Shown in pieces: positions 1 to 64,000 of a stretch of 64,000 nt of DNA. Origin of the DNA: a virus (lineage: Duplodnaviria > Caudoviricetes); IMG/VR virus record IMGVR_UViG_3300015615_000196, positions 64,001 through 128,000 of that record; one strand, 5' to 3'. Both the position numbers and the translations under genes were made by a program. How positions within the stretch are numbered: position 1 is the first letter of the stretch; each line of letters begins with the position of its first letter. A model generated the notes under the pieces. That model had not been told where the DNA came from. It saw nothing but the letters and a program-made list of their open reading frames with translations, and made no database searches.

Positions 1-356
1 ACCAATGGCTTGTTGAATGCTGTCAGACCAACAGGTTTCAAGAAACGGTCGATTGCCGTGTTGATTTCTTGAAGGTTCTTCAAGGTCTTGATCTCAATTT
101 CTTCCATCAAGATACCAGCTTCACGATTACCTGAGAACCAGATGATCGTTACGGTGTCCTCGTCTTTAACGAGTTTCGGAAGTTTGTTTTTGAGTTGTTT
201 ACGAATGTATTCAAGGTCGTTTGACATTGAACCTGATACATCAATCACAAAGATGTGATTTGTGGGAAATGATTTGGGTACTAACTGTACCTCTGCGAGA
301 GTCTTTACGTCTTTGATAGACAAAAAGAACTTCTCATTGAACTTAATGTTCTGCAT
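1..356 (-). CDS. vWA domain protein (runs off the window edge)
   Basis: Manual translation from ATG at 356: MQNIKFNEKF...HIFVIDVSGSMSNDL...TIIWFS; DxSxS MIDAS motif. Confidence 0.8.
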   Translation of the reverse strand, partial: MQNIKFNEKFFLSIKDVKTLAEVQLVPKSFPTNHIFVIDVSGSMSNDLEYIRKQLKNKLPKLVKDEDTVTIIWFSGNREAGILMEEIEIKTLKNLQEINTAIDRFLKPVGLTAFNKPL

Positions 357-459
357 ACTACTACAAATTTTAAATAAAATAATTACAACAAAAATGAATA
401 AAACAACAGTTTTTTCAGCTACTAATATACACTATTAAATACTGAAAAACAAGTAATAT

Positions 460-828
460 TTACTTTTGTACAAGGAAAAATGCGAAGAAATTCTTGTTGT
501 TGTCAACAAAAAATTCGTGGCAAATGACGTTCTGTAGTTTTGATGCAATCTTTTCCAAAGATGCTTCCAGTTTTGGTAAGGATGAAGAGTTTTCAAACGT
601 ACCTACCTTTTTTACAACCAGATCATAATTGGTTGCATTCTTCTTTTCGGAGTAACCGAAGCTAACAAGAAGCGTATTGGATTCCTCCAAGAATTCTACT
701 CCCACGCTTTTTGCTACGGTTTTAGCACCGTTAAGAAATGATAAGAATTCTTTCTTATCCTTTACGGTTAATTTTCCTTCTGAAAAATTAACCTCGAACA
801 ATTTGAATTTGTTGTGTACTTGTGACAT
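460..828 (-). CDS. hypothetical protein
   Basis: 122-aa ORF co-oriented within operon. Confidence 0.6.
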   Translation of the reverse strand: MSQVHNKFKLFEVNFSEGKLTVKDKKEFLSFLNGAKTVAKSVGVEFLEESNTLLVSFGYSEKKNATNYDLVVKKVGTFENSSSLPKLEASLEKIASKLQNVICHEFFVDNNKNFFAFFLVQK

Positions 829-852
829 TTTGATTTGAAATTTAAGTTTTAA

Positions 853-1677
853 TTATAACATTTTGAATGCCGATTTTATTGTGTTCACTTTCGCCTGAAA
901 CTCAGGCATTTGGAACACGTTTGGATAGTTCCAAGCGATCCCCTCTGCCATCAAATCTTCCACAGCACGAATGGTCGCACCTTCAATCTTTTTTCCATCC
1001 TGTTCGTACTCATATCCGAGTATCCAAAGGTTGGTTGAGATCGCCACCGTATTCGTAATGTCGTGAGATACAATGATGATCGTATTCAGTTCATTGAGTG
1101 CAGCGATTTCAAGAATGACATCGGACACTTCTCTGATCATATTGATGTCAAGACCCGAAAACGGTTCGTCAAGCAGCAAGAAACTTTCAGAACAAAGAAG
1201 CTGCTGAATGATTGCCACCCGTTGACGTTGACCCCCTGACAGTGATGCAGGGTAAAAATCTTTCTTGTCCGATAACTTGAACTTCTCAAGATACAATGCA
1301 ATTTTGTCCAGTTTGTCTTTCTTTGAAATGTTCAGTTGACTTGTGCCCAATTCCAAGTTGCCTTGAATTGTTCTGTGCATGAAGAGCGGATAGTTTTGTG
1401 CAACAACACCAACCACGCCAGCTTCCACAGGTTTGTTCATCACAGTCACCTTGCCAGTCGTAGGCTTGTTCAAGCCAGCGATAATTTTGAAAAGCTGTGT
1501 CTTCCCACGACCAGATGGCCCCAAGAACCCAACAACTTGTCCGGTGGTAATGTTTGGACGAACCACATCCTTTATTGAAACGTTGATGTCTCTCAGGATC
1601 AATTTATCTCCGTATTGCAATGAGACATCCTCAAGTTTGAGAATTTCAGTATCCAGAATGCTATACTCCTGTTTCAT
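853..1677 (-). CDS. ABC transporter ATP-binding protein (NitT/TauT-like)
   Basis: Walker A GPSGRGKT, signature LSGGQRQR, Walker B LLLDEPF, H-loop VSHD. Confidence 0.92.
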   Translation of the reverse strand: MKQEYSILDTEILKLEDVSLQYGDKLILRDINVSIKDVVRPNITTGQVVGFLGPSGRGKTQLFKIIAGLNKPTTGKVTVMNKPVEAGVVGVVAQNYPLFMHRTIQGNLELGTSQLNISKKDKLDKIALYLEKFKLSDKKDFYPASLSGGQRQRVAIIQQLLCSESFLLLDEPFSGLDINMIREVSDVILEIAALNELNTIIIVSHDITNTVAISTNLWILGYEYEQDGKKIEGATIRAVEDLMAEGIAWNYPNVFQMPEFQAKVNTIKSAFKML

Positions 1678-1840
1678 TTTTTTCTTCTTTTAGTTTGTCC
1701 TTCACAATCGAAAAAACTTCCTTCACAACTTGCTTGGGTACTTTCGATACTGACTTGGCAACCTTCCTGATCACCAGATATACTCCAAGCAGGAACAATG
1801 CGATGATCACCACAAAAATAATTGCTATCGTAGTCCACAT
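1661..1840 (-). CDS. small single-pass membrane protein (59 aa, not in ORF track)
   Basis: MWTTIAIIFVVIIALFLLGVYLVIRKVAK...; fills the gap between permease and ATPase. Confidence 0.6.
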   Translation of the reverse strand: MWTTIAIIFVVIIALFLLGVYLVIRKVAKSVSKVPKQVVKEVFSIVKDKLKEEKNETGV

Positions 1841-1844
1841 ATCC

Positions 1845-2630
1845 TTACTTGTTTAGAACCAGTACTGAATATGGACAGAAGCCTCTTCGAACTAACCCCA
1901 ACAACCAGTCAAGGAGAATTCCAACGAGTAATACGATCAAAAGGATGGCATACACTGAATCCAAATGGAACTGCTTGTTCTCTTGGAATAACAGTACACC
2001 GATTCCACCTTCTGCACGACAAAGATTTTCAACCATCGGAAGCATAATCCAAGCGATTGCAAAATTTTGTTTAACGGCTTCAAGGTATTGATCTGCCTTG
2101 CCTAAAATAATCACTTCCCACAAGGTCTTCCACGAACTCATTTTCAGAGTACGGGCGTAGTCAAGTTCTTCCTTCTTCACTTCGAAAATAATTCCGAGAA
2201 ATGAAGTCAGCATGAACACTACGATACAGAACACGAGCAATGTTACCTTGAGTGAATTTGTGTCTGGTGTAATCTCGGCAAAAATGAAAGTCAAACCAAC
2301 GGTAGATAAAAATCTTGCTTTACCTAAAACGTTGATGACCGGATTTAATGCGGGAATGACCCACAACAATGCAACGAACAGAGAAATGATTGTCGAATAG
2401 AAAATTGCTTTGATACACAAACTGGTACTGATCAACAGGTGAGTCAAGAAGTCATGCTTGGCGATCAACGTTGTCGTAGCAGTGTAAATGTCCAGTGGGG
2501 AAGGAACGAATTTGTTTGTGTTAAAGAACCAAAACAACCCCACGACAACAATCCAAAGTGTGACAATCAGGTTCTTATGGGAACCACCGATTGATTTGTT
2601 CGGTGTAAAAAAGTGAAGTAGTGTTTTCAT
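1845..2630 (-). CDS. ABC transporter permease (NitT/TauT-like)
   Basis: Multiple TM helices, EAA-like loop (ELDYARTLKMS), GGIG motif, adjacent to ATPase. Confidence 0.88.
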   Translation of the reverse strand: MKTLLHFFTPNKSIGGSHKNLIVTLWIVVVGLFWFFNTNKFVPSPLDIYTATTTLIAKHDFLTHLLISTSLCIKAIFYSTIISLFVALLWVIPALNPVINVLGKARFLSTVGLTFIFAEITPDTNSLKVTLLVFCIVVFMLTSFLGIIFEVKKEELDYARTLKMSSWKTLWEVIILGKADQYLEAVKQNFAIAWIMLPMVENLCRAEGGIGVLLFQENKQFHLDSVYAILLIVLLVGILLDWLLGLVRRGFCPYSVLVLNK

Positions 2631-2701
2631 TTTGTCTTTTAAAAGAAGGGGGTGCAGAGAGAAACCCTACACCCCCCATTCAACATAAACCCAAATCGAA
2701 A

Positions 2702-4501
2702 TTAACGTCTGCCCAATTTGATTTCAACACGTCTGTTCTTTGCACGACCAGTCGCAGTTGAGTTATCAGCAATCGGCATGTCTTGTCCGAAACCGTTGGT
2801 AGTAATTTTTGCAGCGAAATCCGCATCTTTTGCAATCAGCCAGTTACGTACAGAGTTTGCACGAGCCTGTGACAGATTACGGTTGTCTTCTGCTCTACCA
2901 GTATTGTCAGTGTGACCGTTGATAGTCACCAAAAGGTTCTCAGCAACAACAAGGTCATTCAACAACTTGTTGAGTGTTTCAGTTGATCTCGGAGAGATCG
3001 TAGCACTACCAGTTTCGAACTCGATAGTTACGGCCTTCGAAGATACAAGGCTTGACATGGTCTCACCTTCTTTGAAAGTCTGCGTACTTGCTACTGTCAT
3101 TTCCGCATTATTCCTGTTGGCATTGTATACCGAAGTCAGGTATGAAAGATCAAGTATGTCCGTGAACGGAGTGTATGTAGGAAGTCTTTCAGGGTACGAT
3201 GCGGTTGCAATGTCACCGAAAGTAGTGTATACGGCTTCGTACTTGTTAACACCACCGTTCAAACCGAAGTAGACGGCATTGTCAGCTAAGTTGAATACAC
3301 GCGAACCACCAAGTTCTACAATGTTACCTTGTGCATCAGAATATTGGAAGCCTTTGAAGTACTTCTCCCATTCCTGTGCGGTAAGGTCACCGTAAAGTTC
3401 GGCAGCTACACCAGTTGCATAAGTAAGTGCTTGTGAGTGTGATTTTACTTGGTCACCACCTAAAGCAGCAGCCAAGATAAAGTTCTCAACTTTCTTACGA
3501 TTGCTTTCCAACCAGTCGCCACAAGCAAGCCATGCGTTCGGCATTTGTGCACCGTAGTCTTTAGTTGAAGCAAGTGAAACAAGTCCACCTTTCTGTTGAA
3601 CTGCGTTTACGTCACCGGGAGTCCATGTTACCACGCCATCAACGACAACAGTAGTATCACGACCAGTACGCTTTCCGTTGATTACAACAGGACGCTTTTC
3701 TTTTTGACCAGCGATGTACAACTTAGATGCAAGAAGATAGTCATCAACTGCAAGCCAGTTTACGGCATTAGGATCGTAAGTAGTAGGATCGTTGTTAACA
3801 GGGATTTGGTTGTCAGAGCAATATTTCATTGCAATGTTCCAGTCACCGTCAAGGATAACACCAGCTACAAGTGAACCACGAAGATTCTGAGGATCACGCT
3901 TTGCAGAAGGACGGCCAAGAAACTTGTCTTCACCGAATGATGCACCACCAGCATAGAATACTTTGATCTGATACTTTTCACCAAGAGTTTTCTTGATGGT
4001 TTCGTTCAAACCAGATGCGAGACCGGGAACACCGTCACCCATCCATGCGATCATGTGGTAACCCTTTCCAGAGTTTACATTGCCTTGCGCATAGTCCTGA
4101 ATGAAGGCATACAGTTGATTAGCTTGCTCAGTACAGTTGTTTTGGGTGATCAACTTGAGTTTCACACCGTGTTCTTCCATGAGCGAACCTTTGGTAGTTG
4201 TGATACCACCGTTTGCGTAAAGGATACCAGATTGAGCGTTCCAGCCCATGATACCTGCACGAATTACACCACCGCCCATGTCCGACACATCGTGTGAAGG
4301 AAGTGCACGGGTAGGTGCGTTTGCGGTCTTGTCATACTCCAACGGAGGAAGATCATTTACCGTTACGACCTGTGATGCTTTGACGGTCTTCGGGATCAAG
4401 CCACTGTCAACGACAACGTACTTCACTCCGTAACCGACTGCGAATACTGAAACTGCGAGTAGCAATTTACTGAACAACGTCAGATTTTTGAAAAACTTCA
4501 T
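2702..4501 (-). CDS. substrate-binding protein fused to C-terminal OmpA-like peptidoglycan-binding domain
   Basis: N-terminal anchor; C-terminal FETGSA...GHTDNTG...NLSQARANSV...KNRRVEI OmpA_C motifs. Confidence 0.88.
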   Translation of the reverse strand: MKFFKNLTLFSKLLLAVSVFAVGYGVKYVVVDSGLIPKTVKASQVVTVNDLPPLEYDKTANAPTRALPSHDVSDMGGGVIRAGIMGWNAQSGILYANGGITTTKGSLMEEHGVKLKLITQNNCTEQANQLYAFIQDYAQGNVNSGKGYHMIAWMGDGVPGLASGLNETIKKTLGEKYQIKVFYAGGASFGEDKFLGRPSAKRDPQNLRGSLVAGVILDGDWNIAMKYCSDNQIPVNNDPTTYDPNAVNWLAVDDYLLASKLYIAGQKEKRPVVINGKRTGRDTTVVVDGVVTWTPGDVNAVQQKGGLVSLASTKDYGAQMPNAWLACGDWLESNRKKVENFILAAALGGDQVKSHSQALTYATGVAAELYGDLTAQEWEKYFKGFQYSDAQGNIVELGGSRVFNLADNAVYFGLNGGVNKYEAVYTTFGDIATASYPERLPTYTPFTDILDLSYLTSVYNANRNNAEMTVASTQTFKEGETMSSLVSSKAVTIEFETGSATISPRSTETLNKLLNDLVVAENLLVTINGHTDNTGRAEDNRNLSQARANSVRNWLIAKDADFAAKITTNGFGQDMPIADNSTATGRAKNRRVEIKLGRR

Positions 4502-4565
4502 ACTTTTTTAAGGTTTAAATTGAACAATTAATATATGTGCTTATACGTGTTAAGCCAATCAAAGT

Positions 4566-5555
4566 TTAGTTCTTCTTCAAAAGTTTTGCAAAAGAACTTT
4601 CTTTCGGAACAGATGACAAGATCGAAACCTCGCCAGTAGCACTCGGTACTTCAAGGAACAGACCACCATTGTCTTCGTATTCCTCAAGCAACTTCAAGCC
4701 ATCATCGTTCATCATCTGCTTTTCGATGTCGATGCCATCCATCACACCCTTCGATCTCTTTTCGAAATCGTCAATGAATGCGATCTTCTGCGTTACACTT
4801 TCTTCAAGAGCCAAAAGTGATTCTTGGAAGATACGAGCCTTCTCGTTGTCGGTGCTTGCAAACAGTTCTGCATCCGAAAGACCCTTGTACATTTCACGAA
4901 TGGTTTCGTACTCTGTACGCTTACGCTTGATTTCGTGCTCCAACTTGGTAATTGAGTAGCCCCAATTTTCGTCAAGTTTTTCAAGGAACGTAAGGTTCTT
5001 CTTCATACGATCATAGATCGGCTGATAAAGTTTCACAGACTCATTGTCGCTACTTGCCATGCTTGCAAACAAAGATGCTTGCTCAGTCTTGTTGACACTT
5101 TTTGCAGCTTTTGCTTTGCGCATGTTTTCATCAATGCCTTTTACCAAGTCAGTGATTTGACGTTCGAGTTTTACCTTCTTGCCTTCGATCTTAGTCTTGG
5201 TAACTTGAAGGTTGTGACGCTTCTCTTTCAGGTTTTCGACATACCGATCAAGGTACGACAAGAAATCCATCTTAATGAAGAAACTTGTGATCTTCCGGCA
5301 GATGTTTTTGTAGGTCATGGCAATGAAGTCCGGGTTTTGCAGTACATAGAGTACGACAAAGATCAACGGAATTGTTACCAATGCTGCTGCCCAAATACTT
5401 CCCACAAGAGAAGTAATGTTGTCGAAGAACGAGATCAGGGTTGAGGCAATCTTGTTGAAGAACAAGATACCAAGTCCTGCCAGTGCCACAGGTATACCGT
5501 AACGAACGATTTTTTCCTGCGGTGTGCCACCATTTGCTGAATTAAATCCTTGCAT
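4566..5555 (-). CDS. membrane-anchored coiled-coil protein (PspA/IM30-like)
   Basis: Two N-terminal TM segments followed by long heptad region. Confidence 0.55.
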   Translation of the reverse strand: MQGFNSANGGTPQEKIVRYGIPVALAGLGILFFNKIASTLISFFDNITSLVGSIWAAALVTIPLIFVVLYVLQNPDFIAMTYKNICRKITSFFIKMDFLSYLDRYVENLKEKRHNLQVTKTKIEGKKVKLERQITDLVKGIDENMRKAKAAKSVNKTEQASLFASMASSDNESVKLYQPIYDRMKKNLTFLEKLDENWGYSITKLEHEIKRKRTEYETIREMYKGLSDAELFASTDNEKARIFQESLLALEESVTQKIAFIDDFEKRSKGVMDGIDIEKQMMNDDGLKLLEEYEDNGGLFLEVPSATGEVSILSSVPKESSFAKLLKKN

Positions 5556-5592
5556 AAATTTTTGTTTTAGAGTTATGTTGAATTGGGTACGA

Positions 5593-6246
5593 CTATGCTA
5601 TGTACAAGTTCATCTTTTCGATGTTGCCACGAATATCCGTGACGAAGTCTTCGGCAGCAGCTTCGAATGCTGCTTTCTTGCTTTGCAATGAAAGGGTTTG
5701 TTCATTGATCTCATTGTTGATTTTGAAAATCAACTCTGCGTTTTTGTCTTTCTTATCTCTCAATGCCTGAATTTGTTTTTCAATTTCACCATTTTCTGAG
5801 GTAAGAAGATCGGCCTTCTTTTTCTTGTCGCCAACTTGGGTAGTTAATACCCCATTGATCTCATTGGTAAACCCTGATACTTGAGAATTAATCAGGTCTA
5901 CATATTTCTGGCCAGTTTCAAGCAAACGTGCTTTGGTCAAGCCTTGTGCTTGAAGGATTGAGAACACAGTCGTGAACTTGATGTTCTCCGGGATTTGTTG
6001 TCCTGCAAGATTTTTCAGTGCATCGGTGAACTCCTGAAAATCAGGGCCAGCGAAATTACCTTTCTTGTAGACTTCGTTCAAAAATTCAGTGAACTCGTTT
6101 TTCTCGGTCTGAGTTACTGTTACTGCTCCGTTTACGAGATTGTTAACGTTGCTCGGAGTTGCTGCTTTGTGAGTCGGTTTCGCCAATGGCTTCTTTTCTT
6201 CTACTGGCATTTCTTCGCTCTTCACAAAAAGGTCTTTCAGGCCCAT
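5593..6246 (-). CDS. coiled-coil hypothetical protein
   Basis: MGLKDLFVK start, helical C-terminus. Confidence 0.6.
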   Translation of the reverse strand: MGLKDLFVKSEEMPVEEKKPLAKPTHKAATPSNVNNLVNGAVTVTQTEKNEFTEFLNEVYKKGNFAGPDFQEFTDALKNLAGQQIPENIKFTTVFSILQAQGLTKARLLETGQKYVDLINSQVSGFTNEINGVLTTQVGDKKKKADLLTSENGEIEKQIQALRDKKDKNAELIFKINNEINEQTLSLQSKKAAFEAAAEDFVTDIRGNIEKMNLYIA

Positions 6247-6306
6247 AATTGTCGTGTTTTAGAGTTTTGACTTCGTTTTTGTTACACAAATTTAGTAAGA
6301 TAATTT

Positions 6307-7506
6307 TTATCTCCTACTTTTGATGAATATTTTTTTCACAGCCTGTTTAAAGGCTTCGTTCAATTCTTCATCGTCATCAATATCGTTATTTACGACCCAA
6401 TAGGCCAGCCCGACATTGATAATAAGCGTTAAGACATAGATTATGATGATCTGAGTTATGGTTGGCTCAATGTTAAGGTAGTCGAAATCGTGGAAGTCTT
6501 TACGCTTCCATTCGAACTTAACTTCATCGTCAATCATGTCAATGATCTGGTTTAAATCGAGTTTTTGTTCGTCCTCAATTCTATGCTTGATCTTCACCTT
6601 CACTTCGGTCTTTTCAGTCCATGAGAAAGTATGACCCCACATAATATTTTTGTCGTGGTCAATTCCAACACATACCACGATCTCATTCATGTTACCACCC
6701 TGCCAGTATCTTTCCTGAACAAGTCCTGCTTCTCTTGGTTGATCGGTGAAGACCAGAAGGTATACACGCACTTGTTTGCTTGCACCCATTCTTGAGTTGA
6801 GAACTTGCAGTCGTTGTGCAGCAGAATTATCGTTATAGCCCAACAACACTTCTTGGTGAAACTGTCTTACGACCGGAGGATAATCGAAAGGCTTGTATTG
6901 CTTGATCTCCATGCTATCCAATTCTTGGAAGTGGAAAATCGAATGGGAAGCCTTCGGACGATTCTCGTATGATTCAGATTCGGCAACTGGTTCAAGTGTT
7001 TCATCTTTATTGTCCCACTTGGTCGAATACATGTCACCATCAATTGAATGGTAGTGACGGTTCATGTCCACGAATTGCTTTCCTGTTCCGAATTGTGCAA
7101 CCAGTTCATTGTACCTTGTCTTGCTGATACCGTAGTCGCTCAATGTTGTGATTGCTTCCCAATGTTCGGGGTGATAATCAACATCGTAAGGGTGCATGTG
7201 ACCACAGACATATGTCGTACACGATCTGGTTTTTCCACTACCACTGCAACGTGTGCAGTATATTGGATGTCGGCACGATACTCGTTCATCCCATGCTTCA
7301 TAGAAGCGAACTTCCGTCACATATCCACCCAACCATTCTTCGTCAGCAGTAAGCGAGTGAACGCAGATTGCTTTGGCAATGAGTACCATGATCACAGTAG
7401 TCACTATCGGAATGATTATCTCCCACCAAACCACTTTCTTGTGGTAGAAACTCAGCAAAATGATTGCTGAAATGATTGGTATGAGGAATGCTAAGTAAAC
7501 GGCCAT
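6307..7506 (-). CDS. membrane protein with Cys-rich segment and TPM-like domain
   Basis: 2 N-terminal and 1 C-terminal TM; CxxC cluster; WQGGNMNEIVVCVG segment. Confidence 0.55.
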   Translation of the reverse strand: MAVYLAFLIPIISAIILLSFYHKKVVWWEIIIPIVTTVIMVLIAKAICVHSLTADEEWLGGYVTEVRFYEAWDERVSCRHPIYCTRCSGSGKTRSCTTYVCGHMHPYDVDYHPEHWEAITTLSDYGISKTRYNELVAQFGTGKQFVDMNRHYHSIDGDMYSTKWDNKDETLEPVAESESYENRPKASHSIFHFQELDSMEIKQYKPFDYPPVVRQFHQEVLLGYNDNSAAQRLQVLNSRMGASKQVRVYLLVFTDQPREAGLVQERYWQGGNMNEIVVCVGIDHDKNIMWGHTFSWTEKTEVKVKIKHRIEDEQKLDLNQIIDMIDDEVKFEWKRKDFHDFDYLNIEPTITQIIIIYVLTLIINVGLAYWVVNNDIDDDEELNEAFKQAVKKIFIKSRR

Positions 7507-7676
7507 TTTGTTATCGTTGTTTAAATGTGTCGCAGGACTCCCGATTCTCCACCTGCTTAACCTTGGTGAAAACTCCCTTCATGTTTTCGTTTTGGATTTT
7601 AACACACATAGTGCGCTACCGACAGTGTAAAGGTTAAAATTTTTGGATCGTATCTTAATATGACACACTTAATGAC

Positions 7677-8216
7677 TTACTTCTTTTCAAACAAGTCAGT
7701 ATCGTCATCTTTGCCAGTCTCGAAGGCTTTGTCAGTACGTGTGCTGGTAACGATGTTAAGTTCCGGCAGTACATGGCCACCAAGTGTGCTAACAAAAAAT
7801 CGACTTGGGAAAAGCGTGAGCAGGTTCTTCATTTCATTGTGAATCGAAATGAGTTTGCTTTGAACCATTGTAAATTTCGTTCGATACGTTTCGATGCTGA
7901 TCATCAAAGTCTTGTAGAGCGATGCATCGAAATTGGGATTGGACTCCGTGATCCACTTCATCATTTCTCCACCGTAATTGCGGGAACTCATGATTCGTGA
8001 ATAGTTCTTTTCGAAACTCTCAGAATATTGATCTGTCACCCCGGCTTGTTGCTTGAGGATTTTCCACATTTCATCGTGGACGAGTTTGTCTTGTTCGACT
8101 TGAGCCTCATACAGGTTGTTGAGGGTTACGTACTTGTTGTCGTAAACGAAGTACATGATTACACCAGTGAGGCCGATGAAGGCAGCAATGATGATAGCGA
8201 TAAGCGATTTATTCAT
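7677..8216 (-). CDS. LemA-like membrane-anchored protein
   Basis: N-terminal TM, helical bundle, LLTLFPSRFF motif, adjacent to TPM-like gene. Confidence 0.55.
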   Translation of the reverse strand: MNKSLIAIIIAAFIGLTGVIMYFVYDNKYVTLNNLYEAQVEQDKLVHDEMWKILKQQAGVTDQYSESFEKNYSRIMSSRNYGGEMMKWITESNPNFDASLYKTLMISIETYRTKFTMVQSKLISIHNEMKNLLTLFPSRFFVSTLGGHVLPELNIVTSTRTDKAFETGKDDDTDLFEKK

Positions 8217-8259
8217 AATTTAGCGTTGTTTTCAGTTATACGTAAGTTTCTGGAAAAGG

Positions 8260-8922
8260 TTATATATCAAACACAAAAGGTTTATTAATCGGGTCGTAGC
8301 TTCTGGTCATGAAGCTGGCGTTGTAGAATTTGACCCCATTGACTTCTGCCTCACCGTACCCTTCATGAATGTGTCCAAAGATATTAACTTTCAAGTCCTT
8401 CAACTCTCCGATCTTATTGAGCAGGTCTTTACATCCTACTTTCTTCTCAGGATTGTAACGGCTATCGTAAAGAACTTCATCGAGAATATTGTATGGAGGG
8501 CCGTGTGTGATCAATACGTTCGTGTCCAACGGAATCAAATCCCAATGTTTCTTTATTTCTTCGCCACGATCACGATTGAATGCCCAATTGTGAAACCAAG
8601 GAGTTATTGGTGATCCCCAAAACTTTACTCCGTCAATGGTCACACCACTATCATTCAGATAGTGTACATTATCCGGGAGAATTGTTTTCGCCATTCTTTC
8701 AGGATGACGTTCAAACCAGAAATCGTGATTTCCAGCAATGAAAATTTTGTGACCAAAGCCTTCCAATTTCAGAAACCAATCAAGAAAGTTTTTCACTTCT
8801 TGTTCAGTACCACGATAGGAAATGTCACCACCGCAGATTAATACATCAGCAGGGGGAAGCAAATCTAAATTAGAAAGGAGTTTGTGTTCAGTATGGGGGT
8901 CTGAGAATGCTGTAATTTTCAT
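8260..8922 (-). CDS. calcineurin-like metallophosphoesterase
   Basis: SDPH, GDIS, GNHD, THGPP, GHIHE motifs. Confidence 0.92.
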   Translation of the reverse strand: MKITAFSDPHTEHKLLSNLDLLPPADVLICGGDISYRGTEQEVKNFLDWFLKLEGFGHKIFIAGNHDFWFERHPERMAKTILPDNVHYLNDSGVTIDGVKFWGSPITPWFHNWAFNRDRGEEIKKHWDLIPLDTNVLITHGPPYNILDEVLYDSRYNPEKKVGCKDLLNKIGELKDLKVNIFGHIHEGYGEAEVNGVKFYNASFMTRSYDPINKPFVFDI

Positions 8923-9311
8923 TTAGTGTCGGTGTCTTCTTGATCTGATTCCTCTTCGTCATCATCTTCATCAATGACTTCTGTATTACTGCCATCAGCG
9001 AAATTCCATTCGTATCGTGCAGCGTTTTGTTTGTAGTCATTGATTTCTACCTTATCAACACTGAATGAAATGGTGCTACCCTGCGTGAGCGTTTGAGCAA
9101 TGTATCCATGAAGTTGATCAGAAGGAATCAAATGAAATTTCTCAACTGGACAATAGAAGCCCTCACTGCCATCGTTGGCATAGACGACTTCCATGTATTC
9201 CTCTGGCTTCTCTTCTCGCTTTTCAATTTCGCGTTTTACCCGGCCTTGCAGCCAACTTAGTTCGTACTCATTGAGTAGACCAAAGTCTATGTCATCAATA
9301 TTTCTACCCAT
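8919..9311 (-). CDS. hypothetical protein
   Basis: ORF overlapping neighbours; acidic tail. Confidence 0.6.
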   Translation of the reverse strand: MGRNIDDIDFGLLNEYELSWLQGRVKREIEKREEKPEEYMEVVYANDGSEGFYCPVEKFHLIPSDQLHGYIAQTLTQGSTISFSVDKVEINDYKQNAARYEWNFADGSNTEVIDEDDDEEESDQEDTDTK

Positions 9312-10050
9312 TCCTTAGAATCTGAAAGTATCTATCTTTCAGTAATCGGAGGTAAATATCGTTAGGAATTCCGTAATTTCCAATAGCCCACATATCGTTA
9401 AATTCAACGACTGCGTTTTCATTGCTGTGTGACCACGTACTGTTCTCAGGGTCGCCCATAAACACACCAATATCGATGGTATAGGCATCCGGGAAATCGG
9501 CCTTATTTTCCTGAATAACTTGTTCAACGTAATAGGGGTTAAACATCAGGCAGTAGTCTCCTGAATAGTTTCGAGCATCGACCATCTTATTGTGATGGAC
9601 ATAGACTCTCCATTCGCTTTCAAGTTTTCTCGAAAACGGCTGATACGCGAAAACCTTTGTGTCGTCCGGCAGGTCGTTGAGTATCGTGTACTTCATTCCA
9701 TCAAGAACGAGTCCAGTGAATATTTTCAATTCCAATGGTTTGATGAAAAGTTTCTCACCAGCATCGGCACGAGTCTTTGCTTCGAGCAATGTGATGATCT
9801 CGGATTTACGATTTGAATTCCGGGGAAGGCGTATTTCTCCCTTACCCAACTGTCTGAAAACTTCACGCATGAAGTCAGTTGAACCAACGGCAAGATTTTG
9901 ACGCAATAAACCATTTAGACGACCAGATTGTACTTCTTCAAACGAAGTCAATCGAACGTCCATGCAATTGTCCATTGCACCGTACCACGCACAAGCAGCA
10001 TCGAAATGATGGGCGTGTGTTCTCTCGCTATTTGACTGAACTAATACCAT
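9304..10050 (-). CDS. ATP-grasp protein (R2K/DUF4343-like)
   Basis: LFIKP, FTG, SEWRVYV, YTIDIG, VVEFND motifs. Confidence 0.75.
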   Translation of the reverse strand: MVLVQSNSERTHAHHFDAACAWYGAMDNCMDVRLTSFEEVQSGRLNGLLRQNLAVGSTDFMREVFRQLGKGEIRLPRNSNRKSEIITLLEAKTRADAGEKLFIKPLELKIFTGLVLDGMKYTILNDLPDDTKVFAYQPFSRKLESEWRVYVHHNKMVDARNYSGDYCLMFNPYYVEQVIQENKADFPDAYTIDIGVFMGDPENSTWSHSNENAVVEFNDMWAIGNYGIPNDIYLRLLKDRYFQILRNG

Positions 10051-11062
10051 GCTTTAATTCGTTAGGCGTTACTTTATCGTGCATCCAATGTGTGTCTCCG
10101 ATTTGAAATCTTGAGGAAACAAATTTTGCAACTGATGTTGAAAATTCATCGTACTCAAATTCTCCTGCCAATCGAATCACATAACCTTCGCAAGGGTCTC
10201 CATCGTATTCGGGTTTGTAGAGATCACGAATTTGATCGTAATCAAAAATTCCCCGATACAACACCGGAACAGGAGTGAGTCCAAACAACTCACAAATGTC
10301 AAGTGTGTCGTCCCATGACATGCACATTGTTTCTCGCCATATTGAATAGACGTAGAAATATGTGCTCAAATTTTTGTAATGAATGGTGTGCTTGGCAAAC
10401 ATATTCTCGCCACAGATACGATCACGTTCATCGAGAATGTAATTAATGTTTCCCCACAAGCCCTTCACCCAATCACGGGACGGATGCTTTCCAGAATTGA
10501 TTGATCTGGCGTGAATGTGATCTTTGTACATGGTTGTGTTCTCTCCATCAAGTTTCACCGTCACAATTACTTCCTTCCCTGTAAAATGCGTTATCGAGTC
10601 GAGAACCCTGTCGTCCTTCGTCATCTTTTCACTCCAAGGCAAATGTGGAGTTCTCGGATATTTTACGTGTTTCATCAAAAACTTATTTAAGATTTCGGCA
10701 GGTAAGATTTTCTGAACTTGTTCTGCCGAGAACATTTCTCCCGGTATTCGATACCCCTCTTCCAGAACAATATTACCCCACTTGTCGTATACGTAATCCG
10801 GGTCAAAATGTTGCGGGAGAACCAATATTTTTATCCCTGCCCGTGTCCGCAAATCCTCACAGGACAGCACGGTTTGTTCGGCCAGAATATGACATTTGGC
10901 ACACAAAGAAACGCCATTTTCCATATAGTAGCCACCATCTTCGAACAATTTTCGCTCAATGATATGGTGGGCATCTACGGCAATATCTCCACACCAGACG
11001 CACTTTTGCTTGTCCCGCTTGAAAATATTTTCCCTGAAATCGTCTCTTTTTAACAAAACCAT
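10028..11062 (-). CDS. HNH endonuclease fused to RNA ligase domain
   Basis: N-term RDKQKCVWCG..DAHHI..NGVSLCAKCH; C-term KYPRTPHLPWS, KLDGEN, CGEN, EGYVIR, AKFV. Confidence 0.85.
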   Translation of the reverse strand: MVLLKRDDFRENIFKRDKQKCVWCGDIAVDAHHIIERKLFEDGGYYMENGVSLCAKCHILAEQTVLSCEDLRTRAGIKILVLPQHFDPDYVYDKWGNIVLEEGYRIPGEMFSAEQVQKILPAEILNKFLMKHVKYPRTPHLPWSEKMTKDDRVLDSITHFTGKEVIVTVKLDGENTTMYKDHIHARSINSGKHPSRDWVKGLWGNINYILDERDRICGENMFAKHTIHYKNLSTYFYVYSIWRETMCMSWDDTLDICELFGLTPVPVLYRGIFDYDQIRDLYKPEYDGDPCEGYVIRLAGEFEYDEFSTSVAKFVSSRFQIGDTHWMHDKVTPNELKHGISSVK

Positions 11063-11098
11063 GCAACAAAATTAATAGATTTGCGTATAACAGAAAAT

Positions 11099-12010
11099 AT
11101 GGATAGAAGAGTTTTAGAAGTTATTGCCACTGTCGGCATCCCTGCAAGCGGGAAGAGTACTTGGTCGATTCAAAAGATCAAGAACGATCCTTCTTTTGTC
11201 AGAATTAATCGTGACGATTTTCGTTTCATGATGAAGGATGCCCCTGTGTGCGATCCAAAGATTGAAGGTATCATTTCCAAGTTGGTCTTGAATGCCGTTG
11301 ACGTTTGCTTGATGAAGAATCTCAGCGTCATCGTTGATCAGACTCACTTGAAGGCTGAGTATATCGAAGCCCTTGCTGAACACGTAAAGTATCGTGCAAA
11401 CTTCCGTGTGCAGTTGTTCGACATTTCGCTTGACAAAGCGATTGAGCGTGACAACGCCCGTGAGAAGAAGGTCGGTGAAGCCGTGATCAGAAAGATGTGG
11501 AAGGACTACCGTAGTCTTGTTGACGGTAACGGAAAGATTTTCGAAAGCAGATCGATCCAGAAGCATGTCTACAAGAACCCGGTTTACGTTCCTACTCTTG
11601 AGGAAGTGATCTTGTGTGACCTTGACGGTACACTTGCTCACATGAACGGAAAGAGAGGGCCATTCGAATGGTTGAAGACTGACATCGATGACCTTGATGA
11701 AATTGTCGCAAAGACAATCAAGGATCACGTTGCGCTTGGACATAAGGTCATCTTTATGTCTGGTCGTGATGAAGAAGGTCGTGAGAAGACTGAGCAGTGG
11801 CTCGAATTCTACGGCTTCAAGTATCATGCATTGTACATGCGTAAGCGTGGAGACTTCCGTAAGGATAACATCGTGAAGGAAGAACTCTACAATGAGCATA
11901 TCAAGGGCAAGTACAACGTCCGTGTCATCTACGATGACCGACAACAAGTTGTAGATATGTGGAGATCGCTTGGTCTCAAGGTTTTCCAAGTTGAAAAGGG
12001 AGATTTTTAA
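11099..12010 (+). CDS. pseT: polynucleotide 5'-kinase/3'-phosphatase (T4 PseT-like)
   Basis: P-loop GIPASGKST, RINRDDFR; HAD DLDGTLA, SGR, DDR; ATG at 11099 just after promoter. Confidence 0.92.
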   Translation: MDRRVLEVIATVGIPASGKSTWSIQKIKNDPSFVRINRDDFRFMMKDAPVCDPKIEGIISKLVLNAVDVCLMKNLSVIVDQTHLKAEYIEALAEHVKYRANFRVQLFDISLDKAIERDNAREKKVGEAVIRKMWKDYRSLVDGNGKIFESRSIQKHVYKNPVYVPTLEEVILCDLDGTLAHMNGKRGPFEWLKTDIDDLDEIVAKTIKDHVALGHKVIFMSGRDEEGREKTEQWLEFYGFKYHALYMRKRGDFRKDNIVKEELYNEHIKGKYNVRVIYDDRQQVVDMWRSLGLKVFQVEKGDF

Positions 12011-12063
12011 TCTCCCTTTTTCTTTGTAGTTTTGGGGGTTCTACAACTATTTATACCTATATC

Positions 12064-12252
12064 ATGGACACACAAGAGCCAAAAAAACTCACTGCATCCG
12101 ATGTGGCGAAATTCTTGGGGGTTGAGAAAGAATTCAAAGATGCTCTTTTCGAGCAGGAAATGAAGGAAACCTACGAGAATTTCAAAAACGGGGAAGAAGT
12201 GAGTGTTAATCTTACCCCGGATGATGAACAAGTAAATGAGCCAAATCAATGA
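12064..12252 (+). CDS. small acidic hypothetical protein
   Basis: 62-aa ORF after TATTTATA motif; resembles the C-terminal tail of the next ORF (DVAKFLGV vs EIANFIGV). Confidence 0.55.
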   Translation: MDTQEPKKLTASDVAKFLGVEKEFKDALFEQEMKETYENFKNGEEVSVNLTPDDEQVNEPNQ

Positions 12253-13741
12253 AGCCTTTTCGGTCAGTAGAGGAAAAGACGAACGTGGAAACGTAATTGC
12301 ATTTATAGACCCTTCGAAACCAGAGAACGCAAAGAGTTTCGACTACAGACAGGTCTTCAAAGATCACGGGGCAAAGTGGAATCCAAACAGTAAATTCTGG
12401 TACTGGTATGTTGGTAAAACCGAAGACCAGTGGAGAAACGTTTTCAGCAAATTCATTGAACCAGCACTTAAAGCCGTACACGGTAAAGAAGGTGCAAGCG
12501 AAGATGACAGCAAAGCAGCAGTCATTGCATCATTGGATGCTCTCATTTCTCAAATTGAGACAACTCCTATCGCTTCAACTGATGTGAAACTTTCACCTCA
12601 GCAAGAAGAAACAATCAAGAACAAACTTTTACAATTCAAGCAACGACTTGTTAACATCGAAAACGATGAAGACTTCAAAGCAGCCGTTGCAGCAGTAATC
12701 AAATTCAAGAACGCACAGGGTTACAAATTTTCATTCGGTAACTCTATTTTAATTCTTATCCAGAATCCTCGTGCAACCATCGTCAACAGCAAGACCAATT
12801 GGGAGAAGTACTACAATCGTACTGTGAAACCAGATGCGCAGCCGTTGATGGTCTATGCTCCTAATAGCGTAGGTGGTGGTATGTCTGCCGACAAGAAAGA
12901 AGAAGCAGAGAAAAATTACCTTGCAAAGATCGGCAAGACCAAAGACAAAATGAGTCCACATGAAAAGATCGTTCTTCAAAGTCTTCAAAGAGGTTACGGT
13001 TATGCAAAGTCATTTACATTCGTAAGCGTATATGACGTTGCTGACACGCAACAGATCGAAGGCAAAGAAGACTTCATCAAAGGCACTGAGGACAGAAATA
13101 AATTAAAGTGGCACGAAGAAAACAACATCACCGAAGAAGTAAGACCTCTTTATACTGCATTGCTTAATATCGCAAAAGAGAAAGGCATTGACGTAAGCAT
13201 GGCCGACACTCTTGGTGGTGCAAGAGGTGTGAGCAGCAGTGGACGTATTCAAATTTTAAAGAACGAAGGTAATGACGTTGGTTTAACCAAGACCCTTGCC
13301 CATGAACTTGCTCACGAATTTCTCCACCAGACCTATCTTGGTACAAGAGATAAAGAACTCGGTAAGTTCTTCATCGGTAAAACAGAAGGTAAAGATGCCA
13401 TTGAACAGCAAGCGGAAATCGCTGCATGGATGATCATGGATGCCTTTGGATTCGATGTAAAAACTACTTCATTAAACTACGCAGTCATTTGGGGTGGTGA
13501 CAAAGAAAAGATGGTTAAAGTATTTGATACGGTTGCTGGTGTTGTAAACAAAATTATTGACGACATCAACTCACAGTTGAAAAAGAATGTATCGGAAAAT
13601 ACTGGCCAGCCAAGACTTGGTCAACACGTTTCACCGCAAGAAATCGCAAATTTCATTGGCGTTGGAAACGAGTATTCACAAGAAGCCAAGCGTGAATCGA
13701 TGCTTGAAAACTTCTATCGAAAGGTTAACATCATTCGATAA
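12236..13741 (+). CDS. ArdC-like ssDNA-binding domain + zincin metallopeptidase
   Basis: FSFGNSILILIQNPRAT...W...RTVK ArdC-N motif; HELAH...EQQAE zincin motif. Confidence 0.78.
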   Translation: MSQINEAFSVSRGKDERGNVIAFIDPSKPENAKSFDYRQVFKDHGAKWNPNSKFWYWYVGKTEDQWRNVFSKFIEPALKAVHGKEGASEDDSKAAVIASLDALISQIETTPIASTDVKLSPQQEETIKNKLLQFKQRLVNIENDEDFKAAVAAVIKFKNAQGYKFSFGNSILILIQNPRATIVNSKTNWEKYYNRTVKPDAQPLMVYAPNSVGGGMSADKKEEAEKNYLAKIGKTKDKMSPHEKIVLQSLQRGYGYAKSFTFVSVYDVADTQQIEGKEDFIKGTEDRNKLKWHEENNITEEVRPLYTALLNIAKEKGIDVSMADTLGGARGVSSSGRIQILKNEGNDVGLTKTLAHELAHEFLHQTYLGTRDKELGKFFIGKTEGKDAIEQQAEIAAWMIMDAFGFDVKTTSLNYAVIWGGDKEKMVKVFDTVAGVVNKIIDDINSQLKKNVSENTGQPRLGQHVSPQEIANFIGVGNEYSQEAKRESMLENFYRKVNIIR

Positions 13742-13806
13742 AATAAATCACAAAATCCGGGCTGAAAGTTCTTACTTACAGTATGTATATGTAAGGTAAG
13801 AAAGCT

Positions 13807-14037
13807 ATGAAAAAAATTTTCAACAAGGCCACTTTGTCACTGACAATTCTGGCCCTAATTGTCGTATCGACAGAATGTTCTCCAACATTCAAATCAAAAT
13901 TCTATCACGATAAGTTTAATCCCTGCTCTCCCGGCCCATATCAAGACAACATTGAGTGTGAGAACTGGAAAAAACTTTTCCCAAAAGAATATCAGAAGTA
14001 TCAACAGAGAATCAAAAACGCTGCTAAAGGCAGTTAA
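13807..14037 (+). CDS. small exported/lipoprotein-like protein
   Basis: Signal peptide, Cys residues. Confidence 0.45.
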   Translation: MKKIFNKATLSLTILALIVVSTECSPTFKSKFYHDKFNPCSPGPYQDNIECENWKKLFPKEYQKYQQRIKNAAKGS

Positions 14038-14065
14038 TTAATTTAATTATTCAAAATAAAAAACT

Positions 14066-15571
14066 ATGGCTATTACGTCAATCTCTCCAAATAGTGGTGT
14101 TGGTGGCGATCCGTTCACAATTATCGGAACTGATTTTAATGCACTTTACGCAAACAATGCAACTGTTGAAGTTAAGGCACTCCTAAGTATAACCTACCAA
14201 TGGACTGCTGAGACTCGCACTTATGGTTACAACGTTTCAGGTTCACACACAAACACAACTATTTCTTGTGTCGCACCAAACTACAATGGTAGAGGCACAA
14301 TGTCATTTAGTGTATTCCAAAACAATAATATTGTTGGTACATTCGCATACTCTTATCCGAATTCTACAGTTACATCTTGTAGTTTAGATACGAATAGTGT
14401 CCTTACACCGGGAAGTAGTACAATTACAGTAAATGGCACTAATCTACAATATTTGACCCTTAATCTTATTTATTTTTTGGGGATGATGACTTTAGGGACT
14501 CCTACTGTTACTGGCATTACCTACAATGGAGATTATTCACAGTTATCATTCACATTACCATACGATCCATATGTAACACAATCACACGGAATTAGATTAA
14601 TGATCGGCACAGGCGGTGGATATGGTTACAATAGTACTGAAAATCTCTACAATCACGCAATTACTTATCCAAGCCCAACCATTCAAAGCATAGTACCAGC
14701 AGGTGGTACTACATATGGAGGTTGGTATGGAAACAATAGTTTCAATACTATCACCATATATGGACAAAATTTATGGGGAATGGGATATGCGAAGGTTGGT
14801 AGCGAGTCTTGTAACGTAGTTAGTATTTCACCAGATGGAACACAAATGGTGATTTTTAAACCAACTGGAAATCTTAATGGCAGTAGTAGTGGCTATGTAA
14901 GTATTGGAACTGCTTCAAGTAATATTTTGGTAACAGGCACTCAATGGTATCCTTGTATCTTAACACCATTCATTGATTCATTCTATCCTCAAAGTGGCCC
15001 TGCTGGAACTACAGTTGACATTTATGGCTACAACTTAGTCAGAAATAATCCTCAGTGGGTTGTTCCAAGTGTTACATTTAATGGCGTTCCGGCTGTTGTT
15101 GACACTAACTTTAATGGTGGTGGTCATATTAGAGTGACTGCACCACTTTCGTACACTGGTAGAATCGTTGTAACTAATAATGTTACAGGTTCACATACAA
15201 GTGCAATTGATTATACGTATCCACCAGTAGCAATTAACGTAAATTTTTCAACCAATATAATGGGTGGTGGTGGATCAATCACATCGATTCAGTATTCTAA
15301 AAACGGTGGAGCATGGACGACAATGGGAAGAGGGACAAACATCTATAATACTGACTACATGCAATACAGAGCAACGTTTACAAAGGCAAGTGGATACAAT
15401 TATATGGATGTTCAAATCACGGTTCCACCAGTTGGAAATTGCATGAATGATTCTTCATCAACATCCCCAATTACAAGAAGTACGTGGGGTAGTTTCAGAA
15501 GCCTTTCAAGTTACACTGTTTACTTTGGTGTAAACAGCTACGGGACAGGTGGCGGTGGAGGAATTCACTAA
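14066..15571 (+). CDS. IPT/TIG (Ig-like) repeat protein, likely virion-exposed
   Basis: Repeated ITSISPNSG / IQSIVPAGG / IDSFYPQSGPAGTTVDIYGYN motifs; T/S/G/N-rich. Confidence 0.78.
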   Translation: MAITSISPNSGVGGDPFTIIGTDFNALYANNATVEVKALLSITYQWTAETRTYGYNVSGSHTNTTISCVAPNYNGRGTMSFSVFQNNNIVGTFAYSYPNSTVTSCSLDTNSVLTPGSSTITVNGTNLQYLTLNLIYFLGMMTLGTPTVTGITYNGDYSQLSFTLPYDPYVTQSHGIRLMIGTGGGYGYNSTENLYNHAITYPSPTIQSIVPAGGTTYGGWYGNNSFNTITIYGQNLWGMGYAKVGSESCNVVSISPDGTQMVIFKPTGNLNGSSSGYVSIGTASSNILVTGTQWYPCILTPFIDSFYPQSGPAGTTVDIYGYNLVRNNPQWVVPSVTFNGVPAVVDTNFNGGGHIRVTAPLSYTGRIVVTNNVTGSHTSAIDYTYPPVAINVNFSTNIMGGGGSITSIQYSKNGGAWTTMGRGTNIYNTDYMQYRATFTKASGYNYMDVQITVPPVGNCMNDSSSTSPITRSTWGSFRSLSSYTVYFGVNSYGTGGGGGIH

Positions 15572-15607
15572 AAATAAAAAGGGGCTTTAAAGCCCCTTTA
15601 TTTTTTT
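15572..15607. terminator. bidirectional intrinsic terminator
   Basis: AAAAAGGGGCTTTAAAGCCCCTTTATTTTTT between convergent genes. Confidence 0.8.
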
Positions 15608-16090
15608 CAGGATAATTGGATCACTCAGGATAATGACTTTGTTGTCAAGTGTTCCATCGAAAGATGTTACACTTACCCAACTACCATCATACGGATTTAC
15701 CATATTCGCATGACTGGTCATTTCTGTGAATGTGGCGTTAGGAACAAACTTACTCAGTTGTGTAAAATTACCTGAACAAACAGGGCATGTACCAATGTTG
15801 TTTTGAAATGAGAAGCTATACGTTCCGTTTTCATAAGCAACCTTTTGTTGATCGCCTACGGTCACGGCATATGCAGTCTTGCCCAAGTAAGTGACACGGT
15901 TATTCGTTGTGAAAAGAGAATCACCCTTTACTGGTGATTTGATTTTTATGATGTCGAAGGTGATTACCACATCACTGTTTTCGATTTGCCATGTACCAAG
16001 AATTGGATTCACATACACCGGGGTCGGATCGTTCTTCTGGCAAGCCGATACCAACATCACAAAAACACCCAAAATCAGTGCCTTTTTCAT
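15587..16090 (-). CDS. lipoprotein
   Basis: MKKALILGVFVMLVSAC lipobox. Confidence 0.7.
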   Translation of the reverse strand: MKKALILGVFVMLVSACQKNDPTPVYVNPILGTWQIENSDVVITFDIIKIKSPVKGDSLFTTNNRVTYLGKTAYAVTVGDQQKVAYENGTYSFSFQNNIGTCPVCSGNFTQLSKFVPNATFTEMTSHANMVNPYDGSWVSVTSFDGTLDNKVIILSDPIILKKIKGL

Positions 16091-16143
16091 AGTCTTTTTT
16101 TATTTATACGGCTAAACCATGAAAAGGTTTCCCAAAACGGGAA

Positions 16144-16410
16144 TTAAATTATATGTTCTTCTCTCGGTATGGTTTCCTTTATTGGAACAAATCCAGCTTG
16201 AATTTCGTCATCGATGTCAGGGAGAAAACTTAATTTAGTTTTCTTCTTCCTGTTACCTTCGTTTTCCCAAAACCAAAAACACATTGCTGCGCTATCCCAC
16301 ATCGCTACGATCATAGGTTGATCTTTTGAATAGACTGTATAATTCTGCATTATATAGCCCGAATAATAATACCCATCTTTCAGGGTTGCTTTCTGCAACA
16401 CGTTAATCAT
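16144..16410 (-). CDS. hypothetical protein
   Basis: ORF preceded by TAAATTTG box. Confidence 0.55.
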   Translation of the reverse strand: MINVLQKATLKDGYYYSGYIMQNYTVYSKDQPMIVAMWDSAAMCFWFWENEGNRKKKTKLSFLPDIDDEIQAGFVPIKETIPREEHII

Positions 16411-16580
16411 ACGTCACAAATTTAAAAATGAAATAAAAAGTCCACCCTGAGCGACCTGTTCAATGGGAAGGCGGGTGGACATGTTAAGGATAAATACTGA
16501 CCCTGAGAACGATTCACAACTAAAGTAGAATTAATGCCAGATGTTTCACCAGCACGTTTGGTCAGGAATATTACCAGTAT

Positions 16581-16856
16581 CTATACCTTATTCTCTCGAT
16601 TCTTTCCTAAATGATAACCGTCACACCAGAGGCATTTATAGTTACTGAAATAAACGCCCCTCTTCTCAGACATTTTCTTTGCTGATTTTTGAGCCGTCTC
16701 TTTCGTGTTGTAACTCACCTTCGGTTCACCATTATCTCTCAAATGGCTGCGCTTATCAATCAGACCAAGTAAGTGACCTTTGAAAAGATTTCTCATTAAT
16801 CTCTTCATCGGTAGCTGGTCTTTAAACGCCAGTCTTATGTTTCTTAACTTGATCAT
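16581..16856 (-). CDS. hypothetical protein with YKCxxCxxYH motif
   Basis: YKCLWCDGYHL. Confidence 0.6.
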   Translation of the reverse strand: MIKLRNIRLAFKDQLPMKRLMRNLFKGHLLGLIDKRSHLRDNGEPKVSYNTKETAQKSAKKMSEKRGVYFSNYKCLWCDGYHLGKNRENKV

Positions 16857-16858
16857 AG

Positions 16859-16940
16859 TGGGAGCAGTAGGACTCGAACCTACGAAGCCCGGAGGCGACA
16901 GATTTACAGTCTGTTGTAATTGCCGCTATACGATACTCCC
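16859..16940 (-). tRNA. tRNA-Tyr(GTA)
   Basis: Cloverleaf; ACAGA-CTGTAAA-TCTGT; long variable arm. Confidence 0.92.
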
Positions 16941-16946
16941 AACGGT

Positions 16947-17318
16947 TTATCGCAGTTCAACCTCAGCACCAGCATTCAACAACTGGTTCTTGATGTTCTC
17001 TGCATTCTCTTTCGAGACACCTTCCGAAATTACTTTTGGCGCACCGTCCACAAGGTCTTTCGATTCCTTCAAGCCGATGTTAAGAAGGTCTTTCACCAAC
17101 TTAACGATTTGAAGTTTGTTTGCACCTGCTGATTTAAGAACGATGTCAAAATTTGACTTTTCTGCTGGTACATAGTCCCCATCACCCGGTGGATGATAAA
17201 TTGGTGCTGCGACTGATTGCTCAATCCCATACGTCTCCTTTAAATACTCTGCAAGTTCTTTTACCTCTTTGACAGAGAGATTCACAAGTTGATCACCGAG
17301 TGCTTTTACATCTTTCAT
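16947..17318 (-). CDS. rplL: 50S ribosomal protein L7/L12 (bL12)
   Basis: LSVKEVKELAEYLKETYGI N-domain; FDIVLKSAGANKLQIVKLVK..GLKESKDLVDGAP..GAEVELR C-domain. Confidence 0.95.
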   Translation of the reverse strand: MKDVKALGDQLVNLSVKEVKELAEYLKETYGIEQSVAAPIYHPPGDGDYVPAEKSNFDIVLKSAGANKLQIVKLVKDLLNIGLKESKDLVDGAPKVISEGVSKENAENIKNQLLNAGAEVELR

Positions 17319-17959
17319 ACAGTTACAAGTTTTACGTCCTTCATTTCTGATTCAAACAAAGATACGTCTTTTTTTCTTAATCTTTCAAACCAGTCATCGG
17401 TTTTGATTTTACAGTAGTACAATTCAGGTCTCCCTTTCTTCGTTACTGAAACACCCTTACAGATGACTCCTTCCGTCAAGTTGAATTCGTTGGCTTTTAC
17501 TCGCGCAACCAATTCCTTATTTAAGTTTCCTTCATACACCACTCGCGGTATTCCAACCGATCCGAAATCCTTGACGAAATCTCTCGGTGGTACAAATCCG
17601 TTTTTGTATTGATCAACGTCAAAAAGAACGATGTCAAATTCATCGTTACCAAATTCGTGCTGACCAAATGCTGACTTCGTTCCAACCAGTTCAGCGTAGC
17701 AAACGAAACTCAAAATATTTCTGTACTCCCGTGATCGAAATATCTTGGAGAGAGATTCGTTGTACTTGTTCATGAACAAATCAATTGCGAATCCGAACTC
17801 GGAATTTTTGTCGATCATTTGTTTCCGAGTACCGAACTTGTAGAAGCCACGCTTGTGCGAGTATTCAAATCGCAAGTTCGATCCATCCAATTTATCAAAT
17901 GCAACTATTGGTAGTCCCCAATAATCACCGTAGTACTCAATACTATCGTACTGTTTCAT
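17315..17959 (-). CDS. RNA ligase-like nucleotidyltransferase (Rnl2-type)
   Basis: KLDGSN, YAE, LFDV, EGVICK, KIKT motifs; true start MKQYDS at 17959 (upstream part of track ORF is a tRNA). Confidence 0.78.
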   Translation of the reverse strand: MKQYDSIEYYGDYWGLPIVAFDKLDGSNLRFEYSHKRGFYKFGTRKQMIDKNSEFGFAIDLFMNKYNESLSKIFRSREYRNILSFVCYAELVGTKSAFGQHEFGNDEFDIVLFDVDQYKNGFVPPRDFVKDFGSVGIPRVVYEGNLNKELVARVKANEFNLTEGVICKGVSVTKKGRPELYYCKIKTDDWFERLRKKDVSLFESEMKDVKLVTV

Positions 17960-17968
17960 AAATAAAGT

Positions 17969-18054
17969 TGGTGGGCAGGGAGGGATTCGAACCCCCGAAC
18001 TCCGAAGAGGACGCATTTACAGTGCGTTGCCGTTAACCACTTGGCTACCTACCC
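17969..18054 (-). tRNA. tRNA-Tyr(GTA), CCA encoded
   Basis: ACGCA-CTGTAAA-TGCGT; long variable arm. Confidence 0.93.
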
Positions 18055-18061
18055 ATTGATG

Positions 18062-18133
18062 TACCCTCGGAGAGATTCGAACTCTCGACTCGCTGATTAA
18101 GAGTCAGCTACTCTACCACTGAGTTACGAAGGT
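18062..18133 (-). tRNA. tRNA-Lys(CTT)
   Basis: GCTGA-CTCTTAA-TCAGC. Confidence 0.92.
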
Positions 18134-18138
18134 ATCTG

Positions 18139-18211
18139 TTCCCCTGTTTGGAATCGAACCAAACCCCACTGATTAAGAGTCAGTTGCCTACAGCCAGTTT
18201 GCTACAGAGGA
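18139..18211 (-). tRNA. tRNA-Lys(CTT)
   Basis: ACTGA-CTCTTAA-TCAGT. Confidence 0.88.
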
Positions 18212-18218
18212 ATATAAG

Positions 18219-18365
18219 TGGGATAGAGGGGAATTGCACCAATCGAAAGCCACAGCTAAATCTTTATGTACAATATTACAAATAGCCTAATCTTTCTTTT
18301 ATTTACCTTAGCCTTTTGAGCACCGTCTTCATGACGGCTCCGTTCATTTCACGAAAAGCTATCCC
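18219..18365 (-). ncRNA. 147-nt tRNA-like RNA with large insertion (possible aberrant Ser-TGA)
   Basis: Acceptor GGGATAG/CTATCCC-A, GCCGT-CATGAAG-ACGGT hairpin, weak T-arm GGTGCAATTCC. Confidence 0.5.
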
Positions 18366-18449
18366 ATATTTCAAAGAACGTGGGGATTGTACTGTGGCGA
18401 TTTCTCGATCTGACTGAACAGATTGCACATACTACTTCGTCCCCGAAAG

Positions 18450-18522
18450 TACCCCCATTTGGAATCGAACCAAACCCTTCTGGTTAAAAGCCAGAAGCCC
18501 ACGACCAGTCTGCTATGGAGGC
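18450..18522 (-). tRNA. tRNA-Lys(TTT)
   Basis: TCTGG-CTTTTAA-CCAGA. Confidence 0.88.
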
Positions 18523-18531
18523 ATAACTGTG

Positions 18532-18604
18532 TGTCCCCGGAGAGGTTCGAACTCTCGACTCCCACATTAAAAGTGTGGTACTCTACCAACTGAGTTACAG
18601 AGAC
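18532..18604 (-). tRNA. tRNA-Lys(TTT)
   Basis: CCACA-CTTTTAA-TGTGG. Confidence 0.92.
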
Positions 18605-18621
18605 TTTATTTAAGTTTTCTG

Positions 18622-18709
18622 TGCACCCGGTGGGAATCGAACCCACTTTATGCTTGCGCCTTTATTGATTAAAAGTCAATTGCCTCAATCTCCGGTCGGC
18701 CACGAGTGC
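18622..18709 (-). tRNA. tRNA-Lys(TTT) with atypical long variable arm
   Basis: ATTGA-CTTTTAA-TCAAT then 17-nt variable region, canonical T-arm. Confidence 0.78.
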
Positions 18710-18805
18710 AGAGTTTTATCATCCACTCCCGTGTACGGGGTGGAGACTAAGGTTTTCGTTTCAATCTTAAAGCGTAATACATAAAATGTTCGTTCAAATG
18801 TTCTG

Positions 18806-18876
18806 TGGGTTAGGAGGGATTCGAACCCTCGTGCCTACGTTTTACAGACGTTGCCCAATGCCCCGTTGTCCAACCC
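18806..18876 (-). tRNA. tRNA-Tyr(GTA), atypical short variable loop
   Basis: ACGT-CTGTAAA-ACGT; GAGGG-TTCGAAT-CCCTC T-arm. Confidence 0.75.
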
Positions 18877-18880
18877 GTAT

Positions 18881-18915
18881 AAAATAAAAAACCCGATCTT
18901 TTTCAGGGATCGGGT
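18881..18915 (-). terminator. attenuator terminator of Lys/Tyr tRNA array
   Basis: ACCCGATC-N9-GATCGGGT-TTTTTATTTT. Confidence 0.88.
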
Positions 18916-18941
18916 ATGTTCATATTGTTATGAAATGTCAA

Positions 18942-19007
18942 TTACATACTTTTTCCCTGTCTACTGAAAGACTTCTTATAGGTTTTATATGAATATGACT
19001 TTTTCAT
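18942..19007 (-). CDS. leader peptide MKKSYSYKTYKKSFSRQGKSM (Lys/Tyr sensor)
   Basis: 21-aa ORF between promoter and terminator; its 3' end is complementary to the terminator 5' arm. Confidence 0.82.
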   Translation of the reverse strand: MKKSYSYKTYKKSFSRQGKSM

Positions 19008-19027
19008 TGTCGTTGTCAATTGTGGTA

Positions 19028-19066
19028 CAAATGTACACTTAAATACGGGGAAGTCAAGAAAAGGTT
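19028..19066 (-). promoter_or_regulatory. tandem AAC-N16-CGT and TAnnTTTG promoters for leader 1
   Basis: GCAACCTTTTCTTGACTTCCCCGTATTTA...TACATTTG. Confidence 0.65.
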
Positions 19067-19281
19067 GCGAAAATTTCTGTCTTTTTTTCCTCAGTAGGTT
19101 TGTTGAAGAACCGTTCGTACTCTCTTATGGAACCTCTGAGCCTTCCTAAAGGACACGGAAGTATCGGGTAACACACCCAATATTCCAGCATTTTTTAAAT
19201 TCTGATTGGCTTGCGCCAGTGCATCTTGAAGGTGTACGATTTGCTCACCGAGTTTATACACCTGCATTTCTCTCAAGTTTC

Positions 19282-19986
19282 TCATATGTCAAAATTGAAT
19301 CCACCTTTTTTCAATTGTTCGTATTTTTCTTTGTTGAACTGGAAGATGATCGCTCGTCTTCCGATGTGACCAGATGTTTTCTTTCTTGTGTTTCGAAGAA
19401 GGTTGTATCCGTTGATCTTCTTCATGAAGTTTCTTCGATCAAGACCTTCTCCAAGAATCGCTTCATAAAGTGCAAAGAGATCACTCATGGTAAATTCTTC
19501 CGGCAAGAGATCAAATCCAATCGGCTCATACTTAATCTTGTTCTGCAATCTTTCGAAAGCATAGGCCATGATCTTGTAATGATCAAATGCAAATTGCAGT
19601 TTGAGGGTGTCTTTGAGTGGGAACCACTTTACTTCTTTTGCATGAAGATTCGGTGACAGAGAATGATTCTCTGGATTGATCAACACGTAGTATGAGATTG
19701 AAATGATTCTTTCTCGTGGATCACGTTTCACATCCGTGAACGTGTAGAGTTGTTCAAGGTACGTGAGATCGATGTTGGTTTCTTCTTTAAGTTTTCGGAT
19801 GACTGCTTTCTCAGCATTCTCCGTGTCCTCAATGAAACCACCGGGTAACGCCCACTTGTTGAGGTACGGCTCAAATGCTCTCTTGATCAAGAGGACATTC
19901 AGCTTCTTCTCAATGTAAGCAAAAACTATCGCGTCAACAGTAACCTTCATTTTCAACAAATTTATCAATTTTTCCTTGAATTCCAA
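19282..19986 (-). CDS. nrtR: NrtR-family Nudix + wHTH regulator
   Basis: WALPGGF, EQLYTF..RDPRER, LAF-like FAFDH, FTMSDL...DRRNF. Confidence 0.88.
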   Translation of the reverse strand: MEFKEKLINLLKMKVTVDAIVFAYIEKKLNVLLIKRAFEPYLNKWALPGGFIEDTENAEKAVIRKLKEETNIDLTYLEQLYTFTDVKRDPRERIISISYYVLINPENHSLSPNLHAKEVKWFPLKDTLKLQFAFDHYKIMAYAFERLQNKIKYEPIGFDLLPEEFTMSDLFALYEAILGEGLDRRNFMKKINGYNLLRNTRKKTSGHIGRRAIIFQFNKEKYEQLKKGGFNFDI

Positions 19987-20389
19987 AGTACTTTTTTATC
20001 GGTAACCAGTCGGTTTCCGCATCGAAACCTGCCTTGTCTTCAAACAGTACGTTGAAGTACGGCTTGTCTTCGTAGTACCCGTAGGTTGTGTTTTTCACAT
20101 CGGGGTTGTTGTTCACGTACTCGAACAGAATACCATGTGAAGCAAAGAAGCCCATATAACGGTCGATCTCCTTCGGATATGAACAGGTAAAGAGTGCAAT
20201 CGTCACGTCCTTACGTCTTGAAAGGTATTGCAGTACTTCCTTGGCGTGAGGATAGAACTTCAACGGATCAGCGTTATTGTAATCCGGGTAGAGGATCGTT
20301 TCGTGAATATCAAAGTAGAAATATACTTTGTCCCATCCACGCTTCTGCATGTTCTTGAATGTCTTGTCGATTGCTTTGAGTACGCTCAT
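19934..20389 (-). CDS. HAD-like hypothetical protein
   Basis: FDIHETIL, LFTCS, KPYFNVLFEDKAGF. Confidence 0.6.
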   Translation of the reverse strand: MSVLKAIDKTFKNMQKRGWDKVYFYFDIHETILYPDYNNADPLKFYPHAKEVLQYLSRRKDVTIALFTCSYPKEIDRYMGFFASHGILFEYVNNNPDVKNTTYGYYEDKPYFNVLFEDKAGFDAETDWLPIKKYFGIQGKIDKFVENEGYC

Positions 20390-21297
20390 TGTGTCAAAAT
20401 TGTTTTAAGTGCTTTATGGAATTCTCCTGCTACTTCAACTTCTTTGAAGCCGATGTAGCTTTTTGCTTGCTCTGGATATGGCAATGTATTTGTTGTATAC
20501 ACAAACGGTGTATGAGGGCATACAGCAAACTTAGTCACTGCAACACCAGAAAACAAACCGTGTGCAGCAAAAACATATACGTTTTTCGCTCCGTTTTCTT
20601 TTAGGGTATCGATTGCTTTCAGGATCGTTCCACCTGTGTCGATCATGTCGTCCACAAGAATTACATCACAATCAGTAACGTCTCCTATCAAGGTCATCTT
20701 CTCAACCTTGTTTGCTTCCTTTCTTTCCTTGTCGATTATCGCGAAACCACAACCTAATGCCTGTGCATATTTCTTTGCACGTTTCATTCCACCCAAGTCA
20801 GGAGAAATGATTTTCGGGTTCTTGAGATCGATGGCTTTGATTTCATCAACCAGCAATCCCATTGGATCGAGATTGTAGAATGGTATCTTGTAGAACCCTT
20901 CAATGGCTGTTGTGTGAACATCCATTGTAACCAGTCGATCAAGACCAGCTACTTGAAGCATATCAGCAAGCAAACGTGCTGAGATCGTAGTCCTAACCTT
21001 TTCTTCTCTGCGTTCCTGACGAGAGTGTGGAAGGTATGGGATAATGCCAATGATCTCCCGTGCACTTGCTCTACGAGCAGCGTCAATGGTTTCAAGAAGT
21101 TCGAAAATGTCTTCATACGTTCTTGGTTGTGACACAACCACAATCGATTCATTACGAACCGATTCTTCAATGACAACGGTGATCTCACCATTGGCAAATT
21201 TGGTTTTGTGAATTTGACCAAGAGTATATCCAGCATTACACTTTACAAGTTTCTTGGTGAATTCTTCGCTGTTCGATTGTGGGAATATCTTTACCAT
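20386..21297 (-). CDS. prs: ribose-phosphate pyrophosphokinase (Prs/Adps-like)
   Basis: FANGE, PYLPHSRQ, MDVH, SPDLGG, VDDMIDTGGT. Confidence 0.92.
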   Translation of the reverse strand: MVKIFPQSNSEEFTKKLVKCNAGYTLGQIHKTKFANGEITVVIEESVRNESIVVVSQPRTYEDIFELLETIDAARRASAREIIGIIPYLPHSRQERREEKVRTTISARLLADMLQVAGLDRLVTMDVHTTAIEGFYKIPFYNLDPMGLLVDEIKAIDLKNPKIISPDLGGMKRAKKYAQALGCGFAIIDKERKEANKVEKMTLIGDVTDCDVILVDDMIDTGGTILKAIDTLKENGAKNVYVFAAHGLFSGVAVTKFAVCPHTPFVYTTNTLPYPEQAKSYIGFKEVEVAGEFHKALKTILTQ

Positions 21298-21299
21298 GA

Positions 21300-21581
21300 T
21301 TACATGAATTTAATGACTTTCAAAATTTGTTCGTAGGACATTTCGTTTAGCATGTTCTCGGCTTTCTCCAAGTACTGCCTTCTTGACGATCCCGGATTCT
21401 TCCAGCTTTCGTAAAACCAACCACACTGGTCTTCGTGTGCCCAATGACATTGTTTCTCGTGCAAGAGTTCTGCAACCCTTTGTACTTCTGTCAAACCATT
21501 GAAAGCAACTCTCTGTGCTTTCAAATCTCGAATTTGTTTTTCGAGTTCAAGGATTTTGTCGTCAATATCAAAAATCTTCAT
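21300..21581 (-). CDS. hypothetical protein
   Basis: 93-aa ORF in operon. Confidence 0.55.
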   Translation of the reverse strand: MKIFDIDDKILELEKQIRDLKAQRVAFNGLTEVQRVAELLHEKQCHWAHEDQCGWFYESWKNPGSSRRQYLEKAENMLNEMSYEQILKVIKFM

Positions 21582-21604
21582 AACCGTAAGTTTAAAGAAG
21601 TGGC

Positions 21605-23245
21605 TTACGCAGCCACTTCTTGATGTTGATACTTATTCAGCAATGCTTCTCTTGTGTCGAGTACGAACTTGCTTGCAGGGTAGTTCTTGTTCTCTGCGGT
21701 TTCGAGAGAATTCGGCATCGAATTGAATTGCTCTTTAATTCTTGCCTTTATCGTCAAGAAATCATCATCTTGACCTACACCATATGGTTCTTCAATTCGA
21801 GCACCGTTGAAGTACTCAACCATTGCGTTCTCGCCTTCTTCATTTGCGTTCACGATGGTTTCTTTGTTTGCAATGGCTTCGGCAGAACGAAGAACTTTGA
21901 ATGGGCCGGGTAATGTGGTCTTACCCACTTCACCGAATTTAACCACTGGCTTGTCATCAGTTCCAACTGCACAAAGTGCGTATTTGGCAGAAAGGTTGTC
22001 GCGTTTCAGTGCGTTTCTCAAACCACCACCAACACCGAACAATCCCCATGAGTAAGGCATGAAACCTCTTTCGATCATTGCATCGATGATGGTTTTCATT
22101 TCACCGAAGGTCATACCGTCCCCTTCAATGAAGTGGAGAGTAGTAGCGAATTTCCATTCTTTACCTGCAATTACTTTGGTTGTAAACAAACCATTGTCCA
22201 CTGCAAGTTGGCAAGTCCAAAGAACTTGTTCAAGTGCATCACCAGAGTCAGGACGAGCAACTACGATCTTGCCGTTGTTTTCGGCAACGCTACGCTTTGC
22301 AAGCGGGAGGTGATAGTTCTTTACTGCATAGAAGTAATCGTAGCAGTCACCAACCATTGAAACAAGTTCATCGTTAGCAGATGCTTCGTAGATTGCAGTG
22401 TAGCAATCACCTTCGAATTCGTATGATTGAACGTTTCTGTGTGCAAGTGCATTCACAGAAGAGAAAATTCCAGTCGTGTCTTTTCCTTCACTGTTCTTGT
22501 ATGCTTGGTATGCACCAGCAAACGTGTCAGTTCCACCGAAGGTGTACAGGTGAACCATTCCGAGCATTTCTGATTCCTCAGCAACGATACCAGCACGATC
22601 ACCAAAGTCGTGAAGCATGATACTGGCAAAGAAGTCAGCTTCGGCATCACTCAATTCAGGATTGATTCTCTTGAAGGTACTCTTCAAGTATGCAAACCAG
22701 TGTTGATTTTGCGTTACACGCTCACTTGCTGCCCATACGTGCAAAAGTTTGCTTTCAAACCATGCACCAAGTACACCAACTTGTTCTTCGGTCAAACCGA
22801 CACTGGTAACTTGAATTACGGGTTCGTTCGGGTATACCACGCTACCTTCCGGCATGGCAAGGATTTGAATCGGAGGACGACCGTTGTATTTGTCAACAAC
22901 CAATCTCCACAGTTCTTCCGGCACATAGAATCTCTTGAATCCTTTGGTAGTGACTTTCGCCATCTTCAAGAATTCAATTGCTTCATCGATCTCAGCATGT
23001 GTGATCGGTTCGTAGAACAGTTTATCCAGAATTGGTTGCAGACCATTGAAAATGATCTTGTCATTTCCCTTCACATAAAGTTCAGGGTTGATCGATGCCA
23101 ATCGTCTGCGGAAGGTAATGTAGTAGGTCGATTTATCTTTTGCATCTTGGCTTTCGAATGGATTTGAACCAATCGTGTATGCGTCTGCAACTAAAAGTCT
23201 CGGAGTTTTGTGGACTCTGCGCTTGGGTAATTTAACGGTTTTCAT
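21605..23245 (-). CDS. nadV: nicotinamide phosphoribosyltransferase (NadV/NAMPT-like)
   Basis: DAY, PEGS, LHDFGDRA, GTDT, DCYD, RPDSGD, EGDG, FGVGGGL. Confidence 0.88.
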   Translation of the reverse strand: MKTVKLPKRRVHKTPRLLVADAYTIGSNPFESQDAKDKSTYYITFRRRLASINPELYVKGNDKIIFNGLQPILDKLFYEPITHAEIDEAIEFLKMAKVTTKGFKRFYVPEELWRLVVDKYNGRPPIQILAMPEGSVVYPNEPVIQVTSVGLTEEQVGVLGAWFESKLLHVWAASERVTQNQHWFAYLKSTFKRINPELSDAEADFFASIMLHDFGDRAGIVAEESEMLGMVHLYTFGGTDTFAGAYQAYKNSEGKDTTGIFSSVNALAHRNVQSYEFEGDCYTAIYEASANDELVSMVGDCYDYFYAVKNYHLPLAKRSVAENNGKIVVARPDSGDALEQVLWTCQLAVDNGLFTTKVIAGKEWKFATTLHFIEGDGMTFGEMKTIIDAMIERGFMPYSWGLFGVGGGLRNALKRDNLSAKYALCAVGTDDKPVVKFGEVGKTTLPGPFKVLRSAEAIANKETIVNANEEGENAMVEYFNGARIEEPYGVGQDDDFLTIKARIKEQFNSMPNSLETAENKNYPASKFVLDTREALLNKYQHQEVAA

Positions 23246-23269
23246 ATCAGTAAGTGTTTATTGTAATTG

Positions 23270-24184
23270 TTATTTCGTGAGTTTGTGCTTCAAGAGTGCA
23301 AGCAAATGTTGATGTTCCCCAACTACTTCGGTAGCGTTGAGTGTCTTCACATTGAACCAACGTACTTCTGTGATGTCATCATTTGCTTTTTCTGAACCAC
23401 CACCGAAAACTTTCTTTGCTTTGAAGAACGTAGTCATGATTGATCTTCCGTTTTCCGAACGGTATCTCCAATCTTTTACTTTTGCCGAAGCGATGTACTG
23501 GATGTCATCGATTTCAACACCAGTTTCTTCGTATGCTTCTCTGCGAACAGTTTGTTCGAGACTTTCATCTGCAACATCAGCGAAACCACCAATGAAACGG
23601 AATTCAACTTCGTCTTTCTTACGGCCAAGCAGAACCTGACTTTCGTCTTCATTCATGATGGCTACATCGATTGTCGGGTGAACGAAGTCGTAGGTATTGT
23701 AGCAAGCGTAGATTACACCAGCACGAAATTCTTTGATACGTTCCACCTTCTTTGAAACCGACTTTCTGATTTCGGTAGCAGACACCATTGATTGTGGAAC
23801 AAGTTCGTTTACATCAAATTTGCCGTGATAGTGAGGGATGAATGAATCGCGTGATCCGTAAAGAACGACTGAACCAAGTGGAAATACTTCTCTGATCTTG
23901 GTATCAACTTGTGCTGACCATACGTTGTCTGATTTCTTGTCGTGTAACGGAAGAATCATTGAGATTTTGTTTCCGTAGACTTCTTCAAACATTACCTTTC
24001 TTGACATGAAGTCAAGTGGATTTGTTTTTGTTGAGAGTGTGGGTGATACCCCTAAGAAAAGGAGAACCCTTTCGTGGCGACTGATAACTTCATCGATCAG
24101 TGCCTTGTGTGCTTCGTGGAGTTCATGGATTTGAAAACGTCCGATGATGACTCCGATGTCGTATTTTTTCTTTAAGTCTTCCAT
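23270..24184 (-). CDS. nadM: bifunctional NMN adenylyltransferase / ADP-ribose Nudix hydrolase
   Basis: GRFQIHELHEAH, NPL, SATEIR; Nudix GGFAD...RREAYEETG, ANDD. Confidence 0.9.
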   Translation of the reverse strand: MEDLKKKYDIGVIIGRFQIHELHEAHKALIDEVISRHERVLLFLGVSPTLSTKTNPLDFMSRKVMFEEVYGNKISMILPLHDKKSDNVWSAQVDTKIREVFPLGSVVLYGSRDSFIPHYHGKFDVNELVPQSMVSATEIRKSVSKKVERIKEFRAGVIYACYNTYDFVHPTIDVAIMNEDESQVLLGRKKDEVEFRFIGGFADVADESLEQTVRREAYEETGVEIDDIQYIASAKVKDWRYRSENGRSIMTTFFKAKKVFGGGSEKANDDITEVRWFNVKTLNATEVVGEHQHLLALLKHKLTK

Positions 24185-24185
24185 A

Positions 24186-24554
24186 CTACTTTTGGATTAA
24201 TAAGCGTGATTCTTCGTTGAGTTTATTTTCGTTGACCATCAATACGATGTCTTCAACTGAGAAGTGCGGATTTGCAATACGCACGTTTTTGTATTTGAAA
24301 AATTCTCTGGTCTCGTGATCTTCGGCAGCTTGAATTGCTTTGAGTACGCTGTAGACGATTTCAGTGGTGGTCATGTGGAATGACATTGCCCACTTTCTAC
24401 ATTTTTGTTTTTCAAGGTTTCCGGTCTTTTCATCTTCACCATCAAAAATCACCTGAATCATAGGGCGATCTCCATCCATAAAGGTCAGTACTTCCCATCC
24501 CTTTTTATAGGTGATGTTAGCTACTACGTTCTTTATGTCTTCGAGTGTATTCAT
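24186..24554 (-). CDS. hypothetical protein
   Basis: Probable start MNTLEDIK; CRKW...EDHETREFFKY. Confidence 0.55.
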   Translation of the reverse strand: MNTLEDIKNVVANITYKKGWEVLTFMDGDRPMIQVIFDGEDEKTGNLEKQKCRKWAMSFHMTTTEIVYSVLKAIQAAEDHETREFFKYKNVRIANPHFSVEDIVLMVNENKLNEESRLLIQK

Positions 24555-24717
24555 ATTCCTGTAATTTTTACACAAATTCAAGTGGTCAAATAAAAATGGC
24601 TCTTTCGCCATCATCTATAAATACGTGTAATTCATGTCAAAGTTACACAAATTACTTACGCTGTCAACAAAAATCTTCAAATATCTCATAAGTGCCTGAT
24701 ATTCAGGCCAATTATTT

Positions 24718-25017
24718 TCAACACATGTTCTCGATTTCGTCCTGAAAAAGGAAGATTTGCTCCTTATACCACAGTATGTTGTCGTAATTGGGACGTTCTT
24801 CATCGGTGAACTTTTTGATTAGGACTTCCACCCTCTTTAACTGGTCAGTACCCTCAAAAATGTCCTTGTACCAGAATTGGGTATAGCAGTAGAAATACCC
24901 GATTTCACTCAGCATTATTGTGCGGAGTTGCTTTGTATCATCCGGCAGGTGTTTGTAGGTATTGGGGTCATCCAAATCTACCGTTTGTCCAAAGGGACTG
25001 GTTCTGAATTCTCTCAT
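24718..25017 (-). CDS. hypothetical protein
   Basis: ORF in overlapping gene run. Confidence 0.55.
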   Translation of the reverse strand: MREFRTSPFGQTVDLDDPNTYKHLPDDTKQLRTIMLSEIGYFYCYTQFWYKDIFEGTDQLKRVEVLIKKFTDEERPNYDNILWYKEQIFLFQDEIENMC

Positions 25018-25619
25018 TTGAATAGGGTAGCAATCATCAGGAAATGTTCTCCTTCGGTTGCTGGTAATGTGGTGTAACCGTCTTTGAGACGAATACCTTT
25101 GATCGTATCACCAAACTTGTCATGGAAGTCAATTTGGTCGATCACTTCACCGATGTCCGGTTTCAAGAAGAATCGTGAACTTGATTTTACGAGAAACATG
25201 ATGTCCTTGTATTCCCTCAAACCTTCAACGAGTTTCTCTTCCGTTTTTGTTGCATCAAAAGTCAATGAAACGTTTCTCGGCTTTTCCAGTACTTTTTTCA
25301 TTGCCTCTTCATTGAGAGGATAGTAGCCATGTACAGTACCAACTCCTTTGTTTTCAAGAACAACAATCTTGGCATGACTCAGGAACTTGCGAATGTCTTC
25401 GTCAGTAGACTTACCGTACTTGTAGTACAGTCCGCTCAAATCGTAAGGAGGAAGTTTTTTCTTCTGCTCCTGCTCGAACGCAAACTCTTGGTGTGCATCC
25501 CCCAAGAAATGAAGACACGCAGTCTTTATTTTTTCGGGATCGGGATGTTGCAGAAAATACGACCGGAGGTCTTCAATGCTGTTGAATTGATCCACCGTGA
25601 TTTTTTCAGTCGTTTCCAT
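25014..25619 (-). CDS. hypothetical protein
   Basis: 201-aa ORF overlapping neighbours. Confidence 0.6.
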   Translation of the reverse strand: METTEKITVDQFNSIEDLRSYFLQHPDPEKIKTACLHFLGDAHQEFAFEQEQKKKLPPYDLSGLYYKYGKSTDEDIRKFLSHAKIVVLENKGVGTVHGYYPLNEEAMKKVLEKPRNVSLTFDATKTEEKLVEGLREYKDIMFLVKSSSRFFLKPDIGEVIDQIDFHDKFGDTIKGIRLKDGYTTLPATEGEHFLMIATLFK

Positions 25620-25806
25620 TATTGAGTTGTTTTAAGATTTCCTTCTTTCCTTGTTGCCGTGCACTTTTCTTGAGTGAACGGTTTGCATTACGGGCTTCAT
25701 CCCGTGATGCTTTGGTAGCGTATTTACGTTCACCGATGATCTCTCCTTCAAACTTACCCTTCTTGCCTTTGGCATTGTAAGGGGTTAAATTCTTCGTCCT
25801 ACTCAT
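25606..25806 (-). CDS. small basic protein
   Basis: 66 aa, K/R-rich. Confidence 0.5.
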   Translation of the reverse strand: MSRTKNLTPYNAKGKKGKFEGEIIGERKYATKASRDEARNANRSLKKSARQQGKKEILKQLNNGND

Positions 25807-26185
25807 GACGATTTCGTTTTTTTGAAATTATGGCTCTCACTTTTTTCCGAGACAAAACAGCTTCGCTCAGTTCTTCTTTTGTTATACGCTTCTCGGCCAA
25901 AAGTTTATCCGTAAACTTATTGAAAAGATACAAACTATGGTTCCTGACTTCCAGTTGATCTATCGCCTTGTTCATTTTCTTGCGATAGTGATTGACTTTC
26001 TTGTCAAGAGTCGATATGCTTTTCTTCGTTATCATTTGGTTTTTCGGTCTTTGCTTTTTCAAAAGCAGTGGAGATCGTGTTGACAATCTCCACCACTTGT
26101 TTATGTAAGTAACTATTTTGGTTCACACCAAAAAACTTGGCAGCACTTGCAGAATGAACCAGCCGATATATTTCTTCCTTGTCCA

Positions 26186-27295
26186 TTACGCTTCATCATC
26201 TTGGAAGAATGGCTTCGACCATTCCGGTTCAAGTACTCTCCAAATAAGGTTCGCATATTCTCTTCCTTCAAACATTTTGAAAGCCACAGCAGAGTTACCA
26301 ACTTTGTTTCTCAAAATGATTTCAGCAAACTCCTTCTTTGAAGTTGGGTCTTTCATGGTTTGCTTTACAAGATCAACACGAGCCTTTTCTCTCCATTCCA
26401 TGTCCTTGTATTGCTCTGTAAGCAAAGCAACTTGCTTTCTGACCCATTCATCGAATTCGTCAGGTGTACGATCAAGCAATTCGTTGATGCTTCTACCGTC
26501 TCTCAAACACATCCAAATATCTTTGGTAGATACGTTGGTGATGATCGAGTGCAAACGGCAGTAGTCTTCGAACTTCAATTTCATACGGAAGTTACCACGT
26601 CTCATGACATAACCTTCTTCGTTAAGAACGTTACGTGCCTTCAATTCAGCGATGTCGGTAATCGGACTGTATCTCTTTACGATTTCCATCTGTGGACATT
26701 CCACAGCCATCTTAGCGACCATTTCATCGTAAGTGAAGTCGTAACCAGTTCCCCGGTCGATGATTCCCAACAACACCAATCTTTCAGCACCGTTGTAGTC
26801 AACCACAATTCGGTTTGTTGGATAAATGATTTCAACCAAGTACGTGTTGTGCTTGTTCATTTTAGACAACTCATATCTCTTCAACATTTCTGTTGCATAG
26901 ATCGCCTGATCTGACTTGAAGCTACCTCTGGTTGCGATGTGCCAAATATCTGCGTAGTTGAAAATGATTCCAAGAGAACCATCCATCTTGTCGTAGATTT
27001 CGTAGGCATTGAACGGAAGCAATGACTTCAATCCGTAAAATTGTTCAGCGTAGGATGAACCAGCAACTGTCAATAGTTCTTCGTAGTTGAAAAACTTCAT
27101 GAACGGAATAGCTACCGTGTCGTAGTTCTGGTCGATGACAAGTCCACGAGAAAGCAAAGTATATTCGTTCCACATACGTTCAAACTGTGCTTGACGTGTG
27201 TAGTTCAAAATCTGCAAAGGATAGTCAGGATGGGTGTTCGCCATCAAATATCCTTCGGCAATCATGGACAATATCTTATCCTTATCGAGTCTCAT
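26186..27295 (-). CDS. RNA ligase 1 (T4 RnlA-like)
   Basis: LNYT, SRGLV, KFFN, KMDGSL, ATRGSF, EIIYP.NRIVVDY, EEGYV, KLKFEDY; probable start MRLDKD. Confidence 0.92.
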   Translation of the reverse strand: MRLDKDKILSMIAEGYLMANTHPDYPLQILNYTRQAQFERMWNEYTLLSRGLVIDQNYDTVAIPFMKFFNYEELLTVAGSSYAEQFYGLKSLLPFNAYEIYDKMDGSLGIIFNYADIWHIATRGSFKSDQAIYATEMLKRYELSKMNKHNTYLVEIIYPTNRIVVDYNGAERLVLLGIIDRGTGYDFTYDEMVAKMAVECPQMEIVKRYSPITDIAELKARNVLNEEGYVMRRGNFRMKLKFEDYCRLHSIITNVSTKDIWMCLRDGRSINELLDRTPDEFDEWVRKQVALLTEQYKDMEWREKARVDLVKQTMKDPTSKKEFAEIILRNKVGNSAVAFKMFEGREYANLIWRVLEPEWSKPFFQDDEA

Positions 27296-27492
27296 ACCCG
27301 TAATTATACGCAAAACTTGTCAAAAGGTTGCATTAGGCTTTACCGAATTTCTTGAAGTACTCTTTGCAGTACTTCTCAGAAACAGACTGTACACAAATCC
27401 CCGTAACAAAGATTCCTGTAAGGGTATTGTATGCCACGTACTGTTCGTTCTGACGGTCGAATGCAATGTGGATGGTCTTATGTTTGGCAGTC

Positions 27493-27918
27493 TTAGACAT
27501 TTTCTTCTGTTAAAAGCAGAATGATTGAACGCAATCTCTCTGCGGTGTTGACGTGATGTGCGATAGCTGTAGTAAACGCTTTTGATTTGACCGTGTACTT
27601 TTTCAACTTCCCACTTTTCAATTGTTTGAATCCCACTGCCTCAGTTTCCGGTTCGTGGATCATCAAGATACCACAATTCGGATTTTGAGCAGGGAATCGT
27701 TTCGTTCCATTAATGAAACGAAATTCATAACGGTAGAATGGGGGTTGCATTCGCCACACTGTTCGTCCAATCACATCCGGCTTCTCCATCGGAGTGAAGC
27801 CGTAGTTCTTTAAGATTTCATCCGTGATCTTGTTGTATCTGGTCAACGGATAACCGACAATATCGTATGCCCGTTTACGGGTTTCTTCTTTCTGTGCTGT
27901 CTTTTTCATAAAGTTCAA
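27493..27918 (-). CDS. hypothetical protein
   Basis: 141-aa ORF. Confidence 0.55.
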   Translation of the reverse strand: MNFMKKTAQKEETRKRAYDIVGYPLTRYNKITDEILKNYGFTPMEKPDVIGRTVWRMQPPFYRYEFRFINGTKRFPAQNPNCGILMIHEPETEAVGFKQLKSGKLKKYTVKSKAFTTAIAHHVNTAERLRSIILLLTEENV

Positions 27919-28129
27919 GTTTACGTTTTAATGCTTCTACGGTAAGACTGTCTTTAACATATTGCATTCGGTCATATTTTTTGTCTCGTCTATTGCTTTC
28001 TTCAATGTGGTCGCTTATCGCAGTCGCGAAGGACACCGCACCAACAATGAAGGTCAATGCAGCAATCACAACGATAAACACCTGCACGTATAACCAAATG
28101 TCCTTTAATATTTTAACGAGCCTATCCAT
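27875..28129 (-). CDS. membrane hypothetical protein
   Basis: One TM helix. Confidence 0.55.
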   Translation of the reverse strand: MDRLVKILKDIWLYVQVFIVVIAALTFIVGAVSFATAISDHIEESNRRDKKYDRMQYVKDSLTVEALKRKLELYEKDSTERRNP

Positions 28130-28508
28130 TCTTCAATTTTGATTTGATCTGTTTTATTTTCAAGAAGATCATATCTCTTGAAAGTGCTGTGTTCTTGAAT
28201 TGACTCAGGTACTTTCCATCTTGATACGGATAGCAAGTCAGCACATCGTACAGATTATAGGTTCCTTTTCGTTTCTTGGCGATGAAAATTACGTTCTCCG
28301 CTTTGATTATGGTTAACCCCAACTGCCCATACTTCTCATACAGGTAGAGGATATATCGGGGACAATCATCGTAAACTTTGTTCGTGATGTCTGCTCCGGT
28401 AATCATCTGCTTGATGATTGTGATATTGAGATTGTCAACAGAGTTTAGTCCATTGAGAATACGTTCAACGTATCTTTCTCGGCAGTGTTGTGTTAACCAG
28501 AATTTCAT
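28122..28508 (-). CDS. hypothetical protein
   Basis: LTQHCRERYVER...VLTCY. Confidence 0.55.
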   Translation of the reverse strand: MKFWLTQHCRERYVERILNGLNSVDNLNITIIKQMITGADITNKVYDDCPRYILYLYEKYGQLGLTIIKAENVIFIAKKRKGTYNLYDVLTCYPYQDGKYLSQFKNTALSRDMIFLKIKQIKSKLKNG

Positions 28509-29230
28509 AACTCAAGTTCGTAAAAGAATTTCCACAATGGTAAATTATCCGTCTCACGATCCAAGTACTTTCTCAACACATCAATGTAGGTGATAGAACC
28601 ATGCTCGTCTCCAAATTTTGTGATGAAGTCGATTGGTGTGTGTCCTACGATTTGGTGATACCCCGGCAAATATCTGTGCATGGTCTCTTTACGATCTGCC
28701 CATGTGATACCCCCATGTTCCAAATATCCACCACGAAGTTCACCGACTTGATGAAGGATTTCATTGTCCTTTGTTTGCATGATCAAGTTCAACGTCTCAG
28801 CAAGATTCTTTGTCTCGAATTTTTGAGCATAATCATCAATCATTGCTTTGTTGTATTCGTACCATCCTTTGCTGATGCCAGCGTGTGTCCAAATGTAATT
28901 GTCAATTTGAAACGCCATCTGGAACAGATGTTTTTTCTCCATGAACAACTCATGAGCGAACGCATATATCTCAGGACGAAAACCAGTACAACCAAAGTAA
29001 TCGTGACTCCAAAAATATTGGGCATCATGATTGCCGAGAAGATTGACAATCTTATCTGGATGTGCTTCTCTAAATGCAATAATGTCCCGTAAGTTCTCCA
29101 ATGTTTTTTGTGCATTGTAAACATACGAATCCATGTAATCTCCGTTGAACACAATTTTATCGTACTTCGATGGATCGATGTCTTTCCAGTACGGCCTTCC
29201 GTGAATATCTCCTATAGAAACTATTTTCAT
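28505..29230 (-). CDS. calcineurin-like metallophosphoesterase
   Basis: GDIHG, GDYMD, GNHD, THAG, VGHT. Confidence 0.9.
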   Translation of the reverse strand: MKIVSIGDIHGRPYWKDIDPSKYDKIVFNGDYMDSYVYNAQKTLENLRDIIAFREAHPDKIVNLLGNHDAQYFWSHDYFGCTGFRPEIYAFAHELFMEKKHLFQMAFQIDNYIWTHAGISKGWYEYNKAMIDDYAQKFETKNLAETLNLIMQTKDNEILHQVGELRGGYLEHGGITWADRKETMHRYLPGYHQIVGHTPIDFITKFGDEHGSITYIDVLRKYLDRETDNLPLWKFFYELEL

Positions 29231-29487
29231 GCTTTCTTAAACCTCTCGGTTTTTGCTTCTCTGTTTAAGTTATCTTTGGTTTCAACTTCTTCAAACCATT
29301 CGCTCAAAGGACGAACGTGTACACTACCAAATAAAACTGATCGGTAGACAACTACAGGGGAATCATCCCTTGAATCCGTTGCCATACTGATCACTGTATA
29401 CAATCCACCTTTGTAGTGCTGGTACACTTCTTCCGGCTTTGGATAGTTTACCCAAGCCTGTGATTCACTTTGACCCATGTGTCTCAT
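29227..29487 (-). CDS. DUF1653-like protein
   Basis: YQHYKGGLY...VVYRS...VRPLSEW. Confidence 0.75.
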   Translation of the reverse strand: MRHMGQSESQAWVNYPKPEEVYQHYKGGLYTVISMATDSRDDSPVVVYRSVLFGSVHVRPLSEWFEEVETKDNLNREAKTERFKKA

Positions 29488-29921
29488 ACTAAACCAAGTC
29501 TTCTCATAATGTCATTGTTTGACTCCATCACCAAGTAGATGCTTTGGAATCTCCAATAGTTACTTCTGTCTTTTCCTGCCTTGATGTCGTTCAATTTTTC
29601 TTTGAACTTTTCAATAACCTGCGGATGCTTCTTCGGCAACTTCAATTCTCTTGTGATGTTTTTCAAGAGGCCAAGAAGTTCACGATCTGCTTTCGTCTTG
29701 CTTCCTTGCTTACGACTTGCAGCAGCAAGCATTTGACGATACTTCGGAATTGCACGAACTTGTTCTTCGTTCAGTTGGTTCTCCGACATCAACTTTCGTA
29801 ACATCTTCGCCTCATTTTTATTGGGCAAGTGTACGTCAGGTGGCAGCGATAATTTCAGTTGGTGTCTCGGATCGTTGCTAAAATTTCTGTAGTAACCATT
29901 CTCTTCATCGTCCAGATACAT
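29484..29921 (-). CDS. hypothetical protein
   Basis: 145-aa ORF. Confidence 0.55.
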   Translation of the reverse strand: MYLDDEENGYYRNFSNDPRHQLKLSLPPDVHLPNKNEAKMLRKLMSENQLNEEQVRAIPKYRQMLAAASRKQGSKTKADRELLGLLKNITRELKLPKKHPQVIEKFKEKLNDIKAGKDRSNYWRFQSIYLVMESNNDIMRRLGLV

Positions 29922-30492
29922 TGCTCTTTAATTTATATGTGAAAACTCGTTCAAGTATTTCCTTCAATTCATTGCCTTTATCAACATGAATCATATTCCA
30001 AAGAATCATGTCGATATGTCCACCAACATTCTTATCTGTTTTGAATGAACGTTTTCGAGTTGAAAGATCGAGAAATCTTTTGTATTCATCATTGAAAAGT
30101 TGACCCACAACTTTTGATTCTTTCACGTATTCTTCTTTTGATACTTTGTTTAAAAGAAACCTATACTCTGCCAGTTCATTTTCAGTTAAACTTTCGTCAC
30201 GCTTACGAAAAACGCCATTGAAAAAATCAGTCTGTCTTACTGATTTATGGAAAGAATGAAACCATTCTTTTTTACCTGATTTTTTATAGTAGGAATCTTT
30301 TCCTGTCGCAACATCTTTGAGATATTGAAGATATGTCTCCAATTCGGATGGCTCGATCAATGAAAAAAGATGATGGTAGATTGCAACCAGAGAACCAAAA
30401 TCGTGGATTCTTTCTTGAGCCTTTTTCAGTTCGAACATTAGGGCTTCTTGAAGTGGAAACCGCTCTGGCTGGTTAATTTTTGGGTTTTTCAT
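29905..30492 (-). CDS. hypothetical protein
   Basis: 195-aa ORF after AAC-N16-CGT promoter. Confidence 0.55.
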   Translation of the reverse strand: MKNPKINQPERFPLQEALMFELKKAQERIHDFGSLVAIYHHLFSLIEPSELETYLQYLKDVATGKDSYYKKSGKKEWFHSFHKSVRQTDFFNGVFRKRDESLTENELAEYRFLLNKVSKEEYVKESKVVGQLFNDEYKRFLDLSTRKRSFKTDKNVGGHIDMILWNMIHVDKGNELKEILERVFTYKLKSNVSGR

Positions 30493-30576
30493 GATGGTAT
30501 ACGTATGTACTGCAATATACGTAAATTCATCAGAAAAGTTATTCCAAGACGAAAATTAACATTCTGATTTGAGTAG

Positions 30577-30650
30577 TACCCCGTGAGAGAATCGAACTCC
30601 CGACCTTCTGTTTGTAAGACAGACGTTCTAAACCACTGAACTAACGGGGC
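30577..30650 (-). tRNA. tRNA-Val(TAC)
   Basis: TCTGT-CTTACAA-ACAGA. Confidence 0.92.
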
Positions 30651-30874
30651 ATCTTTTTTCTTTCTTCCATCAACTGTGCCATGAAATCTGCAATGTCTCG
30701 AAGACAAGTTTTTTCAAAGACAGTATGTTCTGCCGGATAAAAAGAATATTGTCGAAATGAACCAAACCAACGTACAGTGCCGAGAACTACACCGTTCTCT
30801 TTATTCTGTACCACAAACACTTTTGTTTTCCTATCAGGAAAATCTTGTTCGATGAATTCAATCCATTTAGCCAT
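30641..30874 (-). CDS. hypothetical protein within tRNA array
   Basis: RKTKVFVV...WFGSFRQYSF...CLRDI. Confidence 0.6.
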   Translation of the reverse strand: MAKWIEFIEQDFPDRKTKVFVVQNKENGVVLGTVRWFGSFRQYSFYPAEHTVFEKTCLRDIADFMAQLMEERKKMPR

Positions 30875-30877
30875 ATG

Positions 30878-30950
30878 TAGTCCGGGTGGGACTCGAACCC
30901 ACGATAGCTGCTTTGTAGGAGCAGTGCTTTTGCCACTAAGCTACCAGACT
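30878..30950 (-). tRNA. tRNA-Val(TAC), C33 variant
   Basis: CTGCT-CCTACAA-AGCAG. Confidence 0.85.
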
Positions 30951-31049
30951 ATGTAACAGCATACTTCATTCAGAGCCGTCAATCAAGACGATCCCAAGCG
31001 GGAGCCGAGTCCGTTTAAGAAGTTTCCAGCTTTACGCAAACTGTTATTG

Positions 31050-31120
31050 TACCCGATGAAAGAATCGAACTTTCGTACTTCGCATGTCAAACGAATACTC
31101 TTCCATTGAGTTAATCGGGC
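31050..31120 (-). tRNA. tRNA-Val(GAC)
   Basis: TTCGT-TTGACAT-GCGAA. Confidence 0.88.
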
Positions 31121-31125
31121 ATATG

Positions 31126-31210
31126 CGGTGAATTAAGGACTCGAACCTCGCCTCCCTTTTTGCGCTTAGGGTATGCTACCTATCCCGAAGGACAATTACA
31201 CTAAATCACC
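31126..31210 (-). ncRNA. atypical tRNA-like RNA (hairpin inserted in D-loop, no clear anticodon)
   Basis: GGTGATT/ATTCACC acceptor, GGTTCGAGTCC T-loop, TGTCC-TTCG-GGATA insert. Confidence 0.5.
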
Positions 31211-31279
31211 ATTTGGAACAATCGAAACTGTTCGAACTACTTTGACTACGTGTCTAAGTTGTTCCGATTATTTCCGTTG

Positions 31280-31352
31280 TAGCGGGTGTGGGACTTGCAC
31301 CACACGACCTCAAGGTTATGAGCCTTGCGAGATACTACTTCTCCAACCCGCG
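31280..31352 (-). tRNA. tRNA-Met(CAT), initiator-like
   Basis: CGCGGGT 5' end with 1:72 mismatch; CAAGG-CTCATAA-CCTTG. Confidence 0.85.
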
Positions 31353-31429
31353 ATATAATGTTGTCTTTCCAACTGCCAATAGTCTCAATTCTGTACGTCA
31401 TTCAGGTAGAGCACTACACCACCTTATTG

Positions 31430-31520
31430 TAGCGGGGGTGGGAATCGAACCCACGAGGTCAATTTTTTTAGACACAAGGTTATGAGCCTTGACTGCTACC
31501 GTCTACAGGGCTACCCCGCG
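31430..31520 (-). tRNA. tRNA-Met(CAT), initiator-like with long variable arm
   Basis: CGCGGGG 5' end; CAAGG-CTCATAA-CCTTG; ~20-nt variable region. Confidence 0.72.
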
Positions 31521-31761
31521 ATATAATTTTAATGACTTCACTTTTCTTTCCACACTTGTGACAAACATATTGAAATTCACTCCAACGTTTCTCTGTGAAA
31601 ATATTTCTGAATTCAACTCTTCCTAATGGTGTGTAAATCATTGGTAGATTACAATCAACACATTTCATTGAATCTCCCGCAGGAGTTATCGTCAATGGAA
31701 TGTAAGGTATAAACCAATATCCACAAGAAAAAATTTCTTTCAATGTGAAACCTTTCATAGT

Positions 31762-31839
31762 ATCGACAAGGGGAATCGAACCTCCGGCCACTTCCAAAGA
31801 AACAGAAGCCACAAGCACCACTTGTGTATTGATTGTCGA
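31762..31839 (-). ncRNA. degenerate tRNA-like element
   Basis: TCGACAA/TTGTCGA stem, GGTTCGATTCC loop, irregular anticodon arm. Confidence 0.4.
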
Positions 31840-31841
31840 AG

Positions 31842-31913
31842 TAGCGATACACAGAATCGAACTGTGGTTTTCCCCTTATGAGAGGGACGTACTGGCCGTT
31901 GTACTATATCGCT
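31842..31913 (-). tRNA. tRNA-CAT (Met or Ile2)
   Basis: TCCCT-CTCATAA-GGGGA. Confidence 0.85.
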
Positions 31914-32024
31914 ATATATCTCCGTTGCCGGAGAATATGTTTAATGTTCTTTTGGTGTTGTCTCACCAGCACTACCTTTTACGTTACCGTGATCCGTAGA
32001 GATCACGCAACCTTTTCTCAGGGG

Positions 32025-32282
32025 TTAATCGATTAAGATTAACTGTCTTTTCCGAAGCCTCGGCAAATCCATACGAAACCTATGTTCGTTGGCCTTGATC
32101 TTGGCATCAGCTAATGTCATCGCCTTCACATAAAAATTCAGAACATCACTCTCCTTAGAGGTTAGTTCAACCATCCAATAATGGATGGGTTCTCGGTACA
32201 CGACATGAGAGGGCTGAGGCAGTCTGACATCCAGACTCGGAATTACCCACCTCTTGTCGTCTTCTCTACTTGCGTAGTTCAT
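32025..32282 (-). CDS. hypothetical protein
   Basis: 85-aa ORF. Confidence 0.45.
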   Translation of the reverse strand: MNYASREDDKRWVIPSLDVRLPQPSHVVYREPIHYWMVELTSKESDVLNFYVKAMTLADAKIKANEHRFRMDLPRLRKRQLILID

Positions 32283-32388
32283 ACTCCATAATTGCTACCA
32301 AGACAAGCAATTAGGAGGTGTTTTGATTTTTAATCATACACGAAATTAAGAATAAAATTATTCAAACCAAAATGTCAAAGAACTATCG

Positions 32389-32462
32389 TCATCCGTAGGG
32401 GAATCGAACCCCTATTTACGCAGTGAAAGTGCGTTGTCCTTATTCCGTTAGACGAACGGACG
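32389..32462 (-). tRNA. tRNA-Glu(TTC)
   Basis: ACGCA-CTTTCAC-TGCGT. Confidence 0.9.
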
Positions 32463-32472
32463 ATAATTTCTG

Positions 32473-32545
32473 TAGCACGTAGGGGAATCGAACCCCTGTT
32501 CCCACATTGAAAGTGTGGTGTCCTTGACCGTTAGACGAACGTGCC
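32473..32545 (-). tRNA. tRNA-Glu(TTC)
   Basis: CCACA-CTTTCAA-TGTGG. Confidence 0.92.
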
Positions 32546-32558
32546 ATATATTTTAAAG

Positions 32559-32644
32559 TACCTATGGTGGGACTCGAACCCACACGCCCATTACTGAGCA
32601 CCAGATTTTAAGTCTGGCGTGTCTACCAATTCCACCACAAAGGC
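32559..32644 (-). tRNA. tRNA-Leu(TAA)
   Basis: CCAGA-CTTAAAA-TCTGG, long variable arm. Confidence 0.92.
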
Positions 32645-33021
32645 ATGTTGCCTGTTGTGATGTCACATAATCGACACTTATTTTTTGTTGCTTCTGTCAT
32701 ACTGTTCCAATTTATGTTTTGCTTCATTGATCAATGTTGTTTGATGCGCAACGTTTATTTCTTTTTGATTTGAACTTTTCTTCGTCAATGCATCCGTCAA
32801 TTCTTGTTCGAGAGTTGCAACTCTCTCGACTAACTTCTCTCTTTTTTTATCAATTTTTCCCATTTAATTTTTCTTTTATATCAGCTATCATTTCTTCGAC
32901 ATCGAAATCCTCAATCAAGTCCATTTGATCGTAGCCTTCTTTTGAGGTGTACACCACAAAGTCTCCGGCTTTAATCAAACAACCTTCTTCGGTCACTATG
33001 TCTCCGAACAGTTTACTCATG

Positions 33022-33093
33022 TGGAGGTATAGGGAATCGAACCCTAATTTCCTGATTGCAAGTCAGGCGTAATCGCCCTTATACGATACCCCC
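33022..33093 (-). tRNA. tRNA-Ala(TGC)
   Basis: CCTGA-CTTGCAA-TCAGG; G3:U70. Confidence 0.92.
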
Positions 33094-33423
33094 ATACTTC
33101 TTTCTTCTAATCGAGTCATCCAACTCTTTCAAGAAAGATTCTGGTAATTCTATCTTCCTCTGCTCGAACTCATTCAAAATTTCTTGCTTTGAAAAAAGTC
33201 CTTCGCCAATTCCACTACTCCATTCTTTCACCCACAAACCCCAACCTTTTTTTGAAGTGATTACTCCCTTCACAATGTTTGGGTGTCTTGTCTTCATCGT
33301 CTCTCTGAATTTGAAAACTCCGTTTTCGTAATCATTGAAACAACTCTTCCCATCTACTCCGTTCACATCCAATTCCACATTCACACTCGAACCACAGAAT
33401 GTAATTATTCCTGTTCGATACAT
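33079..33423 (-). CDS. hypothetical protein
   Basis: 114-aa ORF inside array. Confidence 0.5.
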   Translation of the reverse strand: MYRTGIITFCGSSVNVELDVNGVDGKSCFNDYENGVFKFRETMKTRHPNIVKGVITSKKGWGLWVKEWSSGIGEGLFSKQEILNEFEQRKIELPESFLKELDDSIRRKKYGGIV

Positions 33424-33520
33424 TCTCAGAAACAGTTCAAACTTTTTGTTGAACTTTTCGGAGAACGGTCTTTTGCGTCCATGCGGTAATTAGTCTTCAT
33501 AACTTAACCCTCATTTTATG

Positions 33521-33602
33521 TAGCCCAAGTAGGAGTCGAACCTACACGCCTTTCGGCACTCGCTTTTGAGACGAGCACGTCTACCAATTCCATCATTGGG
33601 CC
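33521..33602 (-). tRNA. tRNA-Leu(CAA)
   Basis: CTCGT-CTCAAAA-GCGAG. Confidence 0.92.
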
Positions 33603-33607
33603 ATATG

Positions 33608-33679
33608 CGGTCTATGCGAGAATCGAACTCGCAGCACCACCGTGACAGGGTGGGATGTTAGCCATTACACCAATAGACC
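33608..33679 (-). tRNA. tRNA-Asp(GTC)
   Basis: CCACC-CTGTCAC-GGTGG. Confidence 0.92.
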
Positions 33680-33739
33680 GTAGTAGTATCACTTATATAG
33701 ACGCTTCTCTTTTGAAGAACGATACTGTGCGCCATTGTG

Positions 33740-33811
33740 CAGTCCCTACGGGAATCGAACCCGCTTCTCCGGGGTGACAACCCGGCATACATACCAACGT
33801 ACCCAAGGACT
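33740..33811 (-). tRNA. tRNA-Asp(GTC)
   Basis: CCGGG-TTGTCAC-CCCGG. Confidence 0.85.
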
Positions 33812-33826
33812 ATATTGTATTCGTTT

Positions 33827-33984
33827 TACCCCCGGCAGGACTCGAACCTGCAATCCCTTACATTTCTTCTTGCTGTGTATTGGGATGTCCGGTTACGGTT
33901 CGTGAGCAAGAGCATTGGGGCAGTCAACCTTTCAGCAATCCTATTGAACTTGGCCAGATGTGTATACCAATTCCACCACAGGGC
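33827..33984 (-). ncRNA. tRNA-Leu-like RNA with ~80-nt insertion in place of the anticodon arm
   Basis: Leu-type D-arm GGTGGAATTGGTATACAC, T-arm GCAGG-TTCGAGT-CCTGC. Confidence 0.55.
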
Positions 33985-34067
33985 GAATACAAATTGAAAC
34001 TGTTGATGACGGTCAACACTAAGCCCCTCAATGCCTCTATGAGGACTGAGCACATTTCAATGTCATT

Positions 34068-34154
34068 GTAACAGCACCGGATGCATTAGACCACTATACG
34101 ACCTACCCCGAAGGGCAGGGTGGGATTCGAACCCACGTCCTCCGGTGCTACTAC
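34068..34154 (-). ncRNA. circularly permuted tRNA-like (YrlA-like) RNA
   Basis: Order: T-arm, acceptor stem closed by TTCG, D-arm, all enclosed by a 14-bp stem. Confidence 0.72.
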
Positions 34155-34172
34155 TTCAATATTTCAAAGAAC

Positions 34173-34451
34173 TTACTTGCCTTCTGCAAGCAGTTGGTCA
34201 ATGTAACCCATCGGACTTGTACCCGGAGGTAGCATTACGATGTTCTTGAACCCATTCTCTTTGGTGATGATTGATTCACTTTCATGAATCGCTCCTTTAT
34301 GTTTCTCACCGTAAGTTCCGGTCATGAGTTTCTTCGAAGCAGGATCAACATCACCCCATTCTGCATGGTGCGAAGAACTATTGTCGATAGGTTCAACGCA
34401 GAAGGTTCTACCTTCTTTTGTCGTCACATAAAATCTTCCAGTTTTACTCAT
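34173..34451 (-). CDS. hypothetical protein, first gene after attenuator 2
   Basis: GRFYV..GRTFCVEPI..WGDVDP..GAI. Confidence 0.65.
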   Translation of the reverse strand: MSKTGRFYVTTKEGRTFCVEPIDNSSSHHAEWGDVDPASKKLMTGTYGEKHKGAIHESESIITKENGFKNIVMLPPGTSPMGYIDQLLAEGK

Positions 34452-34476
34452 AACTCACTCATTTAAAAAACCTTAT

Positions 34477-34507
34477 AAAACAAAAAACCCGACTTTGTGG
34501 GTCGGGT
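34477..34507 (-). terminator. attenuator terminator of Asp/Leu/Ala/Glu/Met/Val array
   Basis: ACCCGAC-CCACAAA-GTCGGGT-TTTTTGTTTT. Confidence 0.88.
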
Positions 34508-34526
34508 CTTTCGAGTTTGATATTCT

Positions 34527-34646
34527 TTAGTATCCAATATCTTCATCTTCCTCTTTAGACCCAACAATAGCGTCATCCTCCACCATAGCCAACGCTACGA
34601 CAGATTCCATCGCTAAAGTTTCTAAAGATAATATTGAAGTTTTCAT
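34527..34646 (-). CDS. leader peptide MKTSILSLETLAMESVVALAMVEDDAIVGSKEEDEDIGY
   Basis: 39-aa ORF between promoter and terminator; contains GTTGGGTCT complementary to the terminator 5' arm. Confidence 0.78.
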   Translation of the reverse strand: MKTSILSLETLAMESVVALAMVEDDAIVGSKEEDEDIGY

Positions 34647-34741
34647 TTTCTGCTTTTTTTGAGTTTAATGTCTCTGACTCATAAATACGATACAAAGGTA
34701 TAAAAGGTTGCGTTCCCTCCAAACTTTTTTTCAAATATTTT

Positions 34742-35353
34742 TTAGAAACAGACTTCAAGTTTTTTCAATTCGGTCACAAGATTATTGTAATCGGACTCCA
34801 CGTAACAGTATTCATTGGAGATTTGCTGCATATATTCCTTGCTTGCTCGTGAGTCACTAAGCACAAAAATCCCACAAATTGCTACCCCAAACAACTTTAT
34901 TTGTCGTGCAGCTTCCAGTGTGTCTTCTTCACGATCCGGGTCACCATCGGAGACCAAGACAATTATTCTATGTGCATCAATTCTCCCTCTCCCCAACAAT
35001 TCTTCACCTGCAACTACTACTGCGTCCGTCATATTTGTAGTACCACTTGCACCACCTTTTAAAGATGAAAGTGCCATGTAAACAGTATCTCTATCAGAAG
35101 TTAATCCGGTCATCAAATATGCTTTGTCACTAAAACGAACAACGCCCAATCGTACTCCGTTGTCGTCCAGATCGAATCGATCAACAAAAGTTTTTAGGGC
35201 GTTGTAAATAAATGACTCACTACCGTGAACACTTGTTGACATATCGGCAACAAGCATGATGTCTGCTTTCAAGCATCCACTTGGTTTTCTCGGTGTATCT
35301 GCTGTTTGAAATGACAGAAACACCAGAAACAATATGGATATGAATTTATCCAT
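34742..35353 (-). CDS. exported vWA domain protein
   Basis: Signal peptide; DMSTS MIDAS, GTTNM, LVSDG. Confidence 0.85.
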   Translation of the reverse strand: MDKFISILFLVFLSFQTADTPRKPSGCLKADIMLVADMSTSVHGSESFIYNALKTFVDRFDLDDNGVRLGVVRFSDKAYLMTGLTSDRDTVYMALSSLKGGASGTTNMTDAVVVAGEELLGRGRIDAHRIIVLVSDGDPDREEDTLEAARQIKLFGVAICGIFVLSDSRASKEYMQQISNEYCYVESDYNNLVTELKKLEVCF

Positions 35354-35765
35354 CTGCCTTCATTCTCTCGACATGCTTTAAGTAATTCTCAATATAACTT
35401 TCCATGTTCAATTTACCAACAGGGTTCATTGAATGAACGTACCACTGAGGAAAATCTTTCTTGTGATCAATGCAATAATCTACCAACCACTTCACACAGT
35501 CCATACCAGTTTTTTCAGAAATGGTTTCCAAATATTTCATGTAGACCTTACCGTCTTGGTACATTGATTCGTGATAATGTGCCTCTGCAAGATCGTGGTC
35601 AAAAGAAACAACTTCCGGCAAACCGTTCTCCATAACCATCTGAACAAAGTGGTTATAATTGCGCATAGTCTGCCATTCAAGATTCAAATAAATCTCGTTA
35701 CGTGTGTACGCATAGGCTTGTTCTGGATGACGAATGTCGTCCAAAAATAAATTGTACTTTGGCAT
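35346..35765 (-). CDS. cyclic-phosphate-processing receiver-like domain protein
   Basis: LFLDDIRHP, SFDHDL, KTGMDC, VHSMNPVG. Confidence 0.72.
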   Translation of the reverse strand: MPKYNLFLDDIRHPEQAYAYTRNEIYLNLEWQTMRNYNHFVQMVMENGLPEVVSFDHDLAEAHYHESMYQDGKVYMKYLETISEKTGMDCVKWLVDYCIDHKKDFPQWYVHSMNPVGKLNMESYIENYLKHVERMKADG

Positions 35766-35771
35766 AATGCC

Positions 35772-36272
35772 TTAAAGATACGGACTAATAATGGATTTTA
35801 CAAGTTGATTTCGGAGTTCCGGTGTAAGCCAAGTAAGGCTTATTTCACTACCATCATCATCGAAAAGTGCAAGGTCAAGCATACGACCCAAATTCTTGTA
35901 GTCAATTGATGCTTCTGGATGTTCTGCTGGTTGCCAGTGTGTAGCTGATCTGTATGATCCTCTCCAATCAACATCGACATCACCATTGATAAACATTGTC
36001 AATGGTACGTCTACTCCTTTGTAGTTGTAAACAAAATCAAAATCATAGTCAACATGGAATCTGTCGTCATCGGTATCACGTAGGTCTTCCATTGATCCGT
36101 GTTGGTCACGAATCGTCCAACTTTTTACATTCTTTTTGTTGTTAATCAAGTCATTCACTAAATTGACTTGAAAGTCTTTCGACTTGAGTACCTCGTCTTT
36201 TGACGGGTTTTCGGAACCGTCTACAATCTCTGCTAAACTCGCTGAACGCTTGCTGTATAGTTCGTTGACCAT
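35772..36272 (-). CDS. hypothetical protein
   Basis: 166-aa ORF after TATTTATA motif. Confidence 0.55.
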   Translation of the reverse strand: MVNELYSKRSASLAEIVDGSENPSKDEVLKSKDFQVNLVNDLINNKKNVKSWTIRDQHGSMEDLRDTDDDRFHVDYDFDFVYNYKGVDVPLTMFINGDVDVDWRGSYRSATHWQPAEHPEASIDYKNLGRMLDLALFDDDGSEISLTWLTPELRNQLVKSIISPYL

Positions 36273-36316
36273 TATGAAAGTGATTTCTTTATAAATACGA
36301 AGTTTTTCTCGTATTT

Positions 36317-37126
36317 ATGGTTAAAGCTGCCGTTATGCAAAAAAGAACTTTACAGGATATGTTCGAGAAGGTCAATGGTATCAAATTAACCGAAGGTTGG
36401 TTTGGTCAGGGTAATAAAACCCCGGCTCCAATGCAAGGCACTCAACTCAAAACAGCACCTGTTTTCAATTACCAACAGAAATATCAGGAGGTAATGAAAG
36501 GTTTGAACAAGATGGCAAAGCAATACATCCGTTATTTCGTTGCCGATGTAACTGGTGACAATCACGTCTGGTCAAACGATTTTGATTCGTGGATCGCCAT
36601 TGCAGTAAAGAAGGTTCTTGCAAATCCTGCTCAGTTTGCCCAAATTCTACACAAATACCCTCAAGTGGAAGATGCAGTAAAGATGGTTACCGCAGCCGAT
36701 CAAGTTAATCCCCCTGCCGTTGCCGAAAACGTAGAAGGTACTCCTGCTACTAAAGAACATGCATTGGGTTATCTCTCCGACCTTTACAAAGATGTCTACG
36801 GTACAAGACCAAACTTGAGCAGATATAGAAGTATGTCCGATGCTGAGGTATGGCAAGAAATTCAGAACCTTGAGAAACAAGCTGGTGAAGAAGCAGATCA
36901 GGAAGCAGTGTACGATCAACAAAATCTTGCTAAGTTTGAAGCACTGATTCAGAAGACTATTGAACACGGTGCTGGTGATAGAGAAACAGCATTACGTTGG
37001 TTGTACGATTCAGATGATGACCAGTATGATGCATCATACTTCTTGTATAAGCACCACGTCAACACTCATTCACCGGAGGGCAGAAAACTCCAACAGGAAT
37101 TGGATAACGCCATCCTGAAAAAATAA
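36317..37126 (+). CDS. hypothetical (possibly virion) protein
   Basis: SDLYKDVYGTRP...GAGDRETALRW; LTE motif near N-terminus. Confidence 0.6.
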   Translation: MVKAAVMQKRTLQDMFEKVNGIKLTEGWFGQGNKTPAPMQGTQLKTAPVFNYQQKYQEVMKGLNKMAKQYIRYFVADVTGDNHVWSNDFDSWIAIAVKKVLANPAQFAQILHKYPQVEDAVKMVTAADQVNPPAVAENVEGTPATKEHALGYLSDLYKDVYGTRPNLSRYRSMSDAEVWQEIQNLEKQAGEEADQEAVYDQQNLAKFEALIQKTIEHGAGDRETALRWLYDSDDDQYDASYFLYKHHVNTHSPEGRKLQQELDNAILKK

Positions 37127-37139
37127 TTGAAATTTTCGT

Positions 37140-37180
37140 AACCTTTATTTGGAGATTACGTATTTAAGGATATATCTTTG
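37140..37180 (+). promoter_or_regulatory. tandem AAC-N16-CGT and TAnnTTTG promoters for leader 3
   Basis: AACCTTTATTTGGAGATTACGTATTTA...TATCTTTG. Confidence 0.65.
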
Positions 37181-37213
37181 TGACACAAAAGCAGAGAGAA
37201 AAGTAAAAAGACA

Positions 37214-37297
37214 ATGAAAAAGATCGTAAACGTAGTTCCGCAACCCCAACATCAGCCACAAAACCTGTTGCTTGGGGATACTATGATCGTATCTTAA
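37214..37297 (+). CDS. leader peptide MKKIVNVVPQPQHQPQNLLLGDTMIVS (Pro/Gln/His sensor)
   Basis: 27-aa ORF; CCG CAA CCC CAA CAT CAG CCA CAA run; GCTTGGGG complementary to the terminator arm. Confidence 0.85.
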   Translation: MKKIVNVVPQPQHQPQNLLLGDTMIVS

Positions 37298-37317
37298 CTG
37301 TCGAAAAAGACATTTAG

Positions 37318-37355
37318 AAAACCCCCAAGCGTAAAGTTTGGGGGTTTTTTGTTTT
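37318..37355 (+). terminator. attenuator terminator of Pro/His/Gln array
   Basis: ACCCCCAAGC-GTAAA-GTTTGGGGGT-TTTTTGTTTT. Confidence 0.9.
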
Positions 37356-37359
37356 CTAT

Positions 37360-37434
37360 CGGGATGCGATCCATTAGGTGTGGTTACGTGTTTTGGAAAC
37401 ATGGTTATTGCTGGTTCGAGTCCAGTCATCCCGA
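37360..37434 (+). tRNA. tRNA-Pro(TGG)
   Basis: CGTGT-TTTGGAA-ACATG; CGGGATG/CATCCCG. Confidence 0.82.
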
Positions 37435-37495
37435 CCCGATGTAGACCGTTCGCACTGCAAAGACTGGTTCGCCAGATGCGTAGAAGTGCAAGTAT

Positions 37496-37569
37496 CGAGA
37501 GTGTGGTGTAATTGGATAAACACACTACAATCGGAATGTAGAGTTACGGTTCGAGTCCGGCACTCTCGA
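37496..37569 (+). tRNA. tRNA-Pro(CGG), 8-bp acceptor variant
   Basis: CTACA-ATCGGAA-TGTAG. Confidence 0.78.
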
Positions 37570-37618
37570 CAATTTTTCTTTAAAAGTATTTATTGGAAAC
37601 ATTAAACAAGTTTCCGAT

Positions 37619-37966
37619 ATGACAAGAGAAGAAAAACAGGTATACGATAGACGATGGTATGCTGAAAACAAAGACAGGTTAAAAGCCGAAAAAAACAAAA
37701 GAGGACGTGAAACACGGAGAAGAAACAGTAATTATATTACTGAATATTTGAAAAAACATCCTTGTGTTGATTGTGGTGAAAATGATCCAATCGTATTAGA
37801 ATTCGATCACATCGCAAAGAAAACAAAGAGTATTTCAGATATGATTCGTGGTGCATTTTCTCTTGAGACGATTAAAAATGAAATCAAAAAATGCGAAGTT
37901 AGATGTGCTAATTGTCATCGAAAGAAAACAGCAAAGCAATTTAACTGGCATCGTAACAGAGTGTAG
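37619..37966 (+). CDS. HNH endonuclease
   Basis: PCVDCG...LEFDH...KCEVRCANCHR. Confidence 0.85.
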   Translation: MTREEKQVYDRRWYAENKDRLKAEKNKRGRETRRRNSNYITEYLKKHPCVDCGENDPIVLEFDHIAKKTKSISDMIRGAFSLETIKNEIKKCEVRCANCHRKKTAKQFNWHRNRV

Positions 37967-38029
37967 TTCAGTTGGTAGAACGCTACATTTGGGATGTAGA
38001 GGCCGAGAGTTCGAGTCCCTCCACTCTGA
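37957..38029 (+). tRNA. tRNA-Pro(TGG)
   Basis: CTACA-TTTGGGA-TGTAG. Confidence 0.92.
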
Positions 38030-38224
38030 CTATGAAGTTCTTTGATGTAGTAGAAATTGGTGATAGTGTAATGGATGGAAAAGTTGTTGAGACAATAACG
38101 AACAAAACATCCAACTCTATCGAAGTTACCAGAACGGCTCGTTCGAAAAATGGTGTGGATTGTAAACAGTGGTTTACGATGAAAGATTTTGAAGATTCTT
38201 TTAAACCTTTAAATCAAACACACT

Positions 38225-38452
38225 ATGAACAAGAAAGAGTTAAAATGGAAAACGGAAATCTTGGAAAGAATTCCGAAGATGACCAATGAGGAAGTACTGG
38301 ATCAGTACTCGTATCTCTGCGGAGGTGATGACTACGATGGTTGCATGACTGATCGTGGACAATGGGAATTCGAAAAGATCACTGACGAATTGAGCAAACG
38401 CTTAATCGCCTGTGGATTTTTGAAGGAACACATTAATGCAGGAATGCATTAA
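38225..38452 (+). CDS. hypothetical protein
   Basis: 75-aa ORF in array. Confidence 0.5.
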   Translation: MNKKELKWKTEILERIPKMTNEEVLDQYSYLCGGDDYDGCMTDRGQWEFEKITDELSKRLIACGFLKEHINAGMH

Positions 38453-38458
38453 TGAAAT

Positions 38459-38533
38459 GGGTTAGGTAGCATAATTGGTTAATGCCCTTGACTGTGGATC
38501 AAGTGTATGCGGGTTCGAGACCCGTCCTAACCC
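38459..38533 (+). tRNA. tRNA-His(GTG)
   Basis: G-1/C73; CTTGA-CTGTGGA-TCAAG. Confidence 0.92.
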
Positions 38534-38552
38534 CTTAACGTACTTTGAAATT

Positions 38553-38774
38553 ATGGCACACAAAAAAACAACCGTACCGAAAGTTGAAGCTAAAGTAGTT
38601 TCGCTTACGATCCTTTGTCCAACATTGAACAAAGAAGTTATCGTTACCAGTGATTATTCTTTTTCAGGATATGAAGCAGAATGTGAACTGTGTGGATCGC
38701 ACGGTGAAGTGAAGGTGTGTATAATGAAATGTGAATGCGGTAAGACGCATGACATTCAACTTAGTTCTTGGTAA
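38553..38774 (+). CDS. small Cys-rich hypothetical protein
   Basis: CELCGSH...CECGKTH. Confidence 0.55.
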   Translation: MAHKKTTVPKVEAKVVSLTILCPTLNKEVIVTSDYSFSGYEAECELCGSHGEVKVCIMKCECGKTHDIQLSSW

Positions 38775-38816
38775 CTAACTTAGTAACTAAGAAATATCGG
38801 ACATGTCCGATAAAAT

Positions 38817-38889
38817 TGTCCTCTGGTGTAATTGGCAACACGCCTGACTTTGAATCAGGAGAGTTCAGGTTCGACCCCTGAGAGGACAA
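38817..38889 (+). tRNA. tRNA-Gln(TTG)
   Basis: CCTGA-CTTTGAA-TCAGG. Confidence 0.92.
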
Positions 38890-38890
38890 C

Positions 38891-38962
38891 TGCCGAATAG
38901 TATAATGGCGATTATTTCTGGCTCTGAACCAGAGGATGTGAGTTCGATTCTCACTTCGGTAT
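38891..38962 (+). tRNA. tRNA-Gln(CTG)
   Basis: TCTGG-CTCTGAA-CCAGA. Confidence 0.9.
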
Positions 38963-38968
38963 CTACAT

Positions 38969-39041
38969 GGTGTTTGTGTTGTAGTGGCTAACATACCAAA
39001 CTGTGAATTTGGAGAAGACGGATCGAAACCGTCCTTACACC
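38969..39041 (+). tRNA. tRNA-His(GTG)
   Basis: CCAAA-CTGTGAA-TTTGG. Confidence 0.82.
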
Positions 39042-39049
39042 CACTTGAT

Positions 39050-39122
39050 TGCTGAGTAGTATAATGGTTCATTACTGCCGCCTTTGAAGCGGAGGATGAA
39101 GGTTCGATTCCTTCCTCAGCGA
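39050..39122 (+). tRNA. tRNA-Gln(TTG)
   Basis: CCGC-CTTTGAA-GCGG. Confidence 0.88.
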
Positions 39123-39320
39123 CTTAAACCATCATTAGTTTTATCAAGTCATCTTTAGAGACTGGTACTACGATGGTCTTGAATGGGAGAAGCGGTAATC
39201 CAAATACCGTGATGTAACCTGTCTTCACAATATGAAAGTTTCTTTTGTATTCGTGAGTTTGAAGATTTACAGTTAACTCGTAATAGAAGCGAGTCACTCT
39301 TTTGATTCCAAAAATTTTCA

Positions 39321-39812
39321 TTAGTTGTGAATGATTAATTCTTTGTTCTTGTAATCGATGATCGCATCGTTGCTTCGTAAAAAGTCCGATCCCAAAACAC
39401 CAACTATTGGCATTCCATCTGCATCGAACGATTCAACCACAAGTTTCAAATTCGCTCCGAAAGGATAAACTTTCAACATGATACTGTCGTGCTCAAACTT
39501 ACAGTTGGCAACATTGTATCTGCTTGATAATCCACCTATCCCGGCCAATCGACTATCAGTCTCATTGAATGTAAATTTGTACTTGTCTGACTGATTGATG
39601 TCCAGCAGTGATGCAGCAGCACCAGTGTCAAGTAGAAGATTTGCATTGCGATTATTCAACTTTATCGGTACAAAGTATAAATACTTGTGATGAATCAATG
39701 CAATGGTTTTCGGTGTTTTGTCTTTAGAAATCGATTTCGAAGTTTTGAGTTGTTCTGGTCTGAATGATGCAAGTATTAGTAGGAGTGATATGAGGATCAC
39801 CATTCTTTTCAT
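39321..39812 (-). CDS. exported retropepsin-like aspartyl protease
   Basis: Signal peptide; LLDTGA; GVLGSDFL...IIDY. Confidence 0.85.
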   Translation of the reverse strand: MKRMVILISLLLILASFRPEQLKTSKSISKDKTPKTIALIHHKYLYFVPIKLNNRNANLLLDTGAAASLLDINQSDKYKFTFNETDSRLAGIGGLSSRYNVANCKFEHDSIMLKVYPFGANLKLVVESFDADGMPIVGVLGSDFLRSNDAIIDYKNKELIIHN

Positions 39813-39833
39813 GACCGTTGTATGTTTATGAAC

Positions 39834-40187
39834 TCAAATTTTGTAAACTCTTAGTTTCAATTTATAAATACGGGCTACATCAATCATGTTCTCGGAACCT
39901 CTTGAATTATTTTTCCAGAACACTACGCAAGCATCTGCGTACCTACCCATTTCTCCGTTTCTGATTGGCCCCGCACTTCTACCGTGCTTATTCCAGTCAG
40001 CAGGAAAGTATTTCACTGCGTGACCTTTCTCAATTGCGTACTGCTCTCCCAACGTATCAGCACCTCTTGCTTTTCCGCAAACGATTTCAACTGGTTCAGT
40101 TACATTTTGTAACAGGTGATCCAACTTCTCACTGAGAAATTTATAGTCCAAAAAATCTCTACTTCCGGCAACAATTAATTTGAACAT
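39834..40187 (-). CDS. YspA/SLOG-family (DUF2493-like) protein
   Basis: LIVAGSRDF, GKARGAD, ADW..HGRSAGPIRN. Confidence 0.8.
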   Translation of the reverse strand: MFKLIVAGSRDFLDYKFLSEKLDHLLQNVTEPVEIVCGKARGADTLGEQYAIEKGHAVKYFPADWNKHGRSAGPIRNGEMGRYADACVVFWKNNSRGSENMIDVARIYKLKLRVYKI

Positions 40188-40226
40188 GCCACAGATTTGT
40201 GTAAACTTACTAAAGTATTTATTGAT

Positions 40227-40895
40227 ATGCAAACACCCTTGAGCGATTTTTGGTTAACGGCTGATCCAATAGATTTCGAACACAAAAAATATCTCATGCT
40301 TGCCTATCAGCAGAAAATGCTGCACGATCTTACTCGCAAAAAACTTTACCCAAATCTCACTGACATCGTTGACAGATTAGCCTACGTCAATGACTTCCTT
40401 CGTAATATGGTTGACTTGGAAAACTCAGCAGTCGCTATCGATCACATTGATTGGCTCAAGAAAGAAGTTATCTACAAAACAAAAATCACAGACGAAACAT
40501 TTGAAGAGGTTCGAGATATTGCAATCATGTCACGAGATATTCTTGCTGACTTGTACATCCGCTATAAAAACTTCTACGATGAAGTTGATGGCAGTATAGT
40601 AATAAGTGGTACGAAGTTCACAGTCTTCGACAAGTACGATGGGTATCTTCAAGTAAAATATGATATGGGAAAGAAGGAGAAGATAATGTACTACGACATC
40701 TATCGTGTTATGTTTCCTGAACCAACATTTCACCTTCACACTTCAAAAGCATCAATGAAACAATACTTCGGTGAACGATTCAAAAAGAATATTTTTGAAG
40801 TCATTATGAATGAAAATTACCCGGCAAAGGAGACTGCCATTCCGGTATTTAGACGTAAGTTCTTATTGTACATTATGGGCAACTACGTACTGTAG
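40227..40895 (+). CDS. hypothetical protein
   Basis: PIDFEHKKYLMLAY...ETAIPVFRRK; probable start MQTPL. Confidence 0.6.
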   Translation: MQTPLSDFWLTADPIDFEHKKYLMLAYQQKMLHDLTRKKLYPNLTDIVDRLAYVNDFLRNMVDLENSAVAIDHIDWLKKEVIYKTKITDETFEEVRDIAIMSRDILADLYIRYKNFYDEVDGSIVISGTKFTVFDKYDGYLQVKYDMGKKEKIMYYDIYRVMFPEPTFHLHTSKASMKQYFGERFKKNIFEVIMNENYPAKETAIPVFRRKFLLYIMGNYVL

Positions 40896-41108
40896 TTACC
40901 ACTTCCCTTTGAGACAGCGTTTCTTTTTTGATCTCACAGAAGTTGAGATCGGACAATTACAAATCCCACATCTTACAATCGGATGTTTCTTGTAGTGCAT
41001 ACAATTAACGCAAATTGCCAAACGCTTTTTTGCAAGTTCTTCGGAAGCAGCATTCGGAAAGATTAGATTCTTCCAACCATCCATTATCAACTTCATTTCT
41101 TCTATCAT
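40896..41108 (-). CDS. small Zn-finger protein
   Basis: RLAICVNC...CGICNC...CLKGKW. Confidence 0.6.
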   Translation of the reverse strand: MIEEMKLIMDGWKNLIFPNAASEELAKKRLAICVNCMHYKKHPIVRCGICNCPISTSVRSKKKRCLKGKW

Positions 41109-41761
41109 GGCGTAGGTTGTACGGGATTTTGCTGTACAGGTGCTGGTTGCTGCGGTGCAGCAGGTTGTTTCTTTTGTTTCGGTTGTGGCTTCGGAATTCT
41201 TTGGATTGTGTTATCCAATTGTCCGATGTACTGCATCAACTGTGGTTCACTCATTTTCATAAATGTTTCCAGTGTTGAAAGTTTCGGCATCTTAAACGAT
41301 GCCACATCTTGCTTTGCAACGTTGGTTGTCTTACCAAAAAGATTCTTTGCTGGTTTCACCGTATCACTTACAGTCTTCACCTTTTGTAAACACTTCAAAA
41401 CCAAATTGTACTTCTTCGGATTTTCCTGTTGAAGCTGTGCCAAAATACCTTTTGCTTTTTTGATCTCTTGTGGTGTACCGTAGATACCATCGAAACTCGG
41501 TGTGTTATTTATTGCAACACCCGGCTTCAATTTCTTATTTGGGAAATCAAAATAGTTGATACCAATTAAATCCTTGTAGATGGCATTGGCAGCAACCTTC
41601 GGAGATAAAGCAAGATTTGTTGAGAGCCAGTCACTATAGTTGTCGAAGATTCTTTTAATGGGTTCGTTACCCAACATCGTCTTTCTATAGTTCTTGTCCT
41701 TATTGTAAAGTGCCTCTAAGTGATCGTACACTGCATCAACAAAAGAATTTACTTTACTCAT
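41105..41761 (-). CDS. hypothetical protein
   Basis: 218-aa ORF, P/Q tail. Confidence 0.55.
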   Translation of the reverse strand: MSKVNSFVDAVYDHLEALYNKDKNYRKTMLGNEPIKRIFDNYSDWLSTNLALSPKVAANAIYKDLIGINYFDFPNKKLKPGVAINNTPSFDGIYGTPQEIKKAKGILAQLQQENPKKYNLVLKCLQKVKTVSDTVKPAKNLFGKTTNVAKQDVASFKMPKLSTLETFMKMSEPQLMQYIGQLDNTIQRIPKPQPKQKKQPAAPQQPAPVQQNPVQPTP

Positions 41762-43679
41762 AGATCAATCGTCCTCCTTTTGAAACAAGTATGTGATATG
41801 CTTTGTTCTTCGCCTCAATGAGAGCATTGTGAAGAACTTCCTGTGCGGTAAGTCCGTTGTCGTAGATTCTCAACTTCTGGATACCACCCACCATCGATTT
41901 GTCGAAGATTTTTTCGATCAGTAATCCGTCTTTAGTCTTGTCTTTCACAAGTTTATCTGATCCGACAAATTTGAACTTGTCGAAGTAGTATGCAAATCCT
42001 GCATTGAGCGGGAAGTCTGACTTTACGAATAAACCAACTTTTACTTTCTGCTTGTTTGAATTGTGTTTGAGTCTGATCTTGTATCTGATTTCAAACCATT
42101 CATTCGGTTGTCCGTTGCCACCACCCAAGTAGCTGAACATATACGGTTGCTCTTCGATCACTTCAATATCCACATTGGCAGTGAAGAACAAACCAGTTTC
42201 ACCTGTTGCATATGTCGCAAAGATGTCTCGGTCGTAGAAGTTGACGGTAAACGTGTAATCTCGGTTACTAATCAAATCCAAGTCTTCCATATACTCCAAG
42301 TAGTATTCGTTGGTAGTTGTACCTGTCGTTCCACTATGCGTAATTGCAAGTACAGTGTTCGGAGTAATGTGCATCGGATCACAAGGATCAACATTATGGA
42401 AGGTCGTACTGTCTGCACTTACTGTAACGTATTTCGTCCATCCGGTAATCGGAGCAGGAGGGCAATCGTATACAACCGTAGGATTAACTACGAATGTATA
42501 TCCGGTCATTACCTGTGCTTCGGTGTTTTCATCGAAGATGGTACGTGGGTTCAAGTCCCAATGATATGAGTGCTTCAAGCCAAATGATCCACCACCCCAA
42601 CTAACGTTGTATGGTACACCTTCTTGTTTCTCTCTCGCGTTCTTGAAACCTCTGAAATAAAATTCATCAAAGTCTTTGATCTTCCAGAACTGTCTTCCGT
42701 TGACATAGATTATGAAGTCACCCTTTCTTAAATCTGCACAGTTGAGCAAATCAGGATCGGTGATGATGTCGTATGGTTTGAAAACAATCGTGATGATCGT
42801 CCAGCCTGTCTTTGACATTGCATGAACTGATTCTGCTGTTTCAATATGTCCTTCTGAATCGATTTTTGTATAGCCGATCTTTCTGTCTGATGACAAATAG
42901 AATCCGATAACATTATTGTAAATGTCATTCGGTAAATTTTCAATCGTAATTTCTTCCGTGTGATTCTGGTCGTTGATTGCTTTCTTCGCTACTGTGTACT
43001 CAGAAGTTGAATTCAAGAAATTATATTCGCTGGTTGTTACACCACTGAATGCCTTTTCACTTGATACGGTTTGGAATGTCCCCTTTGACCCGAATGTGAC
43101 CCCTGTGGTAGTTGCCGTGTACGTTACGCATTCTCCTGAGAAATATGGAATGTATTTGTCTTCGGCTCTTGCGCCCATGAGCAAGAAGTATCCATCGTTG
43201 AATGACTGTGGAGTCAAGTACACGATGGTTTCATATGTTACGCCCTTCGCATAACGATAAGGAAGGACTTGATAATCAAATTGTGAGAGTTTGAAGAAAC
43301 CTTGAAGGTATCCACCATCAACAATGAAATAGTTCCCGGTGGTCAAACCAGAGACTGTTGTTGCGGTTACTCCGGTGATCCCGTACCCATCGTAGAAGGT
43401 TCCACCCGTAGGTAGATTGTATCCAACACGGTAAAGGGTAAGTTTGTTGTCTTTCGGGGTTAATGTAAGAGAGTCAGTCATTTCATTGACTCTTCCATTG
43501 TCGAATCCGGTGAGACCGAAATCATAAAGGAAAAGGTCACTTGAAAAACCTCCCGACCATTTGGTTAGACTTACAGACGTGAAGCCAGTGTTCAAATTCC
43601 ACGACTTCAAGCTGGTAAGGTCAATATATGCTGCCAAATCATCGTAGATGATTGTACTTAGACACGATAAATCTCTCAT
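41754..43679 (-). CDS. putative virion structural protein (LamG/ConA-like C-terminus)
   Basis: IYVNGR...GGIQKLRIYDNGLT; TATTTATA upstream. Confidence 0.6.
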   Translation of the reverse strand: MRDLSCLSTIIYDDLAAYIDLTSLKSWNLNTGFTSVSLTKWSGGFSSDLFLYDFGLTGFDNGRVNEMTDSLTLTPKDNKLTLYRVGYNLPTGGTFYDGYGITGVTATTVSGLTTGNYFIVDGGYLQGFFKLSQFDYQVLPYRYAKGVTYETIVYLTPQSFNDGYFLLMGARAEDKYIPYFSGECVTYTATTTGVTFGSKGTFQTVSSEKAFSGVTTSEYNFLNSTSEYTVAKKAINDQNHTEEITIENLPNDIYNNVIGFYLSSDRKIGYTKIDSEGHIETAESVHAMSKTGWTIITIVFKPYDIITDPDLLNCADLRKGDFIIYVNGRQFWKIKDFDEFYFRGFKNAREKQEGVPYNVSWGGGSFGLKHSYHWDLNPRTIFDENTEAQVMTGYTFVVNPTVVYDCPPAPITGWTKYVTVSADSTTFHNVDPCDPMHITPNTVLAITHSGTTGTTTNEYYLEYMEDLDLISNRDYTFTVNFYDRDIFATYATGETGLFFTANVDIEVIEEQPYMFSYLGGGNGQPNEWFEIRYKIRLKHNSNKQKVKVGLFVKSDFPLNAGFAYYFDKFKFVGSDKLVKDKTKDGLLIEKIFDKSMVGGIQKLRIYDNGLTAQEVLHNALIEAKNKAYHILVSKGGRLIYE

Positions 43680-43785
43680 TTTTGGACTTTTTTATAAATA
43701 CTAATCGCCAATCGAACGATTAGATTTTCTTGGAATTGAAAACTCCTGTTTGATCAAATTTCCGTATTTATAAAAAACTATATTG

Positions 43786-44994
43786 ATGGCAAACCGCTCA
43801 CAAGATCAAATCACAGAGAAGAAAAAGAAAAAACATTCCCTACGTGGATATTTAGGGCTTCCGATAAGCGGAGTGCTTTACAGTGCCCCACAATTTTCTT
43901 CTTACGATGGCGATAGCAGTGATGTCAGCGAAATGATCAAAGTTGCGAAGTCACTTCAAGAAACTATTGAAGAGACAGGCAAGAAGTACGAAGTCTATGA
44001 TGTTACGGAGAATGACGGTATTCAAAGATACACCGCTCAGTTCCAACCGGACATGAAGGACAAGGAAGTCGGAAGTTTCCCGTACAACGAAAGCAAGTAT
44101 GTCGTAACGATCAAGAATCCTGACGATGGCAAAATTGTCACAATTGGTCAAAATCCACCTGATCACGAAAAGCAGTTAATGGAAAAAGACAAGAAGAAAC
44201 CAGAACCAAAGCACATTAGACATTGGTCTGCAAAATATTGGGACAAGACTCCGATCAAGAAAATCCTTTCTGAAATTATCGAACCGGATTCAGTTGACGT
44301 ATCATTGTTGAAATTCAACGATGAACTTAATCCTGAATTGTGGGATGGAGATAAATTGAAGGAAGATGTACGCACCGCTCTCTTGAAGATAGCAGTTGCT
44401 TTCATCAAGTCATGCAAGATCGAAGAATACCAGTACAAGGATATTGTGTTTGTCGGCAGTAACGCCAACTACACATATACTCCGGCATCTGACATCGACA
44501 TCCATATTGTAATGGACTTCGATCAGTTCAATGTAAAAGATGATGCGATACTTGGTGAGTACTTCGATGCAAAAAAGGACATCTGGTCAAACGTCCACGA
44601 TATTAATGTACACGGTCATACCGTTGAATGCTACGTTCAGAATTCACAAGAACCATACACTTCGTTTGGCGTATACTCATTAGTTAATGATGAATGGGTA
44701 AGAGAACCAATCAAGAAGATGGTTAGTGTTGATGAAGGAGACATTCAACTCAAAGCAGCAGCGTACATGAACACTATCGATAAACTTGAAGAGCGTTTCA
44801 AGAAAGGCGAAGATGTTACTGCTGAGGCAAAGAAAGTGAAGGACAAACTCAAGAAGATCAGACAGAACAGTCTTCAAAAGGAAGGTGAATACTCGGTTGA
44901 AAATCTCGTATTTAAGGTTTTACGTAACAGTGGTTACTTGGAAAAATTGATTGATCTCAAGAATAACAGCATTGATAAAAGTCTCTCAGTATAA
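43786..44994 (+). CDS. Pol-beta-superfamily nucleotidyltransferase
   Basis: GSNANY...SDIDIH...VECYVQ; GEYSVENLVFKVLR. Confidence 0.78.
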   Translation: MANRSQDQITEKKKKKHSLRGYLGLPISGVLYSAPQFSSYDGDSSDVSEMIKVAKSLQETIEETGKKYEVYDVTENDGIQRYTAQFQPDMKDKEVGSFPYNESKYVVTIKNPDDGKIVTIGQNPPDHEKQLMEKDKKKPEPKHIRHWSAKYWDKTPIKKILSEIIEPDSVDVSLLKFNDELNPELWDGDKLKEDVRTALLKIAVAFIKSCKIEEYQYKDIVFVGSNANYTYTPASDIDIHIVMDFDQFNVKDDAILGEYFDAKKDIWSNVHDINVHGHTVECYVQNSQEPYTSFGVYSLVNDEWVREPIKKMVSVDEGDIQLKAAAYMNTIDKLEERFKKGEDVTAEAKKVKDKLKKIRQNSLQKEGEYSVENLVFKVLRNSGYLEKLIDLKNNSIDKSLSV

Positions 44995-46268
44995 TGGCAA
45001 AGCAATATTACATCACGGAAACACAGTATCGTAAACTTATCGAAGCAAAAAAATCGAGACAGGACACATACCGTACAATCTGTGAAGAAATTGATAAGAA
45101 GAAGAAAACGTTGACCGAAGCTACCCAATTAAATGAAGGTATTATTGATACCATCAAGAAATATTGGAGAGCAGGTGCATTGACTGCCGGAATTCTTGCT
45201 TCATTACTTGCAGCACAAAAAGTTGATGCGCAGCAATTGCAACAAGCAGGTGTTCCTACTGAAATGGTTCAACAAGCACAGGAACAGATTAAATTCAATC
45301 CTTCGCAGATGACGAACCAACAGATTGAAAAGCGTCTTGTCCAGATCATGAAGCAAAACCATTTGAAAGGATCGCTTCAACAATACCATGCTTTGAATCC
45401 ACAACAGAAGGAGAACATCCTTAATGGTATAAAGAAACAAATCACTTCGTTGGATGACATCAATGCAGTAAGCATTGGTGACTGGCAGAAGGAATTCAAT
45501 TCATCGGACAATGCAATAGAATTTGCCCAACACCATGAGTCAATGGTAACTGTAGAAACAGTTGACACTGTTTCAACCGTACCACTTATGAAAAGTTTTG
45601 CAAAGAACTCAGCAGTGCTTTCAAATCCAGAACAATTAAAGGCCGAATTAGATTCGTTGATAGAAGGCTATACTGAAATTGATTCTATTGTGATCGAGAC
45701 ATCATCAAGCACAACCAGAAATACTGGCCCATCAGAAGGAATGACATGGTTGGAACTTTCAACTCAAAGAGCCAATGCAGTCGCTCAAATTTTAATAGGT
45801 CAGAACATTGATCTTGGTGGCGAAGGTGTGAATATCGTTGGGAAGATTACCCCGGAAATGATCCACATCAATGCTCAAGGCGAAAATGGTGACGGAACCA
45901 GTGGGCCAAAAAGTCCATATGAAGTAAATCCTCAATATGTACAGTCATATAAAGAAAGAGGTATCGATCCTAAATTCTGGCAATCAGCAGCAAAAGATGC
46001 ACCGTATCCAGAACAAGAACTTTACAAATACAATCTCCACCAAAAAGTTAACATAAAGATATACGCTCGTGTAGTAAAAACCGAAACCAAGGACGTACCA
46101 TCATACCGATATGTGTTCTTGAATGTAAAAAATCTTGGTGGTAATATTGAAACAGGTACTCAGGTAAAGAAACAGAACTATAAAAAATGTCCTGTTAAAA
46201 CTGATCAACATCAGGCACACCCTGACAGTCCGAATCAATCAAAACACCATGTACCAAATCATCATTAA
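44994..46268 (+). CDS. hypothetical (putative virion) protein
   Basis: ITETQYRKLIE N-terminal motif; LSTQRANAV OmpA-like helix. Confidence 0.55.
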   Translation: MAKQYYITETQYRKLIEAKKSRQDTYRTICEEIDKKKKTLTEATQLNEGIIDTIKKYWRAGALTAGILASLLAAQKVDAQQLQQAGVPTEMVQQAQEQIKFNPSQMTNQQIEKRLVQIMKQNHLKGSLQQYHALNPQQKENILNGIKKQITSLDDINAVSIGDWQKEFNSSDNAIEFAQHHESMVTVETVDTVSTVPLMKSFAKNSAVLSNPEQLKAELDSLIEGYTEIDSIVIETSSSTTRNTGPSEGMTWLELSTQRANAVAQILIGQNIDLGGEGVNIVGKITPEMIHINAQGENGDGTSGPKSPYEVNPQYVQSYKERGIDPKFWQSAAKDAPYPEQELYKYNLHQKVNIKIYARVVKTETKDVPSYRYVFLNVKNLGGNIETGTQVKKQNYKKCPVKTDQHQAHPDSPNQSKHHVPNHH

Positions 46269-46300
46269 TAAAAAACCCCCGACTTCGGGGGTTTTCACTT
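46268..46300. terminator. bidirectional intrinsic terminator
   Basis: AAAAAACCCCCGACTTCGGGGGTTTT. Confidence 0.8.
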
Positions 46301-46307
46301 TTTGGGT

Positions 46308-46667
46308 TTACCTGAATAGTGCAACAGATTGACTCGATTGCTTTGATTTCCTGACTTTGTAGTCTTTACCATTGGTCAAATGAAATGTTTTGTATTTCTC
46401 GTCTTCATCAATGGATTTTACCAGAGTCGAGTTGATGATGCCGTATTTCTCCTTTGAAGAGAAGGTTGACAAGGTGTCCAGCACCGGGTAATCGAGCAAA
46501 AGGACTTCAATGCCAACTGATTTGTGTTTAAGTTGCTGCTCCTTTGCAACTTGCTCGACCGTGTTCGTATTTATGAGATAAGCGGAATAATACGATTTTT
46601 TGGTTGTTTGTGCGTAAGTGAGAGTTGAACCCACCAGTGCAATCGTCAAGAAAAGTAAGTTTTTCAT
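46308..46667 (-). CDS. exported hypothetical protein
   Basis: Signal peptide MKNLLFLTIALVGSTLTYAQ. Confidence 0.6.
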   Translation of the reverse strand: MKNLLFLTIALVGSTLTYAQTTKKSYYSAYLINTNTVEQVAKEQQLKHKSVGIEVLLLDYPVLDTLSTFSSKEKYGIINSTLVKSIDEDEKYKTFHLTNGKDYKVRKSKQSSQSVALFR

Positions 46668-46814
46668 AGATGTTTTGTCTTGTTAACTCCTTATACGGGT
46701 GACATGGCCAAATGTTGCGTAGAACTTACTATTTTTTACAGAAAATTGTATTTTGACCCTCAAAAGAGTATTTATAAAAAAATACTTGAATAACATTATT
46801 TAAGCACTCATAAA

Positions 46815-49136
46815 ATGAGAAGCCCTTTAGTAAAAGAAAATTTCTATAAAAGATTGAAGGAATTGAGCGGTGCAAAATCTGCCAATAACGCCCCTGCATC
46901 TTTAAGTCAATCAACCCTTATCGATTTTCAAAGAGCCAACGATGGTGTAGCACTTGGTATCGTAAAAGAAAACCACAACTACTTCATCAAGACGGCAAGC
47001 AAACAAGGAGATAAAATCGGAGTCGAAGACTTCGCGTACATCGGTGGTTTGGAAAACAAATTCAAGTACCAGTACAACTCTTTGGCAGAAGCAGAAAAGA
47101 ATAGAAACTTCTACATCAAGACCTTGAACGAGTCTACTTCAAAGAAGTTCAAAAAAATCTCGATTAACGAGAGTGAGAACATCGCAAAGGCTCAAGATCA
47201 CGCAGATGACGTGAAGCCAGAAAAGGCTCAAGGCGAAGCCGACAAGAACATGCAAGTGTCGGAAAACAAAAACATCGATGCTGCACAGACTCACGGTGAC
47301 AAAGTTGATCCCAACAAAGCACAAGGTGAAGCTGACAAGTCAAAAGGTTCAGCACCTTTGAAAGACACAGCAGTCGAAAAAGAACCGGGTGAAGTAGCAT
47401 CTTCAAAAGAGATCGTTGTTGACCCGAAACAATCAGAGAACCCGAAAGAAGTTGATGCAACGAAAGAATCGAGCGCAAAGCCGATCTCAGTTGAAAAGCA
47501 AGTTGAGAAGAAAGTCTCAGACGTTGCTGAACCTATCAACGAAAAATGGAATAAAAAAAACGTAGTTGACCCTAAGAAGAAGGGTATGTTCAAAGGCAAG
47601 ACCAAAGAGGATTTGCACAAAGAACTTACTGCTGCTAAGAAGAGAGGCGATACTACCAAAGAAAAAGAAATCAACTTTGCACTCCGTGCAAAAAACAAGT
47701 GGGGTAAAGTAGACGAACAAGAAGTTTACGAAGGCCACACAATTGAAGAATACGGTAACGAACATCCTGTAAGTGTTGATGACGCTTTGAAAGGTAAAGT
47801 AGCCGAAGACTTCCCGCCAGCAGCAGGTGGTGATGAAAACGCAGAACTTGATGCAGCAGCAAGCGCATTAGATGGTATGGGTGCAGGTGCACCAGCAGCA
47901 GATGCAGCACCAGCAGCCGCTCCTGCCGCAGAACCAAGTGCAGAACCTGAAATGGGCGCAGAACCAAGTGCAGAACCAGCAATGGGTGATGCAGAAGGTT
48001 CAATCAAAGACATCGAAAAACTTAATGGTAAAATCACTCAGAAAGTAAGAGCAACTGAACTTACTCCTGAAATGACCAAAGGATTCTTGAAGTCATACAT
48101 CACAGCATTCGAAGATAAACTCGGAGAACTTGATCATGAAGACAGAAAAGAATTAGCAAACGCTATCCTTAACGACAAAGAAGAAGAATCAGGTGAAGAA
48201 CTTGGTGGCGAAGAAGGACTCGGTGCAGAACCGGAAGCAGGTCTTGGTGATGAAACCGCAGTTACTTCTGATGCAGAAGAAAAAGAAATCGAAGAAACAA
48301 TCAACGCTCACCTTGCTGAAATGGGCATCGGTGAAGACGAGAATGTAAAGAATCATGCAGACATCGCATCGAACACAAAACCTTTCAAGAACTACATGTC
48401 AGAAAGAGGTTACAACCCTTCAAAGGTTGAAGAAATCTCTCTCATGGAAATGGTTAGCTTGATGAATGGTTATACCAACGAATGTGGTGATGCAGTAGCA
48501 AATGCAGACGTTCAGGGAATGTTAGAATTCGTAACTCCTGACGTAAGTGCAAAGATGGCAGAATCAGGCAACGGAATTTTTGAAAACTTGATGAAACCAT
48601 TCGGTGAAAAGATCAAGGTTAACAAGAAAGCATACGCTAACGAAGCCGTAATCGCAGAAAACTTCGGTGACGAAGAAGAAGGCGAAGAGGAAGAAGGTAG
48701 CGAAGATGATGGCGCAGCAGTTGAAGTTGGTGGTGACGAAGAAGGTTCAGAACCAGCAGCAAGCATTGCAGTAGGTGAAGAACCAGCAGGTGAGGAAGAA
48801 GCCGAACTTGAAATCGAGCCTAAGACCGCAGACGCAGCTACAGACGTAGTATCATTTGCACCAGCAGGTGAAACTATGGGTGCAGGTGCTCCGGGTGCAG
48901 AAAAGACTGTTACCGTTGACCTCAACAAGAACACTGTAAGCATGACGTTGAGCGAATCAACTCAAGCTAAGTTGCACAAGATCATCGCAAAGAAAATTGC
49001 TGAACAATTAGATGGCAAGAAGCCAGTGATCAGCGAAGGCAAGAAATCAGCATTGTCTGCTTTCATCGATGAAGAAGTAAGCAAAGCTATCGCAGTAAGA
49101 AGAAAGAAAATCGAAGAAAGACTTCTTAGAAAGTAA
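46815..49136 (+). CDS. large acidic low-complexity head-associated protein
   Basis: E/A/P-rich repeats; upstream of TerL; TATTTATA motif. Confidence 0.6.
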   Translation: MRSPLVKENFYKRLKELSGAKSANNAPASLSQSTLIDFQRANDGVALGIVKENHNYFIKTASKQGDKIGVEDFAYIGGLENKFKYQYNSLAEAEKNRNFYIKTLNESTSKKFKKISINESENIAKAQDHADDVKPEKAQGEADKNMQVSENKNIDAAQTHGDKVDPNKAQGEADKSKGSAPLKDTAVEKEPGEVASSKEIVVDPKQSENPKEVDATKESSAKPISVEKQVEKKVSDVAEPINEKWNKKNVVDPKKKGMFKGKTKEDLHKELTAAKKRGDTTKEKEINFALRAKNKWGKVDEQEVYEGHTIEEYGNEHPVSVDDALKGKVAEDFPPAAGGDENAELDAAASALDGMGAGAPAADAAPAAAPAAEPSAEPEMGAEPSAEPAMGDAEGSIKDIEKLNGKITQKVRATELTPEMTKGFLKSYITAFEDKLGELDHEDRKELANAILNDKEEESGEELGGEEGLGAEPEAGLGDETAVTSDAEEKEIEETINAHLAEMGIGEDENVKNHADIASNTKPFKNYMSERGYNPSKVEEISLMEMVSLMNGYTNECGDAVANADVQGMLEFVTPDVSAKMAESGNGIFENLMKPFGEKIKVNKKAYANEAVIAENFGDEEEGEEEEGSEDDGAAVEVGGDEEGSEPAASIAVGEEPAGEEEAELEIEPKTADAATDVVSFAPAGETMGAGAPGAEKTVTVDLNKNTVSMTLSESTQAKLHKIIAKKIAEQLDGKKPVISEGKKSALSAFIDEEVSKAIAVRRKKIEERLLRK

Positions 49137-49636
49137 TGAACGAACAAACCGACTTAAAACTTATCTACGTTTTAAAAATCGGGTACAACACTAAAAAGGA
49201 GGGTCTTTATGAATTCATATTCAGTAAAGACCCTTCTTCCGTTGATGCCGAAGCATGGGGATGGACACAAATGCCAGCAAAGGGCAATGCCAATCCACCT
49301 GACGAGAAATGCATTGACTTGACACTATCCCTCAAGACCGACAAGATCGATTTGATCTGTCTCCATGACCTCAATGATCGTATGTACTTGGATGGCTACT
49401 ATACCATTCACGCACTCGCGTATCAGGACTTGGAAGAGGATAGCAACAGTGATCTCATGTACGATGAACTTCCGATCCTTGTGTTCCACTACGGAATGAA
49501 ATTGAAAGAAGTGCAAGACATCCTCTACACCCGTGATCTCATGTTCAAAGAAATTAAACCAACCGTTACTGAGTCTGTCGTCATCCCTGACGAAGAAGAA
49601 ATGGAAGAAGAAGATGACGATCAAATGATCGTTTAA
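49136..49636 (+). CDS. hypothetical protein
   Basis: 166-aa ORF preceding TerL. Confidence 0.6.
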   Translation: MNEQTDLKLIYVLKIGYNTKKEGLYEFIFSKDPSSVDAEAWGWTQMPAKGNANPPDEKCIDLTLSLKTDKIDLICLHDLNDRMYLDGYYTIHALAYQDLEEDSNSDLMYDELPILVFHYGMKLKEVQDILYTRDLMFKEIKPTVTESVVIPDEEEMEEEDDDQMIV

Positions 49637-49740
49637 ACTGTTCTTTACCATAGGTAGAGAACCTACAAAGGTCTGACGCTGAACCCTTAATCAGCGTCTT
49701 TTTTGTTTTAAGGCTATTTATAGAAAACTATAGTCAGTCA

Positions 49741-51750
49741 ATGGCGAAGAAGAAAAAAGACGATAATGATCTTGATTTTATCCCGGAGAACAATAAACGT
49801 CCACTAACCCCGGAAGAAATTGCGAAAATCGAACAGAAGAAAAAGGTTCGAGAACTCCGTGAGAAGACAAAGAACCAAGTTCAAGTTATCGTTACAAAAT
49901 CTGGCGAAGTAAAGAGAGCGGATCAACTCACTCTTCAAGAGCAACAAGAAGAATACACTCGTTGCGCAATTGATCCAATCTACTTCATTGAATCGTACCT
50001 TACAGTATTTGACCAGACCCAAGGCGAAGCCGGGGAAATCGTGCCATTCAAACTCTTTGGTTTTCAGAGAGACTTGATCAAATCTTATTTAAGAAACAAA
50101 CAGAACATCGCCAACAAGTATCGTCAGGCAGGGGTTTCAACCACTACTTGCGCATACATTGCTTGGTACGTAATGTTCAACGATAATCGATACGTTGCCG
50201 TAGTCGCTGATAAACTTGAAACCGCTCGTGACGAGTTGCTTTCTGACATAATCGAATTTATTGAGGGCTGTCCGGCATACTTGAAACCAACCATTGCAAG
50301 TAAGGATACTGCTCACCATAAGAAATACAAGAACGGTAGCCAGTTGAAGGCATTTGCTGCAACGAAACTTAGAGGCCCGACCCCTACCCTTATCTTTTGG
50401 GATGAAACTGCATGGACAGAAAAAGGAGACCAGTTCTGGACTTCTGCTGCTCCGTCTGTACGAAACACAGGTGGTCGTGTAATCTTCGTATCTACTCCGA
50501 ACGGTTTGGATGCCGTGTTCTATGCAACATTCGATAAGGCAACACGTAAAGAAAACTCGTTCAATGCTATCGAACTTTGGTGGTACAACGACCCACGTTA
50601 CAACAAAGGATTGTATTGGGTAAAGAACGAAAACAAGACCAACGAATTCAAAGTCGTTGACGAAAACTTCTCTGCTGAAAAACGTAAACAATTTATTGCC
50701 GATGGATTCGTGGGAAGAAGTGCTTGGTACGAAGGTGCTAAGATGGAATACAATGGCAACATGCGTAAACTTGCTCAGGAAGTTGAATGTTCATTCTTGG
50801 GTTCAGGTGATAACTTCATTGCCGAAGAATACATCAAACGTATTGAGGACGAAGAATTGAAGACACCTATTCAGGAAGAATGGGAAGACAAAGGAATGTG
50901 GATTTGGAAGAAACCAGTTGAAGGTGCACAGTATGTTATTGCCAATGACGTATCAAGTGGACACGGTGAAGACTTTTCAACGGTCAACATCCTTGAACTA
51001 TATGATGTGACCGAAACCATCAACATTGTCGAAAACGGAATTACCGTTGCCAAGAAAGTTAAGAAAAGAAAGATTGAGCAGGTTGCCGAGTACGTTGGCA
51101 AAGTTACTCCACAAGGTCTTGCCGAGATCATTTACTACTACGGTAAAATGTACAACATGGCATACTGCGTCATTGACGTGAGTGGTGGTTATGGTGTATC
51201 GACCGTTGAAAAACTTATTGAGTTTGGTTATAAAAATTTACACTATTCAGAGATTCAACATAAACCAACTCGTGATCGCATGGCTTCATACGTGAAGATT
51301 TCTGAGAAAGAAGTAGCACCGGGAGTGTTTGTTAAGGTTGACCTTATTCCGGGATTCATGATCGGAAACAATCGTGCAATGGTACTTCAAGAAATGGAAC
51401 GTTGTGTTCGTATGAAGGATGTTATTGTGAGATCAAGACGATTGACCTCAGAATTCAAAACCTTCGTTACCGTACCCGGCCCACGTCTTGCAGACCACAA
51501 GCGTTCTTTCCACGATGACGACATTATGGGCTTCTCAATCGGGGTATACGTTATCTCGTTTGACATGTTCAAATCGGCTCAAAGTGCTGAAAAAACAAAG
51601 AAAATGCTTGACGCGATTTTGGTAGTAAGTAATATTGACGAACACCTACAAGAGGACGAAATCAGGAAGAGAGAAGCCCCGGATGTACGCCACCATGCCA
51701 ACCCTTACGGGGCGCATAGTTGGTTATTTAAAAATTTGAAGGGAAAATGA
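49741..51750 (+). CDS. terminase large subunit (T4 gp17-like)
   Basis: DPIYF, Q-motif LFGFQ, KYRQAGVST, WDETA, STPNG, DVSSG, HDDDIM. Confidence 0.93.
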   Translation: MAKKKKDDNDLDFIPENNKRPLTPEEIAKIEQKKKVRELREKTKNQVQVIVTKSGEVKRADQLTLQEQQEEYTRCAIDPIYFIESYLTVFDQTQGEAGEIVPFKLFGFQRDLIKSYLRNKQNIANKYRQAGVSTTTCAYIAWYVMFNDNRYVAVVADKLETARDELLSDIIEFIEGCPAYLKPTIASKDTAHHKKYKNGSQLKAFAATKLRGPTPTLIFWDETAWTEKGDQFWTSAAPSVRNTGGRVIFVSTPNGLDAVFYATFDKATRKENSFNAIELWWYNDPRYNKGLYWVKNENKTNEFKVVDENFSAEKRKQFIADGFVGRSAWYEGAKMEYNGNMRKLAQEVECSFLGSGDNFIAEEYIKRIEDEELKTPIQEEWEDKGMWIWKKPVEGAQYVIANDVSSGHGEDFSTVNILELYDVTETINIVENGITVAKKVKKRKIEQVAEYVGKVTPQGLAEIIYYYGKMYNMAYCVIDVSGGYGVSTVEKLIEFGYKNLHYSEIQHKPTRDRMASYVKISEKEVAPGVFVKVDLIPGFMIGNNRAMVLQEMERCVRMKDVIVRSRRLTSEFKTFVTVPGPRLADHKRSFHDDDIMGFSIGVYVISFDMFKSAQSAEKTKKMLDAILVVSNIDEHLQEDEIRKREAPDVRHHANPYGAHSWLFKNLKGK

Positions 51751-51800
51751 CTTTTGGGGGAGTAGACGAGTATTTATAATAAACTATAAAAAAGTATAAA

Positions 51801-53762
51801 ATGGCAGAAAACAAGAAAACCATATACCAGAACCTGAACACCATGCTTAACTTGGATGGTGCTGGATTAACCTCTGATGACCTCAGAAAAAATCCAGAAG
51901 AAAAGATTCTGTTGAAAGCCGAGAATCCTGCTGACTTAAAGGTTAAAGCCCTTGAGATTCAGCAGAAGGAAGTCATATTCGATAAGTTCTTCAAGATTCA
52001 ACAAGCTGGTTTTCAAAAGGCCATGCAATATGAAGCAGCACGTCTCCCTGCTTATATTGATTACGAAGGTATGGAGTATTACCCATTGATCGCAAGTGCT
52101 CTTGACTTGCTCATGGAAGAATCAACCACCATCGGTGATGATGGTAAGATGCTCCGAATCTATTCAAAGAAGGAACGTATCAAAGAAATCCTCGAAGAAT
52201 TTTTTTACGGTACTCTTAACATCAATGTCATGCTTCCGTTCTGGACAAGAAACTTGGTCAAATACGGTGACAACTTCGTGTACATGCTTGGTGAAAAAGG
52301 AAAGGGTATCCGTTACGCAAGACAGTTGGTTAACTTCGACATCGAACGTAAAGACGAATTCAAGGACAAAAAAATCAGAACCATTTTCAAAAACAGAATC
52401 ACAGGTGACGAATTCAACATGTTTGAAATTGCTCACTTTAGACTTCTTGGTGATGATAAGTTCTTGCCGTATGGTTCATCTGTATTGAACAAAGTTCGTA
52501 GAGTATTCCGTCAGTTAATCATGGCAGAAGATGCTATGTTGACTTACCGTATTCTTCGTGCTGGTGAAAAGCGTGTATTCAAAGTTGACGTTGGTAACCT
52601 TGATGACAAGGATATTGAAGCATACGTAACCAGAGTTGCACAGAAATTCAAAAAGCAACAACAAGTCTACAAGAACAATGGACAAATCGATTACCGTTTC
52701 AACATCTTAGGTAACGATGAAGATATATTCATTCCTGTTCGTGATGGTAAGTCTACCGTTATCGAAACACTTCCGGGTGCAACCAACTTGGATGCAATTC
52801 AGGACATCACATACTTGAGAGATAACTTGTTCTCAGGTCTTGGTATTCCGAAACCGTTCTTGGGCTTCCAAGGTTCGGCTGGTGAAGGTAAGAACTTGGC
52901 TCAAATGGATGTACGTTTCGCAAAGAAAGTAAACCGTATTCAGCAAGCCCTTATTCAGGAATTAAATAAGATGGCGATCATCCACCTTTACTTGAAGGGT
53001 TTCGAAGATGATCTTCACGAATTCAGCTTGTCGTTGACCAACCCGTCAACTCAGGCAGACAAACTTAAAACAGAAACACTACAAGCAAAGGCTCAGTTGT
53101 ATGCTGATCTTACTCGAACCGAAAGTTCAGGTATTGCAGCAGTATCACACACATGGGCAAAAAGAAATATATTCAACTGGTCTGACAAAGAAATCATGGA
53201 AGACCTCAAGAATCAAAGAATGGAGAGAGCAATTTCTCAAGAGTTGCAGGATACAGGAACAGTCATCCCTAAGACTGGCGTATTCGACAGCATCGACAAA
53301 AAATATGGCACTTCAAATCCGTTACCAGCACAACCACCACAACAGGGTGGCGCACCTAATGCAGGTGGTGCACCGGAACCGGGTGAAGGAGCCAATACTG
53401 GTAATCCACCACCGGAAGCAGGGGCGACAAACGCTCCACAATCAGTAAATCAATTACCTGAGCCTCAAGGTGTGGGCGCACCGCCAGCACCAGCAGGAGG
53501 CGCACCCGTACAAACCGAAAGCGTTAAAAAGAAAAAGCCATTGAGCGAAGACGCTTTTGAAGAGAAACTTCAAATGCTTGTTGGCATGAAGAGTTCACCG
53601 GAAGGCACTGACGTTGAGGATGATAACAATCATTCATTGGCAAATCAGGCAAAAAGACAGATCAATGTCGCAAGACAAATGATCACAGAAATTGATAAGA
53701 TGATGCATAAAGGAACTGGAAATTTTAATACCGAGTCCGACAAGCAAGTGGATTCGGAATAA
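51801..53762 (+). CDS. portal protein (T4 gp20-like)
   Basis: IAHFRL, PYGSSVL, MAEDAMLTYRILRAGEKRVFKVDVGN, IETLPG, RFAKKVNRIQ. Confidence 0.92.
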   Translation: MAENKKTIYQNLNTMLNLDGAGLTSDDLRKNPEEKILLKAENPADLKVKALEIQQKEVIFDKFFKIQQAGFQKAMQYEAARLPAYIDYEGMEYYPLIASALDLLMEESTTIGDDGKMLRIYSKKERIKEILEEFFYGTLNINVMLPFWTRNLVKYGDNFVYMLGEKGKGIRYARQLVNFDIERKDEFKDKKIRTIFKNRITGDEFNMFEIAHFRLLGDDKFLPYGSSVLNKVRRVFRQLIMAEDAMLTYRILRAGEKRVFKVDVGNLDDKDIEAYVTRVAQKFKKQQQVYKNNGQIDYRFNILGNDEDIFIPVRDGKSTVIETLPGATNLDAIQDITYLRDNLFSGLGIPKPFLGFQGSAGEGKNLAQMDVRFAKKVNRIQQALIQELNKMAIIHLYLKGFEDDLHEFSLSLTNPSTQADKLKTETLQAKAQLYADLTRTESSGIAAVSHTWAKRNIFNWSDKEIMEDLKNQRMERAISQELQDTGTVIPKTGVFDSIDKKYGTSNPLPAQPPQQGGAPNAGGAPEPGEGANTGNPPPEAGATNAPQSVNQLPEPQGVGAPPAPAGGAPVQTESVKKKKPLSEDAFEEKLQMLVGMKSSPEGTDVEDDNNHSLANQAKRQINVARQMITEIDKMMHKGTGNFNTESDKQVDSE

Positions 53763-53792
53763 TATCAGTATTTATATTTAAACTTTTGCGGT

Positions 53793-54605
53793 ATGTCGAA
53801 ATACAACTTAGGGATTGTAAAAGCCTCGTTATTAAGCAATTTGAATGAGCAAGTGGCTCTCAAGGAATTTGTGAAAATTCTTAAAGAGTCAAGCGTTCTG
53901 AATTTGACTCACACCATTTTCGACAACCTCGAAAAGAAGCATATCTCAAATGAGGATTTAGCCATCAAGTACATTGATGAAAACCTCAATTTAATCAAGA
54001 AACAATGCAGCAGAGAAGTCTTCGAAAAGGAGACCCAAAAAATCTTACCTCTTATTGAAGGGATCGCTTTTTCAGATACCAACAAAGGTAAGTTGTATGA
54101 AAACATTCATACGATGATCACCGAAAGTTTAAACGGTAAGAAAGCTACCAACGTAAACAAACTTCACGACTCATTCAGCTTTGTTCTTGAGCATCTTACG
54201 ACCTCTCCGAAGAAAGCTGCCGTAGAAGAAGTTGAACTTCCGAAGGAACTTGTTATCAATGAATTCATTTTGAAAAGAGCCATCAACGAATTTAACTCAA
54301 AGTATGCTGGTGTTCTTTCAGAAGAAGAAATGGCGTTGATCAAATCAATCGTGCATGAAAATGCAGCAGAGAAGAAAAAGAGTTTCGAGACTATTAAAGA
54401 ATCTACCCTTCACTCATTGAAGGCATTGAAAGAAGAACTTGAAAATCAAGATGAAAAGGCTCCTGCTCACGAACAAAGAGAAGCAGAATTGTTCGCTACC
54501 AAGATAAATGAATCAATCACGAATATTGAGAAACTCAAATTCGGTGAGGAAACGTTTACAAAGGACGTTCTTGATCTTGTGAATCTTAAAAAGGAATTGG
54601 AGTAA
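53793..54605 (+). CDS. hypothetical head-module protein
   Basis: Helical 270-aa ORF downstream of portal. Confidence 0.6.
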   Translation: MSKYNLGIVKASLLSNLNEQVALKEFVKILKESSVLNLTHTIFDNLEKKHISNEDLAIKYIDENLNLIKKQCSREVFEKETQKILPLIEGIAFSDTNKGKLYENIHTMITESLNGKKATNVNKLHDSFSFVLEHLTTSPKKAAVEEVELPKELVINEFILKRAINEFNSKYAGVLSEEEMALIKSIVHENAAEKKKSFETIKESTLHSLKALKEELENQDEKAPAHEQREAELFATKINESITNIEKLKFGEETFTKDVLDLVNLKKELE

Positions 54606-56087
54606 TTATCCGATTCCGAGTGCTACCTTACATTTTTTCAATCTAACAACACGATCATCAAGACCATTGTATCCACCGTTTACTAATTTGGTGGTTCCAA
54701 TAATGTTGTCAACATCTGCCGTTTGATTTACGTTTCTGAATTTCCAGAAGTGGAATGCGCTGATTACAGCATTGTCCGGTTGTGCAAGTAACTCAGGATT
54801 TGCAACCAAATCCAATCCCATTAACTTTCCAGTCTTATCGTAGATACCTCTACCAGTGGTTTGAATTGCACCCCTACCTCTGTAGGTGTAGCCATCTGGA
54901 TCAGGCCCATTACCAAGATCAGAACGATTGCTATATCCAATATTGGCAATTTTTTCAGGGAAGCCAACGTATCCTACCGTGTCCGCTACAGTCTTGAAAT
55001 ACTTGTTGAATGGACTCACACGCATTAATTGCTGTGCTGTATAGTTGAGATTTTCTGTGAATAAGTTCAAGTCTCCGCTTTCGTGTCCAATGATTGCGAA
55101 GAAGTGAGCAAGACGAATACGTGTGTTCAACTGGAACTTATCCATGTTGTTATCACGATTGAATGCACTCAAAACCAATGGTACATTTTCAGCATGAATC
55201 TTTGGGCAGCATCCTTTAAGTTGCGCCTCAGTCAATTGAGAAAGATGTTCCTTGTTTTTCGGATTATCTGGATCGCTGGTGTAGGCAATCATCGGAATAT
55301 TGAAGTTGATGTCGTATCCAAAACTTGCAAGGGTTTTGAAGATATTGTTTACGTAATCCTTTGGAGAATTAACATCATTCCCATACTTCTTTTTCATGAA
55401 ATCCAACAACAAAGAATAGTTGTCGAATCCTTGATTTGATCTTACATAGTAAGAGAATAACGATGACGAAGCCAAGTTTTTATTGGTCGAACCATATGAT
55501 GAAAGTTGATAGAACTGACAGAACAAAGCAATCTTCGGATTGTTTGCAAGGTTCTGGAACATCACTTTTCTGTTTGCCGTAGCCGTTGCATTATCTGCAT
55601 CCGATGATTTGGTTTGGCCATTTCTGCTATTCAAATTCGGTATCCACGTCAATATTTGATATGGATCACCAGTAACTCCAACCATCATTTTAGCAACATC
55701 AGTATCATCCAACATTTTAGTTGCGCTGAATATGATATTGAAATATTCGTAGTCGTTTATACCACTAATACCCATCGTGTTTCTTTGTGAGAAAGACAAT
55801 GGTGAGAATCCGCTTTCTTGAAATGCTTGTGCAGCAGCAACGTTCGGATCGACCAAAAATTGACTACCGAATTCATCAAACCATCTAATAAGATTTTCAG
55901 AATATGCCGTAGTCGCAGTGATCGGCACATTGCTATCGTCTACCATTGTAGCAGTGAAGGTCGTACCAACAGGAATATTACTTTTCGGTAATTTTATTTT
56001 TGGAGTTGCCGAGAAGATCGTTGTGCTGGCAGCACATTTTGCTTTAATAAAGTCCTTTGCCTTCTGTGTTAATTTGATATACTGCAT
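54606..56087 (-). CDS. GH19 lysin with N-terminal SLT-like domain
   Basis: AQAFQESGF..MGISGI; RLAHFFAIIGHESG, ENLNY, YRGRGAIQTTG, VNGGYNGLDDR. Confidence 0.85.
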   Translation of the reverse strand: MQYIKLTQKAKDFIKAKCAASTTIFSATPKIKLPKSNIPVGTTFTATMVDDSNVPITATTAYSENLIRWFDEFGSQFLVDPNVAAAQAFQESGFSPLSFSQRNTMGISGINDYEYFNIIFSATKMLDDTDVAKMMVGVTGDPYQILTWIPNLNSRNGQTKSSDADNATATANRKVMFQNLANNPKIALFCQFYQLSSYGSTNKNLASSSLFSYYVRSNQGFDNYSLLLDFMKKKYGNDVNSPKDYVNNIFKTLASFGYDINFNIPMIAYTSDPDNPKNKEHLSQLTEAQLKGCCPKIHAENVPLVLSAFNRDNNMDKFQLNTRIRLAHFFAIIGHESGDLNLFTENLNYTAQQLMRVSPFNKYFKTVADTVGYVGFPEKIANIGYSNRSDLGNGPDPDGYTYRGRGAIQTTGRGIYDKTGKLMGLDLVANPELLAQPDNAVISAFHFWKFRNVNQTADVDNIIGTTKLVNGGYNGLDDRVVRLKKCKVALGIG

Positions 56088-56090
56088 ATC

Positions 56091-59000
56091 TTATGGCTTT
56101 ACAAAAATCTTATTCAAGTCATTGCTTAACGGTGCGTTTGACGGGAATGCACTGTCATTCGGATTACCCGAAAGCGTACTACCAACATTGAATGTATCTG
56201 AGTTACCACCAGTTAATCCTGCTGCACTGTAGAAGTCAGTTACCAACGGATTAGGATTTGATCTAACCTTCACACCCATGAATTTTGTCTTCATGTTGTT
56301 TGGTACAACCGTATGCTCCACACCCAAAATAATGTATGCTCCATTGAATAACGGAACATTTTCAAGAATGAAATATTCCGTAGGCTGGATCATCATATTA
56401 CCCATTGCTTCTACTGTACAGCTATAGCTTCTTTGTTCATAGGTTGAATACAAATTCTGACCTTTTGGAACAGGTGAAGACGTGCTTTGGTCTTGTGCTA
56501 TTTCAGATAAGATTGCCAAACTTTCGTTTGTCTCTTTATGCTCGTTTGTATCAAGGTCGATGCTCTTGAACATCGTCTGATTTTGTTTTGCAAACGAAAC
56601 CTTAAATCCTCTTACTGCATTATTATTGAAGTCATCTGCATTAACCAAATCATTTTCACTTCTAAATCCATCATTTTCGAAATCGCTCAACGGGTCATCC
56701 AATTGTGAAGCTGTACCACCAATGTACATACATACGAAGGCAGGTGATTCGTTGTGAATCAAATCTCTCGAACTACCGTATGGTTTAAATGAATTGATCC
56801 ACTGGTCATCTTTGAATGACAAGAAGTTTTGCAACGGGAAGAATTCGAATCCATTCAACGCAAGGATTCTTGTCATCACACTAAAGACACTCACATCATA
56901 GTCTTGTGACATTTCAATGATTGGTCTGAAATCAATCATAACCTTATCACCGATGTCGTTAAAGAATCGATCCACGAACATGAATTGATCAATTAATCTT
57001 GTACCACTACCACCATAAACGCCTGTTTGATCTACCCCGTTTACCCACTTGTCAGCAATTGCTTTGAATGAGTAATAAATCTGGTTACGAATATCTGGAT
57101 CACTGGTTGTTTCTCTGAACTTAGTTTCCTGTTCAACCACATCCTTTCTCTTTGCCTCACATAACTTATTTACCTTTTTCAAAAAAGTATTGAAGAACGT
57201 AGCATTGACACGTTTGTTAAATGAACTATCTGCATTAAGTGTTTTCAAAGGAACAAAGTTCTTCTTCGAGACCTTGTTGGTTGTATCTGTCGTATCAGCA
57301 GGAAAGAATGTGGTTTCTGTGTAATTCAACAAGTAACGTCTTCTCAAAAGTTTTTGGAGAATGAAACTGAAATCATTTCCACCTTCAAGTTTCGGATCGG
57401 GTTCGAGTCTTGCTTCATACATGTCTTCTCTATCACCTGAATCGACATCAGTTGATGGACTCACTTGATTAATCATGTCGATGATCGACTGCTTGATAAA
57501 AGTAAATCCTTCTGGTGTCTGATCTCTTAAATATGTCTGTGCTTCTTTCAAAAGATTGGTCGCATCAGTAAGTGAGATTTGACTGATGTACGTTGCATAT
57601 GGTTCGAATGGTGCTCGATCAAATGTTACACCGTATACACTCTTCGAACGTGCAATTGATGCAATCGTCTCAGGAGGTAAATTCGGTGCGAATGAATTAT
57701 GGAAGAAGTATGCGTACATACCCATATTCAAATGAGCAAAGAATGGCACTTCAATGTATGCCGGGAACGCAAACTTTGTGTTGACCGAAACAAATGAGTT
57801 GCTGTTGTTTCCTTGGTGGAAATACGTCAACGCACCACAAAAGTTAATTAAGATATAGAACAATTTACAGTCATCAGTAATGAGAGGATCGGTTAAATAT
57901 GCCAACACTTTTCTATCGTAATAAACATTTGTACGACCATCACTTGATGCACGACCAAGGAACTGTACGAATCTATCGAGCAAATTGTTGTCTTTGGTTA
58001 CAACGCCAAATACGTTGTTGTTACCAATGAAGTCACTATCGTATTTTGTGTCTTGTGCTGCTTCATCAAAAATGTATGGAATGTTATTCTTTGCGAACGT
58101 ATCGAATCCGTGCTTGTCGAAAAGAAGAGTCTTGAAGAAACCTTGGCTACCAACATCATTGATGAAAGTATCTACCATGTTTTCTTCGCCATCCGATTCA
58201 TTATTGCTTGCAGAAGTTGCTTCGTGTCTTAAAACTGGTTGTTCGTCTACAATATCAAAACCAACGAAATTTGGATTGGTACGATCTTTTGAAACCTTCT
58301 CCCCGTTCAATAACAAGTAGTTTACACCACCATCTATCTGATCTGAGAATGAAGAGTAATGTGGTGAATTCTGTTCAAAGAACTGATAGAGCATGTTCTT
58401 CGAATCATCCTTTTCGTTTACTGTCGCAACCCAATTTTGTACTTGAATCTGGAATGAATCAAGGAGATTTAAATCTTGAATACTGTTGACAAGGTTTACC
58501 GCTTCGGCTTCTGCAACAAAACGAATAAGTGCTGTGTTCTTGTCTTCGAAGATGTCAGTGGTTGCATTTACCACTGTGAAAGCAACACCAAAGAATGATT
58601 GTAAGAAATCTTTTGCAACCGCTCCATCTTCTTGATAGAACAAGAAACCGTAGCTATACTGACTACCAACATAGAATCGGTTAAGCACCTCATTCATAAT
58701 TTGAGGAATGTTTGTTAAACGATTGTATGGCGATTCGGTAGTTCTGTTTCCTACAGACGAGTCAATTGGGTTAATTGGAATCCAGATGTTGTTACCGTCC
58801 GCATCAATACTTTCCTTCATGTTTTCATTGGTTTGAATCTTTACAAGTTTTGTAAAGGTTTCAATGAAGGTCTCCACGAAATCAACTTCCGGGAAATTCA
58901 TATTGTCAAGACCAACATTCGGATCACCCGGATATGCTCTTTCTCTTCTCTTGATCGTCTTACCGTTTTCGTCAGTAACCAATTTCTGGTTTAACACCAA

Positions 59001-60557
59001 CGGGAATGCAGCAATTGATTTGGTTGTGTCTTTTCTCTTTGAATTGTTGTTCTCCAAGATTCTTCTCATGTCAGCATTTACTTGGTGTGCCTTCTCAGCA
59101 TCGTTACAAACGCTTCTTAATTTCTGGAAGAAGGTTTCAATGTCATTAGCAAACACCTCAAAAATATTTCTGATCGTAGGCAACGCTCCAATCTTCTGAA
59201 CCGTAAGGTCGTTCACCTTTGCTCGTAATGCTGTTTGTTTTGTGGTATAGTCTTCTTCCTGTGCCACAATTCTCTTTCTCAAAGAAGTGTAGAAGTCAGT
59301 TACATCCAGTCCAACATATCGTTTACCTTTGTTGGGTGGGAGTTGGTTAAATCCGTAGTATTTGATTGCACCATCATTTTTGGCAAGAGTATTGTCAACG
59401 GTCTTTGCTTGGTTTAAGAAGTTGTTCTTCAAGACCGTGAACGTATCATTGATTGAATCTTTCTTATTCTGATCAACGGCCAAGTTTTCATCGTACTCGT
59501 ACAAAATCATTATACGATCATCCTGTGCAGCATTATTCACACCATCTGCACTTGAAAGACGTAATTTGTTCGCATAGACGTTTACAGTTCTTACCTTCGA
59601 AGCAATGTTCGAGTCGTTTACATTGGTCTGCTGACCTTGTGTTGTAATGTGTGCATTTGGCAGAGTAAACAAATACGTTCCGACATTGTTTGAAACATCG
59701 GTCTTTGTCCCTACGATAATGGAATAGTTGTCAAGGTTATCAATCACAGACTGAATCTGTGTTGAGTATTCCTTTATCTTATTCAAGTCATTTGCGTCCT
59801 TAGAATCGGTTTTCAACTTATCAAGACTATCGTACAGTTTCTTGGCTCTGGTGATTAACTCTCTGGTGTTACGTGGCTTACTTGAAAGATCAAGATCAAC
59901 GCCAGTTACTTCCGGTGTTTCCAAGTTGATGTTTTCATCCATCAACGGAACAATGTCAATGTACTTGAACAGTATGTCAGTTAATGCTGCAAATCGTTGT
60001 CCAACGAAACTACAGGTGATTACATAGTTACCCGTGTTCGCATCGAAACGAGTAGATTGCTTCAACATATGAAGACTGTAGTTTGCAGCCTTACCGTAGT
60101 ATCCTTTAAGAGTCAAATTGAAAATTGGTGGCGGGAAGCTGTACAATACCGAGTACTTGCTTTTTGTACCAAGAGTAATCAACGACAAACCTCTGATGTC
60201 AACGAATTGAATTTCAACTTCTGGAACATAGCTGGCATTCATCTTGAATGTAATCTGTGAGATACCGAATCCTTCAAAAGGAGTCTCACCAGTGTTATCC
60301 AAGCTATTTGTCCAACGAGTAGTGTACTGGTTGGTGTCCGGGTCAAAACCCATCAAATTAATATTGATAGAATCGTTCTCCGTTCCGATGGCACTGATTT
60401 TACCCACGCCTTCGGTTACGATCACACTTGACCCTCTTCTCTTCGCGGTAAGTTCTGCGAAGATGAACATTTCAGAGTAATCAGGTGCTGCGTTCAACCC
60501 CAAGTTGATTAACGGTTGTGGGGCAATTCCATCATTTGGATCAATAATATTCGCCAT
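56091..60557 (-). CDS. large baseplate hub/tail-associated protein
   Basis: FVDIRG...PPIFNLTLKGYYG; C-terminal CTVEAMGNMMIQPTEYF..NVPLFNGAY. Confidence 0.6.
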   Translation of the reverse strand: MANIIDPNDGIAPQPLINLGLNAAPDYSEMFIFAELTAKRRGSSVIVTEGVGKISAIGTENDSININLMGFDPDTNQYTTRWTNSLDNTGETPFEGFGISQITFKMNASYVPEVEIQFVDIRGLSLITLGTKSKYSVLYSFPPPIFNLTLKGYYGKAANYSLHMLKQSTRFDANTGNYVITCSFVGQRFAALTDILFKYIDIVPLMDENINLETPEVTGVDLDLSSKPRNTRELITRAKKLYDSLDKLKTDSKDANDLNKIKEYSTQIQSVIDNLDNYSIIVGTKTDVSNNVGTYLFTLPNAHITTQGQQTNVNDSNIASKVRTVNVYANKLRLSSADGVNNAAQDDRIMILYEYDENLAVDQNKKDSINDTFTVLKNNFLNQAKTVDNTLAKNDGAIKYYGFNQLPPNKGKRYVGLDVTDFYTSLRKRIVAQEEDYTTKQTALRAKVNDLTVQKIGALPTIRNIFEVFANDIETFFQKLRSVCNDAEKAHQVNADMRRILENNNSKRKDTTKSIAAFPLVLNQKLVTDENGKTIKRRERAYPGDPNVGLDNMNFPEVDFVETFIETFTKLVKIQTNENMKESIDADGNNIWIPINPIDSSVGNRTTESPYNRLTNIPQIMNEVLNRFYVGSQYSYGFLFYQEDGAVAKDFLQSFFGVAFTVVNATTDIFEDKNTALIRFVAEAEAVNLVNSIQDLNLLDSFQIQVQNWVATVNEKDDSKNMLYQFFEQNSPHYSSFSDQIDGGVNYLLLNGEKVSKDRTNPNFVGFDIVDEQPVLRHEATSASNNESDGEENMVDTFINDVGSQGFFKTLLFDKHGFDTFAKNNIPYIFDEAAQDTKYDSDFIGNNNVFGVVTKDNNLLDRFVQFLGRASSDGRTNVYYDRKVLAYLTDPLITDDCKLFYILINFCGALTYFHQGNNSNSFVSVNTKFAFPAYIEVPFFAHLNMGMYAYFFHNSFAPNLPPETIASIARSKSVYGVTFDRAPFEPYATYISQISLTDATNLLKEAQTYLRDQTPEGFTFIKQSIIDMINQVSPSTDVDSGDREDMYEARLEPDPKLEGGNDFSFILQKLLRRRYLLNYTETTFFPADTTDTTNKVSKKNFVPLKTLNADSSFNKRVNATFFNTFLKKVNKLCEAKRKDVVEQETKFRETTSDPDIRNQIYYSFKAIADKWVNGVDQTGVYGGSGTRLIDQFMFVDRFFNDIGDKVMIDFRPIIEMSQDYDVSVFSVMTRILALNGFEFFPLQNFLSFKDDQWINSFKPYGSSRDLIHNESPAFVCMYIGGTASQLDDPLSDFENDGFRSENDLVNADDFNNNAVRGFKVSFAKQNQTMFKSIDLDTNEHKETNESLAILSEIAQDQSTSSPVPKGQNLYSTYEQRSYSCTVEAMGNMMIQPTEYFILENVPLFNGAYIILGVEHTVVPNNMKTKFMGVKVRSNPNPLVTDFYSAAGLTGGNSDTFNVGSTLSGNPNDSAFPSNAPLSNDLNKIFVKP

Positions 60558-60640
60558 AGAGATATGTAGATAAATAGTAATTGTGGGTTTTTCAACTATT
60601 TATTGGTGAACTCATTCTACACCAGAATTCAAAGAAAAAG

Positions 60641-61375
60641 ATGTCAAAAGCACGTAGTTTACACGAAGGAAAAATATTAGGGAGGGGAGAAACCGGATTC
60701 GGTTTGTTGATCGAGAATGATGCAGGATACATTGATGCTGCATTGAACACGGAGTTGATCAAGAAACTTGTAACCGAAGGATACCAAATCAAAGATAATG
60801 AACCAGTACTTGTAAACTGCATTCTTCAAAAATGGGGTGTAAAAAACAAGAATGGTCGTATCTATCCAAAGGACGTTTTAGTGCCGGAGGTGAATCGTTA
60901 TATGGAGTTGGTTACAATCAACTCAGCAATTTCAGAAGCAGACCATCCTGAAAGTTCGGTCGTATCATTGTTGAACGTTGCACATCGTATCACAAAGATG
61001 TGGTGGGGTAGCGGAGAGAACTCAAACATTTTATACGGTACTCTCGAAATCATTACATCACCCGGCTATCAAAAGATGGGTATCTGTAGTATGATCGGAG
61101 ACAAGATCGTAGAGTACTTGAAACGTAATATACGATTGGGTATTTCAAGCAGAGGATTAGGAACATTGGCCAAGAATGACGATGGAGATAACATCGTACA
61201 GAAGGACTTTGAACTGGTATGCTTTGACTTGGTTGCTTCTCCGAGCACTCCGGGAGCGTATTTATTTCCAGAGGAAAACCCATCAACAATGGGTGAAAGT
61301 AAAGAAAACAAAGAAGGTTTGATCCTTACCGAGAGATATAAAAGGATCATGGGTAAGATGGACAGATTTCTTTAA
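60641..61375 (+). CDS. prohead core protease (T4 gp21-like)
   Basis: KNKNGRIYP, EADHP, GISSRGLG, FDLVASPSTPGA. Confidence 0.92.
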   Translation: MSKARSLHEGKILGRGETGFGLLIENDAGYIDAALNTELIKKLVTEGYQIKDNEPVLVNCILQKWGVKNKNGRIYPKDVLVPEVNRYMELVTINSAISEADHPESSVVSLLNVAHRITKMWWGSGENSNILYGTLEIITSPGYQKMGICSMIGDKIVEYLKRNIRLGISSRGLGTLAKNDDGDNIVQKDFELVCFDLVASPSTPGAYLFPEENPSTMGESKENKEGLILTERYKRIMGKMDRFL

Positions 61376-61467
61376 GTATAGGCTTTTTTTATAGGCGACT
61401 GTAAAAAACTATACTTTTCGAAAAAAGACCTGTATTTATTATTAACCAAAAACAAATTAAATTTTGT

Positions 61468-62979
61468 ATGGCAAAAGAAGAAAAAGAAAAGTCAGCAAAT
61501 AAGTCAGTATTCGACAAGGCTATGATTGAATATACTCAGATCGTTGAGGTAGCCAAGAAGAAACTTGCCGAAGGTCATTCGAAAGAACTTGACGAGTTAT
61601 TTGCAAAACTTCTTAATGAAAACTTATCACTTAGCCAAGAACCAGAAATGGTAAAAGAAGAGTCTCAGTCTACAGAGACGAAAGTTGAAGAGTCTGCAAC
61701 CGCAGATAAACCGGAGGCGATCAATATGAAAGAAGCCTCTATGAAAGAAATTGAAGAAGCATTCGATGCTGCAAGTGATGAAGATGAATTCAAAGTTGTA
61801 AAGACCGATGACAACGCCAACGGTAATTTCTCACTTCAAGATATTGAAGGTGAGATTTCGGAAGTGATGTCGGAGATCGAAGCAGCCGAGAATGCTCAAC
61901 AAGTAGACCCTTCGGCTCAAGCTGCACCAGCAGTAGTTGAGGAAGACAATCTAACTAAACTCAAAAAAGTTCACGAACAAATGGGACAAATGATCGAAGC
62001 AATGGAAGGCGAGAAAAGCGACCTTGCGTTAAAAGAAGCATTTCATGCAAAAATGAATGAAATGATGGGCCAAGGTTACGAAGAAAAAATCGGTGTTGCT
62101 GAATGCATGAAAATGTATGAAACCTTCAAAGCTAAAAGCGGAGAAGATGCAGCAGCAGCGAAAAAATCAGCCGAAGCCGCTCCGGTAAATGAAACCAGTG
62201 ACGGTAAAACCTTTATGCCTAATTCAGGCGTAGCAGGTACTCACAACCCGAACAGTGCAGCAGGTGGGGGAGCATTCCCAAGCACCGCAAAGCCAGCCGA
62301 AAAGCAGCTTGACAAAGCAACTGTAAAGGAAAACGAATTACCAGCAGCCGTAGCAGCACCTGCTGCACCAGCAGTATCAGAAACTCACGGTGTAGGTTTG
62401 TCTGCAAACAAGTTAGTTAGTGGAACCGAAACCCCTCGTGTTGAACACAAGGATTACGCGAAGAACAAAGTAAGATTGGCTTTGCAGAAGGAAGGCGTGG
62501 ATAAGTTAAAGAACCGTATCAACTCATTAGTCAACGAGAATTTTGAATTGACGAAGGGCGCAAACAAGGCAAAAGAGACTTTGAAAGAAATGACAAAGAT
62601 CAATGAGTCTTACAAAGTAGCCATCGACAAGTACAGAAAACAACTTAACGAAATGGCGTTGGTATCAGCAAGCATCGCGAATGTAAACAACATCTTAGTA
62701 AATGAAAGTCTCGCACTTTCATTCGAAGACAAGAAGAAAATCGTAGAGGCTTTCAAGGCAGTGAAAACTGTTGAAGAATCAGAGACCACCTATAAGAAGA
62801 TTATCAAGGAGTACTCAGAGGAAAAGAAAACGATCAAAGAAAGTGTAGAGCAGAAACTCAATACTACCGTAATCGAAAACTCTTCATCAGAAGAAGTGAA
62901 GAACGGTGTTGAAGGTAACGCTCTCAACGAACATGTTGAAAAAATCAAAAGACTTTCAACATATACGTCAAAAAAATAA
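61468..62979 (+). CDS. prohead scaffolding protein (gp22-like)
   Basis: Acidic coiled coil between protease and MCP. Confidence 0.7.
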   Translation: MAKEEKEKSANKSVFDKAMIEYTQIVEVAKKKLAEGHSKELDELFAKLLNENLSLSQEPEMVKEESQSTETKVEESATADKPEAINMKEASMKEIEEAFDAASDEDEFKVVKTDDNANGNFSLQDIEGEISEVMSEIEAAENAQQVDPSAQAAPAVVEEDNLTKLKKVHEQMGQMIEAMEGEKSDLALKEAFHAKMNEMMGQGYEEKIGVAECMKMYETFKAKSGEDAAAAKKSAEAAPVNETSDGKTFMPNSGVAGTHNPNSAAGGGAFPSTAKPAEKQLDKATVKENELPAAVAAPAAPAVSETHGVGLSANKLVSGTETPRVEHKDYAKNKVRLALQKEGVDKLKNRINSLVNENFELTKGANKAKETLKEMTKINESYKVAIDKYRKQLNEMALVSASIANVNNILVNESLALSFEDKKKIVEAFKAVKTVEESETTYKKIIKEYSEEKKTIKESVEQKLNTTVIENSSSEEVKNGVEGNALNEHVEKIKRLSTYTSKK

Positions 62980-63014
62980 AAAGAAATAACCCAAAACCAA
63001 AAACCATTTAAAAA

Positions 63015-64000
63015 ATGAGTCTTTTATTAGAAAGCACCGAAGTAGGTAACATCGGTCTTAAACAATTGAGAGAGCAAAGAGAACTTACTACCCAAAGATG
63101 GGAAAAAGTAGGTCTTTTGGAAGGTCTTGAAGGTAACACCAAAGAGAACTGTGCCCTTTTATTTGAAAACCAATTATCATGGATGCAATTGAACGAATCA
63201 ACTGATTCAGCATCAAGCGGTCAGTTCGAAACCGTTGCATTCCCGGTAATTCGTAGAGTGTTCGCTAAGTTACTCGCGAACGAAATCGTGTCAGTTCAAG
63301 CATTGAACTTGCCTATCGGTAAGTTGTACTACATCAATCCTAAGATTTCTGTACGTACATCTGCAAACGCACACACATCACCTGATGGCGCATACAGCAA
63401 CGCAGCTACTTTGGCTCCGGGTACTGGTACGCAATTCGAAACTCGTTCATTGTATGATGCGTTCTACGCTTCTTCATACAGCGATGAAGGAACTGGATTG
63501 TTTGACAGAAACAAGGGCAAATTTACCATCGCGTCTGGTGCAACCTCTAACTCAGGTTACACTGCTGGTGACAAGCAAATCGAAGTAAAAATCGCTGGCT
63601 TTGTTACCACAAACCAAGGTAAACTTGTCGGCCCTCAAGGGGTTCCGATGGATACCGAAGCATTCCTTGCTTCATTGGTAATCAATAACACAGTTGCACT
63701 TGTTGCACCTGCTCCTTACGGTTCAGCATCATTGCCAATCGGCTCTTCAATGCAGTACCACGTTAAGGTTCAGAAGTACGGCCAAGCAATCGTAGACAGA
63801 ACAGGTAAAATCACTCTTGTGATCGACCTTTCATTCGGTGGAACAAACGGCTACCAAGCCTTCACCGCAGCTACGACTCCTGCTTTCACCTTCCAGTACA
63901 GAGTTTACTCTGACCTTGAAGAAGATAGCGAAATGGCAGAAGTTACCTTCGGTCTTGACGAAGTAACGGTTTCAGTTGAGCCTCGTAAAATGAGAGCACA
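63015..64000 (+). CDS. major capsid protein (T4 gp23-like), truncated by window end
   Basis: MSLLLES...RWEKVGLLEGL...FENQ...AFPVIRRVFAKLLANEIVSVQALNLPIG. Confidence 0.92.
   Translation, partial: MSLLLESTEVGNIGLKQLREQRELTTQRWEKVGLLEGLEGNTKENCALLFENQLSWMQLNESTDSASSGQFETVAFPVIRRVFAKLLANEIVSVQALNLPIGKLYYINPKISVRTSANAHTSPDGAYSNAATLAPGTGTQFETRSLYDAFYASSYSDEGTGLFDRNKGKFTIASGATSNSGYTAGDKQIEVKIAGFVTTNQGKLVGPQGVPMDTEAFLASLVINNTVALVAPAPYGSASLPIGSSMQYHVKVQKYGQAIVDRTGKITLVIDLSFGGTNGYQAFTAATTPAFTFQYRVYSDLEEDSEMAEVTFGLDEVTVSVEPRKMRA

Follow-up and report, generated by a model that had tools for sequence, protein, structure and literature searches.

The window analysed here, a 64-kb stretch of DNA, belongs to the 363-kb genome of an uncultured T4-like phage whose host is presumably a member of the Bacteroidota. 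Within it, ARAGORN detects 29 tRNAs in three arrays: array 1 (16858–18876, minus strand) encodes five tRNALys (three UUU, two CUU) and three tRNATyr; array 2 (30576–33811, minus strand) three Val, three CAU, two Glu, two Leu (CAA, UAA), one Ala and two Asp tRNAs; and array 3 (37359–39123, plus strand) three Pro, three Gln and two His tRNAs. Genome-wide there are four arrays, the fourth lying outside the window on the minus strand (leader C1 61730–61602, array 61542–53816, genome coordinates), and together the four cassettes cover all 20 amino acids. An earlier sequence-only reading had stated that the tRNAs of any one amino acid stay within a single array, which is correct inside the window and fails for the genome as a whole, where Leu tRNAs are divided by codon box, array 2 carrying Leu(UAA,CAA) and array 4 Leu(UAG,AAG); orphan Gln and Leu tRNAs are located outside the arrays. 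Array 1 also contains genes for ribosomal protein bL12 (16947–17318, minus strand), whose nearest bacterial clusters are mostly from Bacteroidota, and for an RNA ligase (17315–17959, minus strand; PF09414, phrog_548). A constant association of the ligase with the Lys/Tyr cassette was rejected, since its sole homologue follows an Ala/Asp/Glu/Phe array; the ligase is a passenger, with no tie to Lys/Tyr arrays in related phages. For cultured close relatives, the DNA search returned single-tRNA matches only, and the best capsid matches reached no more than ∼42% identity.

Each of the four arrays is preceded by a promoter, a leader open reading frame (ORF) of 21–42 codons, an antiterminator strand and an intrinsic terminator, and among the 31 terminators found genome-wide these four alone are accompanied by a promoter and a short ORF. 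All elements of the layout proposed earlier for the three window arrays (promoter, short leader ORF, GC hairpin with U-tract, tRNAs) could be located, with the hairpin starting 20–27 nt after the leader ORF. The promoters are predicted from a TAnnTTTG box, of the Bacteroidota sigma-A −7 type (consensus from PMC9723704), found 5′ of each window leader. In cassette 1 (minus strand), this box (19028–19035) and the phage motif CGTATTTA (19040–19047) precede leader 1 (18942–19007; 21 aa), in which Lys/Tyr sensor codons occupy positions 2–12 and both Lys codons, AAA and AAG, are used; antiterminator strand 1 (18944–18959) is predicted to pair with 18919–18904, that is the 5′ arm of the terminator (18885–18915) and its flanks, and the U-tract starts 15 nt 5′ of the first tRNA. 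Cassette 2 (minus strand) comprises the box at 34693–34700, CGTATTTA at 34689–34682, leader 2 (34527–34646; 39 aa, Leu/Glu/Ala/Met/Val/Asp sensor codons at 6–26), an antiterminator strand (34557–34565) that can form 9 bp with the 5′ arm of the terminator, and the terminator (34481–34513); all four Leu codons of this leader are UUR, matching tRNALeu(UAA) and (CAA), and Trp codons are absent. Cassette 3 (plus strand) has its promoter region at 37159–37180 (CGTATTTA at 37159–37166, TAnnTTTG at 37173–37180), leader 3 at 37214–37297 (27 aa, with a Pro/Gln/His run of eight codons at positions 9–16), an antiterminator strand at 37270–37277, predicted to pair over 8 bp with the 5′ arm of the terminator, and the terminator at 37315–37351. 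The CGTATTTA motif precedes all four leaders, and its core also occurs 5′ of the portal and other structural-region genes, which suggests a late-promoter-like character; a sigma-70 promoter scan gave matches at chance level. Promoter-like motifs are also present inside the arrays and could bypass a switch. Across 69 cassettes, leaders measure 18–48 aa, TAnnTTTG lies upstream in 58 of 69 vs a background of 3.6%, and 20–52 nt (median 29) separate the stop codon from the terminator stem.

The proposal that leader codons mirror array content is borne out in all three window leaders, where cognate codons number 9 of 20 in leader 1 (expected fraction 0.12, P = 2.6 × 10−4), 24 of 38 in leader 2 (0.31, P = 4.8 × 10−5) and 8 of 26 in leader 3 (0.09, P = 1.2 × 10−3); base shuffles reached the observed counts in 48, 0 and 236 of 20,000 trials, respectively. 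Leader 4, outside the window and unseen when the proposal was made, provides an out-of-sample test, with 36 of its 41 codons cognate to array 4 (P = 1 × 10−7), and the true pairing of the four leaders with the four arrays is the best of 24. In this phage a single leader samples as many as 12 codon families, which stand for 10 amino acids. Leu codons of the CUN box occur in the sensor region of leader 4, whereas leader 2 has UUR only.

Covariation between leader codons and anticodons in related phages, named at the outset as the observation on which the reading should stand or fall, was found. The sample for the pairing test comprised 62 cassettes from 33 related contigs, collected with a finder for which start context was the sole criterion of ORF choice. 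The permutation and metagene tests excluded three cassettes, namely two with arrays merged across an overlooked inner cassette and a Lys/Tyr leader with uncalled tRNAs. In these relatives, 994 of 1933 leader codons (51%) are cognate vs 460 ± 38 when permuted (24% in shuffled pairings; z = 14), with the reservation that cassette counts overstate independent events because relatives share ancestry. The true leader/array pairing ranks first in 17 of 17 genomes, cognate enrichment extends to 23 of 23 codon families, and the sensor region holds a codon for 343 of the 356 array tRNA families. With 23 representatives, mostly having rearranged arrays, none of 100,000 permutations equalled the observed score. 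Where tRNAs have been reshuffled between arrays, the leaders have been rewritten: those of rearranged arrays are unrelated in sequence, while their composition tracks the array. Thus, tRNATrp has moved to array 4 in the present phage and the Trp codon has moved along, and Leu(CUN) codons have likewise been relocated together with Leu(CUN) tRNAs, in what may be a single event. Homologous leaders retain short motifs, and their third codon positions are the most variable, an effect that is weak in the largest class. G-ending codons are somewhat commoner where a C34 isoacceptor is present (35 of 46 vs 58 of 108, P = 0.007, the kin not being independent), and the leaders use 435 different synonymous codons vs 381 ± 7 expected.

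As had also been proposed, a leader segment pairs with the 5′ arm of the terminator in a stem enclosing the stop codon, and folding recovers this arrangement for all three window leaders. Scored as a simple duplex with the arm, the pairing reaches significance in leaders 2 and 3 (P = 0.005 each) but not in leader 1 (P = 0.21), because the antiterminator of leader 1 consists of two 6-bp helices that use the arm flanks; full folding recovers it at −15.9 kcal/mol. The antiterminator duplex is better than base shuffles in 58 of 69 cassettes, and a cassette's own duplex beats those with the arms of homologous cassettes in 37 of 48 cases (P = 1 × 10−5). Between codon positions −6 and −4 relative to the antiterminator, the cognate fraction is 0.85–0.91; by position −1 it has dropped to 0.12. 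Cognate codons stop ∼3 codons 5′ of the strand, a boundary seen separately in five cassette classes; this spacing fits a ribosome footprint. Five Glu/Asp codons of leader 2 lie 3′ of the antiterminator strand and are not usable as sensors in an attenuation model. Equilibrium folding with the complete terminator favours termination at essentially every stall position in cassettes 2 and 4; in cassette 3 the terminator side (−26.3) outweighs the antiterminator (−20.0), and among the rows listed only cassette 1 displays a clear stall-dependent switch. Since equilibrium mostly favours the terminator, the model depends on co-transcriptional kinetics. Of the 1:2 hairpins that in trp-like systems pause polymerase and keep it in step with the ribosome, a protector form is predicted in cassette 3 only; small hairpins near the stop codons might pause polymerase. 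With a ribosome at the stop codon, the antiterminator is predicted to re-form partly in cassettes 2–4; in the absence of translation, the antiterminator fold is predicted for leaders 1, 2 and 4. Mean antiterminator pairing over the 69 cassettes is 0.65 untranslated vs 0.82 stalled, the ribosome-mask curve not being independent evidence because the mask boundary was assumed.

The elements of a ribosome-mediated attenuator are thus present, namely a leader ORF, cognate codons, a terminator, a predicted mutually exclusive antiterminator and stall spacing. At the level of sequence, the trp/his-type interpretation of the earlier reading is supported by the fourth cassette, leader/array covariation, antiterminator complementarity and footprint spacing, and each array very probably forms an operon whose transcription is attenuated through a ribosome that monitors the supply of the array's own tRNAs, the tRNA block probably being made only while ribosomes read its codons slowly. 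RNA polymerase would start 5′ of the leader, at the motif described above, and a ribosome would load at the A-rich, Shine–Dalgarno-free start and translate a codon run that samples nearly every tRNA family of the array. With ample charged cognate tRNAs, the ribosome would cover the antiterminator strand during terminator synthesis, and transcription would end 5′ of the first tRNA, as folding suggests. When any sampled codon is slow, the ribosome would be held at least three codons before the antiterminator strand, and the free strand could capture the 5′ arm of the terminator ahead of synthesis of the 3′ arm, so that polymerase would enter the array. The new tRNAs would lift the stall in a negative feedback loop, and the four cassettes would split the genetic code into four independently switched blocks. 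Published tRNA-cutting defences suggest, as the likely purpose, the replacement of tRNAs destroyed or exhausted during infection. Host anticodon nucleases may be the trigger, although the switch would answer any shortage of charged cognate tRNA. In the widest form of this interpretation, which we hold at somewhat better than an even chance, four autoregulatory attenuators in a family of giant Bacteroidota-type phages form a modular monitor of the whole tRNA pool, resolve individual tRNA species across all 20 amino acids, counter tRNA-cutting immunity inducibly by releasing only the block in short supply, and have their sensors rewritten codon-wise when tRNAs move.

A serious contender, though given less than even weight, is that the same switch answers to amino acid starvation through uncharged tRNA, like the trp/his leaders, or to ordinary late-synthesis demand and not to host tRNA cutting. 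It competes with the proposed purpose only and leaves the mechanism unchanged. Classical attenuators answer to charged-tRNA supply (PMC1183508), the cause of a tRNA's absence is invisible to a stalled ribosome, all 20 amino acids are covered, beyond the published nuclease targets, and a late-promoter-like motif stands before all four leaders. However, extra tRNA would be no remedy for a missing amino acid, Leu codons track the codon box of the array tRNAs, being UUR in leader 2 and CUN in leader 4's sensor region, and the C34-linked G-ending codons together with the excess of synonymous-codon diversity point to sensing of tRNA species.

The codon match would be mere tuning if any failure of leader translation (no loading, antibiotics, uncoupling) opened the arrays as a general translation-stress or timing switch. 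The predicted antiterminator folding of untranslated leaders 1, 2 and 4 and the induction of the Anabaena trn array by general translational stress (PMC8421152) speak for this, but it would make four distinct leaders, codon rewriting after tRNA moves and the sharp codon boundary superfluous and is improbable as a full account; a general stress response may be an added layer on codon sensing. Even less probable is the absence of codon sensing, with leader peptides that arrest the ribosome or serve as small effectors, or with hairpins that are processing signals or constitutive leaky terminators. tRNA operons do require processing signals and homologous leaders keep short motifs, yet leaders of rearranged arrays share composition with their array and no sequence with each other, and the hairpins have U-tracts and a co-varying competing strand. 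Finally, the leaders are short, the three in the window were chosen by eye, and an ORF picked post hoc from AT-rich intergenic DNA might match by chance; this reading, to which we give almost no credence, is refuted by the match of the initially unseen fourth cassette and by permutation tests on relatives (z = 14) with a finder blind to codon content, and the stretches of tRNA arrays scanned in other phage groups returned no A-rich-start cassette.

With a strict finder on partial stretches, no cassette was detected before the three tRNAs of the Flavobacterium phage immuto 2-6A, nor in Lak-B1, LR756508, LR756511 and other IMG/VR phage arrays. A scan of 185,579 prokaryote genomes with one narrow pattern revealed no chromosomal cassette, its sole true match being a 362,763-bp contig in a metagenome-assembled genome, identical to relative G005 in length and leader. 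An exact search for leader 4 in metagenomes gave no match, nor did a Pro/Gln/His pattern scan, the gap range of which was probably too short. The earlier reading knew of no description of leader-peptide attenuation for phage tRNA arrays, and none was found in the literature, in a search with thin coverage of subscription journals; what is proposed is thus a known type of control apparently applied to tRNA genes, for which no published case was found. The reason for large phage tRNA sets is a long-standing question (PMC10264068), and a sensor written in DNA reveals what the phage monitors. Such a sensor implies unpredictable failure of tRNA supply in infection, favouring on-demand replacement over constant codon compensation. 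Attenuation would then also act on non-coding genes, those for tRNAs, and close a direct feedback loop; tRNAs sharing a block may be lost together and are candidate targets of Bacteroidota defences, and the 150–200-nt cassettes could serve as live-cell reporters of tRNA depletion.

Several known systems invite comparison. Phage tRNAs that evade nucleases have been described (PMC10264068). T5 tRNALys counters PARIS AriB (PMC11464382), and SP15/T5 tRNATyr and tRNALys are reported to counter retron Eco7 PtuAB and PrrC (PMC11555353). These studies, in hosts other than Bacteroidota, give a reason for on-demand tRNA synthesis, and the published targets Lys and Tyr form one cassette here; the retron study credits a strong phage promoter (PMC11555353) and is not known to describe a sensing leader. 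The trn tRNA L-array of Anabaena PCC 7120, under repressor TrcR (PMC8421152, PMC10272220), is likewise a silent array turned on upon impaired translation, but by a DNA-binding repressor that is not codon-specific; the leader/terminator layout is foreign to it, and ‘attenuat’, ‘leader’ and ‘uORF’ are absent from the text of PMC8421152. T-box riboswitches (Rfam; TBDB, PMC7778990) are also tRNA-responsive terminator/antiterminator switches, which bind uncharged tRNA directly without a leader ORF, whereas the phage cassettes carry leader ORFs; Rfam found no T-box and no known leader family in the window. The closest likeness is to amino acid attenuators, modelled for E. coli trp, his, thr, ilvGMEDA, pheA and pheST (PMC1183508) and indicated for Flavobacterium amino acid operons (PMC9723704), which share the short leader ORF with regulatory codons, the exclusive antiterminator and terminator, the U-tract and the position of sensor codons one ribosome footprint 5′ of the antiterminator strand. 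Like the phage leaders, those of thr and ilv combine several amino acids. Unlike these attenuators, the phage-encoded switches tile the whole code in four units with up to 12 codon families per leader. They also differ from the trp type in that three of the four cassettes lack a clear 1:2 protector hairpin and that the untranslated state is predicted to be ON instead of super-attenuated. They fall outside the attenuator families of amino acid biosynthesis and synthetase genes (trp, his, pheST), the downstream genes being tRNAs and passengers, and because the controlled genes are tRNA genes, the output would be the sensed molecule itself.

Leader-peptide attenuation very probably controls the tRNA arrays of this phage, as argued at the level of sequence by the layout, codon match, covariation, competing helices and spacing of the cassettes (promoter, leader ORF, intrinsic terminator and tRNA array). 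The three arrays, leaders and terminators that the sequence-only reading had placed in the window were all borne out, as was its proposal that leader codons mirror array content. Cognate codons, i.e. leader codons read by the tRNA families of the same array (Leu, Ser and Arg being treated by codon box), exceed expectation in all three leaders, with 9 of 20 codons in leader 1 of the Lys/Tyr array (expected fraction 0.12; p=2.6e-4), 24 of 38 in leader 2 of the Val/CAU/Glu/Leu/Ala/Asp array (0.31; p=4.8e-5) and 8 of 26 in leader 3 of the Pro/Gln/His array (0.09; p=1.2e-3). Folding also encloses the leader stop codon within the antiterminator stem, as claimed, with energies of -15.9, -18.8 and -20.0 kcal/mol in cassettes 1, 2 and 3, respectively.

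An out-of-sample test is provided by a fourth cassette, located outside the window, just before it, with the same layout, terminator included. Its array of 28 tRNAs (genome C1 61,542-53,816, minus strand; L001:1817-9543 in the stretch covering this cassette) contains Trp, Phe, Thr, Arg, Ile, Ser, Asn, Gly, Leu-CUN and Cys. Its leader of 42 codons (genome C1 61,730-61,602, minus strand; L001:9603-9731) has 36 cognate codons out of 41 (expected 0.48; p=1.1e-7), a count reached by 0 of 20,000 shuffles. Between them the four arrays serve all 20 amino acids, and of the 24 possible leader–array pairings the true one is the best. That no amino acid is split between arrays, as first proposed, holds within the window only; across the genome, Leu is divided by codon box between arrays 2 and 4: the Leu codons of leader 2 are TTA and TTG only and array 2 holds Leu(UAA, CAA), while the sensor part of leader 4 has CTA and CTC and array 4 holds Leu(UAG, AAG). 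Of the 31 terminators found genome-wide, a short upstream ORF in good start context accompanies five, and four of these five also have a promoter box, exactly the tRNA cassettes. Near the end of array 4 lies a tRNA-like gene with a CUA anticodon loop (genome C1 ~54875-54947, minus strand; L001 ~2876-2948), and a CUA tRNA ends the equivalent of this array in many relatives. Leader 4 contains no UAG, so nothing in it would sense this putative amber suppressor; TAG is the stop of only 16 of 250 long ORFs.

The covariation of leader codons with array content implied for homologous arrays was looked for in relatives and is present. Loci were gathered via the terminator pattern, a neighbouring gene and capsid synteny, and a finder picking the ORF from start context only yielded 69 distinct cassettes. 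Across 62 of them, found on 33 other contigs, cognate codons number 994 out of 1,933, versus 460 ± 38 under shuffled pairings. In 17 of 17 contigs with at least two cassettes the true pairing scores best, enrichment is seen for 23 of 23 codon families (1.6- to 14.8-fold), and 343 of 356 array tRNA families are represented by a codon in the sensor region (upstream of the antiterminator strand). Since four ancestral blocks are common to most relatives, these counts are non-independent, and rearranged arrays are stronger evidence. Every such array comes with a leader of its own that matches it (binomial p from 3.6e-2 to 1.7e-6), namely in contigs L055 (G/K/P/Q/T/Y), L058 (H/L/S/Y), L121 (H/L/P/R/S/T), L124 (C/L/V and A/D/E/F), G023 (A/D/N/P/Y and F/M/R/S/W) and G014 (I/R/T and C/F/G/I/L/N/S). 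For 23 representatives, mostly rearranged, the observed score was reached by 0 of 100,000 permutations. In this phage tRNA-Trp has moved out of the Asp/Glu/Val/Leu/Ala block. In all relatives, leaders of that type carry a single Trp codon, which leader 2 has lost and leader 4 has gained. The Leu(CUN) move is common to this phage, G002 and G014 and may be a single event, since the three group together. A 61-kb contig (L066) has just one array, of 15 tRNAs, with one leader of 27 codons (start 4249, minus strand) whose sensor region covers 12 of the 14 tRNA families of the array; attenuated arrays may extend beyond jumbo phages. Contig L332, from a Paceibacterota MAG, is probably a mis-binned phage genome, given that its size (362,763 bp) and leader are those of relative G005.

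The competing helices are specific. Duplexes between leader and 5′ arm of the terminator average -12.5 kcal/mol versus -6.1 for shuffled leaders, and are significant in 58 of 69 cassettes against base shuffles and in 37 of 69 against synonymous recoding. Leaders pair better with their own arm than with those of homologous cassettes in 37 of 48 cases (p=1.1e-5), and in the Pro/Gln/His class the antiterminator strand, 5′ arm and 3′ arm vary in concert. With leaders aligned by where the antiterminator strand begins, the fraction of cognate codons is 0.88 at codon -6, 0.91 at -5 and 0.85 at -4, then falls to 0.62 at -3, 0.33 at -2 and 0.12 at -1, a drop present in each of five cassette classes, rearranged ones included (p ≤ 5e-6). 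A ribosome covers roughly 11-13 nt, counted from the P-site, so that codon -3 would be about the last A-site position leaving the antiterminator strand free; the end of the sensor run matches this footprint geometry. Judged by their sequences, the cassettes form a genuine regulatory module that is conserved and co-evolves.

A-rich starts, a Lys second residue in 51 of 69 leaders and third-position variation among homologues suggest that the leaders are translated. Transcription would terminate at the U-tracts, and we infer that ribosome stalling leads to read-through into the array. Equilibrium folding with the full terminator gives a clear switch in cassette 1 only, where a ribosome at codons 10-12 gives a terminator probability of 0.13-0.16, rising to 1.0 from codon 13; in cassettes 2-4, the antiterminator would have to form first, during transcription, an order permitted in truncated-transcript folding. 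Folding predicts antitermination for leaders 1, 2 and 4 when they are untranslated, so that total translation failure would open their arrays too. A GTATTTA motif stands at all four leaders and also before the portal and other structural-region genes, suggesting that the arrays are transcribed both early and late.

As to what stalls the ribosome, tRNA cleavage by PARIS, PrrC and PtuAB is known in other hosts, with rescue by phage tRNAs (PMC11464382, PMC11555353). The codon-box and isoacceptor signals point to the sensing of tRNA species, but the ribosome would be stalled just as well by a lack of amino acids or by high demand.

The arrays also carry other elements. Array 1 contains RNA ligase and bL12 genes (window 16947-17959, minus strand), and three relatives have bL12 homologues within or immediately downstream of attenuated arrays, under a different leader. 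Three small proteins without known family in the array 2 cassette (34173-34451, 33079-33423 and 32025-32282, minus strand) recur in attenuated arrays of many relatives with different leaders. An HNH endonuclease within array 3 (37619-37966, plus strand) has its own GTATTTA motif, and its homologues occupy different arrays among relatives. In array 2, a weak YrlA (Y-RNA-like) match (34053-34163, minus strand; 29.7 bits, E=0.0016, gathering score 69) is found, and the genome has no TROVE/Ro60 family match. A tRNA-like shell (33820-33990, minus strand) has the motifs of a D-arm and a T-arm, and a long insert takes the place of the anticodon arm; further atypical tRNA-like elements lie at genome 59150-59280 and 61330-61470. 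Two CAU tRNAs (31279-31353 and 31429-31520, minus strand), one with a long variable arm, have an apparently unpaired 1:72, like initiator tRNAs; in the third (31841-31913) 1:72 is paired.

The virus record is complete (362,603 bp, direct terminal repeats, 40.5% GC, 61 tRNAs by ARAGORN), and its genes include those for a T4-type major capsid protein, terminase and portal. Cultured phages are at best distant relatives (best capsid identity ~42% at most); related capsids are encoded on 146 IMG/VR stretches, of which 80, at 70-91%, were kept. A Bacteroidota host is indicated by TAnnTTTG boxes, the sigma-A -7 consensus (PMC9723704), by scarce Shine-Dalgarno-like motifs (upstream of just 11 of 196 long ORFs) and by bL12, most of whose nearest bacterial clusters are Bacteroidota. 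Upstream of cassette 1 lies an NAD salvage cluster (window 19282-24184, minus strand) comprising an NrtR-like NUDIX regulator, a PRPP synthetase, a NAPRTase/NAMPT family enzyme and a NUDIX-domain protein. Two adjoining ORFs of equal length (501 aa; 12236-13741 and 14066-15571, plus strand), the first without Pfam match, are possibly a duplication.

Among known systems, the amino-acid-operon leader families and T-boxes were ruled out for the cassettes, which in the window match neither Rfam leaders nor the Rfam T-box. The cassette did not turn up in the stretches of other phage arrays examined with a strict finder or, by one narrow pattern, in prokaryote chromosomes, and no published account of leader-peptide attenuation of tRNA genes was found in a search with most subscription journals outside its reach. 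The nearest regulated tRNA array, Anabaena trn, is controlled by a repressor (PMC8421152, PMC10272220). The classical leader-peptide attenuator (PMC1183508) works alike, and the cassettes have its sequence hallmarks except a clear pause hairpin; the trp attenuator differs in that leaders 1, 2 and 4 are predicted to antiterminate when untranslated. The cassettes would thus belong to a known kind, the leader-peptide attenuator, and tRNA genes appear to be a new target for it.

Follow-up and report, generated by a model that had tools for sequence, protein, structure and literature searches.

The DNA analysed here, a window of 64,000 nucleotides, corresponds to positions 64,001–128,000 of a complete phage genome of 362,603 bp (362.6 kb) with direct terminal repeats, labelled G000 among the records compared below. 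A Cytophagales bacterium is the probable host, because the bL12 protein encoded by the phage is nearest to Cytophagales proteins and the promoters display the Bacteroidota −7 box. The genome contains 58 tRNA calls grouped in four arrays that jointly cover all 20 amino acids: (i) array 1, Lys/Tyr, the subject of this study; (ii) array 2, Asp/Leu/Ala/Glu/Met/Val; (iii) array 3, Pro/His/Gln; (iv) array 4, Trp/Phe/Thr/Arg/Ile/Ser/Asn/Gly/Leu/Cys. Array 1 and its flanks contain the following features, the tRNA genes being those called by ARAGORN:

19040–19066, minus strand: ECF-type promoter motif (AAC ... CGT box), which recurs ahead of homologous leaders
19028–19057, minus strand: Bacteroidota sigmaA promoter, −7 box TAnnTTTG at 19035–19028, −33 box imperfect
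18942–19007, minus strand: leader ORF, 21 codons
18944–18959, minus strand: antiterminator 5′ strand
18904–18919, minus strand: antiterminator 3′ strand, overlapping the terminator 5′ arm and loop
18881–18914, minus strand: intrinsic terminator, 7-bp hairpin and U-tract
18805–18876, minus strand: tRNA-Tyr(GTA)-like, non-canonical, short variable arm
18621–18709, minus strand: tRNA-Lys(TTT), 89 nt, long variable region
18531–18604, minus strand: tRNA-Lys(TTT), canonical
18449–18522, minus strand: tRNA-Lys(TTT), D arm atypical
18216–18365, minus strand: tRNA-like shell with a 7-bp acceptor-like stem, a UGA-centred loop and an insert of ~65 nt (z −1.2, weak)
18138–18211, minus strand: tRNA-Lys(CTT), D arm atypical
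18061–18133, minus strand: tRNA-Lys(CTT), canonical
17969–18054, minus strand: tRNA-Tyr(GTA), class II, encoded CCA
17315–17959, minus strand: RNA ligase, 214 aa, bare Rnl2/Rnl5-like nucleotidyltransferase domain (PF09414)
17357–17389, minus strand: candidate internal sigmaA promoter (TTTG-N21-TAnnTTTG), full consensus, within the ligase gene and 38 nt ahead of rplL
16947–17318, minus strand: rplL (bL12), full length, hinge replaced (passes TIGR00855)
16858–16940, minus strand: tRNA-Tyr(GTA)
16581–16856, minus strand: 91-aa ORF, probably the last cistron
16439–16480, minus strand: strong terminator, where the read-through transcript probably ends

The five tRNA-Lys (three TTT, two CTT) and three tRNA-Tyr counted in an earlier note on this DNA are thus present, except that the first tRNA-Tyr (18805–18876; 72 nt, without the long variable arm) scores under the Rfam tRNA threshold and is non-canonical. 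The five tRNA-Lys were also said to have five distinct anticodon stems; all do differ, but the two CTT stems by one base pair only. Their anticodon loops are canonical in all five cases. At the site where AriB (PARIS) cleaves tRNA-Lys (positions 39–41; PMC12409363), three of the tRNAs keep the E. coli site, whereas the two others, both TTT, depart from it at position 39 or 40. This variation is compatible with nuclease evasion, of which it is not proof.

The control region has the layout of a leader-peptide attenuator. Promoter motifs (19066–19028) that are kept in homologs lie directly 5′ of the short leader ORF. The −7 box is that of the Bacteroidota sigmaA consensus (PMC6847099), and the overlapping ECF-type motif probably serves a sigma factor of the phage, which has genes for two sigma70 region-2 proteins (~200 aa each). 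The leader contains six Lys codons (three AAA and three AAG, so that both Lys codons are used, as the earlier note had read), three Tyr codons (all TAT) and five Ser codons. Its sensor, codons 2–12, specifies Lys or Tyr at 8 of 11 positions, and codons 17–21 form the antiterminator strand. When the common Lys-rich start is discounted, Lys or Tyr still occupies six of codons 4–12 (binomial p = 1.8e-4), a density attained by one of 4454 short ATG ORFs genome-wide. The antiterminator strands (18959–18944 and 18919–18904) have the sequence, the pairing and the overlap with the terminator arm that had been claimed for them, and their duplex has a z of about −3 relative to shuffled sequences. The terminator itself consists of a hairpin (18914–18892, about −9.5 kcal/mol) and a U-tract (18891–18881). 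The antiterminator pairs with three of the seven terminator-arm bases plus the loop and is among the weakest of the set described below; the Lys/Tyr switch of this phage may be leaky or less responsive. At the place of the protector or pause hairpin (1:2), codons 12–16 form a weak 4-bp hairpin only. In equilibrium folding with a ribosome stalled at codons 5–10, the terminator has a probability of 0.6–0.9, and at full equilibrium it usually prevails; the switch would therefore depend on the order in which the RNA folds during transcription, as classical attenuators do.

The five Ser codons had been raised as a caveat, the array having no canonical tRNA-Ser. They are indeed present: two lie inside the sensor, codon 13 at the edge, and codons 15 and 20 in or beside the antiterminator. 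Because of the position of the latter two, and because homologous sensors hold 0–2 Ser amid mixed filler, the caveat is largely resolved, with Ser being filler or antiterminator; we rejected Ser as a required sensed residue on the same grounds. The 150-nt tRNA-like shell (18216–18365) has no homolog and no Rfam match, and its identification as a tRNA-Ser for the two TCA codons of the leader found no support.

Arrays 2–4 are each preceded by a separate promoter, leader and terminator, and in each case the leader codons correspond to the tRNAs of that array. Two of these sister leaders lie in the window:

34527–34646, minus strand: leader of 39 codons ahead of the Asp/Leu/Ala/Glu/Met/Val array
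37214–37297, plus strand: leader of 27 codons ahead of the Pro/His/Gln array

A search anchored on the tandem promoter and start codon alone, and hence blind to codons and tRNAs, returned 32 stretches, in nine of which a terminator lies behind a short ORF; all eight with enough downstream DNA run into tRNA genes matching the ORF. Promoter search, ligase search and whole-record retrieval together gave nine Lys/Tyr cassettes (G000, G006–G011, L024 and L063), six of them reached by the promoter-only search. The eight homologous cassettes have the same layout but different sequences, and a search with the exact leader-DNA pattern found no relative. G006–G008 are three more complete phages, with four cassettes each. 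Over the nine cassettes, Lys/Tyr codons make up 60 of 122 codons before the antiterminator versus 4 of 72 within or after it.

A rule-based detector, blind to codon content, found 29 distinct leaders; start-context or distance cut-offs made it miss the leader studied here and three others, and two G000 leaders and that of L063 were added by coordinate afterwards. Cognate residues are enriched in all 29 rule-detected leaders. The assignment of these leaders to their arrays scores 112.9 versus a maximum of 49.0 in 100,000 permutations, a comparison that overstates independence since the phages are related and the leaders do not represent 29 independent events. Array partitions vary (Cys/Val/Leu, Asp/Phe/Glu/Ala, Pro/Gln/Tyr/Gly/Thr/Lys, Ser/Thr/Cys and others), each with a matching leader. 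In G000, G006 and G007, tRNA-Trp belongs to the large array, and a Trp codon is present in the leader of that array. In G008, tRNA-Trp belongs to the Asp/Glu/Val/Leu/Ala array, and the Trp codon is found in that leader and not in the large-array leader. Where the Leu tRNAs are divided between arrays, TTA and TTG are the only Leu codons in the leader ahead of TAA/CAA anticodons, and CTN codons are found in the leader ahead of TAG/AAG anticodons; in G008, where all four Leu tRNAs share one array, its leader has both Leu codon classes and the large-array leader lacks Leu. Trp and Leu codons thus move with the tRNA genes, so leader matching reaches the level of tRNA species (isoacceptors). Tyr is encoded by TAT in 31 of 32 cases in the leaders, whereas phage genes prefer TAC; the use of TAT in the leaders could stem from wobble sensitivity or plain AT richness.

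Pairing of the antiterminator with the terminator 5′ arm beats shuffled sequences (p<0.05) in 30 of the 32 leaders, with a median z of −3.3, but in none of the 23 ordinary terminators from this genome that served as controls. The nine Lys/Tyr antiterminators mostly differ in sequence; G007 keeps the G000 strands at the RNA level, with its leader stop codon falling inside them. We modelled co-transcriptional masking with a 12-nt ribosome footprint. In this model, the antiterminator stays free through the Lys/Tyr run and is lost 1–3 codons later in all nine cassettes, the predicted change falling at codons 14–15 in the leader studied here.

The design extends to cultured phages, which makes it testable: Cellulophaga phage phi38:1 has three cassettes, the terminators of which lie near 35.4, 36.9 and 38.1 kb of KC821614.1 and the leaders of which contain Ala, Tyr, Trp and Cys codons matching unannotated tRNA-like genes seen in its sequence, and Maribacter phage Panino has two. 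Four cassettes are present in the region examined of LR745206.1. Scans of the tRNA regions of T5 and Mycobacterium phage Myrna detected no leader attenuator. Six intergenic RNAs have been described in phi38:1 infection (PMC5335546).

The RNA ligase and rplL do lie between the tRNA genes, as first described, the former matching PF09414 and the latter passing TIGR00855. The true start of the ligase is at 17959. Its catalytic motifs are intact, with invariant K23, D25, G26, E90, E163, K184 and K186, and its structure, modelled with a pLDDT of 91.6, is most similar to the nucleotidyltransferase domains of NgrRnl (Z 14.5) and T4 Rnl2 (Z 13.7); PDB sequence searches gave no match. It aligns to residues 2–234 only of the 317 of T4 Rnl2, without a further C-terminal domain. 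A polynucleotide kinase (PNK) gene and a second ligase gene are located 5–7 kb away. Close homologs of the ligase are often encoded in or beside tRNA arrays of varied kinds; one lies inside the Lys/Tyr array of L024, but since the six Lys/Tyr arrays of G006–G011 lack it, the ligase is not conserved as a cassette component. The bL12 protein is nearest to Cytophagales proteins (62–69% identity, among the 80 Bacteroidota matches listed) and was found in one of the five records tested, G000. Searches of viral contigs with PNK and bL12 returned distant loci only. Ligase and bL12 therefore vary as cargo across homologous arrays, and we rejected them as the cassette core.

No strong terminator interrupts the array, in keeping with the earlier note, but the ligase ORF contains one weak candidate (17747–17708). 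The candidate internal promoter (17389–17357), noticed after the fact, may provide separate transcription of rplL, the final tRNA-Tyr gene and the 91-aa ORF; about 1.4 occurrences of its consensus are expected by chance per 64,000-nt window, and it is found at the matching place in one of 21 ligase homologs. For the ligase, co-induction of repair and replacement, as proposed earlier, is plausible in this phage and in L024; it would not be a conserved trait, and bL12 has a candidate promoter of its own.

Since a Lys/Tyr-rich leader and a switchable stop stand ahead of the tRNA genes, the Lys/Tyr tRNAs are probably made only upon ribosome stalling at Lys/Tyr codons. The observed parts and their order, the alternative pairing, the codon match, the conservation and the covariation all argue for a ribosome-mediated transcription attenuator that senses Lys/Tyr decoding and has tRNA as its output, a reading to which we assign a probability of about 0.85; conservation, controls and covariation thus lend strong support to the attenuator proposed from the first inspection of the locus. 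In vivo, the switch would operate as follows. Host RNA polymerase would start near 19023 and a ribosome would translate the leader. If Lys/Tyr codons are read fast, the ribosome would proceed beyond codon 13 and cover the antiterminator strand, the terminator would fold and transcription would end near 18885. With too little functional tRNA-Lys or tRNA-Tyr, the ribosome would stall within codons 2–12, so that the antiterminator would form first and block the terminator arm and loop, allowing read-through into the Lys/Tyr tRNAs and the ligase. Missing tRNAs would thereby be replaced, in a negative feedback. We infer that the trigger is tRNA loss during infection, through host anticodon nucleases or general tRNA decay; whether it is defence-driven seems to us evenly balanced.

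The same switch might respond to amino-acid starvation or to translation overload by the phage, i.e. to uncharged tRNA, rather than to tRNA destruction by defences. Uncharged tRNA is what classical leaders sense and respond to, and the coverage of all 20 amino acids goes beyond known nuclease targets. Leader-peptide attenuation has moreover been proposed for flavobacterial biosynthesis operons (PMC9723704). However, a tRNA output would be no cure for amino-acid shortage, the matching extends down to isoacceptors, RNA ligases and PNK are encoded in or near the arrays, and defence systems are known to attack Lys and Tyr tRNAs (PMC11555353, PMC12409363), all of which make starvation or overload a possible but rather doubtful trigger. 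It is quite improbable that the terminator is a timing device overridden by a phage antitermination factor or a second promoter, with the leader ORF and pairing being incidental: the tandem host-type and ECF-type promoters and the phage sigma factors would fit, but both promoters lie 5′ of the leader, and the codon matching, the covariation with the array and the antiterminators, which ordinary terminators lack, would be left unexplained. Slightly less probable still is a functional small peptide with the codon match as a by-product, since despite a Tyr-Lys-x-Tyr-Lys motif in most Lys/Tyr leaders, neither the length (18–30 aa) nor the C-terminal half is conserved, the G007 stop codon falls inside the conserved pairing strand and the composition shifts with the array. 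A T-box riboswitch, defined by a stem I with specifier loop and a T-box bulge, was rejected, as the region gave no Rfam match up to E 5.

Beyond the Lys/Tyr attenuator itself, Bacteroidota phages ranging from 72-kb podoviruses to 630-kb giants may practise modular tRNA-pool surveillance, a generalization to which we give an even chance: parallel attenuators would test the whole code, and only the tRNA block destroyed by a host anticodon nuclease would be turned on, together with whatever repair enzyme it contains. If so, this would be an inducible, defence-agnostic counter-defence, and the Lys/Tyr block would be a module dedicated to the most attacked tRNAs. Why phages carry tRNAs, codon compensation versus counter-defence, has been an open question for more than 50 years (PMC10264068). 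The switch makes it testable, with terminated versus read-through RNAs reporting the failing tRNAs for each host. Leader content also points to unannotated tRNAs, as in phi38:1, and the cassettes could act as reporters for tRNA-targeting defences in Bacteroidota.

Leader-peptide transcription attenuators include trpL and hisL, the multivalent thrL and ilvGMEDA leaders, and pheM-pheST. Like them, the Lys/Tyr cassette combines a promoter, a short leader with clustered cognate codons, and mutually exclusive antiterminator and terminator, as found computationally, and like thrL and ilvGMEDA, it would sense several amino acids through one leader. Its downstream genes (tRNAs, RNA ligase and rplL) place it outside the narrower family of biosynthesis/synthetase attenuators: unlike trpL, hisL and pheM-pheST, the phage cassette would control tRNAs, not biosynthetic enzymes or a synthetase, and unlike amino-acid and synthetase operons, parallel phage cassettes cover the whole code. 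It may also differ from the trp type in having no clear separate protector hairpin, the ribosome seeming to mask the antiterminator directly. Judged from its sequence, the cassette is a variant of trp-type attenuation, new in placing tRNA genes under control; we found no published leader attenuation of tRNA genes in the literature, in which subscription papers were thinly covered. Attenuation would thus be extended to tRNA genes and to phages.

The cassette shares with T-boxes a terminator/antiterminator switch answering tRNA status, but would sense it via a translated ORF; whereas the ligand required by a T-box is uncharged tRNA, a leader can respond to missing tRNA as well. The tRNA region of T5 counters retron-Eco7 PtuAB, PARIS and PrrC (PMC11555353, PMC12409363); as in T5, phage tRNA-Tyr and tRNA-Lys would substitute for host tRNAs destroyed by defence nucleases, but T5 uses strong promoters, whereas supply in the phage studied here appears conditional. 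A parallel to T4 Pnk/Rnl tRNA repair lies in the predicted ligase, which matches T4 Rnl2 and Rnl5 (NgrRnl) in fold, and in the PNK and second ligase nearby, but at 214 aa the ligase studied here is shorter: it lacks the Rnl2 C-terminal and Rnl5 N-terminal domains. Finally, like the phage bL12 of PMC6375957, the bL12 found here is a phage copy of an exchangeable ribosomal protein; unlike it, it is full length and ~65% identical to the likely host protein, and its gene, inserted among tRNA genes, has a candidate promoter of its own.

Leader attenuators of the design proposed for the Lys/Tyr array recur in other phages, where they were located in the following retrieved stretches:

L189:7757-7834, 9218-9307 and 10461-10550, Cellulophaga phage phi38:1 (KC821614.1): three codon-matched leader attenuators
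L201:3377-3472 and about 4330-4530, Maribacter phage Panino (PP540027.1): two leader attenuator cassettes
L190:15122, 16372, 37771 and 38823, 635-kb huge phage LR745206.1: four leader attenuator cassettes

The first of these phages, phi38:1, is in culture, and it carries tRNA-like genes for Ala, Tyr, Trp and Cys, which its leaders predict but its annotation lacks. In the phage represented by stretches L002 and L028, the ligase is placed after a Tyr/Lys/Gln array and our scan found no leader-terminator unit, so that some relatives may lack the switch.

Within the window, the Lys/Tyr array and its ligase–rplL end contain further elements:

18370-18446, minus strand: shorter unassigned tRNA-like shell
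18216-18365, minus strand: longer unassigned tRNA-like shell with a UGA-centred loop and an insert of ~65 nt
17389-17357, minus strand: candidate promoter with the full Bacteroidota consensus, in the 3' end of the ligase gene, upstream of rplL

Neither shell gave a match in a homolog search or in a comparison with Rfam. The C-terminal end of the ligase and the start of bL12 have the same five residues, a repetition that possibly marks an insertion junction. Compared to Ohtaekwangia bL12, the phage protein (16947-17318, minus strand) has a segment rich in Pro, Gly, Asp and Tyr in place of the Ala-rich hinge.

Other features lie elsewhere in the window or in the complete genome:

genome 1-100 and 362500-362603: the two contig ends, each with CRISPR-like repeats and spacers
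genome 299220-299292: tRNA call with a CTA anticodon (amber suppressor-like)
window 10028-12010, divergent genes: second RNA ligase (PF09414) and T4-like PNK
window 19282-24184, minus strand: NAD salvage cluster, immediately upstream of the Lys/Tyr cassette

Such CTA-anticodon calls are repeated in the arrays of four related phages (G006, G007, G008 and G010), and long ligases resembling the second one (344 aa, with a Cys/His-rich N-terminal part) are also present in G006 and G007. The NAD salvage cluster encodes NAMPT, PRPP synthetase, an NrtR regulator and a 304-aa NUDIX-bearing protein that appears NadM-like by inspection; this cluster is similar to phage NAD-reconstitution counter-defence.

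Follow-up and report, generated by a model that had tools for sequence, protein, structure and literature searches.

A probable leader-peptide attenuator preceding a 13-tRNA array in a T4-like jumbo phage

An array of 13 tRNA genes in a T4-like jumbo phage is preceded by a short ORF that is probably the leader of a transcription attenuator that works through the ribosome, as in the trp, his, thr and ilv operons, and is here wired to tRNA genes; both its translation and its switching are inferred. The phage would thus probably make this set of tRNAs only when ribosomes read the matching codons slowly. The window, meaning the whole 64,000-nucleotide stretch that was analysed (IMGVR_UViG_3300015615_000196:64001-128000), is part of a complete 362.6-kb genome with a probable Bacteroidota host. 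As to an alternative genetic code, ORF coverage already reaches 84% under table 11. The layout is that of a classical attenuator: the short ORF with its start site lies between the putative promoter and the regulated tRNA genes, and the RNA can form a protector (1:2), an antiterminator (2:3) and a terminator (3:4) helix (Table 1).

Table 1. Features of the attenuator, the operon behind it and the sister leaders. Positions are counted from the first letter of the window unless stated otherwise.
Feature	Position	Strand	Remarks
Putative Bacteroidota-type primary-sigma promoter	34693-34723	-	-33 box 34723-34720, 19-nt spacer, -7 box TAnnTTTG 34700-34693; function inferred
Second conserved motif, putative phage (late) promoter	34681-34689	-	precedes all four leaders; role inferred
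Leader ORF	34527-34646	-	39 codons plus TAA; A-rich start region without Shine-Dalgarno
Sensor zone, codons 6-25	34572-34631	-	17/20 codons read by array tRNAs (Leu TTR, Glu, Ala, Met, Val, Asp)
Region 1 (protector)	34618-34628	-	pairs with region 2 and its 3' flank if ribosome-free (MFE)
Region 2 (antiterminator 5' strand), codons 28-30	34557-34565	-	co-varies with region 3 in orthologues
Weak inner helix round stop codon	34519-34541	-	34541-34536 with 34524-34519
Intrinsic terminator	34478-34511	-	region 3 34509-34501, 7-nt loop, region 4 34493-34485, U-tract
92-aa protein of unknown function	34173-34451	-	first gene of operon
boxA-like element	34161-34172	-	directly after stop codon of 92-aa ORF
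Circularly permuted tRNA mimic, Y-RNA (YrlA)-like	34068-34154	-	fold z -4.2; present in L059
tRNA-Leu-like scaffold	33826-33986	-	~70-100 nt insert in anticodon arm; relaxed ARAGORN only; conserved in L059; function unexplained
tRNA-Asp(GTC) x2, tRNA-Leu(CAA)	33520-33811	-	ARAGORN, Rfam
tRNA-Ala(TGC)	33021-33093	-	ARAGORN, Rfam
tRNA-Leu(TAA), tRNA-Glu(TTC) x2	32388-32644	-	ARAGORN, Rfam
Second boxA-like element	32372-32383	-	sequence motif
Three CAT tRNAs	31279-31913	-	31913-31841, 31520-31429, 31353-31279
tRNA-like element	31126-31210	-	extra D-loop hairpin, non-canonical anticodon loop; not called by ARAGORN or Rfam
tRNA-Val(GAC), tRNA-Val(TAC) x2	30576-31120	-	array end
Small interspersed ORFs	30641-33423	-	33423-33079, 33020-32850, 32863-32678, 32282-32025, 31758-31480, 30874-30641
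Sister leader B (Lys/Tyr)	18942-19007	-	before 5 tRNA-Lys, 3 tRNA-Tyr, RNA ligase, bL12
Sister leader D	37214-37297	+	eight consecutive Pro/Gln/His codons; before 8 Pro/His/Gln tRNAs
Sister leader A	genome 61730-61602		just outside window

The leader is present on the minus strand where a preliminary description had placed it, and the codon content claimed there was found again: 15 of the 16 codons from 11 to 26 specify amino acids served by the array, with Ser TCT as the sole exception, and all four Leu codons are of the TTR type (TTA, TTA, TTA and TTG). Against the coding background of the phage, the composition of the whole ORF has a binomial p of 5.6e-5, and a window matched at 15 of 16 codons is reached by none of 2064 coding stretches of the phage and by one of 2998 short ATG ORFs, a set that includes the leader itself. 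Because such windows are nearly absent from the controls and the binomial p is so low, the codon match is not a product of chance. The extent of the matched run needs correction, as the zone that is also competent for switching comprises codons 6-25 rather than 11-26. The proposal that an ATA codon reports a lysidine-modified CAT tRNA of this array was rejected. This codon is codon 5 and lies outside the matched run; ATA also occurs at codons 5-7 of leaders whose arrays have no CAT tRNA (L005/L006, L020 and L029); a separate tRNA-Ile(TAT) is encoded in another array of the phage, whose leader holds ATA inside its matched run; and no TilS was found in the phage. Such a role may exist in a different phage, L051, with six CAT tRNAs, no GAT or TAT tRNA and three ATA codons.

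Translation of the leader has not been measured and is inferred from the conservation of its frame. The frame is kept in seven orthologues, in which every indel before region 2 is a multiple of three and the start codon is conserved, and four of the five codons changed relative to the orthologue L059 are synonymous. The order of the peptide is not conserved among leaders; the composition follows the array.

Each of the four main tRNA arrays in the genome has a matched leader, and jointly the four leaders and arrays divide the 20 amino acids among themselves, with Leu split by codon family. In these leaders 77 of 125 codons match the array that follows, compared with a permuted mean of 36.4 and a maximum of 57 in 200,000 permutations. 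When the genome was scanned for units of a short ORF plus a terminator without regard to content, only four passed, three of which belong to this set of leaders.

The relation extends to 33 leader families from the present phage and related contigs, among which the code is divided differently; the related contigs are not fully independent. Matched codons number 412 of 572 in these families versus 169 after permutation (maximum 254), i.e. 72% versus 30%, and the match rate is 72% up to the structural switch point, at which a ribosome would start to cover the antiterminator, and 31% beyond it. The matched run ends within -4 to +2 codons of this point in 25 of 27 cases, with 9.4 expected. Leu CTN codons are found only alongside CTN-reading tRNAs (19/0 versus 11/13, p 1e-4), so that the earlier matching of TTA/TTG to the TAA and CAA tRNAs holds at the level of the codon family across phages, and Ile ATA tracks anticodons as well (8/0 versus 9/8, p 0.03). 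The phage leaders are re-written wherever arrays are re-partitioned. That a constitutive or leaky terminator merely lies beside an incidental ORF whose composition matches by chance is hardly credible: alternative pairings to terminator arms are indeed common, but the codon-match statistics of the four leaders and of the 33 families, together with the tracking of Leu and Ile codon families, speak against it, and the co-variation effectively refutes it.

For Ser and Arg, no tracking of anticodons by codon family is seen across the leader families and the match is at the amino-acid level only, which can be counted in favour of the same switch sensing amino-acid starvation through uncharged tRNA, with the extra tRNAs helping the phage to compete for scarce amino acids. 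Starvation is the established input of biosynthetic-operon leaders, and any stall yields the same output. The output here, however, is tRNA and RNA ligase rather than biosynthetic enzymes, extra tRNA cures no starvation, and a starvation sensor would have no need to split Leu by codon family over two arrays and two leaders; we consider this explanation unlikely.

The pairings expected of an attenuator can be recognised in the RNA. As described earlier, 34565-34557 pairs with 34509-34501, the 5' arm of the strong intrinsic terminator, over 9 bp with one G.U; when the codons are shuffled, a 9/9 complement turns up in 191 of 50,000 trials, which likewise speaks against chance. The earlier anatomy stands in this respect and missed the protector helix 1:2, by which the terminator is computed to be favoured by 10.3 kcal/mol in the absence of a ribosome. 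The inner pair that encloses the stop codon exists but is weak by itself (-1.7 kcal/mol), and an AT-rich inner helix of similar kind recurs in the orthologues L059, L177 and L029. Across the seven orthologues 98% of terminator cells are paired, with one compensatory change (covariation of the terminator alone is not significant in this set, at 60 of 500 shuffles), and in each of the seven, despite their differing sequences, the antiterminator exceeds the terminator in stability. Capture of a terminator arm was rejected as a stand-alone test, being not specific: 12 of 68 other terminator-like sites reach 0.85 for the 5' arm. A pattern search for the layout of region 2 and terminator is not array-specific either, because only 8 of the 30 loci found precede tRNAs; a matched leader is present at seven of these eight, and hardly any upstream sequence was available for the remaining one.

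The regulatory codons lie where a pausing ribosome would not cover region 2. In the calculations, a ribosome stalled at codons 8-13 abolishes the 10 kcal/mol bias toward termination. The equilibrium margin is weak for codons 21-25, where the terminator is still favoured by 4-10 kcal/mol at full equilibrium, and switching there therefore relies on the order of folding. As a ribosome at the stop codon no longer covers region 2 here, termination needs the 1:2 helix to re-form. The whole leader folds into a long stem (MFE z -4.0), which would also suit a device without a ribosome switch, in which tRNA binds the leader RNA directly in the manner of a T-box, or the peptide itself acts through nascent-chain arrest or as a small anti-defence protein. 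This is very improbable given that no Rfam T-box match to the leader was obtained at the gathering score or at E values up to 1, that the start codon and the frame are kept and indels come in triplets, that composition rather than peptide order is maintained, and that the switch point fits a ribosome footprint.

Pauses at codons 2-5 likewise permit antitermination in the model, and the tandem leaders of chromosomal arrays in Flavobacterium and Chitinophagaceae, which span 11-20 different amino acids, match only weakly (102 of 221 codons versus 87 permuted, p 0.006; the loci are related). Both observations are compatible with a general sensor of translation speed, for which any slowing by antibiotics, ribosome damage or late-infection uncoupling would open all four arrays, the codon match being a secondary refinement inherited from the all-amino-acid leaders of Bacteroidota chromosomes. 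A further parallel is the trn operon of Anabaena, a long tRNA array (L-array) under the TrcR repressor that is normally silent, induced on impaired translation and co-regulated with an RNA ligase; L-arrays are also reported in Bacteroidetes (PMC8421152, PMC10272220). A general sensor, however, needs no four disjoint alphabets, and the leaders change with the partition of the arrays; such a sensor is quite doubtful, more so than one for starvation. The phage has in common with the Anabaena system a long tRNA array linked to RNA-repair genes. Control in Anabaena differs in being exerted by a repressor at promoter repeats without codon specificity; by eye, no TrcR-type direct repeats are evident over the phage promoter (34740-34650), and the text of the L-array paper contains neither 'leader' nor 'attenuat'.

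Two putative promoter elements lie upstream of the leader. The primary-sigma motif, whose -7 box follows the consensus in PMC9723704, occurs upstream of 20 of 250 ORFs compared with 4 inside; the core of the second motif, which is invariant in four orthologues, occurs upstream of 26 of 250 and inside none. No RNA polymerase gene was found in the phage genome, which has two sigma factor genes, and transcription is therefore assigned to the host polymerase.

The operon opens with the 92-aa protein, which belongs to no Pfam, PHROG or Atlas family. Its relatives are likewise located within tRNA arrays, both in other phages and on Bacteroidota chromosomes; in two proteobacterial phages that encode it, the arrays gave no convincing matched leader. 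Three of the four genomic copies of the boxA-like 12-mer lie sense-oriented inside arrays (0.09 expected), and two Bacteroidota genomes have the same motif in their 16S-23S spacer; an action through NusB/NusE is inferred. The Y-RNA-like element reaches E 0.003 and 29.7 bits with the Rfam YrlA model, below the gathering score of 69; the complete phage genome has no match to a Ro60/TROVE gene (PF05731), and a host Ro60 is not excluded. The 13 tRNA genes (33811-30576; ARAGORN and Rfam) are Asp x2, Leu-CAA, Ala-TGC, Leu-TAA, Glu x2, CAT x3, Val-GAC and Val-TAC x2. By their identity elements, we take the first CAT tRNA to be probably elongator Met and the other two to have initiator-type acceptor ends with an unpaired first position. 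The tRNA-like element before the Val genes has a counterpart in L177 in which the hairpin is changed yet still paired. Two of the interspersed ORFs were examined (33423-33079 and 32282-32025) and have no Pfam or PHROG match. The next promoter-like box lies past the array end at 30519. No cultured relative with the same array was found, only single tRNA matches. RNA ligases, cREC and RtcB, which are tied to the repair of cleaved tRNA (PMC7824862), are encoded within or near tRNA arrays or elsewhere in the genome.

Anatomy, three sister leaders and co-variation in related phages support the OR-type attenuator over six tRNA families that had been suggested. Host RNA polymerase would start at about 34685, and a ribosome would translate the leader behind it, as frame conservation suggests. 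Fast decoding of the Leu(TTR), Glu, Ala, Met, Val and Asp codons is predicted to leave region 2 covered or captured by the 1:2 helix, so that terminator 3:4 forms. If any one tRNA family were short of functional aminoacyl-tRNA, the ribosome would pause in codons 6-25 and, according to the computed folds, region 2 would capture region 3 before region 4 is made. The polymerase could then read through the 3.9-kb operon with its 13 tRNAs, presumably aided by boxA-type processive antitermination, and the new tRNAs would relieve the pause, closing a negative feedback loop. Four such modules would together cover the whole genetic code. Most likely, the modules serve to replace tRNAs on demand when host anticodon nucleases cut them or when infection drains them; cleavage, demand and starvation are not separable as triggers by sequence.

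Leader-peptide attenuators are familiar from amino-acid operons (trpL, hisL, leuL, pheM/pheST), including the multivalent thrL and the ilvL of ilvGMEDA. For trpL this is described in PMC6614838, and leader-peptide attenuation has been inferred in Flavobacterium (PMC9723704). The phage leader shares with these systems the short ORF with regulatory codons, the mutually exclusive 1:2, 2:3 and 3:4 helices, the intrinsic terminator and the reading of several amino acids as an OR gate. It differs in that the regulated products are the tRNAs themselves, which gives direct feedback, in that one leader serves six families and four leaders divide the whole code, in the resolution of Leu and Ile by codon family, and in its location in a phage. 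T-box riboswitches also report tRNA status through a terminator/antiterminator switch and have been reported before tRNA genes; unlike the phage leader, they use one specifier codon and bind uncharged tRNA directly, without translation. Phage tRNAs act in counter-defence, as with tRNA-Tyr of T5/SP15 against retron-Eco7, where the level of expression decides escape, and tRNA-Lys against PrrC (PMC11555353); for phage tRNAs there is also the anticodon-loop mutation hypothesis (PMC10264068). There, as proposed for the present array, host tRNAs that defence nucleases have cut are replaced from tRNA-rich parts of the phage genome; in contrast to the present array, they are described with strong promoters and no sensing step, and neither paper mentions attenuation. 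No published case of leader-peptide attenuation of phage or Bacteroidetes tRNA genes was found, although coverage of subscription journals was thin and absence is not proof.

For 50 years there has been no settled answer as to why phages carry tRNAs (PMC10264068). If such a switch monitors the tRNA pool per codon family, phage tRNAs would be an inducible response to shortage, a single reporter could tell codon compensation, starvation and counter-defence apart, and the grouping of tRNA arrays would be explained. Classical attenuation would thereby be extended from enzymes to tRNA genes, with direct feedback on the tRNA pool. At even odds, the attenuators form a surveillance circuit for the whole code, in which all codon families are divided among them and each reports the tRNA families destroyed by host immunity and releases only the matching replacements, with a repair ligase in some modules; this circuit was apparently refined from all-amino-acid attenuators on the tRNA/RNA-repair arrays of Bacteroidota chromosomes. 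Natural leaders with different alphabets would be ready in vivo sensors of the tRNAs attacked by unknown Bacteroidota defence systems.

The codons of the array C leader, a short ORF upstream of the terminator and the tRNA genes, largely specify amino acids carried by the array it precedes. The features listed in a preliminary description were all found in place, and its claim of a biased codon content held up statistically: 24 of the 38 codons fall in the array C set against a background of 31% (p 5.6e-5), and the window with 15 of 16 matched codons is reached by none of 2064 coding stretches. Matched codons occupy a zone from codon 6 to codon 25. An acidic run (codons 32-36) lies within the masking zone and is missing from orthologues. 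An ATA codon, proposed as a reporter of a lysidine-modified CAT tRNA, is codon 5 and is shared by every orthologue, as its fifth or seventh codon. As ATA in the same early position also precedes arrays without a CAT tRNA, and a TAT tRNA of array A reads ATA in this phage, the lysidine idea is not supported here. The related locus L051 (8600-11450), with six CAT tRNAs, no GAT or TAT tRNA and three ATA codons in its leader, fits the idea, making this leader a candidate sensor of lysidine tRNA.

In the predicted switch, region 2 (34565-34557) pairs either with the protector, region 1, or with region 3 as an antiterminator, thereby competing with the terminator formed by regions 3 and 4. The computed fold of ribosome-free RNA contains a long protector domain (34628-34618 with region 2 and flank) plus the terminator, and this terminated form beats the antiterminated form by 10.3 kcal/mol. 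The computed margin for termination is 6.6-10.4 kcal/mol with a ribosome at the stop codon and about zero when codons 8-13 occupy the A site. In isolation, the antiterminator reaches -18.0 kcal/mol and the terminator -13.4 kcal/mol, with the antiterminator computed as stronger in 7/7 orthologues from differing sequences. On a transcript ending before region 4, the modelled probability that region 3 is captured is 0.9-1.0 when the ribosome pauses at codons 7-24, 0.73 when it pauses at codon 25 and 0.2-0.4 at codons 26-35. For pauses at codons 21-25 the computed full-length equilibrium is still on the termination side, which implies that the model depends on folding order. The stop codon lies 14 codons beyond the switch point, so that a ribosome there frees region 2 and the protector has to re-form. 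By itself, terminator-arm capture is no rarity (12 of 68 other sites); its evidential weight comes from conservation and position, not from capture itself.

The four main arrays of the genome, with 57 tRNAs, are disjoint and together cover all 20 amino acids, leucine being divided by codon family. Each is preceded by a leader, a terminator and an antiterminator, that of array B being the weakest in the model. Over the four leaders, 77 of 125 codons belong to the class of their own array (permutation 36.4, maximum 57). A content-blind scan for short ORFs with an A-rich start 38-60 nt 5' of a terminator returned only four units genome-wide, three of which are leaders of the main arrays. A small separate cluster has a terminator upstream and no evident leader; another CTA-like element appears in array A (genome 59159-59272) at a relaxed threshold.

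Around 150 related loci were fetched with the 92-aa protein, encoded by the first gene of the array C operon, and the array B ligase as queries. Leaders were chosen without use of content, the criteria being their length, an A-rich start and the distance from stop to U-tract; the candidate list was, however, viewed before thresholds were set, and likely false positives were retained. Merging at 40% identity gave 33 families, including the four of this genome, with partitions as different as Cys/Leu/Val, Ala/Asp/Glu/Phe, Ile/Lys/Val, Phe/Gln and Asp/His/Ile/Arg. Within the structurally defined zone, 72% of codons match their own array compared to 30% with permuted pairs, dropping to 31% past the switch point, and the best matched run ends -4 to +2 codons from this point in 25 of 27 cases (9.4 expected). 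Homologue comparison, named beforehand as a check, was also favourable: seven orthologues of the array C leader keep the frame, indels before region 2 are only triplets, and many amino-acid changes remain within the set of the array. Leaders before arrays with only TAA/CAA leucine tRNAs contain 19 TTR and 0 CTN codons, whereas those before arrays with CTN readers contain 11 TTR and 13 CTN, with at least one CTN in 7/7 (p 1e-4 when counted by codons; three or four lineages make up the TTR-only side). ATA codons likewise track the TAT tRNA (p 0.03), while no such tracking of anticodons was found for Ser and Arg codon families in related leaders.

Since no strong terminator was found between the leader terminator and the last tRNA of array C, and its sole internal -7-like box falls within an ORF, the unit is probably a single 3.9-kb operon. 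BoxA-like elements of the window lie inside three arrays. Three of the four genomic copies of the 12-mer are sense within arrays (0.09 expected), and a looser form in related arrays occurs 19 times sense versus 2 antisense. In both Flavobacterium terrae and a Ferruginibacter, the rRNA spacer contains a boxA-like motif located between its tRNA and the 23S gene, which is the known site of boxA. By analogy, the match of the 12-mer to this motif suggests Nus-dependent antitermination across the untranslated part of the operon.

The operon also contains a YrlA-like tRNA mimic, along with tRNA-like elements of aberrant form, two or three in number; speculatively, these could serve as nuclease decoys. 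No Ro60 gene was found in the phage. A segment upstream of the tRNA-Leu-like scaffold is complementary to its insertion; the orthologous loci L062 and L177 have other inserted tRNA-like elements instead. None of the 13 tRNAs encodes a CCA end. Among the neighbouring genes, the NAD salvage cluster, in which PRPP-synthetase-like and NrtR-like genes were also judged by eye, resembles phage NAD reconstitution pathways. RtcB is encoded elsewhere in the genome; genes such as RNA ligases, cREC and RtcB are tied to repair of cleaved tRNA (PMC7824862).

Features of array C, its sister arrays and related loci (window coordinates unless stated)
Feature	Coordinates	Strand	Remarks
Array A			28 tRNAs; Trp, Phe, Thr, Arg, Ile, Ser, Asn, Gly, Cys, Leu-TAG/AAG
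Array B			8 tRNAs; Lys, Tyr
Array C	33811-30576		13 tRNAs, behind leader
Leader of array C	34646-34527	minus	
Array D			8 tRNAs; Pro, His, Gln
Small separate cluster (L010)	genome 297132-299292		Leu-TAA, unclassified tRNA, CTA-anticodon tRNA
BoxA-like 12-mer	34172-34161	minus	directly 3' of 92-aa ORF stop, array C
BoxA-like 12-mer, second copy	32383-32372	minus	array C
BoxA-like element	18379-18368		inside a tRNA array; rRNA-spacer motif match
BoxA-like element	38540-38551		inside a tRNA array; rRNA-spacer motif match
Y-RNA-like (YrlA-like) circularly permuted tRNA mimic	34154-34068		also in related locus L059
Segment complementary to scaffold insertion	34050-34010		also kept in L059
tRNA-Leu-like scaffold, long insertion in anticodon arm	33986-33826		kept in L059
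Aberrant tRNA-like element	31839-31763		
Aberrant tRNA-like element, D-loop hairpin	31210-31126		hairpin altered yet still paired in L177
cREC, stand-alone vWA, metallophosphoesterase, Rnl1-type ligase	35765-34742, 29230-28505, 27313-26186		flanking array C
RNA ligase (PF09414) and ribosomal protein bL12	17959-16947		inside array B, under leader B
NAD salvage cluster	24184-19283		Nudix-fused adenylyltransferase-like gene, NAMPT
HNH endonuclease	37619-37966		inside array D; PHROG matches
Chromosomal arrays, Ferruginibacter/Flavobacterium	L139:9000-12000, L147:8330-9950, L148, L150		tandem leaders spanning nearly all amino acids; Rnl2, SPFH, PcfJ, RNase-H-like neighbours

The 362,603-bp virus record, of which the window covers positions 64001-128000, has direct terminal repeats and is rated complete; the phage has genes for a terminase and a capsid protein of the gp23 type. 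No beta subunit of RNA polymerase was found in the genome, which encodes two factors of the sigma-70 family, so the phage is inferred to be transcribed by the host polymerase. The host probably belongs to the Bacteroidota. TAnnTTTG, a published consensus (PMC9723704), is enriched 5' of phage genes, A content upstream peaks at -12/-13, and Shine-Dalgarno motifs are not enriched (14 vs 11 of 250). Named relatives of the phage bL12 are Bacteroidota, mostly Cytophagia. Of the 15 genome hits of the 92-aa protein, 14 are Bacteroidota, and the fifteenth and viral locus L053 are one 425-kb contig. This hit (L151), filed as a Pacearchaeota MAG, agrees with L053 in length and match coordinates and is probably a mis-binned phage.

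Chromosomal tRNA arrays of Bacteroidota carry the same 92-aa family along with Rnl2, SPFH and PcfJ genes, and are preceded by leader-terminator units arranged in tandem, with 11-20 different amino acids in use, which look like general translation sensors. By inference, such arrays are a possible origin of the phage modules.

Judged by sequence, the array C leader operates in the manner of a multivalent amino-acid attenuator and satisfies all criteria of this class that can be tested in this way. What the analysis shows are the sequence features, the statistics, the co-variation and the folds as computed; translation, switching, trigger and purpose are inferred. A literature search found no published leader-peptide attenuation of tRNA genes; in contrast to amino-acid attenuators, the genes that would be regulated here are tRNA genes.

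Follow-up and report, generated by a model that had tools for sequence, protein, structure and literature searches.

The window, i.e., the whole 64,000-nt stretch of DNA analyzed, comprises bases 64,001–128,000 of a single 362,603-base virus record (362.6 kb). It carries a cassette, denoted D, in which two promoter motifs, a short leader ORF, and an intrinsic terminator precede an array of tRNA genes for Pro, His, and Gln (Table 1). Four such leader-terminator-array cassettes are present in the genome, the fourth (A) lying outside the window, and 57 of the 61 tRNAs called genome-wide are within the four arrays. Judged by its capsid protein, the phage carrying the window is T4-like: the protein matches T4-like major head proteins of cultured phages (identity <40%) and, at 65–86% identity, those of uncultured phage contigs, the largest of which are 250–370 kb. 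A blastn search for a close cultured relative returned only single tRNA matches. A Cytophagales bacterium is the probable host, an inference based on the phage bL12 gene, which is nearest (62–69%) to bL12 of Cytophagales and other Bacteroidota, and on the Bacteroidota-type promoter boxes ahead of the leaders.

Table 1. Features of the Pro/Gln/His cassette (D) and of its sister cassettes (A–C)
Feature	Position	Strand	Remarks
Phage-type promoter (AAC, ~17 nt, CGTAT box)	37140–37166	+	Function inferred from position
Bacteroidota housekeeping-type promoter	37148–37180	+	TTTG box, 21-nt spacer, TAnnTTTG box (37173–37180)
Leader ORF	37214–37297	+	27 aa; A-rich start context, without Shine-Dalgarno (Bacteroidota type)
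Segment 1	37232–37255	+	Predicted protector helix with segment 2 (−15.5 kcal/mol) if no ribosome covers segment 1
Control run (codons 9–16)	37238–37261	+	Eight consecutive Pro/Gln/His codons
Segment 2 (antiterminator strand)	37268–37278	+	Predicted pairing with segment 3 (−17.3 kcal/mol); covariation
Intrinsic terminator	37315–37351	+	16 pairs, then U tract; −23.8 kcal/mol
Segment 3 × segment 4	37315–37331 × 37336–37351	+	Two arms of terminator
tRNA-Pro(UGG)	37359–37437	+	Atypical; under Rfam gathering score
tRNA-Pro(CGG)	37496–37570	+	
HNH endonuclease gene within array	37619–37966	+	PHROG 2255, E = 1e-26
tRNA-Pro(UGG), second copy	37957–38030	+	
Three small ORFs	38032–38289, 38225–38452, 38553–38774	+	Function unknown; interleaved with tRNA-His
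boxA-like antitermination motif	38037–38045	+	Overlaps start of small ORF
tRNA-His(GUG)	38460–38534	+	
tRNA-Gln(UUG), tRNA-Gln(CUG), tRNA-His(GUG), tRNA-Gln(UUG)	38817–39123	+	
Cassette B: promoters, leader, terminator	18880–19070	−	21-aa Lys/Tyr leader (19007–18942)
Lys/Tyr array behind cassette B	16858–18876	−	Also RNA ligase and bL12
Cassette C: promoters, leader, terminator	34480–34712	−	39-aa leader (34646–34527)
Array of cassette C	30576 to about 34170		Asp, Glu, Ala, Val, Met, Leu (UAA, CAA)
Fourth array (A)	C1 53,816–61,542		Trp, Phe, Thr, Arg, Ile, Ser, Asn, Gly, Cys, Leu (UAG/AAG)

The array (37359–39123) contains exactly eight tRNA genes (Pro UGG ×2, Pro CGG, His GUG ×2, Gln UUG ×2, and Gln CUG; ARAGORN), confirming an earlier interpretation made without database searches (the sequence-only reading), in which the tRNAs were eight in number and limited to Pro, Gln, and His. 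Four protein ORFs, the HNH endonuclease and three small ones, are also present; with these and the tRNA genes behind it, the cassette falls outside the trp/his class in the narrow sense, in which the controlled genes make or load the sensed amino acid. The leader ORF sits between the promoter motifs (41 and 74 nt upstream) and the tRNA genes. The same reading had placed in it a run of eight codons including three Pro codons, both Gln codons, and one His codon, and both the coordinates and the codons proved correct. The run, in the order Pro, Gln, Pro, Gln, His, Gln, Pro, Gln, is Pro/Gln/His at 8/8 positions (chance P ~7e-8 for a 26-codon ORF under the codon usage of the genome), and no Pro/Gln/His run of at least six codons was found among the 247 long ORFs of the genome. 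For its CCC codon there is no dedicated phage tRNA; this codon can be read only if Pro-UGG wobbles across the entire codon box.

All four leaders of the genome are preceded by both a host-type promoter box and the phage-type motif. The latter is found ahead of dozens of phage genes, and the variant at the four tRNA leaders ends in TTTA. The host-type promoter was assigned with the Bacteroidota consensus, and its −7 box (TAnnTTTG) was found ahead of 25/33 leaders in the comparison set described below. The boxA-like 9-mer occurs in the arrays of relatives in 16 sense vs. 0 antisense copies, and the identical 9-mer lies 210–230 nt ahead of 16S rRNA in two Cytophagales genomes, where boxA is usually located. 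From this location and the sense bias we infer that, once read-through has occurred, processive antitermination of the rRNA type may follow. A longer boxA pattern, unlike the 9-mer, lacked an exact host match.

The terminator is 7 nt ahead of the first tRNA gene, and segment 2 lies inside the leader ORF, 6–7 codons ahead of the stop codon. An 8-mer within segment 2 (37270–37277, beginning at the ninth base past the control run) had been proposed to pair with the terminator, and it is indeed complementary to 37323–37330. The leader-terminator region folds more stably than shuffled sequences (z = −4.6). The modelled nascent RNA extended as far as the 5′ arm of the terminator, with the ribosome footprint forced to be single-stranded; folding with and without a footprint had been suggested as a check. 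For A-site positions at codons 9–16 the antiterminator has P = 0.8, and at codons 17–27 its P is ~0. This edge shifts only within about one codon across six footprint settings, in agreement with the proposed switch. For a ribosome at the stop codon, the result is not robust (P = 0.0–0.8, depending on the footprint setting). When no ribosome is modelled, the control codons and the antiterminator segment are paired with each other in the best fold (the 1:2 helix), and P for the antiterminator is 0.43. Since the terminator (−23.8) is stronger than the antiterminator (−17.3) at equilibrium, the switch must be kinetic and set during transcription, which is also how known attenuators decide. Ribosome stalling and, in Cytophagales, transcription-translation coupling are inferred. 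The cassette has the structural features of a leader-peptide attenuator: a short ORF, a matched codon run, a 3:4 terminator, and, as computed but not probed, a mutually exclusive 2:3 antiterminator.

For comparison we used tRNA arrays of related phage records and metagenome contigs, 36 cassettes in total including the four of this genome. Three of them (G006 C, G012 A, and G018 Pro/Gln/His) failed the strict hairpin filter and entered only the covariation count, except that the G018 Pro/Gln/His leader was also included in the codon table. The Lys/Tyr anticodons of G002 were read by eye because of ARAGORN miscalls, and the arrays of L082, L250, and G018 C are incomplete. Nine orthologous Pro/Gln/His leaders were found in relatives, each ahead of a Pro/His/Gln array (that of L250 is cut by the contig end). 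Both Gln codons are present in all nine, the run lies at or near codons 9–16, and substitutions are mostly within Pro/His/Gln. The leader start, frame, and stop are conserved in the 10 genomes, and the other two frames are not. The six core codons are nearly invariant in nucleotides and are partly used by the 1:2 helix, so the Pro/Gln/His leader alone cannot separate constraint on the RNA from constraint on the codons. In the folding model, the 1:2 helix forms in most Pro/Gln/His orthologues and is absent from most A- and C-type leaders.

Where its sequence varies, the 2:3 helix retains pairing more often than shuffled controls do. In the ten orthologues, 40/40 variable cells are paired (28.4 when shuffled) and two positions show three pair types; in the 36 cassettes, 122/144 variable cells are paired (82.8 ± 4.6 when shuffled). 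The distance from the end of the control run to the antiterminator core has a median of 9 nt in 33 cassettes (quartiles 6–12), and 6–12 nt is approximately the reach of the leading edge of a ribosome.

If standard wobble applies and U34 reads all four codons of a family box, the 34, 4, 15, and 8 codons read by the four arrays of this genome together make up all 61 sense codons, with none read twice, and each leader is enriched for its own codon set only. The out-of-window array was tested for a cognate leader, which should be present if the attenuator idea is right. Leader A is a 42-codon ORF with 36/41 codons cognate and 27 consecutive (P = 1e-7), and the same kind of terminator follows. Matching between leader and array works at the level of the tRNA isoacceptor: the leucine codons of leader C are UUR (4/4) and array C carries Leu UAA/CAA, and the two leucine codons upstream of the switch in leader A are CUN and array A carries Leu UAG/AAG. 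In a blind scan of the 38 hairpin calls of the genome, leaders A, C, and D were recovered, with D and C having the two best antiterminator scores; the Lys/Tyr leader (B), in which the antiterminator is weak (P ~0.2), was missed. Pro/His/Gln is a single block in every relative, which is unexplained. The codons of this block all start with C; the other C-starting codons, CGN (Arg) and CUN (Leu), fall in other blocks.

Leader and array also change together among relatives. In genomes with multiple arrays, the best score of each leader was with its own array in 27/27 cases (summed z = 130, maximum 59 in 100,000 permutations). Trp codons are in leader A where tRNA-Trp is in array A (three genomes) and in leader C where it is in array C (five genomes); in G006 both the CUN-reading Leu tRNAs and the CUN codons are in cassette C, and in G002 array A is replaced by two arrays, each behind its own matching leader. 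Distant contigs have other blocks, also behind matched leaders (Arg/Ile/Met; Thr/Asn/Arg; Lys/Phe/Ser/His/Trp; Ser/Thr/Cys/Arg/Leu/Met). The relocation of Trp is, however, a single change when placed on the capsid tree, and the cassettes are related by descent; independence is therefore exaggerated by the permutation and shuffle values. Stronger evidence comes from the out-of-window leader and from the several distinct re-partitions.

The pattern has limits. The Lys/Tyr leaders of G002 and G014 show no switch in the folding model. With the filter used, no matched leader was found at the tRNA clusters of distant relatives (reached through the protein upstream of the leader), among them the 480-kb G005 with its 56 tRNAs, and the design is therefore not general to tRNA-rich phages. 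The exact terminator sequence had no match in viral contigs, and many matches from the pattern search were unrelated. In three Cytophagales genomes, screened by pattern only, the phage-style terminator is rare and no matched leader lies ahead of tRNAs.

In the absence of expression, ribosome-profiling, and reporter data, we consider it very probable that the Pro/Gln/His cassette is a ribosome-mediated transcription attenuator responding to a shortage of usable tRNA. The sequence-only reading had proposed an attenuator here, and the proposal is now supported computationally by footprint folding, the fourth cassette, the nine relatives, compensatory changes, and leader-array covariation, with function unproven in the laboratory. 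To that reading the analysis adds the 1:2 protector helix, the tandem promoters, the boxA-like motif, and the division of the genetic code among four arrays. Transcription would begin at the tandem host-type and phage-type promoters, as inferred from their motifs, and a ribosome would translate the 27-codon leader, which is inferred from the conservation of its start, frame, and stop. The ribosome is presumed to pause at codons 9–16 when it runs short of usable Pro-, Gln-, or His-tRNA. According to the computed structures, it would then cover segment 1 and leave segment 2 free to capture the 5′ arm of the terminator, resulting in read-through into the array, which the boxA-like sites may keep processive. 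With fast decoding, the ribosome is predicted to move on and mask segment 2 over about ten codons; the terminator would then form, and the array would be off. Because the tRNA products relieve the stall, this is a negative feedback loop. If the three sister cassettes act likewise, all 61 sense codons would be monitored in four blocks and only the block in short supply would be replenished.

Four other explanations need to be weighed against such a tRNA-shortage attenuator. The same attenuator could have the purpose of sensing amino acid starvation through uncharged tRNA, as in the trp and his operons, with the tRNAs being part of the starvation response. Mechanically this is identical, since a stalled ribosome cannot distinguish a missing from an uncharged tRNA, and a class II synthetase gene within the array behind the Thr/Asn/Arg leader of L261 recalls synthetase control. 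However, the blocks (Pro+His+Gln; Lys+Tyr) do not match biosynthetic families, leucine is divided by isoacceptor between two cassettes, an RNA ligase is part of the Lys/Tyr array, and more tRNA would, we infer, not make up for a missing amino acid, so we regard a starvation response as unlikely without dismissing it. The same considerations favor loss of usable tRNA, which extra tRNA does cure, as the signal. If the cassette is an attenuator, it is reasonably likely, by inference, that the signal is such a loss through host anticodon nucleases or general depletion in infection, and starvation as the signal is possible but doubtful. A stalled ribosome signals any slow decoding.

The hairpin could instead be a plain terminator, either leaky or overridden at a set time by a phage antitermination protein or Nus factors, with the leader as a relic or decoy and no sensing of codon supply. 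In favor of this, the terminator is strong, ribosome-free folding already yields the antiterminator in many A- and C-type leaders, and, given the boxA-like motifs, the arrays may be subject to protein-based antitermination. Those motifs, however, are downstream of the terminator, and a plain terminator leaves unexplained the 27/27 matches, the leaders that follow moved tRNAs, the fixed 6–12 nt spacing, and the compensatory changes in the 2:3 helix; we consider it very improbable. Proline is a slow substrate for the ribosome, and a Pro-rich nascent peptide might cause intrinsic arrest or act as a sensor of EF-P or antibiotics, so that the leader would report ribosome health rather than tRNA supply. 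The three prolines do alternate with Gln and His, but no orthologue has a Pro-Pro pair, the three sister leaders have the same geometry without a proline run, and leader composition tracks the array rather than a peptide motif, which leaves peptide arrest with extremely little support. An RNA that reads uncharged tRNA directly without translation, similar to a T-box, would account for leader triplets that match the anticodons of downstream tRNAs, and T-boxes likewise switch a terminator. Against it, Rfam detected no T-box or other riboswitch in the window (tRNAs only), the start, frame, and stop of the leader are conserved whereas the other two frames are not, and runs of up to ~29 codons suit sampling by a ribosome and not a single specifier loop. 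We give this explanation next to no credence.

Extending the tRNA-shortage attenuator to all four cassettes, we lean slightly toward a four-channel sensor of tRNA depletion over the whole code, i.e., an inducible and feedback-controlled counter-defence with blocks re-drawn in evolution. Loss of a block of host tRNAs (e.g., by anticodon-nuclease immunity) would stall the leader ribosome and bring about replacement tRNAs, accompanied in one block by an RNA ligase. The reason for tRNA genes in phages has been in question for decades, with codon compensation and replacement of depleted host tRNA as the contending answers (PMC10264068). Depletion of host tRNA in infection and phage tRNAs countering it are documented (PMC10264068, PMC11555353, PMC11464382): the T5 tRNA-Tyr counters retron Ec78 (PMC11555353; PMC10264068), a viral tRNA counters PARIS (PMC11464382), and mycobacteriophage tRNAs are nuclease-resistant (PMC10264068). 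The cassettes share with these cases the likely purpose of replacing depleted host tRNAs, but this literature, in the portions available, deals with what the tRNAs do and not with control of their transcription on demand. Attenuation is textbook for amino acid genes, and for tRNA genes, in phages or in cells, a full-text literature search with poor coverage of subscription journals found no published precedent for attenuator control.

A switch firing only on slow decoding of its own codons would, if true, argue for on-demand replacement, and the tRNA-gene question becomes testable with a 220-nt reporter. It would also carry attenuation beyond enzymes and beyond cells, to tRNA genes and to viruses. 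As ready-made, codon-block-specific reporters of tRNA shortage, the leaders themselves could reveal which tRNAs are destroyed by a Bacteroidota defence system.

Leader-peptide attenuators of amino acid operons include trpL, hisL, leuL, and pheL of E. coli and Salmonella, and multivalent ones are thrL (Thr/Ile) and the ilvGMEDA leader (Ile/Leu/Val). The pheL attenuator (PMC3082878) and the general attenuation scheme (PMC4833913) have been described. Common to these attenuators and the phage cassettes are a short leader (in the phage inferred to be translated) that carries consecutive control codons, the 2:3 and 3:4 helices followed by a U tract, and predicted read-through upon stalling; a 1:2 protector is predicted for this leader and most of its Pro/Gln/His orthologues. 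The phage cassettes differ in that they belong to a phage, the targets are tRNA genes instead of biosynthetic enzymes, the sensed set corresponds to the downstream anticodons instead of a pathway, the four cassettes tile the whole code, and segment 2 is inside the ORF. T-box riboswitches are found in Firmicutes and Actinobacteria, and in clostridia they precede some tRNA genes. They resemble the phage cassettes in having a terminator/antiterminator switch governed by tRNA status, but they work only with uncharged tRNA at hand, while destroyed tRNA, too, is reported by a stalled ribosome, and Rfam shows no T-box motif in the window. In E. coli, the pheST attenuator (leader pheM) controls phenylalanyl-tRNA synthetase. 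As in the phage, its product restores the charged tRNA being sensed, which is negative feedback on the translation machinery; pheST is chromosomal and involves one amino acid and a protein product, whereas the phage block involves three amino acids and its products are tRNAs.

The fourth leader-terminator cassette, which lies ahead of the 28 tRNA genes of array A, makes the partition of the code among the arrays of this phage complete. The phage record carries two more tRNA loci, in neither of which was a leader seen: the block containing the amber tRNA has a phage promoter immediately upstream, and the region with a lone tRNA-Gln is preceded by the promoter variant common to the four leaders. 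CUA tRNAs are also found at the ends of array A in relatives.

None of the eight tRNA genes in the Pro/His/Gln array (window 37359-39123) encodes the 3′ CCA end, and these tRNAs therefore depend on a CCA-adding enzyme. ARAGORN and Rfam either missed the atypical genes with which array C begins or called them only with an intron, and comparable tRNA-like genes occur in several arrays of relatives. Within the Lys/Tyr array, tRNA genes stand on both sides of the genes for RNA ligase and ribosomal protein bL12, whose expression may therefore be induced together with that of the array. By eye, the ORFs adjoining the NrtR-like regulator have the appearance of NAD-salvage genes.

Features of the phage and of related contigs (G000 C1, whole phage record in its own numbering; L-numbers, related records or metagenome contigs)
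Feature	Location	Strand	Remark
Fourth leader-terminator cassette	G000 C1 61730-61602	-	Ahead of 28-tRNA array; ~2.3 kb before window
CUA-anticodon (amber) tRNA, odd tRNA-like genes, Leu tRNA	G000 C1 297,132-299,292	-	Separate block
Single tRNA-Gln	G000 C1 190,634-192,200	+	Long, non-coding-looking region
Atypical tRNA-like genes	Window 34065-34170 and 33826-33990	-	Head of array C
RNA ligase (PF09414) and bL12 (PF00542) genes	Window 16947-18016	-	Interspersed with Lys/Tyr-array tRNA genes
NrtR-like Nudix/winged-helix regulator	Within window 19282-24184	-	Immediately upstream of Lys/Tyr leader
Six Leu tRNAs	L239:1-1270	+	Same terminator design upstream
Thr/Glu/Asn/Asp/Leu-rich leader	L179:7670-7800	+	Then terminator at contig end
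Class II aminoacyl-tRNA synthetase gene	L261:510-1670		Within Thr/Asn/Arg tRNA array; contig WNFQ01000001.1, 636 kb
Leader, antiterminator and terminator	L255:10470-10610	+	Same design, before protein genes
Leader, antiterminator and terminator	L245:7904-8040	-	Same design, before protein genes

Related contigs divide the code in other ways. A second array on L179 serves Tyr/Ile/Cys/Lys/Trp/Phe/Ser/Val/Thr, a different partition. The Leu array of L239 gave an additional weak Cys call by ARAGORN at a relaxed threshold, and its leader is incomplete, the contig start cutting through it. The leaders found before protein genes (L255 and L245) have 23-26 codons, with one or two for most amino acids; they are possibly general sensors of translation rate.

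The synthetase encoded within the Thr/Asn/Arg array of L261 is ThrRS-like as judged by eye, and a matching leader lies upstream of that array. In the related record G019, inverted terminal repeats are present and the capsid protein of this phage has no match, so the leader-terminator design extends to other types of element.
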